Source of the DNA: an uncultured Verrucomicrobiae bacterium
GTDB lineage: Bacteria; Verrucomicrobiota; Verrucomicrobiia; Limisphaerales; Palsa-1400
Assembly (NCBI GenBank): GCA_963707025.1
Contig: CAVPOM010000004.1
Span: 192,001 to 256,000 of the forward strand
DNA length: 64,000 bases
Reading direction: 5' to 3'
The notes below the pieces were generated by a model. That model made no database searches, had not been told where the DNA came from, and saw only the letters and a program-made list of their open reading frames with translations. The stretch's first letter is position 1. Every line of letters begins with the position of its first letter. Both the position numbers and the translations under genes were made by a program. This document shows positions 1-64,000 of this stretch, in pieces.

Positions 1-967
1 ACAACCGCCCGTCACCCTGGATTATTACGTCATGCCGGAGAATCTGGAGAAGGCGAAAAAGACCTTCCAGCAAGTCAAGTTAATGATGGCGGCCTACGAG
101 AAGTACTTCGGCCCGTATCCCTTTCCGCGGGACGGCTACAAGCTGATCGAAAGCCCGCACACCGGCATGGAGCATCAGAGCGCGGTGGCCTATGGCAACC
201 ACTGGCTGGGCGGTTATCGCGGCGACGCCCCGTCGGCAGAGGGCCTGAAATTTGATTTCATCATCATTCACGAGAGCGCGCACGAATGGTGGGGAAACAA
301 CCTCAGCGCCCGGGATGTCGCGGACATGTGGATTCACGAAAGTTTCGCGGCCTATGCGGAATCTCTTTTTGTGGAAAACCAGTACGGCCGGGCCGCCGCC
401 CTCAAATACATCAACGGCAAGAAGCCCGGCGTGCGCAACGACCGCCCCATGATCGGCCCGTATGGCCTCAATCGCGAGGGTTCCGGCGACATGTACAACA
501 AGGGCCAACTGGTGCTCAACACCTTGCGCGACGTGATTGATGACGACGCGCGCTGGATTGCCATCCTGCACGGCCTGCAGCAGACCTTCCGTTATCAAAC
601 CGTCACCGCCGAGGACATTTTCGGCTACATCAGAAAAAATGCCGGAAAAGATCTGACCGGCTTCTTCGAGCAATATTTCCAGCACGCCGCCATTCCGAAA
701 CTCATGGTCGAGACGCAAAAGAAAGGCAACGTGGTCACGGCCCGCTACCGCTGGCAGGCGGACGTGGCGGATTTTCGGATGCCCATCAAAGTGACCACCG
801 CGCCGGGCAAATACCAATTCATCGTCCCCACCACCGAGTGGCAGACCAACACCCTGCACCGGATGGCGCCGGAAGATTTCAAGATTGCCGACGACCTGTT
901 CTACGTTGACCTGAGCCTGCGCTGGTCCTATCACGACCCGCGCAAGACCCAGCGCGACGCCCGATAA
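1..967 (+). CDS. M1 family zinc aminopeptidase (5' end outside window)
   Basis: GMEH motif plus HESAHEWWGN...E (HExxH-18x-E) zinc motif and Y-x-K-G; frame is open back to the window edge. Confidence 0.9.
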   Translation, partial: QPPVTLDYYVMPENLEKAKKTFQQVKLMMAAYEKYFGPYPFPRDGYKLIESPHTGMEHQSAVAYGNHWLGGYRGDAPSAEGLKFDFIIIHESAHEWWGNNLSARDVADMWIHESFAAYAESLFVENQYGRAAALKYINGKKPGVRNDRPMIGPYGLNREGSGDMYNKGQLVLNTLRDVIDDDARWIAILHGLQQTFRYQTVTAEDIFGYIRKNAGKDLTGFFEQYFQHAAIPKLMVETQKKGNVVTARYRWQADVADFRMPIKVTTAPGKYQFIVPTTEWQTNTLHRMAPEDFKIADDLFYVDLSLRWSYHDPRKTQRDAR

Positions 968-1002
968 AAACCTGGTTCTTGATCTCGATTGGGTGTGCCG
1001 GG

Positions 1003-1034
1003 GTAAGGCAGGGCGGGCAGTCCCTTGCCCGCCG
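1003..1034. repeat. GTAG-type REP-like palindrome (family GGTAGGGCGGGCAGTCCCCTGCCCGCC)
   Basis: gggcgggcagtcccttgcccgcc hairpin; related copies near 4165-4190, 6742-6769 and 25420-25432. Confidence 0.6.
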
Positions 1035-1096
1035 CTCGACTCCACCATCCCGTCTTGTGTTCTTGGGTTATTGGTGCAGTGTGAGGTGCATTTTAG

Positions 1097-1187
1097 CCGT
1101 TACACCGTTACACCTGTTGCACCACAAGCACTTACGCATTTTCGAGCCGTTACACTCGCCGTTACACCCCCGTTACATGCCGTTACA
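1097..1187 (+). repeat. Cluster of six exact CCGTTACA direct repeats (iteron-like)
   Basis: Exact copies start at 1097, 1105, 1147, 1159, 1170 and 1180; one degenerate copy at 1114. Confidence 0.85.
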
Positions 1188-1472
1188 TCTGCGGACGTGT
1201 TAAAACACCCATGCCTTGTACAGTATTATCGGTAAGGCGTGGCTGATGAAGGAACGCGGGCTTATTGAGTTTCACGATGATGCTGCCGTGCAATTTCTGC
1301 TTCGACACGATGGGACGGTTATTATTCGCCTGCCATATTATTAATTTGCTTTCGAGACCTCACCCCGGCCCTCTACTCGGTCGAGGCTGAGAGCGTAAAG
1401 CGGTCGGTTCCTAGCAGTGCCGCATTTATGGTTAACATGGGTGCCGGATGCTTCAAACCGGATTGGAACGTT

Positions 1473-1799
1473 CTAGCCTTGCTCCGACCTGAAGACACTC
1501 GCATTCCGAAGATGAATGCGGACAATAGCTTCAAGCTCGTCTGAGTCTATCTTCTCATTATTACCGATCTTGTCTAAAGGGAGATGAATCGGATCCATTA
1601 GATCACTAATCAGATCAGTGTGTTGGCTGGCATGAGGAGGTCCAGCATCCAAGAGCGCAGACATTTCTCGAAAGACAGTCTTTAAAACGAAAAAAGGCAG
1701 GACATAGGAACTGTCCTGCGCCAGGCCACTACAGCAAGCGACCAGACGATCCAGGTTCTCCTGGTAGAGGCCTTTCTTGAGCAGCTCACGCAGGGACAC
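1473..1799 (-). CDS. Hypothetical helical protein, probably coupled to pyrE
   Basis: ORF 1473..1958; likely start is the GTG at 1799 (VSLRELLKKG), overlapping the pyrE 3' end. Confidence 0.55.
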   Translation of the reverse strand: MSLRELLKKGLYQENLDRLVACCSGLAQDSSYVLPFFVLKTVFREMSALLDAGPPHASQHTDLISDLMDPIHLPLDKIGNNEKIDSDELEAIVRIHLRNASVFRSEQG

Positions 1800-2403
1800 A
1801 AGTTGCTGGCTTGGGCTGTTCGACACAATTCTCAACAAGTTCTTCCCGGTTAAAGGCAGCCACAACGCGATGGCCAGAATCCTCGATTTTCTCCCGGCCA
1901 CCCTCCTGGCGGTCAACGAGGACCGCGACGAAAGCAACTTTTCCACCTGCATCTTCAACTGCTTTTATCGCGGCGAGAGTGGAATCGCCGCGCGTAACAA
2001 CGTCATCAATGACCACCACCAAATCGCCGGATTTGAAATTGCCCTCGATCAGCTTTGCTTGTCCGTGGGCCTTTGGGGTCTTTCGCACGATAAATGTCTG
2101 AAGCGGCGGCGAGTCCTTCTCCCAAAAGGAATACATTCCGACAGCAAGGGCAATCGGATCAGCGCCCATGGTGAGGCCCCCGATCGCATTGATGTGAACG
2201 CCCCTGTCCGCGGCCTCCTTTTGAATCAACGAGTGCATGACCTGGCCAACGAGCCACGCGCCCTCCGGATCGAGCGTCGTCAGCTTGCAGTCAACGTAAT
2301 AAGAGCTTTTCGCGCCAGACGAAAGCACGAAGTCACCACGAGAAAAGGATTTCTCCCGCAGAAGAGACAGCAGCCTGGACTTGGCCTTTGCAATGGTTGG
2401 CAT
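1786..2403 (-). CDS. pyrE: Orotate phosphoribosyltransferase
   Basis: GDFVLSSG..SSYYVD, VRK..K.HG...IEG and PRPP-binding VVVIDDVVTRG motifs. Confidence 0.92.
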   Translation of the reverse strand: MPTIAKAKSRLLSLLREKSFSRGDFVLSSGAKSSYYVDCKLTTLDPEGAWLVGQVMHSLIQKEAADRGVHINAIGGLTMGADPIALAVGMYSFWEKDSPPLQTFIVRKTPKAHGQAKLIEGNFKSGDLVVVIDDVVTRGDSTLAAIKAVEDAGGKVAFVAVLVDRQEGGREKIEDSGHRVVAAFNREELVENCVEQPKPATCVPA

Positions 2404-2505
2404 GTTTTGATTCTATCGGTGATTTAATGCGTTGGAATTAAAAGTTGTTCTTTCTTATGCACAGTTTATTCGCACAATTCCACCATTCTTGGTGGCATCT
2501 TTTCC

Positions 2506-2706
2506 TCAGCCCTTCTTATCATTACGGAGCGCGATTCTGATCTTCGACTTCGTTTCGTCTGTCACCGAGGAATCGCCGCCCTCCAAACGCGAAATGGTTC
2601 GGGCCGACACGCCTGCTCGCCTTGCCAATTCCTCTTTGCGCAAGCCCTTCTTGACGCGCTCATCACGCCATAAAATCTCAGAAATCATGCCTCTTTTTAA
2701 GGACAT
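2506..2706 (-). CDS. XRE/Cro-type helix-turn-helix regulator
   Basis: R..KGLRKEELARRAGVSARTISRLEGG is a typical HTH_3 pattern; start uncertain. Confidence 0.75.
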   Translation of the reverse strand: MSLKRGMISEILWRDERVKKGLRKEELARRAGVSARTISRLEGGDSSVTDETKSKIRIALRNDKKG

Positions 2707-2954
2707 GTTTGGACAAGTCAAGACAAAAAGCGAAAAAAAGCGACAAAATGTCATAAAACCGAACATGGCGGATAATTAGGTTCTGTCCGCTCCCCGGCCT
2801 TTCCACTCCGGGGCGGCCAGGGGACGGCCCGCCTTCAAGGAGAAGCCTGGCCGGAATGTGTTTGGCGGGACGCCAAACACGGCGTGCGAGACGCACGCGC
2901 TCCCCGAATCCGCCGTTGCCCGATGAGATCTACTGAAAACGTGGAGGAACCCAA

Positions 2955-3044
2955 AAATTTTGTATTCACAGGAGGCCAATTGAGGTTAGTTATGGGCTGC
3001 CATTAATACAAAGCGATGAATTTCAATCCAGACACGCGCGGCCC
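2955..3044 (+). repeat. Direct repeat copy 1 (~90 bp)
   Basis: Nearly identical to 4215..4305 (aaattttgtattcacaggaggcc...gacacgcgcggccc). Confidence 0.95.
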
Positions 3045-3088
3045 GCGGCCGCGAAACCGAAAGCGACGAAGAATAGAAATGGATTCCC

Positions 3089-3961
3089 ATGAGTGAAGAA
3101 TTGCCCATCCCCGCCACCACCAACACCTTCGAGCGGATCAAACGCGTCAACCCATCGGGCGCGGAATTCTGGTCCGCCCGCGAACTCGCCCGGGTGTCGA
3201 GTACACCGAGTTCCGCAACTTCGCCGCCGTCATCGCCAAAGCGCGCGAAGCCAGCGCGAAGAGCGGCCACACCGTCTCCGACCATTTCGTTGAATATCAC
3301 CGAAATGGTCGGCATCGGATCGGGAGCACAGCGGCCCATCGAAGATTGGGCACTCTCGCGCTACGCGTGCTATCTGGTGATCCAGAATGCCGACCCCAGC
3401 AAACCGCTTGTGGCGTTGGGGCAAAGTTATTTTGCGGTGCAAACGCGCCGCCAGGAATTGGCCGACGACCAAGCACTGAAGGAGGACAAAACGCGCCTGC
3501 TGCTGCGCGGTGAGATGAAGAAACACAACAAGAATCTGGCAGGCGCGGCCAGGCAGGCCGGCGTCGTCCAGCCGGTGGATTACGCCATCTTCATGGATCA
3601 CGGCTATCGCGGACTTTATGGCGGGCTGGGTATGCGAGACATCCACGAGCGCAAAAGGCTCCAGCCCAAGGAACACGTTCTTGACCACATGGGCAGCACG
3701 GAACTTGCGGCCAATCTTTTCCGCGCCACACAGACCGAGGAGAAGCTGCGCCGCGAGAATGTGCGCAGCAAAGACGCCGCCAATCGAATCCACAATGAAG
3801 TGGGGCGCAAAGTCCGCACGACGATCCACGAATTGGGCGGCACAATGCCGGAAAACCTGCCGGCGGCCGAAAGCATCAGGAAGGTGGAAAGCAGGGAGAA
3901 GAAACGGCTCAAGGCGGAGCAAAGGAAATCTCTGGACAATCCAGCGGACGCGGAAAACTGA
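3089..3961 (+). CDS. dinD: DNA damage-inducible protein D (BRO-N-like N-terminus) with two compensating frameshifts
   Basis: FWSARELA, LSRYACYLVIQNADPSK, QSYFAVQTRRQE, DHMGSTELAANLFRATQT; conserved EYTEFRNF...DHFV is in another frame between ~3197 and ~3295. Confidence 0.88.
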   Translation: MSEELPIPATTNTFERIKRVNPSGAEFWSARELARVSSTPSSATSPPSSPKRAKPARRAATPSPTISLNITEMVGIGSGAQRPIEDWALSRYACYLVIQNADPSKPLVALGQSYFAVQTRRQELADDQALKEDKTRLLLRGEMKKHNKNLAGAARQAGVVQPVDYAIFMDHGYRGLYGGLGMRDIHERKRLQPKEHVLDHMGSTELAANLFRATQTEEKLRRENVRSKDAANRIHNEVGRKVRTTIHELGGTMPENLPAAESIRKVESREKKRLKAEQRKSLDNPADAEN

Positions 3962-4214
3962 GCCATGCCGAATGAGGACGGGCATTATCCACGAGCTTGT
4001 GATATTTGAGCCGGAATATCCCGCGCGCTTGCGCCAGAGACTGCAAGGACACGCCCCTCCATAATTGACGGCGCTCGGCAAGCTTGACCTGCTCGCCTTG
4101 CCAAAAACCGCGCTGCTCTGCTCCGTGCGATGCCCCGGCCATCCGCGCCCCATTTCTCCCACGCGGGCGGCCAGGGGACTGCCCGCCCCACCCCCCAAGA
4201 CTGACGCATTGCCG

Positions 4215-4305
4215 AAATTTTGTATTCACAGGAGGCCAAATTGAGGTTAGTTATGGGCTGCCATAAATACAAAGCGATGAATTTCAATCCAGACACGCGC
4301 GGCCC
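4215..4305 (+). repeat. Direct repeat copy 2 (promoter region and first codons of the next gene)
   Basis: Matches 2955..3044 and includes the ATG at 4276. Confidence 0.95.
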
Positions 4306-6553
4306 ACGGGCGCGACGGGACGGGCGAAAATGGAGATGGGCGGTGACGCTGCCCGCCTGCTTGCTTTTCGCCCTGGCCGTGGCGCCGGCGCGAGGGCAGG
4401 GGAATCTCCTGAAGAATCCAGGCTTTGAGGAAACTCCGCGCGAGGGGGGCGCGCCCCCCGGCTGGGAGAGGACCGGCCCGGGCGCGGCGCGGATCACTGT
4501 GACGGACAAGGAAGCGCAGGCCGGCCGGCAGTGCGCCGCCGTCCCGGCCGGAAGCGCCGTCGGGCAGCGCATTGGAAACGCGGAGGCGGGAGCTTACGTG
4601 CTGCGATGCTGGGTCAAGTCCGAATCGGACCAGCCGGTGACACTCCTTCTTCAGGACCCCGACCGGCCCTGGGAGGCTTATGCGTGCGCGGAAGTGCCGG
4701 CCCCGAAGGAGCAATGGACCCAGCTCCAAGCCTTCTGTGTGTTGGACCAAAAGGGTTCGCTGACGGTCACGGTGGGTGGAACGTCCAAAGAGTTTAACCT
4801 TTATCACGGAGTGTCGGGACAAATGTCGTCCCCCATTCTGCTGGACACCTGCGAGTTGATCCGCTACCGGCCGACCGCCTCTGCCCCGGTGGCGGTGTGG
4901 GACACGAAAAAGGATTTGTCCGCCCTGCCGGATTGGTCCGCCAAGGGCAGGTGGACTTCGGTCAGCCGCCAGTCCTGGTCCTTCCGGGGCGCGCCTGTTT
5001 TTCAAGCCCGGCAGCTTGCCGGCACGGTTCGCAGCAGCGACGGGGGATTGGTGATTGGCGCCCTGGAGGGCCAGGCCCTGAAGACGCGCGCGGTGCTGGT
5101 TCCCTCGCCCGCTTTCACCGGGTGCAAATGCGCGCTGGTGCATGCCCGGCGACCGCACTGGCATTGAGGTGGCCTGCAAAGACGGAAAGCGCTCCTACAC
5201 CGCGTGGTTGACACCGCAAGGGCTGGTCCGCATCGGAGCCAGCCATGTGCCGGCGTTTCAGGCGCAGGGCTGCGCGTTGCGCTACGGCCTGCTGCCTTCG
5301 CTGGCGGGGTCGGATATCTGCTACGAGCCGCAGAAGCTGCTGGACAGCCAACGCATCAGCCTGCCCTCCACGCAGTGGTTCGTGGGATTGCGGGACGGCA
5401 ACGACAGCATGCTGGTGGCGGCGTGGGACACGGACTCGCAGGCCGTCTCGCTGGGGCTGGCCGGCGAAGGGGAAAACCGTATGTTTGACTCGCTTTCCAT
5501 CGCCACGGACAAGGCGGGATTCTCGATTTCGTTTGTGGAACACCCGGGGGTTTGGCACAAGGAACCGCTCCAGGAGGATTGGCTCAACCAGTACGTCCCG
5601 GTGGCCTGGCAGCCCCCGTTCCCGGCGCGCTGGATGGGGGAGTTCTTTGTCACCACAGGCCAGGCGGCCCTATTTCAACGATCCTGAGCATGCAGTATTC
5701 CTTTCCGTTTGCCAGCGCCAAGACGCGGATGTGGGGCGTCTGGCTGGAAGGTTGGAACCACTATCCGTTCTACTTCGACGGGGCGCGGACGATATTCCAT
5801 TTCGAGAAAGGCTTTGTGCCCAGAGGCGATGCGCTGGTTTATTTCCTGGAACCGGCGGCGGCGGACCTGTATTCGCCGTGCGAGATACTGGAGCAGGCCC
5901 TGGGCGGGGAAAAAGCCGCGGCGCTGCTGGATCCGGAGGCCAACGGGCTGCGGAAGCTGGCTTACTCGACGCCGGCGGAGTTTATGTATGACAGGCCGGT
6001 TTGCGCCACCACGACGCGTCTGACGGGCATCCGGCAGGACGAAAAGGCCACGGTGGGGATCAACCTGGCCACCCACATGTATGAGTTCATCCGGGAGATT
6101 CGCCTGCGGGTTGACCAGTACGCGGGCTTCTTCGACTGGATGCAGAGCTACCTGGCCGACGAAGACGTGGCCCATCCGGAATTGCACGCCTACGTGGCCG
6201 AACTGCAGGACCTGGTTTCCCAGGCCAAGGCCAGGGCCGCGGGAGTTTATGCGGAGCCTCTTTCCGCCGTGGAGGAGAAAACCGAGGGGATGAAGAAACT
6301 CCTGCTGGCGGGGCAGGGGGATGGTTTTAACTGCGGCACGCTGGATGTGCGCGACACCGCCGGCGAGCAGGACGACCTGTGCCGGCGTTACAACCGGCTG
6401 GCGCTCAGACTGGCGCAGACGGCGGCGTTGCAGTGCGGCGATTCCCCCGAAAAGGCCTTCATCGCCAAGCAGGTCTGGGAGCAAACGCGGCGGATCGTGC
6501 GCCAGCCGGTGCGCTGGGAAGCGCGCCGCACCCTGTATTTCTTCGAGCCGTAA
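4276..6553 (+). pseudogene. Large exported protein with N-terminal CBM4/9-like (NLLKNPGFE) domain, split by frameshifts (pseudogene or sequencing error)
   Basis: Three successive overlapping ORFs (4220..5167, 5142..5687, 5552..6553) join into one protein with shifts near 5145 and 5660-5690; signal peptide present. Confidence 0.6.
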
Positions 6554-6571
6554 CCCGCCGCAGAGGAACCT

Positions 6572-7657
6572 ATGAGTCAACATCAAGCGGGCGGGGCGGC
6601 CGGGTCCTTTGCTGGGCAGGATGGCGCTATTGGACGCAGCTCCGCCGCAATGCGTCAGTCCTGGGTGGTGGGGCGGGTCCCGAATTATCGGCACCCGCTG
6701 CACGACGGTAGTGTGACGTTGCTTCCTCTGCCAGTGTCATGCGGCGGGCAGGGGACTGCCCGCCCTACCTTTCCCGGACAAGGCATGACTGGCGCATTAC
6801 ACTCCACCGGCTCGCCTTGGCTCGCCGCCCTGGCCGCCCTGGCGCTGGTGATGATGAGCGCATGGGGGGGAACCGCCAAGGGGCCGGAACCTGTCGCCGG
6901 CCATGCGGATGACCATCTGGTCCAGACGGCGTGCGGGCTGGCCATGGTGGAGATAGCGGGGGGCCAATTCAGCATGGGCGCCAACGACGGCCCGGTGGAT
7001 GTCAAGCCGGCCCATCGCGTCAAGGTGGATGGCTTTCTCATGGACCAAACGCTGGTGACGCAGGAGGTTTTCCAGAAGCTGATGGGCATGAATCCGTCCC
7101 GCCGGAAGAACCCGCAGAACCCGGTGGAACAGGCCAGTTGGACGGCGGCGGCGAAGTTTTGCAACGCGCGCTCCCTCCAGGACGGGTTGACGCCGTGCTA
7201 CGATGTGAAAACCTGGCAATGCAATTTCGCCGCCAGCGGCTACCGCCTGCCCACCGAGGCGGAGTGGGAGTACGCCTGCCGGGCCGGGACCACCACGAAG
7301 TTTTATTTCGGCGACAACGAGGAAGAGCTCAAGTCTTATGGCTGGTTTCGAGGCAACTCGGAATCCAAAACCCATGTGGTCGCCAGGAAAAAGCCGAATC
7401 CCTGGGGTCTGTATGACATGGCGGGCAACCTCTGGGAATGGTGCAACGACTACTACGGCCCCAAGTATTATCAGGGCAGCCCGGCCGACAATCCGCGCGG
7501 CCCGGATCATGGCGAAAAGCGGGTGCTGCGGGGGGGCGCGTGGTCCAGCAGCGAGGAGGACTGCGCGTCCTGGGCGCGGGGCTGCGACGAGTCCGGCGCG
7601 ACCGACATATGTTTGACAATGGATTCCAACGGGTTCCGGTGCGTCCGCAGAAAATGA
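6572..7657 (+). CDS. Formylglycine-generating enzyme (SUMF1/FGE-sulfatase) domain protein
   Basis: F.MG, RLPTEAEWEYACRAG, PNPWGLYDMAGNLWEW, RVLRGGAW, GFRCV; AGAGGA RBS before 6572 (alternative start 6785). Confidence 0.9.
   Translation: MSQHQAGGAAGSFAGQDGAIGRSSAAMRQSWVVGRVPNYRHPLHDGSVTLLPLPVSCGGQGTARPTFPGQGMTGALHSTGSPWLAALAALALVMMSAWGGTAKGPEPVAGHADDHLVQTACGLAMVEIAGGQFSMGANDGPVDVKPAHRVKVDGFLMDQTLVTQEVFQKLMGMNPSRRKNPQNPVEQASWTAAAKFCNARSLQDGLTPCYDVKTWQCNFAASGYRLPTEAEWEYACRAGTTTKFYFGDNEEELKSYGWFRGNSESKTHVVARKKPNPWGLYDMAGNLWEWCNDYYGPKYYQGSPADNPRGPDHGEKRVLRGGAWSSSEEDCASWARGCDESGATDICLTMDSNGFRCVRRK
6649..6798. mobile_element. 150-bp MITE-like element with internal REP doublet
   Basis: Ends AATGCGTCAGTC / GACTGGCGCATT; related ends at 4199..4210 and 25441..25452. 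Confidence 0.6.
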
Positions 7658-7692
7658 ATCCCGCCCCTTAGCCCTGCCGGGACCCCGCCACC

Positions 7693-9294
7693 ATGCTTTT
7701 CCACACCTGGCCGTTTTTTGTCTTCCTGCTCGTGGTGCTGCCGGTGTTTTTCGCGCTGCGCAAAACCCGGCTGTGGCTGCCGTGGCTGACGGCGGCGTCC
7801 TACTTTTTTTACGGCTGGTGGAATCCGTATTACCTGGTTCTGGTTTGGTATGCCACCGTGCTCGACTTTTCCCTGGTGGCCTTGATGGACCACTGCCCCC
7901 GGCAGGGACAGAAGGTGGATGTGATGGGGCGCCTGACGCGGCTGCGCTTTGACGACCGGGTTTTGAAATACGCCTTTCTCGGCTCGCTCGCCGCCGCCGT
8001 GGGCATGGCCGCCCTGGCGGCGGCCGGCCCGCGCACGCTGCGGCCGGCCCTGGCCGGGCTGGGTTTGATCGTGCTGCTGATGGGACTGGGGTCGCTTTAC
8101 AGCAGCCGGCGCATCTGGCTGGCCATTAGTCTTGTCAACAACCTGGCCCTGCTGTTTTTTTTCAAATACGCGCGCTTTGTGGTGGAGAACGCCAACGCCC
8201 TGCTGGCCTGGCTGCATATTCCGCTCCAGTTGTGGGAGCCGGCCGCGCTGATGCCCTTTGGTTTTCATTACCTGCTGCCGGTCGGCATTTCCTTTTACAC
8301 GTTTCAGTCGCTGAGTTACACCATTGACTTCTATCTGGGAAAGATGAACCGGGAACGGAACTTTCTGCGCTTTGCCACCTTTGTCTGTTTTTTCCCCCAG
8401 TTGATGGCCGGCCCGATCGAACGGGCCCGGCAACTGATCCCGCAACTGCGCCAGTTTCCGGCGATTTGCCTGCGGCAGTTCACCGATGGCGCCTCCCTGT
8501 TCCTGGTCGGTCTGTTCAAGAAACTGGCCCTGGCCAACTATCTGTCTGTTTACGTGGATCGGGTCTATGACAACCCGCAGGGGTTTGGCGCGCCCAGCCT
8601 GCTGCTGGCCACGGTCGCTTTCGCCTGGCAGATCTTCTTTGATTTCAGCGGTTACACGGACATGGCCCGGGGCGTGGCCAGGCTGATGGGGTTCAACTTG
8701 ATTTTGAACTTCAACAATCCGTACCTGGCGACCAGCCTGGGCGATTTCTGGACGCGCTGGCACATCAGCCTTTCCACCTGGTTCAGGGATTATGTGTACA
8801 TCCCGCTGGGAGGGAACCGGCAGGGGAAGTGGAAGACCTACCGCAATTTGTTCATTACCTTTTTTGTCGCCGGGGTGTGGCATGGGGCGGCCTGGACATT
8901 TGTTATCTGGGGCGCCCTGCACGGTGTGGGGGTGCTGGCCACCCGGGAGCTGGAGCGATCGGTCTTCTACCGCGAGCGCGTGCCCAAATTGCTCAAGCAG
9001 GCGGGCGTGTTCCTGTTTGTTTCTTTCACCTGGATTTTCTTCCGGGCCGATTCGTTGCCGGACGCCTTGCTCATCGTCCACCGGGTCTGCACCGCGGCGT
9101 GGCAGGACCCGGAGATTCCCGCCCTGATGGGCGCGCTGGTGCTGCTGGTCTGGCTGTATGAGTTCTCCTACGAATCCAGGGTGCGGGACTTTCTGCGAAC
9201 CGGCCTGGTCCGGGTCAGCCTGGCGGTTCTCATGGTGCTGTATCTGTGCCTCTGTTCGTCGCGGGGCGGCGCTTTCATTTATTTCCAATTCTGA
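7693..9294 (+). CDS. MBOAT family O-acyltransferase (AlgI/DltB-like)
   Basis: LPVGISFYTFQ, FFPQLMAGPIER, DFSGYTDMA, FWTRWHISLSTWFRDYVYIPLGG, GVWHGA. Confidence 0.93.
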   Translation: MLFHTWPFFVFLLVVLPVFFALRKTRLWLPWLTAASYFFYGWWNPYYLVLVWYATVLDFSLVALMDHCPRQGQKVDVMGRLTRLRFDDRVLKYAFLGSLAAAVGMAALAAAGPRTLRPALAGLGLIVLLMGLGSLYSSRRIWLAISLVNNLALLFFFKYARFVVENANALLAWLHIPLQLWEPAALMPFGFHYLLPVGISFYTFQSLSYTIDFYLGKMNRERNFLRFATFVCFFPQLMAGPIERARQLIPQLRQFPAICLRQFTDGASLFLVGLFKKLALANYLSVYVDRVYDNPQGFGAPSLLLATVAFAWQIFFDFSGYTDMARGVARLMGFNLILNFNNPYLATSLGDFWTRWHISLSTWFRDYVYIPLGGNRQGKWKTYRNLFITFFVAGVWHGAAWTFVIWGALHGVGVLATRELERSVFYRERVPKLLKQAGVFLFVSFTWIFFRADSLPDALLIVHRVCTAAWQDPEIPALMGALVLLVWLYEFSYESRVRDFLRTGLVRVSLAVLMVLYLCLCSSRGGAFIYFQF

Positions 9295-9295
9295 A

Positions 9296-10483
9296 ATGCA
9301 GACTCCGCCAAATCCCGCCAAACCAGCCGCGCCGCCGCCCGCCTCCGGGAACGGGGAAACGCCCTTCGGCGTCAACGAAGTGCGGCTCAACGCGCGGCAG
9401 TGGCTGGTGACGCTGGCGGTGTTGGGGATGGTGGCGCTGCTGGCGCCGCCGCTGTGGAAGCGGATCGAACGTTTCGACACCGGGCCGGACTATCGCCTGC
9501 CCTATGCGCTGAGCAAAGATTACTGGCTGTATGGCCGGCGGATGGAACAGGCGGCCGTGCCGGGCCAGGTCATCCTGCTGGGCGATTCGGTGGTCTGGGG
9601 CGAATACGTGCTGCCGGAAGGCACCTGGTCGCATTTCTTGAATCAGGAAGCGGGCCTGACCAACCGTTTCATCAACGGCGGCCTCAACGGTTTGTTTCCG
9701 CTGGCCCAGGAAGGGTTGGTCACTTACTACAGCAAGGCGCTCCGCCGGCAAAAGCTCATCCTCCATTGCAACGTGCTTTGGATGAGCAGTCCCAAGGCTG
9801 ACCTGAGCGCGGAAAAGGAACAGCGCTTCAACCACGCCGGCCTGGTGCCGCAGTTTTTCCCGCGCATCCCTTGTTACAAGGCCGATGCCAACGAGCGTTT
9901 GAGCGTGCTGGTGGAGCGCCAGGCCGGCTTGATCGCCTGGGGCGAGCATTTGCAGAACGCCTATTTCGGACAAATGAGCATCCCGGCCTGGACGCTGGAA
10001 GAGGACGGCGGCAGTCCGCCCCATTATCCCAACAGCTACAAAAATCCTCTGGCGCAAATCACTTTGGTGGTGCCGCCCGGCCCCCGGTCTGATCCGGACC
10101 GCGGGCCGGGCAGTCCGCGACACAGACCCTGGTCGGCGGAGACCGGGGGCGGCAACCGTTTTGACTGGGTGCCGCTGGACTCGTCGCTGCAATGGCAGGG
10201 CTTCCGGCGCGTCTTGCAGACCTTGCGCGGGCGGGGCAACGACGTGATGGTCATCCTTGGCCCCTTCAATGAACACTGTCTGGCGGACGACAATCAGCCG
10301 GCCTATCGAAAAATCCGTGACGGCATCGAAGCGTGGCTGACGGCAAACCACGTGCCTCATGTCACGCCGGAGACCCTGCCCGGCGCACTTTATGCCGACG
10401 ATTGCCACCCGCTGACGGAAGGCTATCAATTGCTTGCAAAACGTCTTTATGCCAATCCAACATTCCAGGCGTGGCTGCGATAA
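9296..10483 (+). CDS. Membrane-anchored SGNH/GDSL-fold protein (AlgJ/DltD-like MBOAT partner)
   Basis: N-terminal TM, GDSVVWG block I and D-x-x-H (DDCHP) block V; ATG one base after the MBOAT stop. Confidence 0.75.
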   Translation: MQTPPNPAKPAAPPPASGNGETPFGVNEVRLNARQWLVTLAVLGMVALLAPPLWKRIERFDTGPDYRLPYALSKDYWLYGRRMEQAAVPGQVILLGDSVVWGEYVLPEGTWSHFLNQEAGLTNRFINGGLNGLFPLAQEGLVTYYSKALRRQKLILHCNVLWMSSPKADLSAEKEQRFNHAGLVPQFFPRIPCYKADANERLSVLVERQAGLIAWGEHLQNAYFGQMSIPAWTLEEDGGSPPHYPNSYKNPLAQITLVVPPGPRSDPDRGPGSPRHRPWSAETGGGNRFDWVPLDSSLQWQGFRRVLQTLRGRGNDVMVILGPFNEHCLADDNQPAYRKIRDGIEAWLTANHVPHVTPETLPGALYADDCHPLTEGYQLLAKRLYANPTFQAWLR

Positions 10484-10577
10484 ACTGCCGATTTATGAAA
10501 AAACATTCCATGCCGCCGCCTGCGGCCGCGGGTCTGCCCGCTCATGATTTTTCTTTCGGTCAAGCCCGCCGCACCCG

Positions 10578-11255
10578 ATGATCCGACGCGACTACATTGT
10601 GCGCATGATTGAGGAAATGGGCCGCGCTTTGGCCCAAATCCGCGCTTTGCGGCAGAGCGGCCGGGCGGAGGCGGCGCGGCAGATGATTGATGTCGAATGC
10701 GAAAAGCTCGCCGCGCTGGGAGCCTTGGGCGTTGTCGGCTTATCCGAGACGGAATTGCTGGCGCGGGTTTCCGAAGGCCAGTACGCCCACACCGTGCATC
10801 TGCGGACCCTGGCGGTGGTGAGCTTGTTGCGCGAGGCCGCCGAGATCGCCAGCGCCGCAGACAGAACAGCGCAGGCCCGTGTGTTTTACCTCAAGGCCTT
10901 GCACCTGCTCCTGGGAGTATTGTCCCAGGACGATCCGGCGGGATTTCCTGAGTTTGTTCCGGGAGTAGAGGCCATTGTCACCGCTCTGCAAGACCAGCCG
11001 TTGCCGGCTCACACCCAGTCCATGCTGATGCGTCATTATGAGGCGACGGGCCAATTCGCCAAAGCCGAGGACGCGCTGTTTTCAATCCTCGACGATCTGG
11101 GCAGTGATGCGGAGGTCATCGCATTTGGCCGCGCCTTTTACGAGCGCCTCTTGAGGCGGAGCGACGCATCCCTCCTGGCGGGCAATCTTCCCAGAGGCGA
11201 AGCGCAACAGGGCCTTGACGAACTCAACCGCCGCTCCCCCAGCATTCCACCTTAG
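10578..11255 (+). CDS. DUF6483-like helical protein
   Basis: MIRRDYIVRMIEE N-terminus, G.FAKAEDALF and GNLPR.E motifs. Confidence 0.65.
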   Translation: MIRRDYIVRMIEEMGRALAQIRALRQSGRAEAARQMIDVECEKLAALGALGVVGLSETELLARVSEGQYAHTVHLRTLAVVSLLREAAEIASAADRTAQARVFYLKALHLLLGVLSQDDPAGFPEFVPGVEAIVTALQDQPLPAHTQSMLMRHYEATGQFAKAEDALFSILDDLGSDAEVIAFGRAFYERLLRRSDASLLAGNLPRGEAQQGLDELNRRSPSIPP

Positions 11256-11384
11256 AGCGTGGCTGAGAATTCAAATTCAGTCCGGGGAGCGCACGCGCCC
11301 CCGCCGACCGCATCTGGACGCCAAGGGAGAAATAGGCGGGTTTTTCCAGCTTTCATATTGCTTCTGATTTTTCAGACACGCTCT
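11254..11384. mobile_element. MITE-like element with IS5-like ends and a REP half-site
   Basis: AGAGCGTGGCTGAGAAT ... ATTTTTCAGACACGCTCT imperfect TIR; inner ggggagcgcacgcg resembles the reverse complement of 2890-2905. Confidence 0.45.
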
Positions 11385-11823
11385 TGGCCCGCGCATTTCA
11401 TACCGCATGGGTGGAATCCCGATCCAATCGGGACCCGTCCCGCCGGGCCACTGGCCCGGCGGCAGATACCGACCAGCCAAAAGACCGGCCGAAATCGCTG
11501 CCGTCCCATCAGCCGCAGATTTAAAGACCCAAGAAGCGTCTCCGAAGCCTGTTGTCCCCGCCGATAAGGCGGTATAGTAATATATTCTGCCCTCGAAATC
11601 CTTCTTTGGCGCAGTGCCAAGCGTGAGGCGAAAGTTCAAGATATGACAATACCATTAACCCCTTTCTGACCCCTTTCCTTTCTTGGATTCGTCCTGCAAT
11701 AAGACTGCTGCAAATGCTCATGGGAAGGCTTCGACGTATCTAGGCTCGGCGATTAGGCACGAAGGTTTAGAGTAAAACAAATACGCTGGTATTCAAATTT
11801 GATGTGGTATAAAACTTAATGTC

Positions 11824-12747
11824 ATGAAGATGAAAATATACGGATTTTCGTGGGTTCCGGAGCATCTGCCGGAATCGGTTCCTCCAACAGCAGTTTTTGA
11901 ACGAATTAAGGAAACGGAAGGAAAACGTTTCGGAGATTACATAGGTGCTGCCACGTTAATCGGCGAGTGGTGGGCAGGAGTTCTGTTGAAAGTGAGGGAC
12001 TCGAAAGCGTTCACCACATTAAGACGACAGAATGGCATTTTGGTTTTCAAAGCGGAGAAGCTTGCCGATGGATCAAACATTGCGGAACCAAATTTTTTCA
12101 TTGCTCACACGACAAATGGGCTCGGACTTTACTGCCATCACCATCTTTCCGCTTCATTAATCGGCGATTTTGCATATTTCTGTCATCACCGGTTTCGTGA
12201 AATCCGCGACGCACGGCGCAAATTGGCAACTAGCGATCCCGATATGACCGAGGTCGAACGAAAGAAGATTATGCGCCAATACAAAGGAAGGCTTGTTCTT
12301 GAACAAATCCTCAAACCTGGTACATTCGACGATCACGTAAAGTTGTTGAAGAATGTGTCGAAATTTGAAGCCAATCTAGTGGCGTTTGAATTGAAGCAGC
12401 CGATGTTCCGGCCAATAACCCAAAACGCCCGACGAACGAAAGTTCTTTTGACTTTCGACCATGACGCAAATCATGGACTCATAACAAATTCGATTGCCAG
12501 CTCTCACGAGGCTGGAATTTTCGACAAAGCAACTGTAACGGGCGAAGACGCTGCTGGAATGGAACAAACCTACCGGACGGCCCACGACAGTGCGGTGTTT
12601 GGTGAACACGATTATGACGATATGATTACCGCGCTGACGGTCCGCTTCGACGATCTTGCTGGCTCAATAGAAAAATCGAAAATAACGACGGCACTTATTC
12701 AACACGGCAACGATAAAAAAGTCCGAGCCGCTCTCGGGCTGAAGTGA
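11824..12747 (+). CDS. Hypothetical soluble protein in an AT-rich islet
   Basis: 307-aa ORF with atypical codon usage; no motif recognised. Confidence 0.75.
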   Translation: MKMKIYGFSWVPEHLPESVPPTAVFERIKETEGKRFGDYIGAATLIGEWWAGVLLKVRDSKAFTTLRRQNGILVFKAEKLADGSNIAEPNFFIAHTTNGLGLYCHHHLSASLIGDFAYFCHHRFREIRDARRKLATSDPDMTEVERKKIMRQYKGRLVLEQILKPGTFDDHVKLLKNVSKFEANLVAFELKQPMFRPITQNARRTKVLLTFDHDANHGLITNSIASSHEAGIFDKATVTGEDAAGMEQTYRTAHDSAVFGEHDYDDMITALTVRFDDLAGSIEKSKITTALIQHGNDKKVRAALGLK

Positions 12748-12754
12748 GCCGACC

Positions 12755-13303
12755 ATGCTGCGTTTCCTCGCCATCGTCGGAATCGGATTGGTGATCCTCT
12801 GTGCAGTTTTTTATCGGTTGGCAATCTATGCGGGAATGGATTCTGTTACAAACGTGTGGATTTGGGTGAAGCTGTATCATGAGAATTTGCGCATACCTTT
12901 GTTTACTGGTTTTCTCACAGTTGGGAGTTTCCTCTTGACACTCATGGCGACGATGCTGCTTCGGATAAAAGAGATTTATGACGAAGAAGAATACGCCCAA
13001 GACTGGAAAAGGTACCAGGACCAGAGGATCACCAAAGACCCGTCCGCCAAAACGACAGATTTCTACGGCCCGTTAAGGAATCTTGGGGATGCGTTATTAG
13101 CTAATGTGATATTGGCGCTCCTGAGTGCCATGCTTCAGGTGACTTTGGGCTTCGTTGACCTACCCGTTGCGGTTGCGATTTGCTTGGGCTTCGCCGCTAC
13201 AACGCTGCTGCTTCTCTTGTACTTGTGGTGGCAAATTGCTGGCAATCTATCGAAATGGTTCGACGTAATTGAGAGGAAGAAACGGAAGAATCTGGGCCGG
13301 TGA
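12755..13303 (+). CDS. Hypothetical protein with ~4 transmembrane helices
   Basis: Four hydrophobic segments; starts 7 bp after the previous stop. Confidence 0.75.
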   Translation: MLRFLAIVGIGLVILCAVFYRLAIYAGMDSVTNVWIWVKLYHENLRIPLFTGFLTVGSFLLTLMATMLLRIKEIYDEEEYAQDWKRYQDQRITKDPSAKTTDFYGPLRNLGDALLANVILALLSAMLQVTLGFVDLPVAVAICLGFAATTLLLLLYLWWQIAGNLSKWFDVIERKKRKNLGR

Positions 13304-13441
13304 AAGTGGGTAAAGGGGTGGGTTAATGGTATTGTCATATTCAGAGCATTCACACTTCTCACTGAATTCCAAAGCGCGAACTCGGCAGCAACGCTTTCCC
13401 ACCACGATTCAGCCTGTCACGAATAATGCCCTCCGCCGCTT

Positions 13442-16045
13442 TCATAAAACTTTGATGGTTTTGGTGGCGCGGATGTCGCGCTCGGAAAGGCCCGCCTCAA
13501 TCGTGAAAGTGTTTCCGGCGTCCACGGTCCAGTCTTTGCCGGTCGGACTCCAGTAGGCAAAGGAGGCGCGGGGCAGCGTGATCTCGACCTTCCCGGTTTG
13601 ACCGGGGGCAAGTGTCACTTTGCTGAAACCTTTGAGTTCGCGCCGCGGGCGCGGGACGGGGCAGTGTTCGTCACCCACATAAATTTGCACCACTTCGGCC
13701 CCGGCGCGGCGGCCGGTGTTCTTGATGTCCAGGGAAACTTTGACATCGGATCCAGCGGTCTCAACCTTTAGGTTTGACAGTTGGAAGGTGGTGTAACTCA
13801 AGCCGAAACCAAACGGGTAGAGCGGGTCCTTGCCGGCCTTGTCGTAGCCGCGGTAGCCGTAGAATATCCCCTCGGTGTAAGGCTCAACCGGGTATCCCTT
13901 GTCACTCTGTTCCCGGCCAGGGTAATAAGGGAAGGCCGGGTTGTCCTCGAATTTGCGGTCGAAGGTGGAGCAGAGATGGCCGCTGGGGTTGACGTCGCCG
14001 AAGAGCACTTCTCCCACGGCGACGCCACCTTCCTGCCCCAGGTACCAGGCCTGGAGAATGGCCGCCGCGCCGCCTTCCCAGGCGCTCATGCCCACCCCTG
14101 CCCCGCTGTTATTGATGACGATGGCATGACGATTGACCTTGGAGGCGGAGGCGATCAGATATTGCTGAAGGTCGGGCAGATCGAAGGGACGATCGCGGCC
14201 TTCGCTCTCCATGTTGCGATTCAAGCCGACACAAACGACCACGGCATCCGCATCCCTGGCCGCCGCGAGATCGGGAATCGCCGGAGGGATCAGGGCCACG
14301 CGCACCAGCCGTCCGCCGCCAGCCCCGCCGCGTCCGCCGCGGCGTCCGCCCCGGCCGGCCGGAGCATTGGCCAGGGCGCTGGCTTGAATGCGGATCGGCG
14401 CAGGCTTGTTGCGCTGAAGATGGATGATGGAGCCGGGGGCGTTGGTGCGGCCATCAATGAGGATGACAGGGTTGCCCGCGGCGGCAATCTGCCAATCGCT
14501 GTCCTTGGGCGCGAGCAGGACGCCGCTCCAGGTGAAGGTGGCATCGCGGCTGGCGGGCACGCCAAAGGGCAACTGCCCCGGCTGCCAGTTAGTATTGACA
14601 GCGGTTTGCACCGTGGGCGGGATTTGGACCGGCGGACCGGCGCCCGTCACGACCACCTCCAGCGTCAAGCCGGGCTGTCCCCGGGCTGAAGTGCGGGCGT
14701 TGGCCAGGGAATCGAAGGCCGAGTCCTCGGGCGGCCCCGGCATGGGAAGGTAAATGACTTTGACGCCGGGGCCCGCGCTTTCAGTGATGCCATCGAGATA
14801 ATTAGCCTCGGTGTAGCGGTAAGGGAAGGTCGTGACCGCGCCGCTCCCGCCGCCGCCGATGTTGGCGGGCATGGTGTTGGCCGGGGCCGAGGCGTTCGGA
14901 CCGACGACCACAATTGTTTTCACATCGGCGCGATTCAGCGGAAGAGTATTATGGACATTTTTCAGGAGCACGATGGCACTCTCAGCCACGGCCAGCGCGG
15001 TTTTGGCCGAGTCGGGCGAGTCCAACGGCAGCGCCAGATTTTTTTGCTGCCAGCCGGTGTCAAGCCAGCCCTGCGCGGCGGCGGTGCGAAGGATGCGATG
15101 CACGGCGCGGTTGATGTTCGATTCGGTGACGGAACCATCGGCCATGGCCGCCTGGATGTTGCGGAGGGAGAGATTCCGGGTGTTGGGCATTTCCAGGTCC
15201 AGGCCGCGGGCGACATCGGTGGTGGCGTGGGAAGCGCCCCAATCGGACATGACCAGCCCCTGGAAACCCCACTGGTTTTTGAGGACCTGGTTGAGCAGCC
15301 AGTCGTTGGCGCTGGCGTAGAAGCCATTGAGGCGGTTGTAGGAACACATGACCGCGACGATGCCACCCTCGGTCGCGGCCTTTTTGAAAGCGGGAAGATA
15401 GATTTCATGCAGCGTGCGTTCATCCACCTGGCAATCCACGGAATTGCGGTTCCACTCCTGGTTGTTGGCGGCAAAGTGTTTGATGGTGGGCACGGAGCCT
15501 TGGGCGCTGCAGGCTTTGACCCAGTTGACCGCGATGATCGAGGCCAGATAAGGGTCTTCGCCAAAATACTCGAAGTTGCGGCCGTTGACGGGGACGCGGC
15601 AGATGTTGAGGCCGGGGCCGAGTTGAAAATGCGTTCCGCGGGCGCGGTCTTCCAGTCCGATGGCCTTGCCGTAGGCGGCGGCCAAGTCCGCGTCCCAGGT
15701 CGCAGCCAGAGCCGCGCCGGCGGGGAAGGCGCAGGCCCCGCTCGGCCCGGGATTGCCCGGCGCGTTGCGCACGCCGTTGGGGCCGTCGGACATGGTGAAG
15801 AGCGGGATGCCCAGCCGCCCGACGGCGTGGGTGTTGAAGCCGCCGCTGTCCCCGCCGATGAGCGAGACTTTTTCCGCCAGCGTCATTTCCGCGAGCAATT
15901 GATCGGCCCGCGCCTCGGGGGAGCCCTTGGTGTCCTGCGCCTTGACGGCCGGAGTTTCGGCTGGCGCGGCCTCCTGTGCCCGGAGGCGGGCGGCGTCTGG
16001 CAGGATGACGAGCAAAAGCAGGCCGGCAAGAATGGTGAGTTTCAT
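13442..16045 (-). CDS. Exported GH3 beta-glucosidase with PA14-like insert and Fn3-like C-terminus
   Basis: SDGPNGVR, GRNFEYFGEDP, IKHFAAN, VMSDWGA (nucleophile Asp), ESEGRDR, YPFGFGLSYT, RELKGF. Confidence 0.93.
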   Translation of the reverse strand: MKLTILAGLLLLVILPDAARLRAQEAAPAETPAVKAQDTKGSPEARADQLLAEMTLAEKVSLIGGDSGGFNTHAVGRLGIPLFTMSDGPNGVRNAPGNPGPSGACAFPAGAALAATWDADLAAAYGKAIGLEDRARGTHFQLGPGLNICRVPVNGRNFEYFGEDPYLASIIAVNWVKACSAQGSVPTIKHFAANNQEWNRNSVDCQVDERTLHEIYLPAFKKAATEGGIVAVMCSYNRLNGFYASANDWLLNQVLKNQWGFQGLVMSDWGASHATTDVARGLDLEMPNTRNLSLRNIQAAMADGSVTESNINRAVHRILRTAAAQGWLDTGWQQKNLALPLDSPDSAKTALAVAESAIVLLKNVHNTLPLNRADVKTIVVVGPNASAPANTMPANIGGGGSGAVTTFPYRYTEANYLDGITESAGPGVKVIYLPMPGPPEDSAFDSLANARTSARGQPGLTLEVVVTGAGPPVQIPPTVQTAVNTNWQPGQLPFGVPASRDATFTWSGVLLAPKDSDWQIAAAGNPVILIDGRTNAPGSIIHLQRNKPAPIRIQASALANAPAGRGGRRGGRGGAGGGRLVRVALIPPAIPDLAAARDADAVVVCVGLNRNMESEGRDRPFDLPDLQQYLIASASKVNRHAIVINNSGAGVGMSAWEGGAAAILQAWYLGQEGGVAVGEVLFGDVNPSGHLCSTFDRKFEDNPAFPYYPGREQSDKGYPVEPYTEGIFYGYRGYDKAGKDPLYPFGFGLSYTTFQLSNLKVETAGSDVKVSLDIKNTGRRAGAEVVQIYVGDEHCPVPRPRRELKGFSKVTLAPGQTGKVEITLPRASFAYWSPTGKDWTVDAGNTFTIEAGLSERDIRATKTIKVL

Positions 16046-16717
16046 AAGTTGGTCTGATTCTCCGGCAACGCGGCCGTGTTGGCAATAATAGATTAGCTTG
16101 CTGAAACGCCTTCCAATTTGACCCTTTTTGCCGGCTCCAACAAGGTCACCACTTCCTCGGCAAAGAGGTTGGGGGAAAACCTAGCCCGGCCGCGCGCGTT
16201 AAAGCAGGCATAACGAATGGCCGAGACCTCCATCTGCTGGCAGAATTCGCGAAAGTCGAGGATGGACAGGAAGTGCAAGGTGGTCGTCTGGTACCAGAGC
16301 TGGGGGAGGGATTTGGTGACCGGGGTGCGTCCGCGAAACAGGATCTGCAGCCGCACCCGGTAATGGGCAAAGTTGCTGTAGGCGATGATGACGCGGCGTC
16401 CGACGCGGAAGGCTTCCCGCACGATCTCCACCGGGGAAATCAATTCCTGAAAGGTGCCGAGCAGGAGGACGTAATCGAAGGACTGATCCCCGTACTGATC
16501 CAGCCCCTCCATAATGTTGCCTTGATGGACCACCAGCCCGCGCTGGATGCAGCGGGCCACCAATTCGGGATTTTTTTCCACGCCCTCGGCCAGGACGCGC
16601 CGGGCGCGAACGACCCGCTCCAGGAAAGCGCCGTCGCCCGTTCCCAAGTCCAGCACGCGTGCGCCGTCGGGTATCCAGTCCAGAACGGTTTGGTAAATTC
16701 CGGGATGCATGGCGGCA

Positions 16718-19314
<2,597 letters not shown>

Positions 19315-19650
19315 TCAACCGGCGCGCCCGGAGGAACGGGACGCGACAACAGCACCAGGAGCGGTCCAGTCCCCGGCCTGAACTGGCACGCGCTCAAGAC
19401 TCCCATTGGGTTGTCACTCCCCGGACTCCGTTGGCTTGGTGATTCAATAGACTGCCAAAGTGACCATAACCCACGGCGAGCGTCAAGCGTTTGTTCACCG
19501 CGCCAGCGTCGCCGGGCGCATCTTGACACTGCCGCCGGCGGAGTGCGGCCGTCCTCGGCCGCAGCAAGCCAGGGATTGTTTGGGTGCTCAGGAAAATCAC
19601 CGCCGCGCCGTGTTTCCCACGCTGCTGCGCCCGAGGACGGGGAATGGCGC

Positions 19651-19998
19651 TTAAATAAGACCTAAAACTTTCTTACCCAGCCTCTTACGACGCGGGGGAT
19701 GCGGGATGGTTTCAAACAAGACCTGACGGCTCAAGCGTTGCATGGCTTTGATGGTGGCTTGCACCTCCCGCCACTCGGCAATGGCGTCATGGAGCCACTC
19801 ATATTGTTCTTTGGAGAGAGCGACACTGACCGTTTTGCCTTTGACCTTGCGGGTCCACTGATAACAAGGGCCGCCTGCTCCGGGGCCGCGGTCTTGCACG
19901 TAGCCCTCGCTGATCCAGCCGGTTCTGGCCAGCCGGTCGCGTAATTGGGCGTATTGGGCCTGCCATTGGGCTGGCCGGGTTGTTTTGTGAGTCGGCAT
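19651..19998 (-). CDS. IS accessory protein, DUF6788-like
   Basis: GP.YQWTRKVKGKTVSV.LS.EQ motif; stop codon lies within the left TIR. Confidence 0.7.
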   Translation of the reverse strand: MPTHKTTRPAQWQAQYAQLRDRLARTGWISEGYVQDRGPGAGGPCYQWTRKVKGKTVSVALSKEQYEWLHDAIAEWREVQATIKAMQRLSRQVLFETIPHPPRRKRLGKKVLGLI

Positions 19999-20024
19999 AA
20001 AGAAAAGAGTAGCAGACGTGTCAA

Positions 20025-20050
20025 TAAGGCGGTATATATACCGCCTTATG
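20025..20050. promoter_or_regulatory. Perfect palindrome overlapping the transposase start codon
   Basis: ataaggcggtatatataccgccttat(g); also present in IS copy 2 near 38307..38332. Confidence 0.6.
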
Positions 20051-21535
20051 CCCGACACCCCCTTCTTCCCGGCCTGGCGGCCCCGTCTGGCGGCGGCGGG
20101 CCGCCGCTGTGCCCACAGCCTGGCGCGCCTCCGTCACGCCACCTTGAGTCAGATCGAGGACCGCCTGGCTCCCGCCTTGCCCACCGACCTCCTGCGAAAA
20201 CCGGCCGCCGGCGACTACTCCCGCGAGCAGGTTTACACTCTGGTTCGCACCTGGTGGTGCTGGGTCTGGCCAGTCTTCCAAGCCAACACTTCCTGCCGCC
20301 ACGTCGTCCTTCAGGTGCAGGCCCTGCTGGCCTTGGTCCAAGGCCCGGAACCGGAGCCGGACAGCAGCGCCTATTGCCAGGCCCGCGCCAAACTCCCCCT
20401 GGCCTTGCTGGAGCAAGCCTTCGCGGCCAGCGCCGACAGCGCCGAAAAGCGCGCCCCGGCCAGTACGCTGCTACAGGGCCGCCCGTTGAAAGCGGTCAAT
20501 GGCAGCGGCACCCACCTGCCCGACACCCCGGCCAATCGGGCGGCCTTTCCCCCCAGCCAAAGCCTGCAGCCCGGCGGCGGCTTTCCCCACCTGCGCGTGG
20601 TGGCTCTGTTCTCCGCCGCCAGCGGCGCCCTTTTGGCCAAAGCCACCGGCAGCCTGCGCTCCTCCGAACTGGCTCTGTTTCTCCACGGCTTGCGCTCGGC
20701 TTTGCACCCCGGCGACATCCTCTTGGGCGACCGCGCCTATGGGGTTTATATTATCGCCGCCGTCCTCCAACTCCTGGGCGTGGATTTGCTCGCGCGGGTC
20801 TCCGTGCGCAACCGCAAGGTGGATTTCCGCCAGGCCCGCCAACGCCTGGGTCACTGGGACGCGCTCTTTACCTGGTCCAAACCCGGCCGGCCTTCGCCCC
20901 TGCTTTCGTTCCTGGAATGGCTCGGACTGCCGCCGCAGATCACGGTGCGGGTGCTGCGCGCGCGCCTGAGCCGGGCCGGCTTCCGCACCCGCCACCTGAC
21001 CCTGGTCACGACCCTGTTGGATGCGGCGCTTTTTCCAGCGGAGGAACTGGCGGCCGCTTATGCCCGGCGCTGGCGCATGGAACTGTGCCTGGACGATCTC
21101 AAAACCACCCTGGGCATGCAGAGCCTGCATTGCCTCTGTCCCCGCATGGTGGAGAAAGAACTCCTGCTCTTCCTCACCGCCCATAATTTCCTGCGCTGGA
21201 TCATGGCCGAAGCCGCGCAAAGCCAGAACGTGGACTTGGATCGGATCAGTTTCAAAGGCAGCCTGGACGCCTTCCGGCAATGGACGCAGGCACTGGCACA
21301 ACTCGGACACGCCCGGAACAAAGGGGGACGGCGCCGCCAATTATGGCAGCGGCTGCTCCGAAGGCTGGCGACCGATCTGGTGCCCAGGCGTCCGGGAAGA
21401 GCGGAGCCGCGCGCTGTCAAGAAACGATCCAAATACCCCCATTTGAACAAATCGCGGCATCAATACCGCCAGCCCTGGAGCCGCAATAAACGCCGCCGTC
21501 TGGCCCGGGCCAAAAGAAAGGCTTCCCTTATTTAA
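20048..21535 (+). CDS. IS4-family DDE transposase, first catalytic Asp replaced by Asn
   Basis: SAYCQARAKL, KAVNGS (DGS in copy 2), LGDRAY, Y..RW.ME...DDLK, R.EPRAVK. Confidence 0.92.
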   Translation: MPDTPFFPAWRPRLAAAGRRCAHSLARLRHATLSQIEDRLAPALPTDLLRKPAAGDYSREQVYTLVRTWWCWVWPVFQANTSCRHVVLQVQALLALVQGPEPEPDSSAYCQARAKLPLALLEQAFAASADSAEKRAPASTLLQGRPLKAVNGSGTHLPDTPANRAAFPPSQSLQPGGGFPHLRVVALFSAASGALLAKATGSLRSSELALFLHGLRSALHPGDILLGDRAYGVYIIAAVLQLLGVDLLARVSVRNRKVDFRQARQRLGHWDALFTWSKPGRPSPLLSFLEWLGLPPQITVRVLRARLSRAGFRTRHLTLVTTLLDAALFPAEELAAAYARRWRMELCLDDLKTTLGMQSLHCLCPRMVEKELLLFLTAHNFLRWIMAEAAQSQNVDLDRISFKGSLDAFRQWTQALAQLGHARNKGGRRRQLWQRLLRRLATDLVPRRPGRAEPRAVKKRSKYPHLNKSRHQYRQPWSRNKRRRLARAKRKASLI

Positions 21536-21780
21536 GCGCCATTCCCCGAGGACGGGCGCACTCCGGTGGCATTCTTCCGCCTGACGCCGGTAGCAGTGTC
21601 AAGATTCACCCAGCGGCGCCGGGCGCCGCCGGGCGACCCTCCGCGTTGGCCGGATGGCCGGGTCTGCGCCAGAGATGGGCGGGCCTGGAAAGTGCAATGA
21701 GCTTGAAGTGGATGGGCAAAGGATGAAACATGGGTGCAGCCGTTTTTAACCTGCTGCGCTCCGTCGCTTTGATGAAATTG

Positions 21781-23319
21781 ATGCAAATGCCAATTCGTGT
21801 TTTGTGGGTGGTCGGGGCTTTTGTTCTGGCGGGGTGCGCGAGCCATCCGCCCGAAACCCGTGTTGTATTCCCAAAGGCTTCCATCAACGGACACCCGGCG
21901 CGGCTGGATTTGGACACCGGTGCGTCTTCCACCGTGCTGTTCGCGGCGCGGGCGGGGCGGCTGGGATTGAAATCCGCCGAAGTATCCGAGCCGGCGCCAG
22001 TGACGATCGCCGGTCAGACCTTGACGGCGCCGCTTCCCATGTTCCGCCTCCCGTGGTATTACCGCCTGGCTTTCATCACGATGAAAGGGCCTGCGCTGGA
22101 CGGGCTGGTGGGCTGGCCCGAAATCCGGGACAATATCCTGGTCTTCGACGCGGAGCGGCGCACGGTTCGCAGTGTGGAACAACTGCCGCCGGAAACGGCC
22201 GGATGGCTGAAACTGAAACTGGTGCCGAACCGGTGGTTGTTGCTGGAAATACCGTTGGCAGGCGGCAAAACGGGGACGTTGGAGGTGGATACCGGCTCTC
22301 CTTACGGCGTCGAAATGCCGCCAGGACAGTGGAAGGAATGGAGGACGGCCCATCCCAAGGCGGCGGTGGCTTCTTATTTGGGCGGCGTCCTTTCTTTTGG
22401 CATCCACTTTTGGCACATGGCCTGGGCGGACCAGATTCAACTGGGGCCTATCACCGTGGCCGATGTTGTTGTGGAAGACATGCCAGCCGACCAAGGCGCC
22501 TATCTCCAGAGCAACGCCTCCGGCGCCACAGCAGTCTGGTCCATTGGCGTGTACGCGCTGCGGCGGTTGGATTTGGTGGTGGATGGGAAGAACGGGTTTG
22601 CCTACGTCCACCCCAAAGCACCGCCCGGGCCGCCTTTTCCAGGGGTCAAACGTCCGGGCGCCCGGAATGGCCCGGCCAACGCTCCAGACACGGGCGGGAA
22701 TTGGACTGTGGCGGACGATGTGCGGTTGATCGGCGACGGTCTTTTCCTCCTCTCGGGCAAGAATAAAGCCAGCAAGGACGATTGGGCCGGCGCGCTGGCG
22801 GATTACAACCGCGCCCTGGAAATCAACCAGAAGAGCGCCGAGGCTTATTCCCGGCGCGGAGTGGCCAGGGAAGTCGAGGGCGACTTTGCTGGTGCCCTGT
22901 CTGACTTTGACAAGGTCATCGAATTGAATCCTGACGCTTCCGACTGGGAGCGTCTGTATCGCCAGACTTTGTTGCGGCGGCTGGGCCGGACGCCGGAAGA
23001 TTATGCCAGGATATTGGCCGGCTGCAAGGAAGGCTGGACCAAAACCCTCGGCCTGTTTCTGGTGGAGAAGCTGGACGAAAAGGCCTTGCTCGCGGCGGCG
23101 GCGAAGAGCGACGGCGAGACGGTGCCCGAGGAAAAAGCCCTGGCCTGTTATTATATCGGCATGATGCGTCTGAGCAAAGGCGACAAGGCGGCAACCCGGT
23201 ATTGGTTTCGCAAATGCCGGGCTGCCGGCATGCAGGGCGATGATGAATATCGGTGCGCAGGCGCGGAGTTGGGGCGGCTGGATGCGCGGAAAAGGCCGGG
23301 GCCAAAGGCCAAAGGCTAA
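21781..23319 (+). CDS. Probable lipoprotein with tandem retropepsin-like aspartyl protease domains and TPR repeats
   Basis: LAGC lipobox; LDTGAS and VDTGS motifs; ALADYNRALEIN TPRs; start uncertain. Confidence 0.78.
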   Translation: MQMPIRVLWVVGAFVLAGCASHPPETRVVFPKASINGHPARLDLDTGASSTVLFAARAGRLGLKSAEVSEPAPVTIAGQTLTAPLPMFRLPWYYRLAFITMKGPALDGLVGWPEIRDNILVFDAERRTVRSVEQLPPETAGWLKLKLVPNRWLLLEIPLAGGKTGTLEVDTGSPYGVEMPPGQWKEWRTAHPKAAVASYLGGVLSFGIHFWHMAWADQIQLGPITVADVVVEDMPADQGAYLQSNASGATAVWSIGVYALRRLDLVVDGKNGFAYVHPKAPPGPPFPGVKRPGARNGPANAPDTGGNWTVADDVRLIGDGLFLLSGKNKASKDDWAGALADYNRALEINQKSAEAYSRRGVAREVEGDFAGALSDFDKVIELNPDASDWERLYRQTLLRRLGRTPEDYARILAGCKEGWTKTLGLFLVEKLDEKALLAAAAKSDGETVPEEKALACYYIGMMRLSKGDKAATRYWFRKCRAAGMQGDDEYRCAGAELGRLDARKRPGPKAKG

Positions 23320-25292
23320 TCGCTCTTGCGCAGCCGCAGCATGGCGGCGCCGTGGGCCGGAACGAACATCTCCACGCGCCCGTCGGCCCCTGGAAAATCC
23401 TTTCTCTGCCACAGGTCGCGCGCCTTGTAGCCGCCGGACAACCCCAACTCGGCCAAGTTTGCGCGCATCGTGGTGTCGTCGTCGGTTCTGTTGAACAAGG
23501 CGAGCGCCTTGGCCCCGCCGCTCAGGTCGCGCAACCAAATCTCCAGTCCGTCCCTGACGGACAGGCGTTTGGCTTGGATGGCTGCGGCGTCCTGGTCGAC
23601 CGCGAGCACTTCGTCGTTGGTCAGCAAGGCCAGTTCCCAGGGATCGGCGTCGGCGAAATTTCCGCCCAGCATCAAGGGGGAGGGGGCGATGCACCACAGC
23701 GTCATCATGGCCACCTGTTCGGATTTTGACAGTTTTGTCCGGCGGTCCGCTCCCACCGAGCGGCCGTTGATGGACAGGTGTCCGAAGGGCAGCATGTCCA
23801 GGTCCGGCCAATGACCCTCCGCGCCGTGGCCGGTCCATTTGGCGGCGATGGCAAAAGCGGCATCGAGCTGGTGCCAGTTGTCCCAGAGATCCCCGGTGGC
23901 GCGCCAGAGGTTGGCATTGGTGGAGACATGGGCGGCTTGGGTGACGGGCGTTTCACCGGGCGAAGTGCTGAACACGATGGGCCGGCCGCACTTGGCAATG
24001 GCCAGATGAATGGCACTGACCTCGGCGGCATGATAAGGGCTGGTCAGGTCGTCCACCTTGACAAAATCCACGCCCCAGGCGGCGTATTGGCGGAAGATGG
24101 AGTCGTACCAGGCCTGGCCCGCCGGGGTGTCGGCGCGCACTCCATACATGAACGGGCACCACGAACACCGGTCGCGGGTATTGCCCGCATCCTGCGCCGT
24201 GAAGCTGGAGCCTTCAATGGGCGTGTTGGCGGCAACCGCGCCCCGCGGAATGCCGCGCATGAGATGAATGCCAAACTTCAAATCCATGGCGTGAACCTCA
24301 TCCGCCAGCGGCTTGAATCCTTTCTCCCCCTCCGCCGAGGGAAACCGGTTCACCGCCGGCAACAAGCGCCCGTATGAATCCATGGGCAATTTAGCCCCCG
24401 CATGTTCGTTGGGCTGGTTGTTGTAGGCCGCCGGATCGTACCAACAATAATCCACCACCACGTATTGCCAGCCATGCGGCTTGAGCCGTTCCGCCACGGC
24501 CTTGGCGTTGGCGCGAAACTCGGCTTCCGTGACGCTGTCGCCATAGCCGTCGTAACTGTTCCAACCCATCGGCGGAGTGGCGGGTTGGCGGGCGGCGGTG
24601 ACGGTCGTGGCCGCTCCGTCCGCCGGCCCTTGCAGGGCAATGACCGGGTTGGTCATCGGACGTGTAAAGGTTTCCGGCTTGGCGCCCGTGACTTCAAAGA
24701 AAGCGTCCGCCCAATCCGCGTGATCGTAATCGAAACCGTCTCCGGCATCACCGACCCGGAGGGCGAGGGTCTTGGCGCCGCTGATATCCACGTCCACGGT
24801 TTTGCCTGGCTGGCCGCCGCTGAGCACACCGCTGCTCCAGATTTGCCTGCCGTCGGCGACGATTTGGAACTCGACCGAGCCGCGCGCGGCCGTTTCGTCA
24901 TCAACTCCAACCACCGCGTGGAACTGGGCGCTGCCGCCCTTGAGATCAATGAGCAACAACTCCACCGAGTGCGTGCCCAAACCGCGCTCAAATTTCTGGC
25001 CGCCAATGGCCAGCGGGTGATTCTCGACGGAACGGTCGGCGCGCGGCGTGCCCCATCCTTGACTGGCCTTGCTGATGTCCAGCGACGAAAGCCAGATTTT
25101 TTCGGCGCGGCCAGCCAGGCAAGCGGCCAGCAACAGGGCTGGAATAATCAGCTCCAGTGCCAGGCGGCGAGGCCGGGTTCTCAAATCAGCCGGCCCGGCC
25201 GTCGCGGCTGGGCGGAATGCAGAATGGAAAATGCCGGAGGCAGAAGTTAAAGCAGGCTGCCCGGCGGTCCCTCTGGCGCAATGGTTGTTCAT
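23316..25292 (-). CDS. GH27 alpha-galactosidase-like enzyme with NPCBM domain
   Basis: QGWG/GLGTH/DHADWADA (NPCBM), PPMGWNSY, WGVDFVKVDD, WPDLDMLP; start uncertain. Confidence 0.88.
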   Translation of the reverse strand: MNNHCARGTAGQPALTSASGIFHSAFRPAATAGPADLRTRPRRLALELIIPALLLAACLAGRAEKIWLSSLDISKASQGWGTPRADRSVENHPLAIGGQKFERGLGTHSVELLLIDLKGGSAQFHAVVGVDDETAARGSVEFQIVADGRQIWSSGVLSGGQPGKTVDVDISGAKTLALRVGDAGDGFDYDHADWADAFFEVTGAKPETFTRPMTNPVIALQGPADGAATTVTAARQPATPPMGWNSYDGYGDSVTEAEFRANAKAVAERLKPHGWQYVVVDYCWYDPAAYNNQPNEHAGAKLPMDSYGRLLPAVNRFPSAEGEKGFKPLADEVHAMDLKFGIHLMRGIPRGAVAANTPIEGSSFTAQDAGNTRDRCSWCPFMYGVRADTPAGQAWYDSIFRQYAAWGVDFVKVDDLTSPYHAAEVSAIHLAIAKCGRPIVFSTSPGETPVTQAAHVSTNANLWRATGDLWDNWHQLDAAFAIAAKWTGHGAEGHWPDLDMLPFGHLSINGRSVGADRRTKLSKSEQVAMMTLWCIAPSPLMLGGNFADADPWELALLTNDEVLAVDQDAAAIQAKRLSVRDGLEIWLRDLSGGAKALALFNRTDDDTTMRANLAELGLSGGYKARDLWQRKDFPGADGRVEMFVPAHGAAMLRLRKSD

Positions 25293-25450
25293 GGAGATTG
25301 CTGAGATCATCCACCAGAATCGGGCCTGAGCCAACCGAAAAATCAGCCGAACAGGACAGAGGGGAGGGACAAACCTGGAGGTAACGTGTCCGTCATCGGT
25401 TGGACGTGAACGACAGCCGACTGCCCGCCCTGCCACCCAGGACTGGCACA

Positions 25451-26479
25451 TTACTCCTGGAGCGCCCAACTCGGTTCGATTTCGGCGTCCAGGCCGGTGG
25501 GCGGGAGGCGGGCCAGGAATTTGCGCTCGGCCAGGATGGCGATCATGGCGGCGTTGTCGGTGGCGTATTTCTTTTCGGCCAGTCGCAACACTAATCCTTC
25601 GCTCTGGCAGGCCTGGGTCAGTTGCCGGCGCAAGGCGCTGTTGCAGGCCACGCCGCCGGAGACGGTGACGCACGGCGCCCCCAGGCGCAGGGCGGCCCGC
25701 ATTGTTTTGGCGACCAGAACGTCCACGATGGCCGCTTGCACGCTGGCGCAGAGGTCGCGCAGACGGGCGGGATCGTCCGGCCAGGCCGGGTTTTTTTCCA
25801 GAAAGTAGCGGACGGCCGTCTTTAAGCCGGAGAAGCTGAAATCATCGCCAGGCTCGTGCAACATGGGGCGGGGAAAGGCGTGGGCGCGCGGGTTGCCTTG
25901 TCCCGCCAGACGGTCCATCTCCGCGCCGGCCGGATAGGCCAAACCGATCATCTTCCCCACTTTGTCGAAGCATTCGCCGGCGGCGTCGTCCACGGTCGAG
26001 CCAAGAACACGATGCCGGAATTCGGCCTCGACCTGCACGAGCAAGGTGTGGCCGCCGCTGACGATCAGGGAGACGGAGGGCTGGAACTGGGCAAAACCAG
26101 CATGAAGCGGCCCGGCGGAAATCCAGGGCGAATAGAGGTGGGCTTCGTGGTGGTGGATGCCGAGGAAAGGCTTGCCGAGGCTGAAGGCGAGCGCCTGGGC
26201 GGCTTTCAAACCGATGAGCAGCGCCCCTGGCAAACCAGGGCCTTGAGTGGCGGCGACGGCATCCAGGTCCGCCGCGGTCAGGCGGGCCTCGCCCAAGGCC
26301 TGGCGGGCGACGGGGAGAAGATTGCGCAAATGTTCGCGGGTGGCCAGTTCTGGAACCACGCCGCCATAGGGGGCGTGCAGACCCGTCTGGCTGGCGACGA
26401 CGTTGGAGAGGACGCGGCCGCCGGAAACGACCGCCGCGCTGGTTTCATCGCACGAAGTCTCGAAAGCGAACAAGTTCAA
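25451..26479 (-). CDS. tsaD: tRNA N6-adenosine threonylcarbamoyltransferase
   Basis: ETSCDET, GGVVPE, HHHEAH, VSGGHT, DDAAGECFDK, FSFSGLKT, TDNAAMIA. Confidence 0.96.
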   Translation of the reverse strand: MNLFAFETSCDETSAAVVSGGRVLSNVVASQTGLHAPYGGVVPELATREHLRNLLPVARQALGEARLTAADLDAVAATQGPGLPGALLIGLKAAQALAFSLGKPFLGIHHHEAHLYSPWISAGPLHAGFAQFQPSVSLIVSGGHTLLVQVEAEFRHRVLGSTVDDAAGECFDKVGKMIGLAYPAGAEMDRLAGQGNPRAHAFPRPMLHEPGDDFSFSGLKTAVRYFLEKNPAWPDDPARLRDLCASVQAAIVDVLVAKTMRAALRLGAPCVTVSGGVACNSALRRQLTQACQSEGLVLRLAEKKYATDNAAMIAILAERKFLARLPPTGLDAEIEPSWALQE

Positions 26480-26552
26480 AGCTCAGAGGGCGCGCCGGGC
26501 GGGGCGCCCGTTGCCATTTCCGCACCCGCGGGGGCCAGGCGGCGCCATGGGA

Positions 26553-27881
26553 TTATTTGGCCGCCTCAGCCACTTTGGCGGGGGTAAAGCGCTGGGCGTA
26601 GAGGAGCACCCCTTTGAGCAGGTCAGCCGCCCGTTCCAATTGGAGATCATGTGTATTCTTGACTCGTTCGCGGTCCTTCTCATCGAGCAGTTCCACGGCG
26701 CCGGAGGTGTGTGCGACGTGCAAATCCTCTTCCTCCTGCGGGGTCAGCGGCACCAGAATGTCCGGGGTGATGCCGTGCTCGTGGATGACTTTGTGGCTGG
26801 GGGTGTAGTATTTGGCGGTGGTCAGCTTCAAGGCCGAGCCGTCGCCCAGGGGCAGGATGCTTTGCACGGAACCTTTGCCGAAAGTCTGCTCGCCAACGAC
26901 GATGGCGTGGGTAAAAGTTTCCTGGTAATCCTGGAGGCAGCCGGTGACGATTTCGGCGGCGCTGGCGCTGCCCGAGTTGACCAGGATGACCATGGGCAGA
27001 TTAACGCGCTGGCCGCGGGTGTGGGCGCGGTACTCGTAATAGTGGTTCGGGCCGCGGCCTTCGGTGGAGACAATTTTCTGGCCGTAGGGCAGGAATTGTT
27101 CGCAGACATGTTCGGCCTGGTCGAGCAGTCCGCCGGGGTTGTCGCGCAGATCCAGGATCAGGGCCTTCATCCCTTTGTCGGTCAGCTTGGCCAGGGCGGC
27201 GCGCAAATCGTCGGACGTTTTCTCGCCGAACTGGTTGATGCGCACGTAGCCGATGCTGTTTTCGCCCAGCGGAAATTCCTGTTTGTTGTTCATGTCCTGC
27301 ACGGTGGGCACCTTGACGATGGCCCGCACCAGATCGAATCTCTTGGTTTCACCGCTGGAAGGGCGATGGATGGTGATGGAGACCTTGGTGCCCGGAGGGC
27401 CGCGCAAGACCCCAACGGCGTCTTCCAAACCCATCTTCTCGGTGCTGCGGTCGTTGATTTTGATGATTTGGTCCCACGGCAGAATGCCGGCGCGATAGCC
27501 GGGCGAGTCGTCCATGGGCGTGATGACCGTCAACAATTTGTCCCGGCCCACTTCGACCATGATGCCGATGCCGCCAAACTCGCCCTCGGTGTCGTTTTTC
27601 AGGTCCTCAAAGCGGCGCGCGTCCATGTATTCGCTGTGGGGATCCAGCGAGCCGAGCATGCCCTTGAGGGCGGCGCGCACCAGGTCCTGATAGTTGATTT
27701 TGTCGCCGTCCACGTATTCCGTGCGCACTTTCTCCATGACATCGGCCAGCAGTTTGTAGTTTTCGTAGGGGTTGTCGCTGGCGGGGGCGGCCTGGGCGGA
27801 ATAGAAATAAATGCGCGCGCCGATGAGGAGGTTGGTGGCCAGCAGGGCGAGGAGGCAGGAGTAGAACACACGGCGTTTCAT
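26553..27881 (-). CDS. ctpA: Carboxy-terminal processing protease (S41A)
   Basis: LDPHS, PDZ domain, LDLRDNPGG, SASAAEI, TFGKGSVQ. Confidence 0.92.
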   Translation of the reverse strand: MKRRVFYSCLLALLATNLLIGARIYFYSAQAAPASDNPYENYKLLADVMEKVRTEYVDGDKINYQDLVRAALKGMLGSLDPHSEYMDARRFEDLKNDTEGEFGGIGIMVEVGRDKLLTVITPMDDSPGYRAGILPWDQIIKINDRSTEKMGLEDAVGVLRGPPGTKVSITIHRPSSGETKRFDLVRAIVKVPTVQDMNNKQEFPLGENSIGYVRINQFGEKTSDDLRAALAKLTDKGMKALILDLRDNPGGLLDQAEHVCEQFLPYGQKIVSTEGRGPNHYYEYRAHTRGQRVNLPMVILVNSGSASAAEIVTGCLQDYQETFTHAIVVGEQTFGKGSVQSILPLGDGSALKLTTAKYYTPSHKVIHEHGITPDILVPLTPQEEEDLHVAHTSGAVELLDEKDRERVKNTHDLQLERAADLLKGVLLYAQRFTPAKVAEAAK

Positions 27882-28101
27882 AAGCATTTAATAATGGATC
27901 ACAATATATAACAAGCAGCCTACCATACCTTCTCAACGGGAGATTAGCAAGGCGGCTTGGCGACTTTTACCCCGGTTTTCAGCAACCGGCTGGAAGCGAC
28001 GGGGTGAACCCGCCGTGGCTCCGCCAGATTGCGCCGCGGCGGGAAGGCCGGTTTTGGAATTAGGAATGGGCATTTCCCGGGTCCAGTGGTATTGCTGGGG
28101 C

Positions 28102-28803
28102 GTGACTTCCGCCATAATCGTTGCCGCGGGAAAAAGCACCCGGATGGGAGGGCAGACGGACAAATTGTTTTTGCCGGTGGCGGGACGGCCCCTGGTGGCG
28201 CATACCTGGCAGCGCTTTGATTGCGCCGCCTGCATCGCGGAGATTGTTTTGGTGGTGCGCGAGGGCCGGCAGGAGGCGTTTGCCCAGTTGGCCGCCACCA
28301 GCAGGTTTCAGAAACCTTTCCGCCTGGTGGCCGGCGGCCCGGAGCGGCAGGACTCGGTCTGGAACGGATTGGAGAATCTGGCGCCGCAGACGGAGATTGT
28401 CGCCATTCAGGACGCGGCCCGGCCTTGCACGAGCGAGGCGCTGATTGAGGAGACGATTGCAGCCGCCCGCCAGCACGGCGCGGCGGCGGCCGCCCAGCCG
28501 GTGTCCGACACGATAAAGCACTCCGATGACGGACGTTTCATCACGCGGCATTTGGATCGCGCGCAGCTCTGGGCGGTGCAAACTCCGCAGACCTTTCGCG
28601 TGGAGGTGATTCGACGGGCGCTGGCTCAAGTGCGGGAGAACAAATTGCTGGTGACGGACGACACGGCGGCCTGCGGCTTGATCGGCCAGGCGGTGCAACT
28701 GGTCTGCCGGGCCGAGCCTAATCCGAAAATCACACGGCCCGAAGATGTGCCCTATGTGGAGATGTTGCTGAGGAATCTAAAGGCAGGATCGCGGAAGGCG
28801 TGA
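28102..28803 (+). CDS. ispD: 2-C-methyl-D-erythritol 4-phosphate cytidylyltransferase
   Basis: AAGKSTRMG, GG.ERQDSV, QDAARP, VQTPQTF, TDD, NPKIT. Confidence 0.93.
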   Translation: MTSAIIVAAGKSTRMGGQTDKLFLPVAGRPLVAHTWQRFDCAACIAEIVLVVREGRQEAFAQLAATSRFQKPFRLVAGGPERQDSVWNGLENLAPQTEIVAIQDAARPCTSEALIEETIAAARQHGAAAAAQPVSDTIKHSDDGRFITRHLDRAQLWAVQTPQTFRVEVIRRALAQVRENKLLVTDDTAACGLIGQAVQLVCRAEPNPKITRPEDVPYVEMLLRNLKAGSRKA

Positions 28804-28814
28804 GGGAATACAAT

Positions 28815-29930
28815 TCATCGGTCCGATTTAGTCGGATCGGACGGATTGGTCGAATTGGTCGGATCGGACGGATCGGACGGATGAGAGGCAAGCGGCGCCG
28901 GGGCGGGCACTTGGGGGGCGGCAGTCACGGGTGAATGGTGGTCGCGGCCGGCGGCCAGGCGCCCGGCCAGGCGCAGGGCGGCGCGCATGCTGGAAGGGTC
29001 GGCTTTGCCCTGGCCGGCGATGTCGTAGGCGGTGCCGTGATCGGGCGAGGTGCGGATGAAGGGCAGGCCCAGCGTCCAGTTGACGCCGCTGGCAAAGGCC
29101 ACCATTTTCAGGGGAACCAAACCCTGGTCATGATACATGGCGACAACGACGTCGTAATCGCCGCGATAGGCGTGGTAAAACAAGGTGTCGGCGGAGAGAG
29201 GGCCGGCGACCTCCAGGCCGCCTTGCCGGGCGGCCTCCACGGCCGGCTTGATGATGGTGATTTCTTCGTCCCCCAATTTGCCGCCTTCCCCGGCGTGCGG
29301 GTTGAGGCCGCAAACGGCGATGCGGCAGCGCGGCAGGTCCAGATCGCGGCAAGCCTGGGCGGCGAGCGCGATGGCCTTTTCCACCGAGGCGCTCTGCAAT
29401 TGTGCGGCGACCAGTTTGAGGGGAAGATGAGTGGTGGCCAGCACCACGCGCAACCAGCGTTGGCGCTCGTCCTGCCCCAGCAACATCATGGCGGTCGGTG
29501 GCGCGCCGGCCAGTTGGGAAAGAAACTCCGTCTGGCCGATGAAGGCCTGGCCGGTGCGCAAAATGGATTCTTTGCTCAGCGGCGCGGTGACCAGCGCGTC
29601 CATTTCCTGGCGCAAACAGCGGTAGGCTCCATCGGTCAGGCAGGCCAGGGCGGCGCGGGCGGCGGAGGGGGAACCGGGCGGCAGAGCGGCGGCCAGCGGC
29701 TCGGGCAGCGGGTTGTGCAGATAAAAGCGCCCGCCGGCGGCGGGGCCGGGGAATCGCGCCAGGGGCAGGTTCAGGCCCAGCGCCTGGTTGAGCCGCCGCG
29801 TGGAGGCCTCGTCGCCGATCAGGAGATAGCGGAAATTGTCCGGCGGCGCTTGCGCGGCCAGGGCCTTGAGCGTGACTTCAGGGCCGATGCCGGTGGCATC
29901 ACCCAGTGAAACAGCAATCCAACCGGTCAT
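28815..29930 (-). CDS. pdxA: 4-hydroxythreonine-4-phosphate dehydrogenase
   Basis: GD..GIGPE, GLNPHAGE, MYHDQGL, IRTSPDHGTAYDIAG; low-complexity SDP tail. Confidence 0.93.
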   Translation of the reverse strand: MTGWIAVSLGDATGIGPEVTLKALAAQAPPDNFRYLLIGDEASTRRLNQALGLNLPLARFPGPAAGGRFYLHNPLPEPLAAALPPGSPSAARAALACLTDGAYRCLRQEMDALVTAPLSKESILRTGQAFIGQTEFLSQLAGAPPTAMMLLGQDERQRWLRVVLATTHLPLKLVAAQLQSASVEKAIALAAQACRDLDLPRCRIAVCGLNPHAGEGGKLGDEEITIIKPAVEAARQGGLEVAGPLSADTLFYHAYRGDYDVVVAMYHDQGLVPLKMVAFASGVNWTLGLPFIRTSPDHGTAYDIAGQGKADPSSMRAALRLAGRLAAGRDHHSPVTAAPQVPAPAPLASHPSDPSDPTNSTNPSDPTKSDR

Positions 29931-30060
29931 TTGGCTAAGAGCTAATTGCCTGATGTTTGCCAGGGCGGGACTCTGCCGGGCCGCGGCTTATTCCCGGGAA
30001 ATCGAGTTGCGGCCCGACCGAATTTCGACCGGCCGGGTTAGCGGGAGCCGGGACAACTCC

Positions 30061-31048
30061 CTAGAAATTCTCGACGTGCGATTTGGCTTCCAGACGCTTG
30101 ATCCACTGGTCCAGCAGAAGGTTGCCTCTCTGGACTTGCAGCATCCGTTCAATGGCGCCTTCCACTTCGGACAAGGGACTGACATGGTGCGGACGGACCT
30201 CATCCACCATGAACAGATAACAATCGGTTGCCTTGGTCCGTTCGTCCGGCAGTTCCACCACCGGACCGCGCTTGCCCGCCGGGAGGGAAAAGGCGACATC
30301 CCGGAGCGGGGCGATCAGTTCCTTGCGCTCGACCCACCTCCCCCAGTCGCCCCCGGCCGCGCGATACTCGTCGGAGGAATAAACGGCGGCCATTTCGGCG
30401 AAGGGTGTGCCGCTGTCAATTTTGCGAAGGACTTCGGCGGCCAATTCCCTGGCGGCGCCGGGAGGGCTGTCCGCCGGCAGGGCGATGAGAATGGTCCGCA
30501 GCTTGACCTGGTCGTCCACTTTAAAATCGTCCAGGTGATCGTTGTAGGTACTTTTCAATCGCGGCCGGGGAGATGATGAATTTGCCGGTGCTATGCAGGT
30601 GGGAGAGCGCCTCCACGATGACGCTCTCGCGCATTTGCTTGCGGTACTCTTCCTTGGTTCGGCCTTCGGCCTGCAAGGTCAGCGTCAACTTGGTCTGGCT
30701 CCCGCCGTAGGTTTCTTTGAGATCTTGCTTGAGGGCCGCATTTAACGCGTCATCCAGCCAGTTGGTGGAGTACTCGCCTTTGGCGAAGTCGTCCAGGATC
30801 AACTTGCTCCGCTGCAACGACTCCAGTTGGTCCTGGCGCAACTTGGTCACCTTGGCCATAAAGGTGGTCGGGTCGTCGCGATAGACACTGGCCAGTTTTG
30901 CCACGTACATCGCGATGGGATCCTCCACCTGGAGCTTGGTGATGACCGAATTGTTCACGACGGCGACGATGCCGTCCAAGGTGTCCGCAGAAGCGGCGGT
31001 GGCGGCGGCGAAGAACGCGCCGGCCGCAAAAAGACAAAAGCATTTCAT
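30061..31048 (-). CDS. surA: SurA-like periplasmic chaperone/parvulin PPIase, with one frameshift near 30548
   Basis: DGIVAVVN SurA N-domain in 30521..31048 and rotamase (F.EMA..YS, GGDWG) in 30061..30558; joined by removing one C in aagtaCctac; upstream of pdxA. Confidence 0.75.
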
Positions 31049-31155
31049 AACTTTCCTCAACGGGTCGCGAGTTTAGGCCAGGAGGCCGGGAAGTTCAAGC
31101 GCAATTGCGCATTGCCGGGCGCGGCAAAAGGTCTAAAATGGGGCTTTGCAAAATT

Positions 31156-32169
31156 ATGATTATTGTCCTCAAACCCGGGTTGTCGAAGAAGGACGAGACG
31201 GCAGTTCTGCGGGAAATCAAGAAACTGGGCTACCGGCCGCACGTCATGCGCGGGGTGGAACGGATCGTGGTCGGGGCCATCGGGGACGAACGGACCCACC
31301 AAAGCCTGGAAATGCTGGCCTCCTGGCCGCAGGTGGAGCGGGTCATGCCCGTGCAAAAACGCTACAAGCTGGTCAGCCGCGAGGCCCACAAGCTGACTTC
31401 CACCATGACGGTGCGCGGCCAGGTCATCGGCGCCAAAAAAATCCAGGTCATGGCCGGCCCGTGCTCGGTGGAGAATGAGCGGCAGTTGCTCGCCACCGCC
31501 CACGCCGTCCAGCAGGCCGGCGCCACTTTCTTGCGCGGGGGCGCTTTCAAACCGCGCACCTCTCCGTATGAATTCCAGGGGCTGGGCCGCAAAGGGCTGA
31601 AATTGCTGGCCAAGGCACGGCGCGAAACCGGCCTGGCGGTCATTACCGAGTTGCTTTCCGAAGCGCACGCCGGCCTGGTGGCCGAATACGCCGACATCAT
31701 TCAAATCGGGGCCAGAAACTCCCAGAACTTTCAGTTGCTCATCGCCGCGGCCAAAACCGGCCGGCCCGTTTTGCTCAAACGCGGCCTGTCCATGCGCATC
31801 GAGGAATGGCTGCTGGCGGGCGAATATGTTTTGTCCAACAACAATCCCCATCTGCTCTTCTGCGAACGGGGCATCCGCACCTTTGAAACTTACACCCGCA
31901 ACACCCTGGACCTCTCCGCCATTCCCATCATCAAACAGGAATCCCATTGCCCCATCATTATTGATCCCAGCCAGGGGGCGGGGCGGGCCGAATTGGTCGC
32001 GGCCATGTGCAAAGGCGCGGTGGCCATGGGCGCCGACGGGCTGTTGATCGAAGTGCATCCCAATCCCGCCGAGGCTTGGAGCGACGGGGCGCAGCAATTG
32101 ACGCTGGAAGGGTTCGCCCGGTTGATGGAGGAGTTAAAGCCGTTTATCGCGGCGGCGGGCCGGGAATGA
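31156..32169 (+). CDS. aroF: DAHP synthase (type I-beta with N-terminal regulatory domain)
   Basis: AGPCSVE, RGGAFKPRTSPY, QIGARN, CERGIRTFE, EVHP.P..AWSDG. Confidence 0.94.
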   Translation: MIIVLKPGLSKKDETAVLREIKKLGYRPHVMRGVERIVVGAIGDERTHQSLEMLASWPQVERVMPVQKRYKLVSREAHKLTSTMTVRGQVIGAKKIQVMAGPCSVENERQLLATAHAVQQAGATFLRGGAFKPRTSPYEFQGLGRKGLKLLAKARRETGLAVITELLSEAHAGLVAEYADIIQIGARNSQNFQLLIAAAKTGRPVLLKRGLSMRIEEWLLAGEYVLSNNNPHLLFCERGIRTFETYTRNTLDLSAIPIIKQESHCPIIIDPSQGAGRAELVAAMCKGAVAMGADGLLIEVHPNPAEAWSDGAQQLTLEGFARLMEELKPFIAAAGRE

Positions 32170-32289
32170 GACGAGCAATTTTGAATGTTGAATTTTGAAT
32201 TGGGAAAGGGGGATGTCAGAATGAATGTTTGCGGGGCACGCAATCAGCCCTTGCTCAGCCTGGCAATTCCGGGTATAGTGGTCACAGGC

Positions 32290-32487
32290 ATGAGCGCACA
32301 GGAAATCATCGAGCAGATTAAATCGCTGCCTGCAGCGGAACGGGCCGCAGTGGCCAGATTTATTGCCGAACAGGATGATTGCTGGATTCCAGACGAATTC
32401 AAGGAAGCGATGAAAGAGGCCGAAGCGGGGCGTTGCGTGGACATGGAAACCGCATTATTTCAGACGCCGCCGGCGCATCTGCAATGA
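32290..32487 (+). CDS. Putative antitoxin
   Basis: 65-aa acidic protein (MSAQEIIEQIKSLP..ER); ATGA overlap with the toxin gene. Confidence 0.6.
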   Translation: MSAQEIIEQIKSLPAAERAAVARFIAEQDDCWIPDEFKEAMKEAEAGRCVDMETALFQTPPAHLQ

Positions 32488-32759
32488 AATATCGCTACCG
32501 CGCGACCGAGAAATTTTGGACGAGCTTTTACCGAGTGGCCCCACCGCAGAAGGAATCCTGCCACAAAGCCTGGCAGATCTTCAAGGAAAATCCATTTGAC
32601 TCGCGGTTGCGTTCACACCAGATCCACCGTCTTTCGGCCCGCTATGGCAGGACTATTTATTCGGCGACAATGGAAGACGATTTGCGGTTGCTCTTTTACG
32701 CTGAGGGCGAAACCATCACGTCTTTGATCCTTGGAACGCACGATATATATGAGGGCTGA
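32484..32759 (+). CDS. RelE/ParE-superfamily toxin
   Basis: F..NPFD.RLRSH.I, DLRLLF, C-terminal GTHDIY. Confidence 0.75.
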   Translation: MKYRYRATEKFWTSFYRVAPPQKESCHKAWQIFKENPFDSRLRSHQIHRLSARYGRTIYSATMEDDLRLLFYAEGETITSLILGTHDIYEG

Positions 32760-32873
32760 AGATGAAGAGGCCCCTTCACAACGCGATGGAACGCATCAAG
32801 AGCAGGCTTCAGGGCCGGAGCAAGACTCAATGTGGGGGTTGGAATATACGGGGCAGTGCGGTTTTGGCGTCAA

Positions 32874-34592
32874 TTATAACGACTTCCGCCAGTCCAGAAC
32901 GCGCAATTGCACGGAGCAGCGGCCCTGGTAAACGTTGATGGCCGGGGTGAAGGCGAGGTCAAACCGTCCTTGCGGCATGGGGGCCTGGCCCGCGCTCCAC
33001 CAGACCGCTTCCAAGGCGGCCCGGCCGTCGGTGAAACGCCATTTGACATGCTGGTTTTCCTTGCCCATTCGTTGCGGGGCCTGGCGCATGCTTAAGCCGC
33101 GCATCAGCCATTGCACCGGCGGGTTGCCCTGGCCGGTGGGGGCCAGAGCGGCCAGTTGCTCCATCAGGTCCAAGGTCATGTCCGGGCCGGCCACTTCCCC
33201 GTCCAACTTCAGGCAAGGCTCCAGTTGTTCGGGCTGCAACGCCTGCCGCGCCAGTTCATTCAAGCGGGCCCGGAACAGGTCCACTTGCTCGGGCCGGGCG
33301 GTGACTCCGGCGGCCATGCCGTGGCCGCCGTGGCGCAGCAGCAGGCTGTCGCAACTTTGCAACGCCGCCGCCAGATCAAATCCTGCAATGCTTCGGCCCG
33401 ACCCGCGCCAGAGCGCGCCGTCGCCGCCCAAGAGGATGGTGGGGCGATAAAACCGTTTCACCACCCGCGAGGCCACGATGCCCACCACCCCGATATGCCA
33501 GGAGTCGCGCCCTTCGACGATGACAAAATCCTTTTCCTGGTTGAAACGGGCCTGGACGGCGGCAATGACTTCCTCCGCCATGGCGCGTTCGATTTGCTGG
33601 CGCTGGCGGTTGCGCTCGTCCAGGCTTTGGGCGAGCGGATCGGCCGCGGCGGCGTCGCCGGCCAGGAGGAGGCGCAGGGCCTCTTCGGCGTCTTGCAGGC
33701 GTCCGGCGGCGTTGAGGCGCGGAGCGAGTTGAAAACCCACCTCATAGCTGCCGATGGGCAAAGGACACTGCGCCACCGTTTTCAGCGCCATCAGGCCGGG
33801 ACGGCGGGTCACGCTGAGTTGTTCCAGCCCCGCGCGGGCCAGGATGCGATTTTCACCCGTCAACGGAACCAGGTCGGCAATGGTGCCCAGCGCGACCAAA
33901 TCCAGGTGCTGGCGCAGATCATAATTGACAGCGGCCGGCTCGCCGCTTTGGCGGAGCTGTTTGACCAGGGCGTGGGCCAGTTTAAAGGCCAGCCCCGCCG
34001 AGCAGTACTCCGCCGCCGCGCCGGGCGGACCGGCCAGGCGCGGATTGACCAGCGCCACGGCCGGGGGCGGCGGCACGGAAACTTGGTGGTGATCGAGCAC
34101 GATGACCCCGGTTCCCTGTTGAGCGAGCCAGGCGATGGTGCCGGCGGCGGTCGAGCCGCAATCCACCGCCAGCAGCCATGGGGCGGGATGTTTTTGCAGG
34201 CAATGCTCCGCCGCCTCCCGGCTCAAGCCGTAGCCTTCGTCCATGCGATGCGGCAAATAATAATTGACGTTCCAGCCCAGCGCGCCGAGCGTTTGCAGAA
34301 GCAGGGCGGTGGAGGTGACGCCATCCACGTCGTAATCGCCAAAAATAACGACCGCTTCCCCGCGCTGGCGGGCCAGCAGGAGACCTTGCACCGCCGCCGC
34401 CATATTGGGCAGGAGCAGCGGGTCCGCCAAATCCTTCAGGCGCGGGCGCAAAAAGCGGGCGGCTTGGTCCGGCCCGACGAGGCCGCGGTTGACCAGGCAT
34501 TGCGCCAGCAGGGGAGAGACCCCCAGGGCGGCGGCGAGGGCAGCGGCGACACCGGTGGACGGCGCCTCGGGCAATGACCAGCGATATTTCAT
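32874..34592 (-). CDS. recJ: ssDNA-specific exonuclease RecJ
   Basis: GDYDVDG, VDCG, LDHH, GTIADLVPL, PRLNAAGRL, GSGRS, GGH.MAAG. Confidence 0.96.
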   Translation of the reverse strand: MKYRWSLPEAPSTGVAAALAAALGVSPLLAQCLVNRGLVGPDQAARFLRPRLKDLADPLLLPNMAAAVQGLLLARQRGEAVVIFGDYDVDGVTSTALLLQTLGALGWNVNYYLPHRMDEGYGLSREAAEHCLQKHPAPWLLAVDCGSTAAGTIAWLAQQGTGVIVLDHHQVSVPPPPAVALVNPRLAGPPGAAAEYCSAGLAFKLAHALVKQLRQSGEPAAVNYDLRQHLDLVALGTIADLVPLTGENRILARAGLEQLSVTRRPGLMALKTVAQCPLPIGSYEVGFQLAPRLNAAGRLQDAEEALRLLLAGDAAAADPLAQSLDERNRQRQQIERAMAEEVIAAVQARFNQEKDFVIVEGRDSWHIGVVGIVASRVVKRFYRPTILLGGDGALWRGSGRSIAGFDLAAALQSCDSLLLRHGGHGMAAGVTARPEQVDLFRARLNELARQALQPEQLEPCLKLDGEVAGPDMTLDLMEQLAALAPTGQGNPPVQWLMRGLSMRQAPQRMGKENQHVKWRFTDGRAALEAVWWSAGQAPMPQGRFDLAFTPAINVYQGRCSVQLRVLDWRKSL

Positions 34593-34749
34593 TTTAGGGC
34601 CGGAACCAAAGCCGGCCGTTTGGTGGCAGTGACCTGATTTGATGGTTGCAGAGTCGGCGCGGTGCGCCGATTTCGAGGCACAGGCTCGAGCGTTTTCACA
34701 AATACTGCAGCCGCATCACGCCGCAGGGTCCCGGCAGGCCGGGATTGCC

Positions 34750-34781
34750 CGCCGCGGCGCGCACGGAGTGCGCGCCCTACC
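34750..34781 (-). repeat. GTAG-type REP palindrome
   Basis: Minus strand GGTAGGGCGCGCACTCCGTGCGCGCC. Confidence 0.55.
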
Positions 34782-34817
34782 ATCCTCATTTAGGGCTGCA
34801 CAATTTCTTAAACCGCC

Positions 34818-37388
34818 TTAGACGCGGGCGCGCGCGGCGCCGGCGGCGGCGCCGGTGGCGGCGGAGGACTCCGCCACGGCCCGCGGGGCGGTGCTGGGGC
34901 GTTCGCCTTTGTGCCACCAAAGGACCAGGGCGCAGGCGATGTAGATGCTGGAATAGGTGCCGCTGATGATGCCGACCAAAAAGGTGAAGGCAAAATCCTT
35001 GATCGCCCCGCCGCCGAAGACAAAGAGCGACATGGTGGAAAGAAAGACCGTGCCGGAGGTAATGATGGTGCGGCTCAAGGTCTGGTTGACCGCCTTGTTG
35101 ATGATTTCGCGGAACGTGCCGCGCAATCCCAGTTTCAAATCCTCCCGGATGCGGTCGAAAATAACGACCTTGTCGTTGAGGGAGAAGCCGATGATGGTCA
35201 GAACGGCCGCGACCATGGGGGCGCTGAGCTGGCGGCCGGACATGAAAAAGATGCCGAGGGTGAGGAAGACGTCGTGGACGACGGCCACGACGGCGCCGAT
35301 GGAAAAGGAAAACTCGTAGCGAAAGGCCACGTAAAACAAGATGCCGAAGAGGGACAAAAACGAGGCGAACACCGCCGACCTGGTGATGTCCTCGCCGACC
35401 GAGGGGCCGACGGTGGTAATCCCGGCGACGGAGAAGCCGGCGGCGGGAAATTCTTTGGCCAGGGTATTGGTCACGGCGTCGGCCGTTTTAAACGGGGAGA
35501 CGATCTTCAAGGTTTCCGCCCCGACGCCTTTTTCGTACTGGATTTCCGGCTCGCTTCCCAGGGCGGCATGGAGGGCGGGGCGCAATTTGTCCGGTTCCAC
35601 CCGGTTGGTGAAACTGAAGGTCACGGCGTCGCCGCCGGCAAATTCAGGGCCCTCGACCTTTTTGCCAAGATGAAAGCCGTAACCCATTCCGGCCACGATC
35701 AGCGCGGCGGAGAGGAAATAAGCCAGCTTGTTCCATTTCATGAAATCCCATTCCGGGTTTTTGATGATGTGCAACATGCCCACTTTGTTGAGCCAGCCGC
35801 GGTTGAGGAGGAAATCAAAAATCAGGCGCGTGACCACCAGGGCGGTGAACAAGCTCAAGGCCACGCCGATGGTGAGAGTGACGCCGAATCCCTTGACCGG
35901 GCCGGTGCCCATGTAGATGAGGATGACGGCGGAAATGAGCGTGGTGGTGTGGGAGTCGAAAATGGTGGCGAAGGCGCGGCTGTAAGCGGCGGCGATGGCC
36001 CCGCGCATGGATTTGCCCAGCGACATTTCTTCGCGCAACCGTTCGTAAATCAGCACGTTGGCATCCACCGCCATGCCGACGGTCAGGACGATGCCGGCGA
36101 TGCCCGGCAGGGAGAGGGTGGTGCCGATGGAACACATGATGCCCAGGGTGATGACCAGATTGAGCAGCATGGCGAAATCGGCCAGCAGCCCGCAGCGATG
36201 ATAGTAAACCGCCATGAACACCACCACCGCCAGCGTGCCGATCACGGCGGACCAGATGCCCTTATGAATCGAATCTGCGCCGAGGGTGGGACTGACTTGG
36301 TTCATGGCGTCTATATGCACCGGCGTTTCCAGGGGGTTTTCCAGCATGTTCGCCGTGGAGATGGCTTCGGCAATGTCCATGGCGCCTCCGCTGATTCGGC
36401 AGCGGCCGCCGAGAATTGGCTCCTCGATGTGCGGCGCGGTTTGGATGACGCCGTCCAGCACGATGGCCATGTAGCCGTCATTATTGGCGGTGGTGAGCCT
36501 GCCGAATTTGGCGGCTCCCTCCTTGTCAAACTCGATATTCACCTCCGGAGCGCCGGAGGGGTCGCGGCTGGCACCGGCCTTCTTGATATATTTCCCGGTC
36601 AGACCTTCGCTGGGCTTTTTTTCCACCAGGTAGGGAACGAAGGTGACCTTGCCGGCGTCGTCCTTGTGCTTCATCCTCAAAATCTCGTAGCCCGGCGGAA
36701 TGACCAGAGGTTGTTGCAAGAGAATCTCGTGGTTCTGCGGATGAACCACGCGGAACTCCAGGAAGGCGGCTTTTTGAATTTTCGTCTTGGCTTCATCCTG
36801 AGCGGCCTGGGAAAGGCCGGGCAACTGGATGCTGATTTCATTTTCGCCCGCGGCGGTGATGAGCGGTTCGGCCACGCCCATCGAGTCCACGCGGCTGCGC
36901 AGGATGGTGATGGCCTGGGAAACCAGGCGCTTGCGTTCATCGGCGGCGTTGAGGGCGTTGTGGTTGGTGTCGTTGGCGGAAACATGGTTGGTGTCCAGGC
37001 TCACCCGGAATTCGGTGCCGCCCTGGAGATCCAGCCCGAGATGGATTTTGCCGGCGGCTTTGCGCTGCAGGATGTTGAGCAGGGTGTAGGTCGGGTTTTC
37101 CTGTCCCCGGACATCATTGTAGGGGAAGTATGGCTGGATGTCGTTGGTGCCGATGGCGGTCATCAGATCGGAGAATTCGCGCGTCGGGTCCGGCTTGGCG
37201 GCCTGCAAATCCCGGGCCTGCTTGACGATTTTCTCGAAGACCGGGTTCATGGCGCCGCGGTCGGCCTTGTCCTGGAATTCCTGGATCAAGCTTTGGTTGG
37301 TCAGCGGATACATTTCCCACAGGGAGCCGAGCACCATGAAGGCGATCAAGGCCCAGAAGAATTTGGGATGACGTGTGACAATGTTCAT
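34818..37388 (-). CDS. secDF: Fused protein translocase SecD/SecF
   Basis: LGLDLQGG, GMAVDANVLIYER, VVHDV, GFSLNDKVVIFDRIRE, GTYSSIYIA. Confidence 0.95.
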   Translation of the reverse strand: MNIVTRHPKFFWALIAFMVLGSLWEMYPLTNQSLIQEFQDKADRGAMNPVFEKIVKQARDLQAAKPDPTREFSDLMTAIGTNDIQPYFPYNDVRGQENPTYTLLNILQRKAAGKIHLGLDLQGGTEFRVSLDTNHVSANDTNHNALNAADERKRLVSQAITILRSRVDSMGVAEPLITAAGENEISIQLPGLSQAAQDEAKTKIQKAAFLEFRVVHPQNHEILLQQPLVIPPGYEILRMKHKDDAGKVTFVPYLVEKKPSEGLTGKYIKKAGASRDPSGAPEVNIEFDKEGAAKFGRLTTANNDGYMAIVLDGVIQTAPHIEEPILGGRCRISGGAMDIAEAISTANMLENPLETPVHIDAMNQVSPTLGADSIHKGIWSAVIGTLAVVVFMAVYYHRCGLLADFAMLLNLVITLGIMCSIGTTLSLPGIAGIVLTVGMAVDANVLIYERLREEMSLGKSMRGAIAAAYSRAFATIFDSHTTTLISAVILIYMGTGPVKGFGVTLTIGVALSLFTALVVTRLIFDFLLNRGWLNKVGMLHIIKNPEWDFMKWNKLAYFLSAALIVAGMGYGFHLGKKVEGPEFAGGDAVTFSFTNRVEPDKLRPALHAALGSEPEIQYEKGVGAETLKIVSPFKTADAVTNTLAKEFPAAGFSVAGITTVGPSVGEDITRSAVFASFLSLFGILFYVAFRYEFSFSIGAVVAVVHDVFLTLGIFFMSGRQLSAPMVAAVLTIIGFSLNDKVVIFDRIREDLKLGLRGTFREIINKAVNQTLSRTIITSGTVFLSTMSLFVFGGGAIKDFAFTFLVGIISGTYSSIYIACALVLWWHKGERPSTAPRAVAESSAATGAAAGAARARV

Positions 37389-37403
37389 GAAGGTGGGGGG
37401 CGA

Positions 37404-37751
37404 TCAGGATGAGGACGATTCGCCGCTGCGCTCGGTGACCTCGGCCACGGCGGATTTAAGAATTTCAAGTTTGGTATCGTTGGAGCGGATGGAAATGGTT
37501 TTGTCTTTGAGGGACAAAACCACCGCGACAATGCCGCTGCTGGTCACGATTTTGTCGCCGGCGCGCAGGTTCTTGATCATGGCGGCCAGTTCCTTGGCCC
37601 GTTTTTGCTGGGGCCGGAATAAAAACAGCCACATCATCAGGACCATGCCGCCCATGAGCAGGACGGTTTGGAGCATCTGGGCGGTCGGATTTGGCGCCGG
37701 CTGGGTCGCGGCCGGGTCGGCCAGCAAGAATTTCAAACCACTTAAATTCAT
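37404..37751 (-). CDS. yajC: Preprotein translocase subunit YajC
   Basis: FRPQQKR, GDKIVTSSGI; upstream of secDF. Confidence 0.92.
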   Translation of the reverse strand: MNLSGLKFLLADPAATQPAPNPTAQMLQTVLLMGGMVLMMWLFLFRPQQKRAKELAAMIKNLRAGDKIVTSSGIVAVVLSLKDKTISIRSNDTKLEILKSAVAEVTERSGESSSS

Positions 37752-37932
37752 ATATTCCAAAGTGAGCCGTTCAATCTAGGGCAGGGAACGCGTTTGGCAA
37801 GCACAACCTTCCCGAAAACGCCGCCCAATGCAATGCTGGAATGAGCGCCCCTGTCCGGGCGCATCTTGGCGCTGCTACTGGCGGCAGGCGCAAGAATGCC
37901 ACTGGAGTGCGCCCGTCCTCGGGGAATGGCGC

Positions 37933-38280
37933 TTAAATAAGACCTAAAACTTTCTTACCCAGCCTCTTACGACGCGGGGGATGCGGGATGGTTTCAAACA
38001 AGACCTGACGGCTCAAGCGTTGCATGGCTTTGATGGTGGCTTGCACCTCCCGCCACTCGGCAATGGCGTCATGGAGCCACTCATATTGTTCTTTGGAGAG
38101 AGCGACACTGACCGTTTTGCCTTTGACCTTGCGGGTCCACTGATAACAAGGGCCGCCTGCTCCGGGGCCGCGGTCTTGCACGTAGCCCTCGCTGATCCAG
38201 CCGGTTCTGGCCAGCCGGTCGCGTAATTGGGCGTATTGGGCCTGCCATTGGGCTGGCCGGGTTGTTTTGTGAGTCGGCAT
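37933..38280 (-). CDS. IS accessory protein, DUF6788-like
   Basis: Identical protein to 19651..19998. Confidence 0.7.
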   Translation of the reverse strand: MPTHKTTRPAQWQAQYAQLRDRLARTGWISEGYVQDRGPGAGGPCYQWTRKVKGKTVSVALSKEQYEWLHDAIAEWREVQATIKAMQRLSRQVLFETIPHPPRRKRLGKKVLGLI

Positions 38281-38329
38281 AAAGAAAAGAGTAGCAGACG
38301 TGTCAATAAGGCGGTATATATACCGCCTT

Positions 38330-39817
38330 ATGCCCGACACCCCCTTCTTCCCGGCCTGGCGGCCCCGTCTGGCGGCGGCGGGCCGCCGCTGTGCCCACAG
38401 CCTGGCGCGCCTCCGTCACGCCACCTTGAGTCAGATCGAGGACCGCCTGGCTCCCGCCTTGCCCACCGACCTCCTGCGAAAACCGGCCGCCGGCGACTAC
38501 TCCCGCGAGCAGGTTTACACTCTGGTTCGCACCTGGTGGTGCTGGGTCTGGCCAGTCTTCCAAGCCAACACTTCCTGCCGCCACGTCGTCCTTCAGGTGC
38601 AGGCCCTGCTGGCCTTGGTCCAAGGCCCGGAACCGGAGCCGGACAGCAGCGCCTATTGCCAGGCCCGCGCCAAACTCCCCCTGGCCTTGCTGGAGCAAGC
38701 CTTCGCGGCCAGCGCCGACAGCGCCGAAAAGCGCGCCCCGGCCAGTACGCTGCTACAGGGCCGCCCGTTGAAAGCGGTCGATGGCAGCGGCACCCACCTG
38801 CCCGACACCCCGGCCAATCGGGCGGCCTTTCCCCCCAGCCAAAGCCTGCAGCCCGGCGGCGGCTTTCCCCACCTGCGCGTGGTGGCTCTGTTCTCCGCCG
38901 CCAGCGGCGCCCTTTTGGCCAAAGCCACCGGCAGCCTGCGCTCCTCCGAACTGGCTCTGTTTCTCCACGGCTTGCGCTCGGCTTTGCACCCCGGCGACAT
39001 CCTCTTGGGCGACCGCGCCTATGGGGTTTATATTATCGCCGCCGTCCTCCAACTCCTGGGCGTGGATTTGCTCGCGCGGGTCTCCGTGCGCAACCGCAAG
39101 GTGGATTTCCGCCAGGCCCGCCAACGCCTGGGTCACTGGGACGCGCTCTTTACCTGGTCCAAACCCGGCCGGCCTTCGCCCCTGCTTTCGTTCCTGGAAT
39201 GGCTCGGACTGCCGCCGCAGATCACGGTGCGGGTGCTGCGCGCGCGCCTGAGCCGGGCCGGCTTCCGCACCCGCCACCTGACCCTGGTCACGACCCTGTT
39301 GGATGCGGCGCTTTTTCCAGCGGAGGAACTGGCGGCCGCTTATGCCCGGCGCTGGCGCATGGAACTGTGCCTGGATGATCTCAAAACCACCCTGGGCATG
39401 CAGAGCCTGCATTGCCTCTGTCCCCGCATGGTGGAGAAAGAACTCCTGCTCTTCCTCACCGCCCATAATTTCCTGCGCTGGATCATGGCCGAAGCCGCGC
39501 AAAGCCAGAACGTGGACTTGGATCGGATCAGTTTCAAAGGCAGCCTGGACGCCTTCCGGCAATGGACGCAGGCACTGGCACAACTCGGACACGCCCGGAA
39601 CAAAGGGGGACGGCGCCGCCAATTATGGCAGCGGCTGCTCCGAAGGCTGGCGACCGATCTGGTGCCCAGGCGTCCGGGAAGAGCGGAGCCGCGCGCTGTC
39701 AAGAAACGATCCAAATACCCCCATTTGAACAAATCGCGGCATCAATACCGCCAGCCCTGGAGCCGCAATAAACGCCGCCGTCTGGCCCGGGCCAAAAGAA
39801 AGGCTTCCCTTATTTAA
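38330..39817 (+). CDS. IS4-family DDE transposase (intact triad)
   Basis: KAVDGS, LGDRAY, YARRWRME. Confidence 0.93.
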   Translation: MPDTPFFPAWRPRLAAAGRRCAHSLARLRHATLSQIEDRLAPALPTDLLRKPAAGDYSREQVYTLVRTWWCWVWPVFQANTSCRHVVLQVQALLALVQGPEPEPDSSAYCQARAKLPLALLEQAFAASADSAEKRAPASTLLQGRPLKAVDGSGTHLPDTPANRAAFPPSQSLQPGGGFPHLRVVALFSAASGALLAKATGSLRSSELALFLHGLRSALHPGDILLGDRAYGVYIIAAVLQLLGVDLLARVSVRNRKVDFRQARQRLGHWDALFTWSKPGRPSPLLSFLEWLGLPPQITVRVLRARLSRAGFRTRHLTLVTTLLDAALFPAEELAAAYARRWRMELCLDDLKTTLGMQSLHCLCPRMVEKELLLFLTAHNFLRWIMAEAAQSQNVDLDRISFKGSLDAFRQWTQALAQLGHARNKGGRRRQLWQRLLRRLATDLVPRRPGRAEPRAVKKRSKYPHLNKSRHQYRQPWSRNKRRRLARAKRKASLI

Positions 39818-39963
39818 GCGCCATTCCCCGTCCTCGGGCGCAGCAGCGTGGGAAACACGGCGCGGCGGTGCTTTTCCTGAGCACCCAAACAATCCCTGGC
39901 TTGCTGCGGCCGGGGACGGGCGCACTCCGCCGGCAGCCGTGCCAAGATACGCCCGCCCTGTCC

Positions 39964-42900
39964 CTACTGGGTGCGGATGACCTTGTAGAAGCGGGCGGTC
40001 TGCTGGCCGATGGGGGTGGGGTCGGTGTAGGCGCCGACGTAGCCGTCGGTCGTGACGGTGGCGGCTTTGCTCCAGTGGATCAGATCGGAGGACATATCCA
40101 CTTCGTAGGCCGCGCCAGGCCCGGCCGTCCAGGAGAAGGTGAAGCCGTTGGCCCCCGCGCTCATCGCCGAGAACACGATCGCCGGGGTGGTGTAGAGAGG
40201 CGGGCCATTGGTCAAGGTGGTGGCGGTGATGGTAAAGCTGACAGTCTGGGCGGTGTTGTTGGGCACGCCCAGGTACCAGGTGGTGCCGACGAAGGAGGGC
40301 AGCAGGGCGTTGGTCACGATGGTGACCTGTTGCGGGGTGATCCCCGGGCTGAAGCTGCCGTCGGTCATTTCCAGGGGCGTGGGCAGGAAGCCGATGCGCG
40401 CGATCAAATCCACGTTGCCGGTCAAGTTGCTGGCCACAAATTGCACGGCGCTGGCGGCGGGGTTGGTCACGGTGTAGGAATAAAAATTGGTCAGGTCGGG
40501 GCCGGGTCCGATCGTGCCGTTGGCCTGCCAGGCGCCGTTGAGGAAGTTGGTCAGCGGGGTGATGGTGATGGCGCCGTTGGTGATGAAGCTGGCGACCACC
40601 CGGTAGGTGTTGGTGCTGTTGGCATTGAAATTGTAAACGGCCAGATACCAGGTGCCCGGCGTGAGCGGCACGGGTGCGGAGTTGGTGGTGACCTGAAAGC
40701 CCAGGAGGTCGAAGGAGTTGGTGGCCACGACAATGGCTTCGTCGTTGGTCCCCTCGTACGAGGTCTTGTAATCGAACATGGCGCTGGTCGGCAGGGGCAG
40801 GTCGTGCCGGGCGTAAAGGTCCAGTTCGTTGGCCGGATTGATGATTTCAAAGGAGGCCAGGATGGCGTTGGTCGGCACGTCGAAGGAATAGAATTGCGGC
40901 GTGTTGGTGATGGTATTGGTAAAAGCGATGGTGTTGGTCAGGGGGATGGCGCTGAAATTGGTCAGATTTTGGGTGTCCACCTGAACGGTGAAGGTGGCCG
41001 GGTAAGTGTTGGGGTTTTGCACGCCCAGGAAATAGCGCGCGCCGGGCAGCAGGGATGGCGGCGGGGCGTTGTTGCTCAGTTCATAAAAGCCGGTGGAGAC
41101 GTTGGTGAGCAAGGTGTAGTCGCCCGACTGGTCGCCGGTGGGCAGGGCGGTCTGGTTGAAGAGCAGATTCAACTCCGCCGGAAACCCCGCAAGCCCGTTG
41201 CTCAGGCAGTTCCGCAAACGGTTGGTGTCCAAAATGGCGCCGGCGGGAACATCGAAGGCGAAATAGGCGATGTCGTTGGCGGCCACAGTCCCGGCGGTGT
41301 AGGGGACATGGTTGGTCAGCACGATCAGGTTGACGTTGGTGGAGGAGACGGTCATCTGCAGGTTCCAACTGAGCAAAACGCCGTTGGTCACGGCGGTCGC
41401 GTCGGTGCGCGTGTCCCAGACATCCAGCGTCCAGCAGCCGTCGGGATTTTGGCCGGTGAAGGGCGCCAGCGCTTCTTCGGGCTGGACGAAATTGGGAGTG
41501 GCCGGTGTTTGCAGGACGAAATCGTCGAACAACATTCCGAGGGGATGGCCCTCGAGGGCGAAGACAGTGTTGGAGCTGACGGCGGTGAAATAGACGGCGT
41601 TGGTCAGCCAGTTGGTGCTGCTGGCCGGGGCGATCAGGGTGGTGTTGGTCAGGCCGTTGAGCAGGATTTCGCAGTTGGGCAGAATGGAGGTGGGGTTGGC
41701 CTTGCCGATGTGATTGGTGCCCGCCTGGTAGATGGCGGCAATTTCCACATCGGTCAGCGCCCGGTTCCACAGATCCAATTCGTCCACCGCGCCGCTGTAG
41801 GGCTGGGTGCCGTCAACTCCATCGCAGGTGCCAATGCCCAAGTTCAAGGGCTGCGCATTATTAAGATTGGCAATGTCTGGGGCGGTAACGCTGGTTTTGA
41901 ATCGCCCGTCCACATAGGCGGAGTAGAGAGTGCCCCTTCTGGTCCAGGCCACATGATGCCAAAGCCCGTCATTCACCAGGTTGGTAGGGTAGAACGAAAC
42001 GTGTCCTGGGCCGGTGCCATCATCCAATTCCAAACTCACAATTCCAGGCGTTGGGGTGGGGTTTCCAAGACCGATTCGGATATTCCACCAGGTTCCGAGA
42101 TTGCAAATGTCCCGTTTGTCCAAAAAGGCTTCTTCCACGACTGAGGTCGTGTTCATCCAGAAGTCAATGGTGAAGTCATTGGTGCCAAAGTTGCCTGCAT
42201 TCGGGCCGAAGTTGATGTGGGAACCCTGCCCGTCGAACTGGAAGCCCTGGCCAACCACGCCGGTTATGTTGGTTACAGTAGGGGTGATGATTCCATTATT
42301 GGTGCCGATGATGTCGTTGGCGTCTCCTTCAAAGGGCCACCAGTCCACCAGCCCCGGCCCGCGATAAGCATAGGTCAGCGTGTAGGGCTGGCCGATGATC
42401 GTCGGGATCGAGTTGGTCATATAGCCGTCGGCCAGCGCCATATAATTGGTCCCCTCGTAAGCCTGATAGAGGTCGCTCCCGGTCACCACCGCCACCTGGT
42501 TGCTCACCACCGTCCAGCCTTCCACGTTCGTTCCCAGTGTCACGGGGAAAAGGCCGTTGGTCAACCCGTAGGGGCCGGCTGGGACCGTCTCGAAACTGCT
42601 GATAAAAAGATCTACATTGGTCGGTATTTGGCCGTAGGGCGGCGGCACAAACTTGACCAACTGCTGTGCGAAATTGGTGTTGTCGGTGAATGTCAAATAA
42701 ATGTAGCTCCCGTTGCTGGTGGTCAGGCCCAGGTTGGTCACACCCGGCCCGCCCCGGTCCTCGTAAAGCTCCACGCTGGTCCCTTGCGGGCTGGTCAGAT
42801 GCAGGACCAGGTTGTCCGAGTTGGTTTTGGCGATGCGCACCCCCACCTCCAGGCTCACCAGTTGCTGGTTGCTGGCCAAAATCGAGCCGGCCGGGATGCA

Positions 42901-45900
42901 AATCTGGGAGAGGGTGTGGTCGTCCGTCCCCAGCGGCGTCAGCGTGTTGTTGAACTCCGTCAGGGTCAAATTGGGCGTGCCGCTTTCCAAAATGGTAATG
43001 ACCACTTGAATATTGGTCACCGTCGTGCCGCCCTCGTTGGTGATGTCGTAATACCACCGGCCCCCGCTTAACGGCGGCGCGGCCGGCAAGGGATCGGTGA
43101 GGAGGTTCAACGCCGGGTTGGTGCTCAGATTCAATGAGCCGCCGGGAAGACTGATGTTGGTCCCGTAATCGCCGGTGTTGACTACTTGCTGGTTGGTCAA
43201 GAAGATGCCCAACGGCCCGCCATTCTGAAAGCCCACCGCGATGTTCAGGTTGGTCGCGTCATCCGGCACATCCACATATCCGTAATAGGAGGCGTTGGGC
43301 GCCAGGCTTCCTATGACAAAATCCAGCGGGTTGACCGGCTGCGGCCAGATTGTCAGCGTGAGCACCGTCACCATCCCGGTCTGGGTGTAAAGGTTGTCGG
43401 CTTCGTTCAAAATCCACTGCCCGTTGCCCGGCAGCCCGATAAAGTTCCGCAAGGTGGGCGGCCCGTCCGACGCGATGGTATTAGCCAGCGAACCGTCCGG
43501 CAGATCGTCGTAAGTGTTGGTGAACCCGCCCGGCGCCCCGGTAAAATGGTTCGGCACCGACTGCTGCGCATTGTGCGTCAACGTCCCGTAAAGATCGGAC
43601 GGGTTGGAGTGCTGCACCCCGACCGTCGCCGCCACTTTGCGCACCGTGATCGGGCTGGCCACAAAGGCCAGGACGTTGGTCCCTTGCAAGCCTCCGGGGT
43701 CCATGCTGTCCGGTATGGTCGCCGGCAAAGGATAGCCCGACACGGTGATCGGGTTGAGGCCGTTGGGACTGTCAAAGTTGGTCGCCAGCGTCGCGAAGAA
43801 CGCAAAGTCCCCTCCCTGCTGGCTCTCCGACTTGACTCCGGCATAGAACACCGGCACCGAGCTGATGTTGGTGAAGAAGACCGTCTCGTTGCCGCCCTGG
43901 CCCAGCGATTTGTTGGCGCCGGCCAGCGCGGCCGGGTCCAGATTGAACAAGGCCGGATTGGTTGAAACATACAAATCCAGGTCCGCGTTGATGGCCGCCT
44001 GATAGGACCCGTTGACCGGCGACGAAATCGGCACCGTCAGCGTCGGGGGGAGGAAGGTGGCGAAAATGGCGTTGGTGTAGTTGGTGGCGATGTTGGTCCC
44101 GGCGCTGTTGGTCAAGGAGGAGTTCGTCGTGTTATAGTTGACGTTGGTGAAAAGGAAGAAGTGCCACTGCACCAGGCTCCCGTTGGTGCTGCCCGGCGCG
44201 GGGTAAAGGCCCCCGCCGGGATACTCCGCCAGGTTCGGCTCGTTGGCGCCCACCCGCTGGTGCAGCAGGGCCACCCCGTTATTGGCCACCGTCACCAGCG
44301 GCACCGGCGGCAGGCTGCTCGTCCCCAGATCGGTCACCGTCAGCGGCACGGTCAGGGCCGGGTCGTCGCTGGCGATGACCAGGGCGTAGTCCTGGCCGAT
44401 GACGTTGGTCTGGCTGGTCACGGCGTTGACATTGACGCGCGTGCCCCGCACCCACACGGTGTAAGTGGGGGTCAGCCCGGCGCCGGGGTTGATATAAACA
44501 TTCTCCACATTGTTGACCACGTCGCTGAGGTTGTTGACGGCGGCGTTGGTGCTCAGGCCCATTTGGTCCAGCACGTTGGTCGAGAGCGTCACTTCGGTGT
44601 AAATATCCCCCTGTAGAAAATCGTTCCCGACAAACGCATTGGTCTCTGTCCCATGGGTCACCAGCAAATCCAGATTGTTGACCAGCGCCAGCCCCGCCGC
44701 CGGATTGCCCGGCGGATCGGTCCAGACCAGCGTGATGCGCAACGGATAGGTCTGGGCGTTGGTGTCGGCCAGGTTGATGGTGTACTGGTGCCACTGCCCG
44801 GTCTGCAAAGCATTGGTCGGACTCTGATCAAAGAAGACCAAGGACGCACTGCCGTTGGTCAACGAGGCCGGAATGCTGTTGGCCAGATTGGGCAAGCCCC
44901 AGCCCTCCAGATTGACCGCCGGCGCCATGTTCAAATCCGACTGCGCGTTCAACGGGCGCGAGCCGTTGATCAACAGCCCCTTGAGCAGGGCCGGGCTGGG
45001 CGACATCTGGTAGGTGGTGTTCAAAAACTCCTGCACCAGCGCCAGCATCCCCGCCACCGCCGCCGCCGCCATGCTCGTCCCCGACTCATACCGGTAATAC
45101 GGGCCCAACCCACTGTTCAAATTGCTCAACACCTGGTAGTAATTGGTGTAAAGCGAGTTGGTTTCCAGGGCGTAGAACCGCAAATCATACGCCACCGGCC
45201 AGGGCTGGCCGGCCGGATTGTAAATCTCCACAAAACAATTGGTCGCCGGCGGATAAGGCACCACCGGCACTCCCGCCGCGTTGGTCTGCGCCGCCGGCAG
45301 GAGCGACGCGGGCAGCGGCGGATCATTGGTGTCAAAATATATTTGCAGGTTGGTGGGAAACGGCACCGGCGAAAAAGGATTGGGCAGCAACTGGATGGCC
45401 AGGTTGGTCGTCCCGCCAAAGATGGTCACTGCGTAAACGTTGGACTGGCCCGGCGGCACGCTCTGCCCCGCGAATTCGTTGTAACTGAGCGTCTGCTGCG
45501 CCACCGGGTCCTGATAGTTGGTCGCCCGCAGCGACACGGTGAAGGACCCCGGCGCGGCCACGTCCGGCTTGAAGCGCCCGCTCCCGCCCTCGATCCCCAC
45601 ATCCACATTGCCCGCGCTGGAAAATCCCGCCACCTGATTGCTGTCATAGGTCGTGCTCTGAAAAATCGGATCGTTCGTCCCGCTGCCGAAATCCACCAGG
45701 TTGGTGATGAACCGGGGACTGTCCATGGCAGTTACCGTGATCACGTTCTTGGCCGTGCCCGGCGAGGTGATGGAACCGGGCGCCTGGGCCCCGTTGCCCG
45801 CCGCCACCACAAACAGCATGGGATGCTCGAAGGCCGTGCCGGGCTGGGAGTTGCGCGTGGCCAGGTCGTAACTGGCCGCGGGCAGATCGTAGGCCGTGCT

Positions 45901-47148
45901 CTGATAACCCCAGGGCAGGCAATTGATGAAGCCGTTGCTCACCATCGCCGTGTTGGCCGCCGCCATCGCGCTCAAGACAAACGAGGCGTTGGACTGCAAA
46001 TAAGCATCGGAGATATACGGCCCGGTCGTCAAATCCACCCCCTGCACATACAAGCCGGCCTGCGGCGCCATCCCCCGGAACGACGCCCCGGCAACCGAAC
46101 CGGGCGGCGGGTTGGTCAGGCTGGCCGATTCATTGCCCCCGCCCACCATCGTTCCCGCCACATGGGTGCCGTGCCCGTTCGGGTCCGTCAGCGCCGAGGG
46201 AAGGTTCCCCGTCACCCGGCCCGCCGGCCCCAAGTCCGGGTGGGTGGCGTCCACTCCCGTGTCGTCCAGCACCAGCACCATGTTGCTGCCCGTCAAACCC
46301 AGATAGTTGGTCAGGGCGATGGTGTCGGTCGCAACCTCCAGGCGCTCCCGGGTCAAATCATTGAGCAGATGCCGTGGCGAAGACGCTTCGATCTCCTGCG
46401 CCTGCGGCAACTGCGCCACGGCCGCCAACTGGCCCGGCGGCACCGTCACCCGCAAGGTGCTGGCACCAAACAGCCCCGGCTCCTGCTCCGTCACCACCGC
46501 CCCCAGCGCCGTCAGCGCCCGCCCCGCCGCCTCGCCCTGGCCGGGAAAAACCGTCACCCACAACTCATTATTGGTCAGCAAATCCCCGTTGACCGCCCCC
46601 GGCAGCAACGAACTGTCCAGCTTGAAATACGGCTCATAGGGCAGCACCGCCTGAAACACCCGGTCCGCCACCATGGCTTTCGCCGCTTCCGGCCCGGCCC
46701 GCACCAGGGCCGCGTTGACCGGCATGAAAGAGACAAACTCCGCCCCGTCCCGGCGCAAGGCCGCATAAAACTCCCCGTTCAACGGACGATCCGATTGCAC
46801 CAGATAGCTGCCCGGCGCGCCGTGCGACCGCAGCGCCTCCGGCACGCCCAGCGCCACCGGCCGGGCCGTGTCAATCAGCGCGTTGCGCAGCAGCAGGCCG
46901 TGCGGGTTGCGCGCCAACTGCGCGGCCGTTTGCGGCGTGTTGCTCAGGCGATAGGAGCGCGGCGTCTTCGGCGGCGCGGGGACCGCTGGGGCGGATGGGA
47001 CCGATGGGACGGATTTGCCGGATGAGGCCGGCGCGAGGGCCAAGGCCCGGCGCGAGGCGGCGCGGCGGTCTCCGGCCTGCCACAGGCAGAGGGCCGCCGC
47101 AAAGAGCAGCAAACTGAGAACGAGCCAGAATCCAGGTCTCAAACGCAT
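39964..47148 (-). CDS. Giant multidomain S8 subtilase (P-domains, LamG, PPC-like repeats)
   Basis: DTGVD, HGTHVAG, AAGNG, GTSMA catalytic motifs; TLVWTDP jelly roll; LamG WHHVA/DEL.LWNRAL; N-terminal hydrophobic helix. Confidence 0.88.
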   Translation of the reverse strand: MRLRPGFWLVLSLLLFAAALCLWQAGDRRAASRRALALAPASSGKSVPSVPSAPAVPAPPKTPRSYRLSNTPQTAAQLARNPHGLLLRNALIDTARPVALGVPEALRSHGAPGSYLVQSDRPLNGEFYAALRRDGAEFVSFMPVNAALVRAGPEAAKAMVADRVFQAVLPYEPYFKLDSSLLPGAVNGDLLTNNELWVTVFPGQGEAAGRALTALGAVVTEQEPGLFGASTLRVTVPPGQLAAVAQLPQAQEIEASSPRHLLNDLTRERLEVATDTIALTNYLGLTGSNMVLVLDDTGVDATHPDLGPAGRVTGNLPSALTDPNGHGTHVAGTMVGGGNESASLTNPPPGSVAGASFRGMAPQAGLYVQGVDLTTGPYISDAYLQSNASFVLSAMAAANTAMVSNGFINCLPWGYQSTAYDLPAASYDLATRNSQPGTAFEHPMLFVVAAGNGAQAPGSITSPGTAKNVITVTAMDSPRFITNLVDFGSGTNDPIFQSTTYDSNQVAGFSSAGNVDVGIEGGSGRFKPDVAAPGSFTVSLRATNYQDPVAQQTLSYNEFAGQSVPPGQSNVYAVTIFGGTTNLAIQLLPNPFSPVPFPTNLQIYFDTNDPPLPASLLPAAQTNAAGVPVVPYPPATNCFVEIYNPAGQPWPVAYDLRFYALETNSLYTNYYQVLSNLNSGLGPYYRYESGTSMAAAAVAGMLALVQEFLNTTYQMSPSPALLKGLLINGSRPLNAQSDLNMAPAVNLEGWGLPNLANSIPASLTNGSASLVFFDQSPTNALQTGQWHQYTINLADTNAQTYPLRITLVWTDPPGNPAAGLALVNNLDLLVTHGTETNAFVGNDFLQGDIYTEVTLSTNVLDQMGLSTNAAVNNLSDVVNNVENVYINPGAGLTPTYTVWVRGTRVNVNAVTSQTNVIGQDYALVIASDDPALTVPLTVTDLGTSSLPPVPLVTVANNGVALLHQRVGANEPNLAEYPGGGLYPAPGSTNGSLVQWHFFLFTNVNYNTTNSSLTNSAGTNIATNYTNAIFATFLPPTLTVPISSPVNGSYQAAINADLDLYVSTNPALFNLDPAALAGANKSLGQGGNETVFFTNISSVPVFYAGVKSESQQGGDFAFFATLATNFDSPNGLNPITVSGYPLPATIPDSMDPGGLQGTNVLAFVASPITVRKVAATVGVQHSNPSDLYGTLTHNAQQSVPNHFTGAPGGFTNTYDDLPDGSLANTIASDGPPTLRNFIGLPGNGQWILNEADNLYTQTGMVTVLTLTIWPQPVNPLDFVIGSLAPNASYYGYVDVPDDATNLNIAVGFQNGGPLGIFLTNQQVVNTGDYGTNISLPGGSLNLSTNPALNLLTDPLPAAPPLSGGRWYYDITNEGGTTVTNIQVVITILESGTPNLTLTEFNNTLTPLGTDDHTLSQICIPAGSILASNQQLVSLEVGVRIAKTNSDNLVLHLTSPQGTSVELYEDRGGPGVTNLGLTTSNGSYIYLTFTDNTNFAQQLVKFVPPPYGQIPTNVDLFISSFETVPAGPYGLTNGLFPVTLGTNVEGWTVVSNQVAVVTGSDLYQAYEGTNYMALADGYMTNSIPTIIGQPYTLTYAYRGPGLVDWWPFEGDANDIIGTNNGIITPTVTNITGVVGQGFQFDGQGSHINFGPNAGNFGTNDFTIDFWMNTTSVVEEAFLDKRDICNLGTWWNIRIGLGNPTPTPGIVSLELDDGTGPGHVSFYPTNLVNDGLWHHVAWTRRGTLYSAYVDGRFKTSVTAPDIANLNNAQPLNLGIGTCDGVDGTQPYSGAVDELDLWNRALTDVEIAAIYQAGTNHIGKANPTSILPNCEILLNGLTNTTLIAPASSTNWLTNAVYFTAVSSNTVFALEGHPLGMLFDDFVLQTPATPNFVQPEEALAPFTGQNPDGCWTLDVWDTRTDATAVTNGVLLSWNLQMTVSSTNVNLIVLTNHVPYTAGTVAANDIAYFAFDVPAGAILDTNRLRNCLSNGLAGFPAELNLLFNQTALPTGDQSGDYTLLTNVSTGFYELSNNAPPPSLLPGARYFLGVQNPNTYPATFTVQVDTQNLTNFSAIPLTNTIAFTNTITNTPQFYSFDVPTNAILASFEIINPANELDLYARHDLPLPTSAMFDYKTSYEGTNDEAIVVATNSFDLLGFQVTTNSAPVPLTPGTWYLAVYNFNANSTNTYRVVASFITNGAITITPLTNFLNGAWQANGTIGPGPDLTNFYSYTVTNPAASAVQFVASNLTGNVDLIARIGFLPTPLEMTDGSFSPGITPQQVTIVTNALLPSFVGTTWYLGVPNNTAQTVSFTITATTLTNGPPLYTTPAIVFSAMSAGANGFTFSWTAGPGAAYEVDMSSDLIHWSKAATVTTDGYVGAYTDPTPIGQQTARFYKVIRTQ

Positions 47149-47217
47149 GGGACGCCTCCAGCGCAAAGTATAACGCCAATTGCCAGAATGTAAAATGGAG
47201 ATTGCGGCTTCATATCA

Positions 47218-50200
47218 TCAGTCGGCGGGGAGGATGTTGAAGCTGTCAACCTGGATTCTGAGGTTGGCGGCGGTGGGGTCGCCGACGATGTGGCAGACGG
47301 TGCGGGTGACAAACTCGCCGGTGATCTGGTAATTGGTGCAGAGATTGAAATTGGGCGGGCCGCCGAAATAAATGTCCTTGGGCTTGAGGGCCTGGCCGAA
47401 GCTGTAGATGACAAATTGCGGCTGGCCCAGTTTGAGCAGCCCGGCCACCTGCTGCGGAATGGCCTCCACTTCCTCGTCCTTAAAATCGCCGGCCGGCCCA
47501 GGGAGGAAGGGGGATTCAGTCGAAAGTATGGGCGACTTGAACACGCTGCCCAGGCTGTGGAAGGTCTGGTCCGGTTCCAAGCTGCGCAAGACGTTGATGC
47601 CGGCAATGAAATTCGTGACAGGTTGGTTGTTGGCGCCGTTAGTGATGATGTACATGCCATCCACCAGCGAGCCGATGATGGTTGGATCCAACACCAGGTT
47701 GCTGCCGATGGGAGGGCCGACGGAGTGGGCGCCGAGGTAGGGGGCGTTGGTGTTGAGGGCAATCCCGCTGAACAGGGCATACCAGGGGGCCGAGTTGGTC
47801 TGGTTGACGGAGAGCAGGCCGCGGGCGGCGTTGTCGTTGGGCGCGGCGGTGAACAGGTCCAGCAAGGCGTAATCGTTGGTGGGATAAGTGTCGAAGGTGC
47901 TGACCCAACTGCCAATCCACGCTTGCTGGTTCGGATTGACTCCATTTATAAGCGCATCCGGGTCGGCCTTTAAGAAAATAGTCTGCCAGGGAGTGCCGCG
48001 ATGGACACGGCCCAACCAGCCGATGCTGGGGAATTTATTGGCCGGGAAATTCCAGTCATCCGAACTGGTTATTTGCGGGTCCTTAAGGGTCATGTTCGCA
48101 CCGAAGCCCGGCTCGATGCGGTTTGGCCAGGGTTCATACCGGTCATTGTAGGTGAGGACTTGAGATGTATCGGTCACGGGGGGTACATTTTGGGTCAAGG
48201 GGGGTGTGAGGTCGCCCACCGTATAATGAACCAGCGGGTCATTCGCGATCAGCGTATTGGTGACGCCTGTAAAAACGACGGCGGCGGTGTCATTTGAACA
48301 GCTAAAATAGAGGTTTGAATTACCCACACTAACTCCGACAAGTTCCTGGCCGAAGTCGTTTGGATCAAAACTGATGCCGTTCGCAATTTGGTTGGACAAC
48401 CCCGCGGAAAGGCCGGAAGGACCCGGGGTGGGATCCCAATACTTTGTGTTGGGCGTTGAGCCGGAGCCGACGGCTGGGGGCGCGTTCCCATATAAAATAT
48501 TGGTGAGAATCAGGTTGGTGCCGAACGGCCCCAGGTTGACGAAATCAAACGCCTGGCCGCTGCCAGGGTCCACCAGGGCATACATGACGCGGTTGGTGAC
48601 ACTCAGTGTCCAGCCGTAAACCGGCCAGGCCGTTTGTCTCAGGTCGTTGGACAGGAAAGTGCCAAGCTGGTATCCGAAGTCATTTGTCAGATCAACATAC
48701 ACCGGGACAAACCGGTGTTGGGTTTCCGAGAAATAAGAAGGCGGCAGGGAAGGCACATTGGTTTGCAGGAACCCCAGCATTCCACTCGATGAGTGTCTGG
48801 GATCCAAAAACTTACCCGCACCGTTCGTCCAAAACCTGCTGAAATAATTGGTTGAATTTATAAAATTCGTAACAAAACCGCCGGGGTTTCCCGCCGAATT
48901 GTTAGTAAGGACGACTGAGACAACGGTGGTGGCGATGACCTCGAACGGCGCAGGAAGGCTGATGTTGGACGCGTATGAATTCCAGGCATCCAGGCCGAAG
49001 ATGTTGGAAATGGACATGATAAAGAACTGGTTGGTGAAGGCCGGACGCGCGATTGCGTTGCCAAAGGGGGTGCCGGGGACGGGTTGTCTCGCGAACAGGA
49101 GCTTGCGCGTCACCGCCCAGGAAATGTCCGGAACGTAGCGGTCGAAAGCGGGCAGCCCCTTGACGGCGCCGACCACCCAGGGGATGCCCCAGATATTGCC
49201 GTTGTAAAAGGTGTTGGCCGGGAAATTGTTGGAATCGGTCACATCCACGAAGCCCTTGGAAATCTGGAAGATGGCATCGGTGTTCACGTTGGTATAACCG
49301 GCGATATAGACAACGCGGTTGGTCCCCCCGTAATTGGTGGCGAAGAAAATCGGGCGAAAGACCGAAGGGTAAGGAAGCGGCAGCGTTCCGGGCGGCGTCA
49401 TCTTGTTGGTTCTGGTGTCGTCGTAGATGTTGGCGGCCAGTTGGAGCATGCGATGAAGGTTTTCGGTGTAGCGAATGCTCGGGTTGAGGGAGTTGTAAAC
49501 CGGGATGTTGGTCACGCCAAAGTGGACATAGGACAAGTTGGTCGGGATCAGGACCTGGTTGGGCGGCAGGCCGCCGACCAGGTAATTGGTGATGCGAAAA
49601 TCCTGGGAGCGGAGCAGGCTCTCGGCGGCGTTGGTGAAAAAGCCGAGGGCACCGTTCTGGGGAATGCCCACGGGGGCGCCGGCAATCTCTGCCGTCCAGG
49701 GGATCAAGGTGGTCGGCGAGGTGTTCAGGCCGTTGGCAATCTGAAAGGTGTTATCGTAGTTGAGGTTGACCTTGGTGCGCAGAACAGTTGGCGGCTGGAG
49801 CGCGGGATTGGTGGTGATGACATCGCCATAGACGTAGGTTTGGAGTTCGGGGGTGGAGCCGGTGCCGATGGCGGCGAGCATGCGCTGGAAGGTGTAGCGG
49901 TCGTAGGAATTGGTGTAGAACCCGGCCGGGAGCAGGCGGTTGGTGATAAAGGCCGGGGAGGTTTTGCCGGGGTTGAACACGTCCTGATAGGTGTTGTAGA
50001 AATTATTGGTGGCATAGCTGCCGGGCCAGGGCGCATTGGTGGATGGATAGAGTGCGAGGGCTTCGGTGCCGTATTCATCAATGCCGTCCAGGTTGTAGTT
50101 GGGCGTGGTAGGACCAAAGTAAGCGGCCAGACTCAATGGATAGGGACCGCCATAGCTGGTATTGTAGCGGAAACGGAGGAAGGAATAGGCATCGTCGAAA

Positions 50201-51183
50201 GCATAGCCGCTGTTTGCGGCCTTCCCCTCGACGTATTTGTAAGGGCCGGCGGCGTTGATATAGATGTCGTTGTTCAGCTCCCAGAGCAAGGCCGCGAGGT
50301 TCAACTCCCACGAGCCGACGCCCTGGTCGCGCACAAATCCGTCCACCGCAGCGCCCAAGCCCGGTGGCGGCATCGCCGGAGGAGGAGGAATAGGCCCGCC
50401 GTCCAGGCTTTTGGAATAATTGTGAATGTAGTTGAAATCGAGGGTCTTGCCGATGGGCAGCACCAAGTAGGCGTAGCGCATTAAAAAACGATTGGTGGCG
50501 GAATGGGGATATTCCGGGTATTGCAGGCCGCCAATCCACTCCGGTTCGCCATTGAAAAAATTGCTGAGGAAGGCGCCCTGGTTATTGGGGTCCTGGACCG
50601 GGAGTCCGTTATTGCCGATGGACGGCAGGTAGCCATTGGTTTCAAATTTCCCATTGCGATTGAGGTCAACCCAGAAACGGAAGTCCACGGGGAAGGCCGG
50701 GCCGGCATTGGTCTTGATGAAAACGGGCGGGCGCGGGTCGTAGATGAGATTGGCGATGTTTTGCGCCCAGTCGGCGGGGTTGGTGATGGAACTCATGACG
50801 GTCGAAACGCCGCCTTTGCCATTATAGTGATCGTAATTGACGTTGTTAGGGTCGGCCAGGCCGGCAATGAAACCATTGGGATTGATAAAGTTGTGCGACG
50901 CCATGTAGTCATAGTTCAGGAGGTCGTGGTGGGCCATCATGCGCGCAATGATTTCCGATTGGGCGCGGGCGAGGCCGGCCTGGCTGGCGGCCTTGGCGGT
51001 TTCCAGGTCGAGGCTGGTGGTGACCGAGTCGCGATGGCCGCGGGTGAGGACGAGGAAGGCCACCGCCAGGAAGGTGATGACCGAGAGCATGAGCAGGGTG
51101 ATGACCAGGGCGATCCCCGAAGAATTGCGGATTTCCTTCGTTTGCTTCTGTTGAAAATGTTTCATGCAGGCGCGGGTGTTCAT
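47218..51183 (-). CDS. Large PilX/GspK-like pilin-anchored protein (Verru_Chthon cassette A-like)
   Basis: G|IALVITLLMLSVITFLAVAF prepilin-like helix lacking E5; 1321 aa, Asn/Thr/Pro-rich. Confidence 0.72.
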   Translation of the reverse strand: MNTRACMKHFQQKQTKEIRNSSGIALVITLLMLSVITFLAVAFLVLTRGHRDSVTTSLDLETAKAASQAGLARAQSEIIARMMAHHDLLNYDYMASHNFINPNGFIAGLADPNNVNYDHYNGKGGVSTVMSSITNPADWAQNIANLIYDPRPPVFIKTNAGPAFPVDFRFWVDLNRNGKFETNGYLPSIGNNGLPVQDPNNQGAFLSNFFNGEPEWIGGLQYPEYPHSATNRFLMRYAYLVLPIGKTLDFNYIHNYSKSLDGGPIPPPPAMPPPGLGAAVDGFVRDQGVGSWELNLAALLWELNNDIYINAAGPYKYVEGKAANSGYAFDDAYSFLRFRYNTSYGGPYPLSLAAYFGPTTPNYNLDGIDEYGTEALALYPSTNAPWPGSYATNNFYNTYQDVFNPGKTSPAFITNRLLPAGFYTNSYDRYTFQRMLAAIGTGSTPELQTYVYGDVITTNPALQPPTVLRTKVNLNYDNTFQIANGLNTSPTTLIPWTAEIAGAPVGIPQNGALGFFTNAAESLLRSQDFRITNYLVGGLPPNQVLIPTNLSYVHFGVTNIPVYNSLNPSIRYTENLHRMLQLAANIYDDTRTNKMTPPGTLPLPYPSVFRPIFFATNYGGTNRVVYIAGYTNVNTDAIFQISKGFVDVTDSNNFPANTFYNGNIWGIPWVVGAVKGLPAFDRYVPDISWAVTRKLLFARQPVPGTPFGNAIARPAFTNQFFIMSISNIFGLDAWNSYASNISLPAPFEVIATTVVSVVLTNNSAGNPGGFVTNFINSTNYFSRFWTNGAGKFLDPRHSSSGMLGFLQTNVPSLPPSYFSETQHRFVPVYVDLTNDFGYQLGTFLSNDLRQTAWPVYGWTLSVTNRVMYALVDPGSGQAFDFVNLGPFGTNLILTNILYGNAPPAVGSGSTPNTKYWDPTPGPSGLSAGLSNQIANGISFDPNDFGQELVGVSVGNSNLYFSCSNDTAAVVFTGVTNTLIANDPLVHYTVGDLTPPLTQNVPPVTDTSQVLTYNDRYEPWPNRIEPGFGANMTLKDPQITSSDDWNFPANKFPSIGWLGRVHRGTPWQTIFLKADPDALINGVNPNQQAWIGSWVSTFDTYPTNDYALLDLFTAAPNDNAARGLLSVNQTNSAPWYALFSGIALNTNAPYLGAHSVGPPIGSNLVLDPTIIGSLVDGMYIITNGANNQPVTNFIAGINVLRSLEPDQTFHSLGSVFKSPILSTESPFLPGPAGDFKDEEVEAIPQQVAGLLKLGQPQFVIYSFGQALKPKDIYFGGPPNFNLCTNYQITGEFVTRTVCHIVGDPTAANLRIQVDSFNILPAD

Positions 51184-52229
51184 CGGATGGCCCCGGCGAT
51201 GGGAATGTTCTGGCGGTAGATCTGGATTTTGCCGCCGGCATTGCCCAGAAATGTCCGCTGGGCCACGCTGTTGGAGGGCAAGGACCGCAATTGTTCATAC
51301 GCTTCGGGCTCCAGGATGCCCACTTCCAATTGGATGGTGGCGGGCAAATCGGCCGGCGGCACCAGCACACCCAGACGGTTGGTGTAGGCCAGGAGCAGCG
51401 GATAGGAAAAGTTCTGGTTGCCCGGCGCGAAATCCTGCCCCTGTGCCAGCGCGTTCTCGTTGCCGAACTGGTCGAAGGCGCGGATTTTAAAATGAACCAC
51501 GCCGTCGGCCACGCGGTGGAAATAGGCGGGGCTGAAAGTCTGATTGAGGGTGACGACACTGTTGAAGAAGTTGGCGAAAAGAACATTGTTGGTTTCCAGC
51601 GGGTCGTTGGTCGCGGCCAGATACCGGTACAAGGTTCCAGCCCCGGTGCCGGCGAAGTTGCTGACGGCGTAGCCCGTGCCGAGCCACTGGCTGTTGGTGT
51701 GGACGAGCACAAAAATCTCCTGCAATTGATTGGTGCGATAGATATTGGTGGGGAAGTCCTGATAGTTGAAGCTGGTATTCGTGGCCGCCCAGCCCCAGTA
51801 CAAGTTCACGGTGTTCGTGCCCCCCCGGGCGTCGGAGGCTTGCGCCAGATCGGCCGCCACCAGGTCAATGACGGTATGGCCGGCGTCGGTCATGGTGGAT
51901 TGCCGGACCCCGGCCTTGAAGGCGCGTTGCACCTCGACAAACATGGCGGTCAGGCCGATGACGATGAAAAGCAGACAGGCGATGGAGACGAGCATTTCCA
52001 GGACGGTGAGGGCGCGGCAATTGCGGATTTGTCGAAGCTCGACTTCCCATTGCGGATTGCGGATTCGAACAGAAGGAAACGAAGGAAACGAAGAGGGGAA
52101 AGAACTCTTCTTCGTTTCCTTCGTTTGCTTCTGTTGAGAACAGTCAATCCCCGCCCCAGCCCGCTCCGTCGAGGAGAGGGAGCGATGCTCTTGCGCTCCT
52201 TGCGTTGTTTGGCGGCTCATCGTCTTCAT
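51180..52229 (-). CDS. PilW/GspJ-like minor pilin
   Basis: A|LTVLEMLVSIA N-methylation-type motif after a long leader. Confidence 0.72.
   Translation of the reverse strand: MKTMSRQTTQGAQEHRSLSSTERAGAGIDCSQQKQTKETKKSSFPSSFPSFPSVRIRNPQWEVELRQIRNCRALTVLEMLVSIACLLFIVIGLTAMFVEVQRAFKAGVRQSTMTDAGHTVIDLVAADLAQASDARGGTNTVNLYWGWAATNTSFNYQDFPTNIYRTNQLQEIFVLVHTNSQWLGTGYAVSNFAGTGAGTLYRYLAATNDPLETNNVLFANFFNSVVTLNQTFSPAYFHRVADGVVHFKIRAFDQFGNENALAQGQDFAPGNQNFSYPLLLAYTNRLGVLVPPADLPATIQLEVGILEPEAYEQLRSLPSNSVAQRTFLGNAGGKIQIYRQNIPIAGAIR
52068..52135. repeat. 68-bp near-palindrome of AACGAAGGA-type 9-mers inside a prepilin leader
   Basis: aacagaaggaaacgaaggaaacgaag...cttcgtttccttcgtttgcttctgtt; one arm also at 51133..51152. 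Confidence 0.85.
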
Positions 52230-52248
52230 GGCGTTGGGGATTTGGTTT

Positions 52249-53139
52249 TCACAGGCCGAGGACGAGGTTGGTGCTGTAGGTGTTGGGCTGGAAAAACCAA
52301 TTGGTCATGTTGTTGGTGATGTTAAACAACAGGTGCGCGGAAACCAGACTGCGATAAGCCTGGCGATTCTGCCCCGCCGTGAGATTGGGCCGGATGGGCC
52401 AGCTAAATTTGAGGCGGAGCTCGTAGAGATTGTTGGCCAAGTAGGGGATCTCCTCGGCACGCTCGAGGCGGAGGTAGTAGTCAATCGGATCATTTGTTTG
52501 GTTGTAGTCCCCAAAATCGGTGGAGAGGGGCGAAACGGCATTGCCAGTGACATCAAATGGGACGACCTCCACGTTCATGTAATAGCGGAAGGCCGTCAGC
52601 GCATTGGAGCCGCTTTGTTCGGTGGCCGCGCCGGTCAGCCCGCGGATCCTGGCGGTCACGGAATTCAGGCCGTTGCCATAAACCAACGGATAAATTTCCG
52701 GGGTGCTTAACAAGCCCAGGATCATGGCGCCATTGGTATAATTGGTCGGGGTATAAACGACCGTATTGGTGCCGGTGGCGGAGAAGGTGGTAATGGCGAT
52801 TTGTTCCACATAATTGGTCAGGAAATCCAGGCTGGTGCTGGTGCCGTTGCCCAGGGCGGAACCGCCGTTGCGAATGGCTTCCAGGAAAAAGGGGCCGTCC
52901 TGGCCGATGACGGTGTCCTGGCGCGAGTCCCGCTGCACATTCAGGCCGACGGGCAAAATGCCGATGATGGCCACCAAGGCAAACGCAATCACGCCCAGCG
53001 AGATGGCGATTTCAATCATGGTGAAGGCGGCTTGGGAACTGGACGGAGTGGACGATGTGGACGGAGTGGACGATGTGGACGAGCGCGGGCGGTGCGCGGC
53101 GGCAATGGCACTTTGGAAATTGGGTGAAGTGATTTTCAT
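52249..53139 (-). CDS. PilV/GspI-like minor pilin
   Basis: A|FTMIEIAISLGVIAFALVAIIGILPVGL. Confidence 0.78.
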   Translation of the reverse strand: MKITSPNFQSAIAAAHRPRSSTSSTPSTSSTPSSSQAAFTMIEIAISLGVIAFALVAIIGILPVGLNVQRDSRQDTVIGQDGPFFLEAIRNGGSALGNGTSTSLDFLTNYVEQIAITTFSATGTNTVVYTPTNYTNGAMILGLLSTPEIYPLVYGNGLNSVTARIRGLTGAATEQSGSNALTAFRYYMNVEVVPFDVTGNAVSPLSTDFGDYNQTNDPIDYYLRLERAEEIPYLANNLYELRLKFSWPIRPNLTAGQNRQAYRSLVSAHLLFNITNNMTNWFFQPNTYSTNLVLGL

Positions 53140-54155
53140 CGTTGCTGGTTGCGTTCGACTTTGGCCCGGGCGGTCAGCCAGTCAAGGTGGATGACATTGC
53201 AATTGTTGACGGCGTTGCCGGCGGGGGCTTCAATGGGAGTGGCGGCGACCGGGCCGGCGGCGCCCACGGGGTAGAGGACGCGCCCGCGGTCCAGGGGGAT
53301 GAATTCGTCGCCATTGGTGGCCAACTGGCCCAGGGGGCTGAAGCCAATGCAGGGCAAAGCCGGGGTAAAGGCGGCGCCGGCTGCGGTCACCGCATCCGTC
53401 GCCGGAAACGGGATCAGAATCTGGGCGAAGGGGTAGATTTGAAACGCGTTGGTCAGGCCCGACAGGGTGTTGGTGGAGGTCACCAGCACAGGCTGCGGGC
53501 TGGCAAACTTCCACGGGGCGACGAACACGCCGTCGGGCAGCGGCTTCCACTCAGTCAAGTATTGGGGATGGGCCTGGCCCGGCTGGTCCCCCACGCTGCG
53601 CAAGCTGACCAGGGCATAGGCGCCGTACTGATGGGCCAGCAGGTTGTTGTAGCTGCTCGCCTCGTTGGCCGGAACGCCGCCGGCCACGGGAAGCGGGGGA
53701 ACAAAAACCATATAGACGGTGCTGCGGTGGGACATGGCCAGTTGGCGGGCCAGCGCGCAATCGCCCAGCATTTGCTGGACGGCGGTGGTCATGGAATTGG
53801 CGCGCGTCATGCCCGGCAGATGCGGCAGGGCCAGGGCCGCCAAAAATCCGATGATGGTGACGACGACGAGCATCTCCAAAACCGTGAAGGCGCGGCGGGA
53901 ATTGGACAGGGTGAATCGGCCAGGGTAAATCGGGGAAGCGAGCGGGTGCCGGCCGCGCTTGAAGCCAAGGCCCGGCGCGGGGTTTCCGTCATGGGACGGC
54001 GCGCCGCCGCCCTGCCGGCGGACCAGCCTCCAACCGGAGCCGGCCGCGGTCGGGGCGGAACTGGAACGGACGGCGGCCGGGATCCAGGACTGGTCGCGCC
54101 AGAGAACGCGCAACGGTCTTGGGCCTGGCTGGGAATGGAGTGGCGCGGCGGTCAT
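53136..54155 (-). CDS. FimT/GspH-like minor pilin
   Basis: A|FTVLEMLVVVTII; D..LARQLAMS; start uncertain. Confidence 0.75.
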   Translation of the reverse strand: MTAAPLHSQPGPRPLRVLWRDQSWIPAAVRSSSAPTAAGSGWRLVRRQGGGAPSHDGNPAPGLGFKRGRHPLASPIYPGRFTLSNSRRAFTVLEMLVVVTIIGFLAALALPHLPGMTRANSMTTAVQQMLGDCALARQLAMSHRSTVYMVFVPPLPVAGGVPANEASSYNNLLAHQYGAYALVSLRSVGDQPGQAHPQYLTEWKPLPDGVFVAPWKFASPQPVLVTSTNTLSGLTNAFQIYPFAQILIPFPATDAVTAAGAAFTPALPCIGFSPLGQLATNGDEFIPLDRGRVLYPVGAAGPVAATPIEAPAGNAVNNCNVIHLDWLTARAKVERNQQR

Positions 54156-54161
54156 GGGAGT

Positions 54162-54858
54162 TTACCAGTTGCCGTTGGTGATGATGATGAGGTTGCCCGC
54201 GCTGTCCTTGCCGGCGGAGGTACTCAGCCCAGAGATCGAAGCCGGTGGAGTTGTGGCGGCTGGCGGAGGAGCAGTCGTAATGCCACAAATTGAGTTCGTT
54301 GGCCGCGAAGGTGCGCGGCACCGGCACGGCCAGTTGATTCAATTTAAAACCGCTGCCGTTGGTCACCAGGTAGTCCTTGGGGCCGGGGAGCGGCTGGTAA
54401 AAAGCGCGGGTTTCATCCGGGAGCGAATTGGCGATGCCGCCGCGGCCGTAGGCGGCGCTGAAGGTGGTGGCGGCAATGCGGGTTCCATCGAAAGCCAGAA
54501 AGTAATTGACACCATTGACATTGGTGACGGGCGCGCCGGTCAGTTCATAGAGCAGAGGATTCATGCCGGTGGAATTCTCATAACTGAGGTTGGTATTGTT
54601 ATTGGCGCCGGTGAGGACGTTCAGAGCGTTGTCCGGCGGATAAAAGCCCATTTTGGAATAGTAGGTGGAAATGAAGAGCGCGAGCGCGTTTTTCCTGGCG
54701 GTGACGACGGCGTCATGTTTCTTGCGGGCGGCCAGGGCGCCCAGACCGGTCAGCATGGCGGCGATGATGGCGATGACGGCGATGACCACCAGCAATTCGA
54801 TGAGGGTGAACCCATTTGCCATCCCGCCTGCGCCCGGTTTTGTCTGGCTCGTGTTCAT
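54162..54858 (-). CDS. GspG/PilA-like (pseudo)pilin, apparent +1 frameshift near 54217
   Basis: G|FTLIELLVVIAVIAII, Y....G.YPPD, FDLW; alternative frame gives SAGKD...TNGNW* ending at 54162. Confidence 0.78.
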
Positions 54859-55163
54859 GGCATTCCGCTTTCGGAGCGGCTGTCAACCCTTTGTTCCCGC
54901 ATTTCCTGTTCCATCCGCTCGCTCAGCCATTGTTTCATCATGCTTTGATAGTTGAGGTAGCGGGAGCGGGCCACGCGCTTGATCCGGGTCAGCATGCGCG
55001 GGTCCATGCGCAAGGTGATGGTGACCGAATCGGCCATCTCGCTGGCCGCCGTGACGGAGCGTTCCATCAGCCTGACCTCGATGCGGTTGTGCGCCCAAAA
55101 GGCGGCCTCGGCCTCCTCGCGGTCGAAGAGGGGGACATCGTCCCAGTTGGCGATGGCATTCAT
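54855..55163 (-). CDS. BrnA/CopG-type RHH antitoxin-like protein
   Basis: P.F..EEAEAAFW, ITLRM....L..IKRVA....LNYQSMMK.WL. Confidence 0.75.
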   Translation of the reverse strand: MNAIANWDDVPLFDREEAEAAFWAHNRIEVRLMERSVTAASEMADSVTITLRMDPRMLTRIKRVARSRYLNYQSMMKQWLSERMEQEMREQRVDSRSESGMP

Positions 55164-55166
55164 GGT

Positions 55167-55454
55167 TTATTGGGCAAGGGCATGGGAAAGCCGGCGCTGG
55201 TAGAGGAATTTTTCCTCCGGCTCAAAGGGGCGGGCGAAAATCACGCGGGCCTGCTTTCCGTTGGTGCGAAAGACGGTGAAAATCCCCTGGCCGCTGGCAG
55301 CGACGCCCAGATTGAAGAAGCGCGCCTGGACCTCGAATCTGGGGGAATCGGGGAGCAGACGAACGGCAAACGGGTCTTCAAAAGACTCCTCAATAAGCCC
55401 CAAGGATAATGAGGGATCCAAATTGAACGGCGGATTGTTCCAGTCAAACTCCAT
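55167..55454 (-). CDS. BrnT-like ribonuclease toxin
   Basis: MEFDW, E..FEDP, R...G, RVIFAR....EE..Y. Confidence 0.72.
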   Translation of the reverse strand: MEFDWNNPPFNLDPSLSLGLIEESFEDPFAVRLLPDSPRFEVQARFFNLGVAASGQGIFTVFRTNGKQARVIFARPFEPEEKFLYQRRLSHALAQ

Positions 55455-55477
55455 ATTATGTAAATCAAATGGCCATG

Positions 55478-55522
55478 CAATGTAACTACATTGTATTTAC
55501 AACATGTCCTGGAGAATGTCAA
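55478..55522 (-). promoter_or_regulatory. sigma70-like promoter with operator palindrome for brnTA
   Basis: TTGACA-17bp-TAAATA on the minus strand, followed by the inverted repeat CAATGTA-N2-TACATTG. Confidence 0.6.
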
Positions 55523-55573
55523 GGGCTCAAGTGCGAAAAAGCACCAAACAATGCAGATTCCCGGCTTTTGATC

Positions 55574-56920
55574 TCAATTCTTCAGTTCCGCAGCGGTGGC
55601 GGCTCCGACTCCGGATCCGTTGGCCTCTTCGCCGCCGACAGTGTTCATCAAGTCAATGAGGGGCAGGAACATGGCGATGACGATGCTGCCGACGACGACG
55701 GCCAGGAAGACGATCATGATCGGTTCCAGGAGGGAAGTCATGGAGGCGACGGCGTTGTCCACCTCTTCATCGTAGCTGTCGGCAATTTTCATCAACATTT
55801 CGGGCAGGGCGCCGGTTTGTTCGCCGACATCCACCATGCTGACGACCATGGGTGGAAAGACGCGGGAAGCCTCCAGCGGGGCGGTGATGGTTTCGCCTTC
55901 CTTGACGCTTTCATGGACGTCGGAAACGGCCTGGGCGATGACGACATTGCCGGAAGTTTCCTTGACGATGGTCAGAGCTTGCAGAATGGGCACGCCGCTG
56001 CTGACCAAGGTGCCCAAGGTGCGGGTGAACCTGGAGATGGCCACTTTGCTGATGACGGGTCCCAAAACCGGGATTTTCAGCTTGAACTGGTCGAAAAGGC
56101 GGCGGCCGGCCTTGGTGTAAACGATGATGCGAAACAGGATGAAAGCGGAGGCGAGGATGATGAGCGTGCGGACAATATGGAGGCGGATGGCATCGCTGAT
56201 ATTGAGAACCAGGGTGGTGAACGGGGGGAGTTCCTTTCCGCCGGTGAGGGTGCCTTGAAAGACATCCTTGAACTTGGGGATGACGATGATCATGAGAATG
56301 GCCATGATGCCGGTGGCCACAGTGATGACGGCACAGGGGTAGAACATGGCGGCAATGACTTTGCCTTTGATCTTCTGGGCCTTTTCCATGAATTCGGAAA
56401 GGCGGCGGAGCACGACTTCGAGCACACCGCCGATTTCACCGGCTTTGACCATGTTGACAAACAGGCGGTTAAAGACCTTGGGGTGCTGGGCCAGGGCCTC
56501 GGAAAAGGTGCTGCCTCCTTCAATGGCCGTTCCCAGATCGCCCAGGATGTTCTTGAGGTTGGCGCTTTTTTCCTGCTTTTGCAGCACGCGCAGTCCGCGC
56601 AACAGCGGCAAGCCGGCCTGCACCAGCGTGGATAATTGCCGGGTGAAGGTGGTCAGCACCTTGGACTTGACCCGACCGCTCAGTCCGGGGATGTTGATCT
56701 GGAAATTGAGGCCGGTGCTGCCCTTCTTGTCGCCTTTTTTGGCGGGCCTTTTGGCGCCGGTGTCGGCCGCCTTGCCGGCGCCTTTGTCCTCCACGACCTT
56801 GGTGGGGAAGAACCCCATGTCGCGGATGCGGCCGATGGCTTCATTCTGGCTGCTGACTTCGAGCGTGCCTTTGGTTTCCTTGCCCCGGGCGTCCATGGCC
56901 ACATAGTTATATTTTGGCAT
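55574..56920 (-). CDS. pilC: Type IV pilus platform protein PilC/GspF
   Basis: FTRQLSTLVQAGLPL, AGEIGGVL, AMFYP, GEQTGAL.EML, LLEP. Confidence 0.93.
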   Translation of the reverse strand: MPKYNYVAMDARGKETKGTLEVSSQNEAIGRIRDMGFFPTKVVEDKGAGKAADTGAKRPAKKGDKKGSTGLNFQINIPGLSGRVKSKVLTTFTRQLSTLVQAGLPLLRGLRVLQKQEKSANLKNILGDLGTAIEGGSTFSEALAQHPKVFNRLFVNMVKAGEIGGVLEVVLRRLSEFMEKAQKIKGKVIAAMFYPCAVITVATGIMAILMIIVIPKFKDVFQGTLTGGKELPPFTTLVLNISDAIRLHIVRTLIILASAFILFRIIVYTKAGRRLFDQFKLKIPVLGPVISKVAISRFTRTLGTLVSSGVPILQALTIVKETSGNVVIAQAVSDVHESVKEGETITAPLEASRVFPPMVVSMVDVGEQTGALPEMLMKIADSYDEEVDNAVASMTSLLEPIMIVFLAVVVGSIVIAMFLPLIDLMNTVGGEEANGSGVGAATAAELKN

Positions 56921-56924
56921 AAAA

Positions 56925-58640
56925 TCAGGTGTATTTGACGACTTCTTCAATGGTGGTTTCCCCGTCGAAAATGCCGCGCAAGCCGTCCTCGCGCAGCGTC
57001 ACCATGCCCTGTTCGACGGCCTTCTGGCGGATGACCACGGTCGGAGCCCGTTCGTTGATGAGCAACCGGATGGGGTCGGAGGCGACGAGCAATTCAAAAA
57101 TGCCCCGGCGGCCTCTGTAACCGGTGTCGTTGCAGGCGGCGCAGCCGCGGCCGTAGTAGAAGACCTTGTCGCCGATGTCATGCGGCGAAAGGTTCAGGAG
57201 GGAAAGCTGGTTCTCGGTCGGCTCGAAAGGCGTCCGGCACTTTTTGCAGATGGTCCGCACCAGGCGCTGGGCCAGCACCGCCATCAAGGTGGAAGAGATC
57301 AAAAATGGTTCCACTCCCATGTCAATCAAACGGGTGACCGCCCCGGAGGCGTCATTGGTGTGGAGGGTGGTCAGGACCAGGTGGCCGGTGAGGGAGGCCT
57401 GGATGGCGATTTGCGACGTCTCCAGGTCGCGCATTTCCCCGAGCATGATAATATCCGGATCCTGCCGGAGGAAGGCGCGCAAGGCCCGGCTGAAGGTCAT
57501 GCCCACCGCTTCATTGACCGCCACTTGCATGATGCCTTCCATGTCATATTCCACCGGGTCCTCCACCGTCAGCAGTTTGCTGTCCATGAGGTTGACCTGC
57601 TGCAGGCACGAATAGAGGGTGGTGGTTTTGCCGCAGCCGGTCGGCCCGGTGACGACGATGATGCCATTGGGCCGGAAGATGGCCTGCAGGAGATAATCCA
57701 GCGTGGCCTTGGGCATGCCCAGGCCTTTAATGTCCAGGTTGACCGCGGCGCGATCCAGCACGCGCAAGACCACCGATTCGCCAAACTGGGTGGGCAGGGT
57801 GGAAACGCGCAAATCAATTTTCCGGCCGTTGACGGTGATGGCGATGCGTCCGTCCTGGGGCAGGCGGCGCTCGGAAATGTCCAGGTTGGCCATGACCTTC
57901 AAGCGGGAGATGACCGGCAGGGCCAGGTTTTTTGGGGGCGGGGCCATTTCGTAGAGCGCGCCGTCCACGCGGTAGCGGATCTTGAATTCGTCCTCAAACG
58001 GCTCGAAATGAATGTCGCTGGCCCGGTCCGCCACCGCCTGGGAAAGCACCAGGCTGACAAACTTGATGATGGGCGTGGCGTCGGCCAGATTGGCCAGGTC
58101 CTGCGTCCCGCCGGCGGCTTCGGCTGCGGCCACCTCGCGCGCGATGTCCTCGTTGCTGCCCAACTCCTTGAGCATTTCGCCGACATCGCTTTGCGCCTCG
58201 CCGTAGTAGCGGGTGATGGCCTCCTCAATGTCCTTGGGATCGGCCACCAGCGGCACGATCTCCTTGCGCAGCAAATAGCCCAATTCATCCACCAGCGGTT
58301 GGTTGAGCGGATCGGCCAGCGCAAGGTGGATGCTGGAATCGAACACGGCCACCGGCAGGCACTTGTAATTGCGGGCCGTGTCCGCCGGGACCGCCGAGAG
58401 AACATCCGGGGTCAGATCCTTGCCGCCCAGTTGAATGACTTCGGTGCCCAGATGGGTGGCGATGGTCTGGAGTTGCGTGGCCGTGTCCATCAGGTCGAAA
58501 TCATTCAAGATCTCCCCGATGGGCTTGCCGGTGCGGTTGTGCTCATCCTTGACTTCGTCCAATTGCAGGTCGTCGAGCAGATGGCTGTCCCGAATGAGGT
58601 TGAGCAGCGGGCTGGAAACAGGTTCGGACTTGGGGTTCAT
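56925..58640 (-). CDS. pilB: Pilus assembly ATPase PilB/GspE (paralog 2)
   Basis: [32 protein letters not shown], tetracysteine motif. Confidence 0.9.
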
Positions 58641-59752
58641 TTGGTCTCTCCTGGGTGCAGGGCGGCTGCTTCCGCCTGGGCGGCTTCCCACTCCGCCAGC
58701 TTCTGCACCACGGTGGTGGGGTCCTGGGATTTGGTGATCACCTCGTCGCGGGAAATCAGGCCCTTCATGTGCAATTCCATGAGGTAGCCGTCGAGGGTGA
58801 CCATGCCGTACTTGCCGCCGGTCTGAATGTCGGAATTGATGCGGAATGTTTTGTTGTCCCGGATCAGCGCCTGGATGCCGGGCGTATTGATCATGATTTC
58901 GTAGGCGGCCACCCGCCCCGGCTTGTCGCAGCGCGGCAGGAGCAATTGGGAGATGACGGCCTGCAAGACGGTAGAAAGCTGGATGCGGATGGTTTCCTGT
59001 TGTTGCATGGGGAAGGCGTTGACCAATCGGTCAATCGTCTTGGCCGCGCCGGTGGTATGCAAAGTGGCGAAGACCAGGTGCCCGGTTTCCGCCGCCGTGA
59101 TGGCGGCCTCCATCGTTTCCAGATCGCGCAACTCGCCCACCAGAACCACGTCCGGGTCCTGGCGCAGGGCGCGGCGCAAGGACTCGGAAAAGCTGGGGAC
59201 ATCAATATGAACCTCGCGCTGGGTGACGATGGCCCTTTTATGTTTGTGGTAATACTCAATCGGGTCCTCCACTGTGATGATGTGGGCATCGTCGCGGGTT
59301 TCGTTGATGATGTTGATCATCGAAGCCAGGGTGGTGGTTTTGCCCGAGCCGGTCGGGCCGGTGACCAGGATCAGTCCGCGCGGCTTGCGCAACAAGCCGT
59401 TGATGGTATGCACGGGCAGGCCGATTTGCTCCAGGGTCAAGAGCAGGGTGGGAATCTGGCGCAGGACAATGCCGAAATCCCCCTTGGTCTTGAAAACGCT
59501 GACGCGGAAGCGGGCCACTTCGCCAAAGGCGAAACCGAAATCGGCCCCGCCCTTCTCCCGCACCTGCTGAATGTGGTCTTCGCTCGTGACGCTGCGCACC
59601 AATTCTTCCACGTCTTCGGGCCGCAACTGCGGCCCGTCCACCCGGTGGAGAATGCCATGAACCCGGATGACCGGGGCGACATAAGAGCGGAGGTGCAAAT
59701 CGGAGGCGCCCTCCTGCACCACCAACTGCAATAAATCAGCCATCGAATACAT
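58637..59752 (-). CDS. pilT: Pilus retraction ATPase PilT
   Basis: [47 protein letters not shown]. Confidence 0.93.
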
Positions 59753-59797
59753 ACTGGTTCCAACTCTTGGTCTTGCGCTCTATTATTCTAATGCATT

Positions 59798-61504
59798 TTA
59801 ATCGGCATCGCCAGTGGTGGCGCGGATCACTTCATCGGCCGTGGTCAGCCCGGCCAGGACCTTGCGCGCCCCGTCTTCGCGCAACGTGCGCATGCCCATC
59901 TCGCGGGCCCGGGCGCGCAAGACGGAGGAGGAGACCCGCTCATAGATCAATTTGCGGGCCTCGTCGTCCAGGACGAAAATCTCAAAAATGCCAAAGCGGC
60001 CGCGATAAGTGGTTTTGTTGCAATCGCTGCAGCCCTTGCCCTGCATGCAGTTGGCCCCGGCCAATTGGCCGGCATCCAGGTTCAAACCCTTCAGCTCCGT
60101 GTCGCTGGGCGTATAGGGGGCGCCGCAACGCTTGCAGACTTTGCGCACCAGCCGCTGGGCCATCAAGGCGCGGACGGAGGAGGCGACCAGGAAGGGCTTG
60201 ACGCCGATGTCAATCAAACGGGTCACGGCGCTGGGAGCGTCGTTGGTATGGAGGGTGGAGAAGACCAGGTGCCCGGTGAGGGAGGCGTTGATGGCGATGG
60301 TGGCGGTTTCCACGTCGCGGATTTCCCCCAGCATGATGACGTTGGGGGCCTGGCGCAACATGGAGCGCAGGGCCATGGCGAAGGTCAGCCCGACGGTTTC
60401 GTTGACCTGCACCTGGTTGATGCCGGAGAGCAAATATTCCACCGGGTCCTCCACCGTGATGATCTTGCGGTCCGGGCGGTTGATGAAATTTAAACAGGAA
60501 TACAGGGTGGTGGTCTTGCCCGAACCGGTCGGGCCGGTCACCAGCAGGATGCCGTCCGGCAGGCCGATCAAGCGCTCAAAAGTCTGCTGGTCATCGGTGA
60601 AAAAGCCCAGTTCCGGCAGGCCCAGGCGCAATCCTTCCTTGTCCAATATACGCATGACGATGCTTTCCCCGTGATTGGTCGGAATGCAGGACACGCGCAG
60701 GTCAATCAACTTGCCTCCCACCGAGGTCTGAATGCGTCCGTCCTGCGGGATGCGCCGTTCGGCAATGGACATGGCGGACTGGATTTTGATGCGGCTGAGT
60801 ACGGCGGCTTGCAACCGCTTGGGCGGGCTTTTCATCTCATGGAGCATGCCGTCAATGCGGTAGCGCACCCGGAAGGTCTTGGAGAGCGGTTCCAAATGAA
60901 TGTCCGAGGCCCGCGCCCGGAAGGCTTCCACGATGAGCATGTTGACCAGCTTGATGATGGGGGCGTCGGCTTCCACGGTGGCGCCATCGTCCCCGATCTG
61001 CTTTTTGGCGCCCGCAATGTCCACTTCGCCCTCGGTGATTTCCTGGATCATGTTGGAGACCGACTCGTCCGCCGCCCCGTAGTATTTGTTGAGCGCGGCC
61101 TCGATGTCTTCCGGGGTGGCCACGCGCCACTCGATTTCGGCGTTGATCATGCGTTGCAGGCTGTCAATGGTGTCCAAATCGGACGGATCGGCCAGGGCCA
61201 CCGTGATGGCGTTGTTGTTTTTGGCCACCGGGATGGCCCGATATCGCTTGGCCACATGGCGCGGCACGGCGGCAATCACGTCATCGGGCAGGCGCAGGTT
61301 GCTTAAAGTGACGAATTCGTAGCCGAGATGGGAGGCCTTGGCCTGGGCCACATCGGAGGGCGAAACAATTTTGCGGGTCAGCAGCAGGTCCAGCAGCCCT
61401 TCGGAGTTGGCCTCGGCTTCCTCGCGCAACGGGGCCAGTTGCTCGGCGCTGACGCGCCCCATGTCCACCAATAAATCTACTAAATTGTCGTCTTTCGCGG
61501 CCAC
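59798..61504 (-). CDS. pilB: Pilus assembly ATPase PilB/GspE (paralog 1)
   Basis: [30 protein letters not shown], tetracysteine motif. Confidence 0.9.
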   Translation of the reverse strand: MAAKDDNLVDLLVDMGRVSAEQLAPLREEAEANSEGLLDLLLTRKIVSPSDVAQAKASHLGYEFVTLSNLRLPDDVIAAVPRHVAKRYRAIPVAKNNNAITVALADPSDLDTIDSLQRMINAEIEWRVATPEDIEAALNKYYGAADESVSNMIQEITEGEVDIAGAKKQIGDDGATVEADAPIIKLVNMLIVEAFRARASDIHLEPLSKTFRVRYRIDGMLHEMKSPPKRLQAAVLSRIKIQSAMSIAERRIPQDGRIQTSVGGKLIDLRVSCIPTNHGESIVMRILDKEGLRLGLPELGFFTDDQQTFERLIGLPDGILLVTGPTGSGKTTTLYSCLNFINRPDRKIITVEDPVEYLLSGINQVQVNETVGLTFAMALRSMLRQAPNVIMLGEIRDVETATIAINASLTGHLVFSTLHTNDAPSAVTRLIDIGVKPFLVASSVRALMAQRLVRKVCKRCGAPYTPSDTELKGLNLDAGQLAGANCMQGKGCSDCNKTTYRGRFGIFEIFVLDDEARKLIYERVSSSVLRARAREMGMRTLREDGARKVLAGLTTADEVIRATTGDAD

Positions 61505-61838
61505 AATTCACCTTTGGTTCAATCGGTCTTCATCCTGAAAGAAATCCATTGTACAGGCCCCCCTTGGCCCTTGTCCATCAAAGAATAATGAAGTGAGAAT
61601 GGTGAATTGAGATGAAAAATCCCGGCTTTCACCATGCACTATTCCTGGCCCGCCTGCGCTCGTTTTCATAAAGAAAGAGAGGCCGCCTGGCGGAAGAGCG
61701 GTCTGTTCGATGTCTCAAATTGGGTCCCCACCCCCTTTTTAACCCGCTTTACCCTTTTTTCCCCGCTTTATACTGATGTCTCCTCGGCGTTTTTGGCTCT
61801 TCCTTCCAAACGACCTCTCTATCTGTCCGATTCTATGA

Positions 61839-61853
61839 GCCTAATCTGTGCCA
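61839..61853 (-). promoter_or_regulatory. Candidate sigma54 promoter upstream of pilB
   Basis: TGGCACAGATTAGGC (GG-N10-GC); a second similar site at 62202..62216. Confidence 0.35.
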
Positions 61854-62360
61854 AGATGAGAAACCAGGCCGGCCGTTCAACCCAGGACTCTGATATACGG
61901 AGCAAGAAATGTAAAAGGAACAGAGCGGCCTGTTGTGGCCAGCCGGCGCGCCGCGCTTTTCACGCATTGTGCGTTTTTTTCACGCATTCCAGCCATCGGA
62001 ACGGAGGGTCTTTTTATTGGATTTTCTGCCGGGAATGGGCCTGGGCGGGGAAACGCTGGCCAGGATCAGGAAACAACAAAGGCTGCCTGGGGAGAATCGT
62101 CGGACTGAACGGACTTCTCAGAACCGGTTCCCCAAAGCCACCTCCTTTAGCTTTAACCGGTTCTAAGAAACTTCCCCCAGGCAGCCCGTGCATGAACGCA
62201 AGCGTAAGTTGTGCCATCTGTTTTCCAACCGGCAATACGAGGAGGAAGCATGGCAGAACTGACCGGGGCAAATTGCAAAATGCAATCAACTAAAAAAAAA
62301 TGCACGGGCGGCCGCGACAAACACTTTGCCTGGCGCCAGCGGCCGGATTAATCTGCGCGC

Positions 62361-63473
62361 ATGAAAATAGCGCCGGCGTTTCATCCGCCCAAACGGCTGA
62401 TGATGGGCCCCGGCCCCGGCCAGGTTGCCCCCGCCGTCCTCCAGGCCATGGCCCAACCGATCATCGGCATCATGGACCCGGCATTTTTGCGGTTGATGGA
62501 GGAAAGCCAGGCCATGCTGCGGGCCGTCTTCTTGACAAAGAATGAGCTGACCTTTCCCGTCAGCGGCACGGGCAGCGCCGGGATGGAGTTCTGCCTGGCC
62601 AACCTGGTCGAGCCGGGGGACGAGGTGGTGGTGGGAATCAACGGCTCCTTCGGCCTGCGCATGGCGGACATGGCGGAGCGTTGCGGCGCGCGGGTGAGCC
62701 GGGTGGAGGCCGAATGGGGCCGGATCATCGAGCCGGAACAAATGGCGGCGGCGCTGAAGAACAAGCGGCCCAAACTGGTGGCCCTGGCGCACGGGGAAAC
62801 TTCCACCGGGGTGCTGACGCCGACGGAGGAGATTGGCCGGCTGGCGCGGGAGGCGGGGGCCTTGTTTATGCTGGACACCGTGGTGACGCTCGGCGGTTGC
62901 CCGGTGCGGGTGGATCAATGGGGGGTGGACGCGGCCTTCAGCGCGTCGCAAAAGTGCCTGGGTTGCCCGCCGGGGCTGGCGCCGGTGTCGCTGAGCGCGC
63001 GGGCGGTGGCGGCGATGGGCCAACGCCGGCGCCCCAGCCAGAGCTGGTACCTGGACGGCAACCTGCTGGCCGGCTACTGGGGGCCGGGGCACGGCTACCA
63101 CCACACCACGCCGATCAACATGAACTACGGCCTGCACGAGGCCCTGCGCCTGGCCCTGCAGGAGGGACTGGCAAAGCGCTGGCGGCGGCACGAGCAAAAT
63201 TTCCTCGCGCTGAAGAGAGGTTTGACAGGTCTCGGCCTGGAGACGGCCGGGCAGCCGGAACATCCGCTCTGGCCGCTGACGGCGGTGCGGGCGCCGGCGG
63301 GGGTGGACGCGGGAGCGGTGCGGACAAAATTGTTGACTGATTTCAACATCGAGGTGGGCGAGGGCTTCGGGCCGTGGCGGGGAAAAGTCTGGCGGGTGGG
63401 GCTGATGGGGGACAGCTCGCGGGGTGAATACGTGGAGGCTTTCCTGGCGGCGATGAAAGAATTGCTGCGGTAG
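62361..63473 (+). CDS. Class V PLP aminotransferase (alanine/serine-glyoxylate type)
   Basis: MGPGP, GTGSAGME, HGETSTGV, SASQKCL..PPGL, YHHT.P. Confidence 0.92.
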   Translation: MKIAPAFHPPKRLMMGPGPGQVAPAVLQAMAQPIIGIMDPAFLRLMEESQAMLRAVFLTKNELTFPVSGTGSAGMEFCLANLVEPGDEVVVGINGSFGLRMADMAERCGARVSRVEAEWGRIIEPEQMAAALKNKRPKLVALAHGETSTGVLTPTEEIGRLAREAGALFMLDTVVTLGGCPVRVDQWGVDAAFSASQKCLGCPPGLAPVSLSARAVAAMGQRRRPSQSWYLDGNLLAGYWGPGHGYHHTTPINMNYGLHEALRLALQEGLAKRWRRHEQNFLALKRGLTGLGLETAGQPEHPLWPLTAVRAPAGVDAGAVRTKLLTDFNIEVGEGFGPWRGKVWRVGLMGDSSRGEYVEAFLAAMKELLR

Positions 63474-63620
63474 AGAACTTTCTGCCAAATATCCGGGGCG
63501 GCGATCCTACACACCTCCGGGCCGGTGCATAAATCATGGATTAACAGGATGGGGAGGATTAGGATTAGGATTAAGATTAGGAATTCGAGCCTGTCCAAAC
63601 GGCAATAGTGTCCATACTAA

Positions 63621-64000
63621 TTATCGCGGCGCGGCCCCATAGACCAGGAACAGCTCGGGGCCGGCCCGTTTCATGGAGACCAGTTGCAGGCGCGCGGCCT
63701 GGGCCAGATGTTGGACTCCTTCGCCCGCCGCCAGGGTGGGGGCTTCCCGCCCGCCGAAAAGGAGGGGACAGATGGTCAGGTGGGTTTCCTGGACAAGCCC
63801 GGCCTGGAACAGCGCGGCGTTGAGTTCGCCGCCGCCTTCGCAGAGCAGCCTTTTGACCCCCCACTTTTTTTTCAACCAGCCCAGGGCGGCGCGGAGGTCG
63901 AGTTTGTGCCGTCCAAAAATCCTGACTTCATCGGCCACGGCGCGCAGGCGGCGCAGTCTGGCCGGCGCGATGCGGGCGGTGGTGAGAATAAGGATGGGGG
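63621..64000 (-). CDS. RibD C-terminal reductase domain protein (5' end outside window)
   Basis: LLCEGGGELNAALF..GLV.E..LTICPLLFGG..APT. Confidence 0.8.
   Translation of the reverse strand, partial: PILILTTARIAPARLRRLRAVADEVRIFGRHKLDLRAALGWLKKKWGVKRLLCEGGGELNAALFQAGLVQETHLTICPLLFGGREAPTLAAGEGVQHLAQAARLQLVSMKRAGPELFLVYGAAPR

Follow-up and report, generated by a model that had tools for sequence, protein, structure and literature searches.

An IS4-family insertion sequence with a DUF6788 gene inserts in one REP palindrome of an uncultured Verrucomicrobiae bacterium

All 17 copies of an IS4-family insertion sequence (IS) detected in the searched genome (6.9 Mb, 88% complete) lie within one 20-bp REP palindrome, which has 46 exact sites (43 intergenic, two genic and one at a contig edge), 17 of them occupied; none of the 380 other CCCG-N4-CGGG sequences holds a copy. 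The confinement of 17 of 17 copies to 46 sites of a 6.9-Mb genome therefore excludes chance. As a whole, the data are very probably explained by a recently expanded IS of subgroup IS4 that reads the REP palindrome mainly by sequence and carries DUF6788 as an accessory.

The window, the 64,000-nucleotide stretch that was analysed, contains two 1903-bp copies in the same direction, as the earlier note had described, at 19642..21544 and 37924..39826 (both on the + strand), with two positions different between them. Copy 1 begins with a perfect 18-bp left TIR (19642..19659, +), inside which lies the stop codon of a DUF6788 gene (PF20586; 19651..19998, -; 115 aa), and ends with a right TIR (21527..21544, -) containing the stop codon of the divergent transposase gene (NF033592; 20048..21535, +; 495 aa). 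Between both genes, a 26-bp perfect palindrome (20024..20049), with the transposase ATG at its end, is a candidate operator or translation-control hairpin; palindromes with arms of 6-13 bp were present in all 16 elements examined, at the same position in 15. Copy 2 carries its DUF6788 gene at 37933-38280 (-) and a transposase gene with intact DDE at 38330-39817 (+). In the copy-1 transposase, the first catalytic Asp is replaced by Asn (codon 151; 20498-20500, +); this substitution and the DUF6788 gene were both omitted from the first reading. Among the 17 genome copies, two have D151N and two a +1 frameshift.

The assignment to the IS4 family is borne out by 151.3 bits against NF033592 (cut-off 115), the YREK motif and ends of the subgroup-IS4 type. 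D151, D228 and E345 are invariant in 40 sequences, and this DDE triad is combined with the family motif Y-(2)-R-(3)-E-(6)-K (Y338, R341, E345 and K352). The top Foldseek matches were Tn5 transposase (E 2e-8, TM about 0.4), as for a Tn5-like fold; a sequence search of solved structures gave Tn5 only (E 0.3), and plasmid matches at 33-37% carry no label beyond 'IS4 family' or ISAcma16 family. In the available portion of De Palmenaer et al. 2008 (PMC2266710), subgroup IS4 has the end signature -AATR--------WTW, YREK, 10-13-bp direct repeats and target arms with 'spectacular apparent insertion specificity'. The window IS is alike in all of these, with G-AATG-GCGCTTAA-ATA-AG at both ends and direct repeats of 12 bp in 13 of the 17 copies and 10-12 bp in relatives. 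It differs from typical members, one-gene elements within a typical range, not a strict limit, of 1400-1650 bp, in being longer because of its extra gene; the paper reports extra genes for subgroup IS231 only, and its available portion contains no link of subgroup-IS4 targets to REP, RAYT or TIRYT repeats.

Within the window, CCCGAGGACGGG occurs only at positions 19630 and 21545 (19630..19641 and 21545..21556, both +) and CCCGTCCTCGGG only at 37912 and 39827 (37912-37923 and 39827..39838, the latter +), in each case at the borders of one copy, so that both represent 12-bp duplications; the same 12-mer, as its reverse complement at copy 2, is duplicated at each copy, as originally noticed. The empty hosts rebuilt from 19514-21611 and 37857-39954 measure 183 bp each, are identical at 168 of 183 positions and mutually inverted, again as first described. 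Host 1 comprises a left part (19514..19641, +), with an outer inverted repeat, an untargeted REP arm (19540..19565, +; GGAG tag and GCCG-stem hairpin variant), a spacer and the first half of the targeted arm, and a right part (21557..21611, +) with the REP end and outer inverted repeat. Host 2 has a short part (37857..37923, -), which includes the left duplication, and a long part (39839..39954, -) with the spacer, the outer inverted repeat and, at about 39903-39928, a second REP arm whose stem is imperfect. The stem-loop proposed at the target is present, with a stem of 8 bp (TGCGCCCG) and not 7 bp.

The flanks and duplications of the other genome copies, suggested as a check by the earlier note, agree with those in the window: all 17 copies lie in the same palindrome, 13 with perfect duplications, and the REP-TIR junction pattern matched both ends of each copy (17+17 matches), with one further match across 400 genomes of the order. 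Independent insertion, also proposed, is supported by orientations of 9:8 within the palindrome, by the use of two host subfamilies and by one copy with a private GGGA/GGGA duplication. The target is the REP palindrome, neither the 183-bp host nor a given arm as had been assumed: five of the 17 copies lie outside the 183-bp subfamily, one is in the opposite arm, and the other arm of 183-bp hosts mostly lacks the target sequence. Hosts differ by about 8% and IS copies by 0.04% (99.9% identical), with unique outer flanks at each copy. All 17 copies are intergenic, which is consistent with the safe-harbour role ascribed to the REP, whose benefit would be that of a landing site; a crude gene caller leaves roughly a quarter of the genome as non-coding. 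Repeats used by relatives and present in this genome (motif counts 15, 15, 38, 13 and 13) hold no copy of the window IS. Read mapping was confined to the C16 copy. In run X1, which may be the source sample, depth was 20-27 over the IS versus 0-7 in the flanking DNA, and reads with loose ends were observed for either type of junction; the reads yielded no contig spanning the left junction at C16, and runs X3-X8 gave small shares only.

The REP itself consists of a GGAG tag and the 20-bp palindrome, dispersed and extragenic, with 99 genome copies at ≤5 mismatches. Its 53 clusters (43 pairs, one double pair and nine singles), 17 of which are occupied, by one IS, include inverted doublets at a pitch of 82-85, nearly always 84, as in REPINs. 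Only one of ten Y1 loci, C10, has flanking doublets, one on either side; its gene matches NF047646 (83.2 bits, cut-off 80) and qualifies as the cognate RAYT. For RAYT/REPIN and TIRYT/TIR systems, the available parts of PMC3733652 and PMC6006769, in which the string GGAG was not found, likewise describe palindromes that carry a tag and form inverted doublets with constant spacing around a Y1 gene. A further difference from RAYT/REPIN is a subfamily of 31 hosts that share a spacer and, for the most part, have an additional inverted repeat on the outside, for a length of 183 bp. The same REP is present in two of five congeners, and a close transposase was not found in these fragmented genomes. 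The idea that the GCCG arm is an escape variant driven by the IS is unsupported, because congeners whose fragmented genomes yielded no copy of the IS also have this arm.

At least five other repeat families, several of them flanking Y1 transposases, serve as targets for relatives that have the same ends; in genome G982, 19 of 19 insertions are in another REP. In a tree of 63 transposases, with target labels assigned by pattern and three corrected by eye, basal elements target a GGGGWSAS motif, which fits the TIRYT motif in the available parts of PMC3733652 and PMC6006769, and a clade of 24 that includes the window IS (support 0.96) targets CCC-N5/6-GGG. Target classes track transposase phylogeny and do not track DUF6788. 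A metagenome scan with patterns drawn from variable stretches gave two distant loci. The DUF6788 product matches PF20586 (E 1e-9, above cut-off), is conserved in relatives and has 5120 homologous clusters; only DUF6788 or unnamed clusters were found in Atlas, and the family is not named in the literature searched. Its fold gave no Foldseek match at E 0.001, and the best VIA hits (Z 5.9) were generic helical hairpins.

Could the transposase read an extruded hairpin at supercoiled sites, with sequence secondary? The duplication centres on the loop, the loop bases of relatives vary, and occupied sites lie more often between divergent genes (11/17 vs 7/28, p 0.013, crude gene caller), yet we consider this very unlikely, given that GCCG-stem hairpins with a predicted energy equal to that of the target (-11.7), many of them 84 bp away from an occupied arm, are unused (0/28; Fisher 1.2e-4 for 17/46 CCCG vs 0/27 GCCG stems, and 0.025 when limited to GGGA loops). 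Sequence therefore counts, beyond shape alone, and the IS does not use just any hairpin of like geometry. Moreover, 70 other CCC-N6-GGG hairpins with stems ≥6 bp (116 minus 46) hold no copy of it, and basal relatives target a non-palindromic 11-mer. A cruciform requirement added to sequence is possible, and the divergent-gene enrichment counts towards it. Tethering of the transposase to the REP by DUF6788, or by a protein of the host that binds REPs, for instance the RAYT, is very unlikely. Most relatives carry DUF6788, whose conservation often exceeds that of the transposase (79-82% vs 50-53%), its model shows helices on either side of a three-stranded sheet as well as a basic tail, and 9 of 46 insertions of relatives lie ≤1 kb from a Y1 gene; however, DUF-less relatives (mostly 1540-1590 bp, about 1.55 kb) are also target-specific, and the REP occurs in congeners in which the window IS was not found. 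Identities of DUF6788 and transposase are also nearly uncoupled (rho 0.17): near-identical transposase loops with the same target class accompany DUFs 44% and 79% identical to that of the window, and DUFs 75-77% identical to it accompany the other target class. We therefore rejected DUF6788 as a targeting factor.

The near-identity of the IS copies, and alleles at IS nt 857 and 1336 in all four combinations, which suggest exchange between copies or assembly error, would suit the spread of one or two insertions as RAYT-mediated REPIN cargo or by gene conversion between REPINs. This is highly improbable in view of the far greater divergence of the hosts, the two orientations and host subfamilies, the opposite-arm copy, the private duplication and the locus-specific duplications in relatives. 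Weakly specific insertion, with a pattern due to selection or to repeats that collapsed during assembly, would agree with exclusively intergenic sites in an 88% complete genome where read mapping covers a single copy, but is extremely unlikely, as all 17 copies sit at the same base despite the large non-coding share, outer flanks are unique, and independent genomes such as G982 behave alike; selection against genic insertions could still sharpen the pattern. Four of the 17 duplications are imperfect, the left copy each time matching other insertions, and two have an inverted loop, an outcome that plain cut-and-paste does not yield; these imperfect duplications count against the preferred reading. 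Tn5 and Tn10 transpose by cut-and-paste through hairpin intermediates. In all seven imperfect duplications classified, the left copy is consensus or foreign, which would be explained if some insertions carried the donor's left flank, either through attack by one end only or through a flap that was kept and annealed within the homologous 12-nt gap; DUF6788 may assist in this. The combined reading, in which the two-gene IS4 clade radiated as parasites of repeats associated with Y1 transposases, with each variant tuned to one family, and departs at times from clean Tn5-type cut-and-paste, is unlikely. Reciprocal recombination was rejected for the four imperfect cases, in which left and right host halves are of one subtype and run the same way, and the 17 copies include no reciprocal product; template switching between both flanks predicts TCCC for the GGGA target, and TCCT was observed.

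An IS4-family precedent for REP targeting has already been published, and the window IS by itself adds another REP-targeting element; what is new lies at the clade level, where each relative has its own repeat family as target and most carry an extra gene. According to the available part of PMC1525189, all ten ISRm22 copies of Sinorhizobium meliloti 1021 lie in REPs at the palindrome axis, with imperfect direct repeats in 3/9 that were put down to recombination; the available part of PMC2266710 places it in IS4 subgroup IS4Sa. Both are IS4-family DDE elements with all copies at this axis and some imperfect repeats, and they differ in repeat length (6 bp versus 12 bp), subgroup (here subgroup-IS4 ends), DUF6788 and target, here a GGAG-tagged REP of a RAYT-flanking doublet. 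The earlier note had correctly cited IS1397 and IS621 for two published targeting families but missed this IS4-family precedent. Near-exclusive insertion at a fixed REP position, common to the window IS, is described for IS3 (IS1397, ISKpn1, ISPsy8) and IS110 elements (IS621, ISPa11, ISPpu9/10) in the available part of PMC1525189; their transposases are unrelated, their repeats are 0-3 bp, and IS110 elements are reported to use a bridge RNA (PMC11208160). "REP-homing", as the element had been called, holds for REP-specific insertion (17/17), which is targeting by a transposase, with no endonuclease or gene-conversion homing.

In the preferred reading, a recently expanded DDE insertion sequence of subgroup IS4 would encode a transposase whose dimer recognises TGCGCCCG-N4-CGGGCGCA mainly by sequence, presumably by direct readout. 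Insertion would be symmetric, with cuts staggered by 12 nt about the loop as centre and probably Tn5-like cut-and-paste chemistry, and would therefore give random orientation and a duplication equal to the upper part of the hairpin. A separate and older population, the RAYT-associated REP doublets, would be used by the IS as intergenic landing sites. Specificity would reside in the transposase and have changed several times within a Verrucomicrobiota-centred clade, and DUF6788 would be an exchangeable accessory, most likely a regulator at the shared palindrome and no targeting factor. With transposases 40-57% identical, near-same ends and each on a different 10-12-bp site almost without exception, the clade offers a natural series for studying how specificity for long sites is built into a Tn5-like enzyme, may supply site-specific DDE integrases, and gives DUF6788 a context among accessory genes of IS elements. 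Residues 168-179, the loop that follows the first catalytic Asp, were rejected as the sole specificity switch, since the C177 contrast represents one origin and two G982 target shifts retained the near-canonical QQPECGFP and QKPGCGFP; as a specificity determinant the loop is a weak lead, with C177 in 26/26 basal elements versus 1/23 in the derived clade.

The window holds two copies of the 1903-bp IS4-family element (19642-21544 and 37924-39826), which differ at two bases, carry perfect 18-bp terminal inverted repeats (TIRs) and are bounded by 12-bp duplications, that of copy 2 being the reverse complement of that of copy 1. The neighbours of copy 1 are a Cys/Met-metabolism gene and a protease/TPR gene; copy 2 is flanked by secDF and a gene for an S8 peptidase. 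In silico removal of the IS restored two mutually inverted 183-bp hosts (168/183 identical), the arrangement that the earlier note had described. The transposase gene of copy 1 (20048-21535) scored above the IS4 profile cut-off. Its product has the DDE and YREK residues and is nearest in fold to Tn5 transposase by structure comparison, and the IS ends and repeat length agree with those that Table 1 of PMC2266710 gives for subgroup IS4. Profile search identified a DUF6788 gene on the minus strand (19651-19998), divergent from the transposase gene. The 3' ends of both genes are contained in the TIRs, and between the two genes lies a 26-bp palindrome that has the transposase ATG at its end. Of 16 elements checked, 15 have a palindrome at this position. 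Many DUF6788 homologues (P0011 and others) are named cyclopropane fatty-acyl-phospholipid synthase-like methyltransferase in source records, which is probably a mislabel via a weak match (CMAS, E 0.02). A single weak DUF6788 match below cut-off (G000:C18:411045-411200) is distant from every copy of the IS.

All 17 full copies collected from this genome (G000; 0-2 changes each from window copy 1) were found inside the palindrome TGCG-CCCG-N4-CGGG-CGCA, so their flanks are not unrelated, and the REP-specific insertion proposed for this IS4-family element was borne out. They fill 17 of 46 such sites, with a 9:8 ratio of orientations relative to the repeat; none of the 380 other CCCG-N4-CGGG sites in the genome carries the IS, and its other repeats, including motifs used by relatives, are likewise free of it. 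The loop sequence is of little weight for targeting (AGGA 12/27 occupied, GGGA 4/18; p 0.2). The second arm of the 183-bp hosts serves as a natural stem-preserving control, as a compensatory change there yields a GCCG stem with unchanged predicted energy, and this arm was occupied in 0/28 cases vs 17/46 for the target palindrome. According to a crude gene caller (73% coding), all 17 copies are intergenic, and occupied sites lie between divergent genes more often than empty ones (11/17 vs 7/28; p 0.013). Such enrichment counts against a pure sequence model and could be caused by supercoiling or by selection against polar insertions. One REP doublet (G000:C3:272913 and 272995, IS-removed coordinates) is within a called gene and is unoccupied. 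The read check covers the C16 copy only: in run X1, which may itself be the source sample, depth was 20-27 across the IS vs 0-7 outside, with both junction types among loose ends, and nothing covered a full copy from end to end.

The target palindrome lies within a 26-bp GGAG-tagged REP, 99 copies of which (≤5 mismatches) form 53 clusters in the genome (43 inverted pairs, one double pair and nine singles; pitch ~84 bp). Of the 10 Y1 loci, only the one on C10 is flanked by doublets on both sides, and it scores above the RAYT cut-off. The tagged doublets and the RAYT flanked by them imply that the host is a REPIN-type repeat (a term from PMC3116915). The 183-bp form makes up a single subfamily, with 31 of the 54 host entries and 12 insertions; the other five insertions are in other contexts, so that the 183-bp host is not a requirement. 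The same arm is used by both window copies, as had been noted, but one of these five insertions uses the opposite arm. The same REP is plentiful in two of five congeners, where a close transposase was looked for and not found, which argues that the REP is independent of this IS. Four other Y1 genes (G000:C14:199524, C12:50141, C6:59763 and C6:93941) each have their own flanking repeat family, and no insertion of this IS was found in these families. A further Y1 transposase domain (G000:C3:324218-324505) lies in frame within a 1170-aa ORF resembling, by eye, alanyl-tRNA synthetase.

Homologues were detected in 14 of the 40 relatives, in 17 of 300 genomes from the class and in 27 of 400 from the order, and the GTDB collection yielded 149 homologous loci (the 80 listed are mostly Verrucomicrobiota). 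Relatives retain the TIR and produce 10-12-bp duplications, yet in other repeats: GGGGWSAS-type 11-mers (the published TIRYT motif; PMC3733652 and PMC6006769), CCC-N5-GGG hairpins, GTT-CCC-N4-GGG-AAC, and two REPs in one relative, G982. Two elements share the repeats of this genome (L275-L294): all 19 copies of one are in a different GGAG REP with a 10-bp duplication, and three copies of the other, whose TIR is identical to that of this IS, lie on the margin of a GTAG REP. A Y1 gene lies within 1 kb of 9/46 relatives' insertions, and its type agrees with the target class. In a FastTree analysis of 63 transposases, target labels were set by pattern, with 11 unlabelled or unclear and three corrected by eye. 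The basal elements, the DUF-less ones among them, target GGGGWSAS; this IS and the CCC-N5/6-GGG users fall in a 24-member clade (support 0.96), and the 10-bp group represents a second origin. Because DUF6788 identity is nearly uncoupled from transposase identity (rho 0.17; 1326 non-independent pairs), specificity is assigned to the transposase. In the derived clade the loop that follows the first Asp has been rewritten, but it was retained through two other target shifts. Some loci (L048 and L054 in genome G239; L125 and L127; L279) have IS copies head-to-tail or in adjacent repeats with a duplication in common. L190 and L192 of genome G544 form a reciprocal hybrid from a rearrangement, one copy having as its left flank what the other has as its right.

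REP targeting by this IS is real and very clean, yet the behaviour is already known. The earlier note gave only IS3- and IS110-family precedents, but IS4-family ISRm22 was located in REPs in 10/10 cases (Tobes and Pareja 2006, PMC1525189), and strong insertion specificity is described within subgroup IS4 (De Palmenaer 2008, PMC2266710), whose figures or supplements may list targets of this sort. What is added here is the stem-preserving control, the RAYT/TIRYT link, the accessory gene and the repeated change of target within the clade. In a literature search extending to few subscription papers and not to ISfinder, no paper found named DUF6788 or described this clade and the way in which its members divide up the repeat families.

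The two sides of the duplication are unequal in 4/17 copies (10/204 positions vs 0.0004 per base within the IS); in all four, the left copy is the duplication found at other insertions and the right a rarer variant. At C15:138213-140115 and C16:17331-19233, the left loop is inverted relative to the REP context and the right is a GGGA variant; this inverted loop is absent from all 46 rebuilt sites. Among relatives, 11/46 insertions are imperfect (two with the left-side pattern, none clearly right-side, nine ambiguous or plain hybrids). G982, added afterwards, has one imperfect case in 19, with a left consensus, which could be a simple mutation. Left-side cases outnumber right-side ones by 7:0 (by arithmetic, two-sided 0.016), and most of the data had been seen before the classes were set. 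A contig from run X2, low in depth and possibly a library chimera, links a C16-like inverted-loop arm to the right TIR with a single mismatch in 124. The likelier causes of the imperfect duplications are gene conversion and polishing error, and hybrid flanks are documented for ISRm22 (PMC1525189) and generally (PMC11708052).

Asn replaces the first catalytic Asp (D151N) in window copy 1 (20498-20500) and in one C6 copy, and a +1 frameshift is common to two of the 17 copies compared, both on C6; the positions concerned are window 20498-20500, G000:C6:343448 and C6:45230. The two changes are present in all four combinations, which suggests that copies have exchanged sequence, that some were mobilised in trans, or that the assembly is in error.

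Elsewhere in the window, a 101-bp direct repeat (2955-3054 and 4215-4315) is 96% identical and spaced by 1260 bp, an imperfect 68-bp inverted repeat (52068-52135) lies within ORFs, and three paralogous stretches (57244-57665, 59046-59371 and 60132-60553; 67-74% identity) are in adjacent ORFs.
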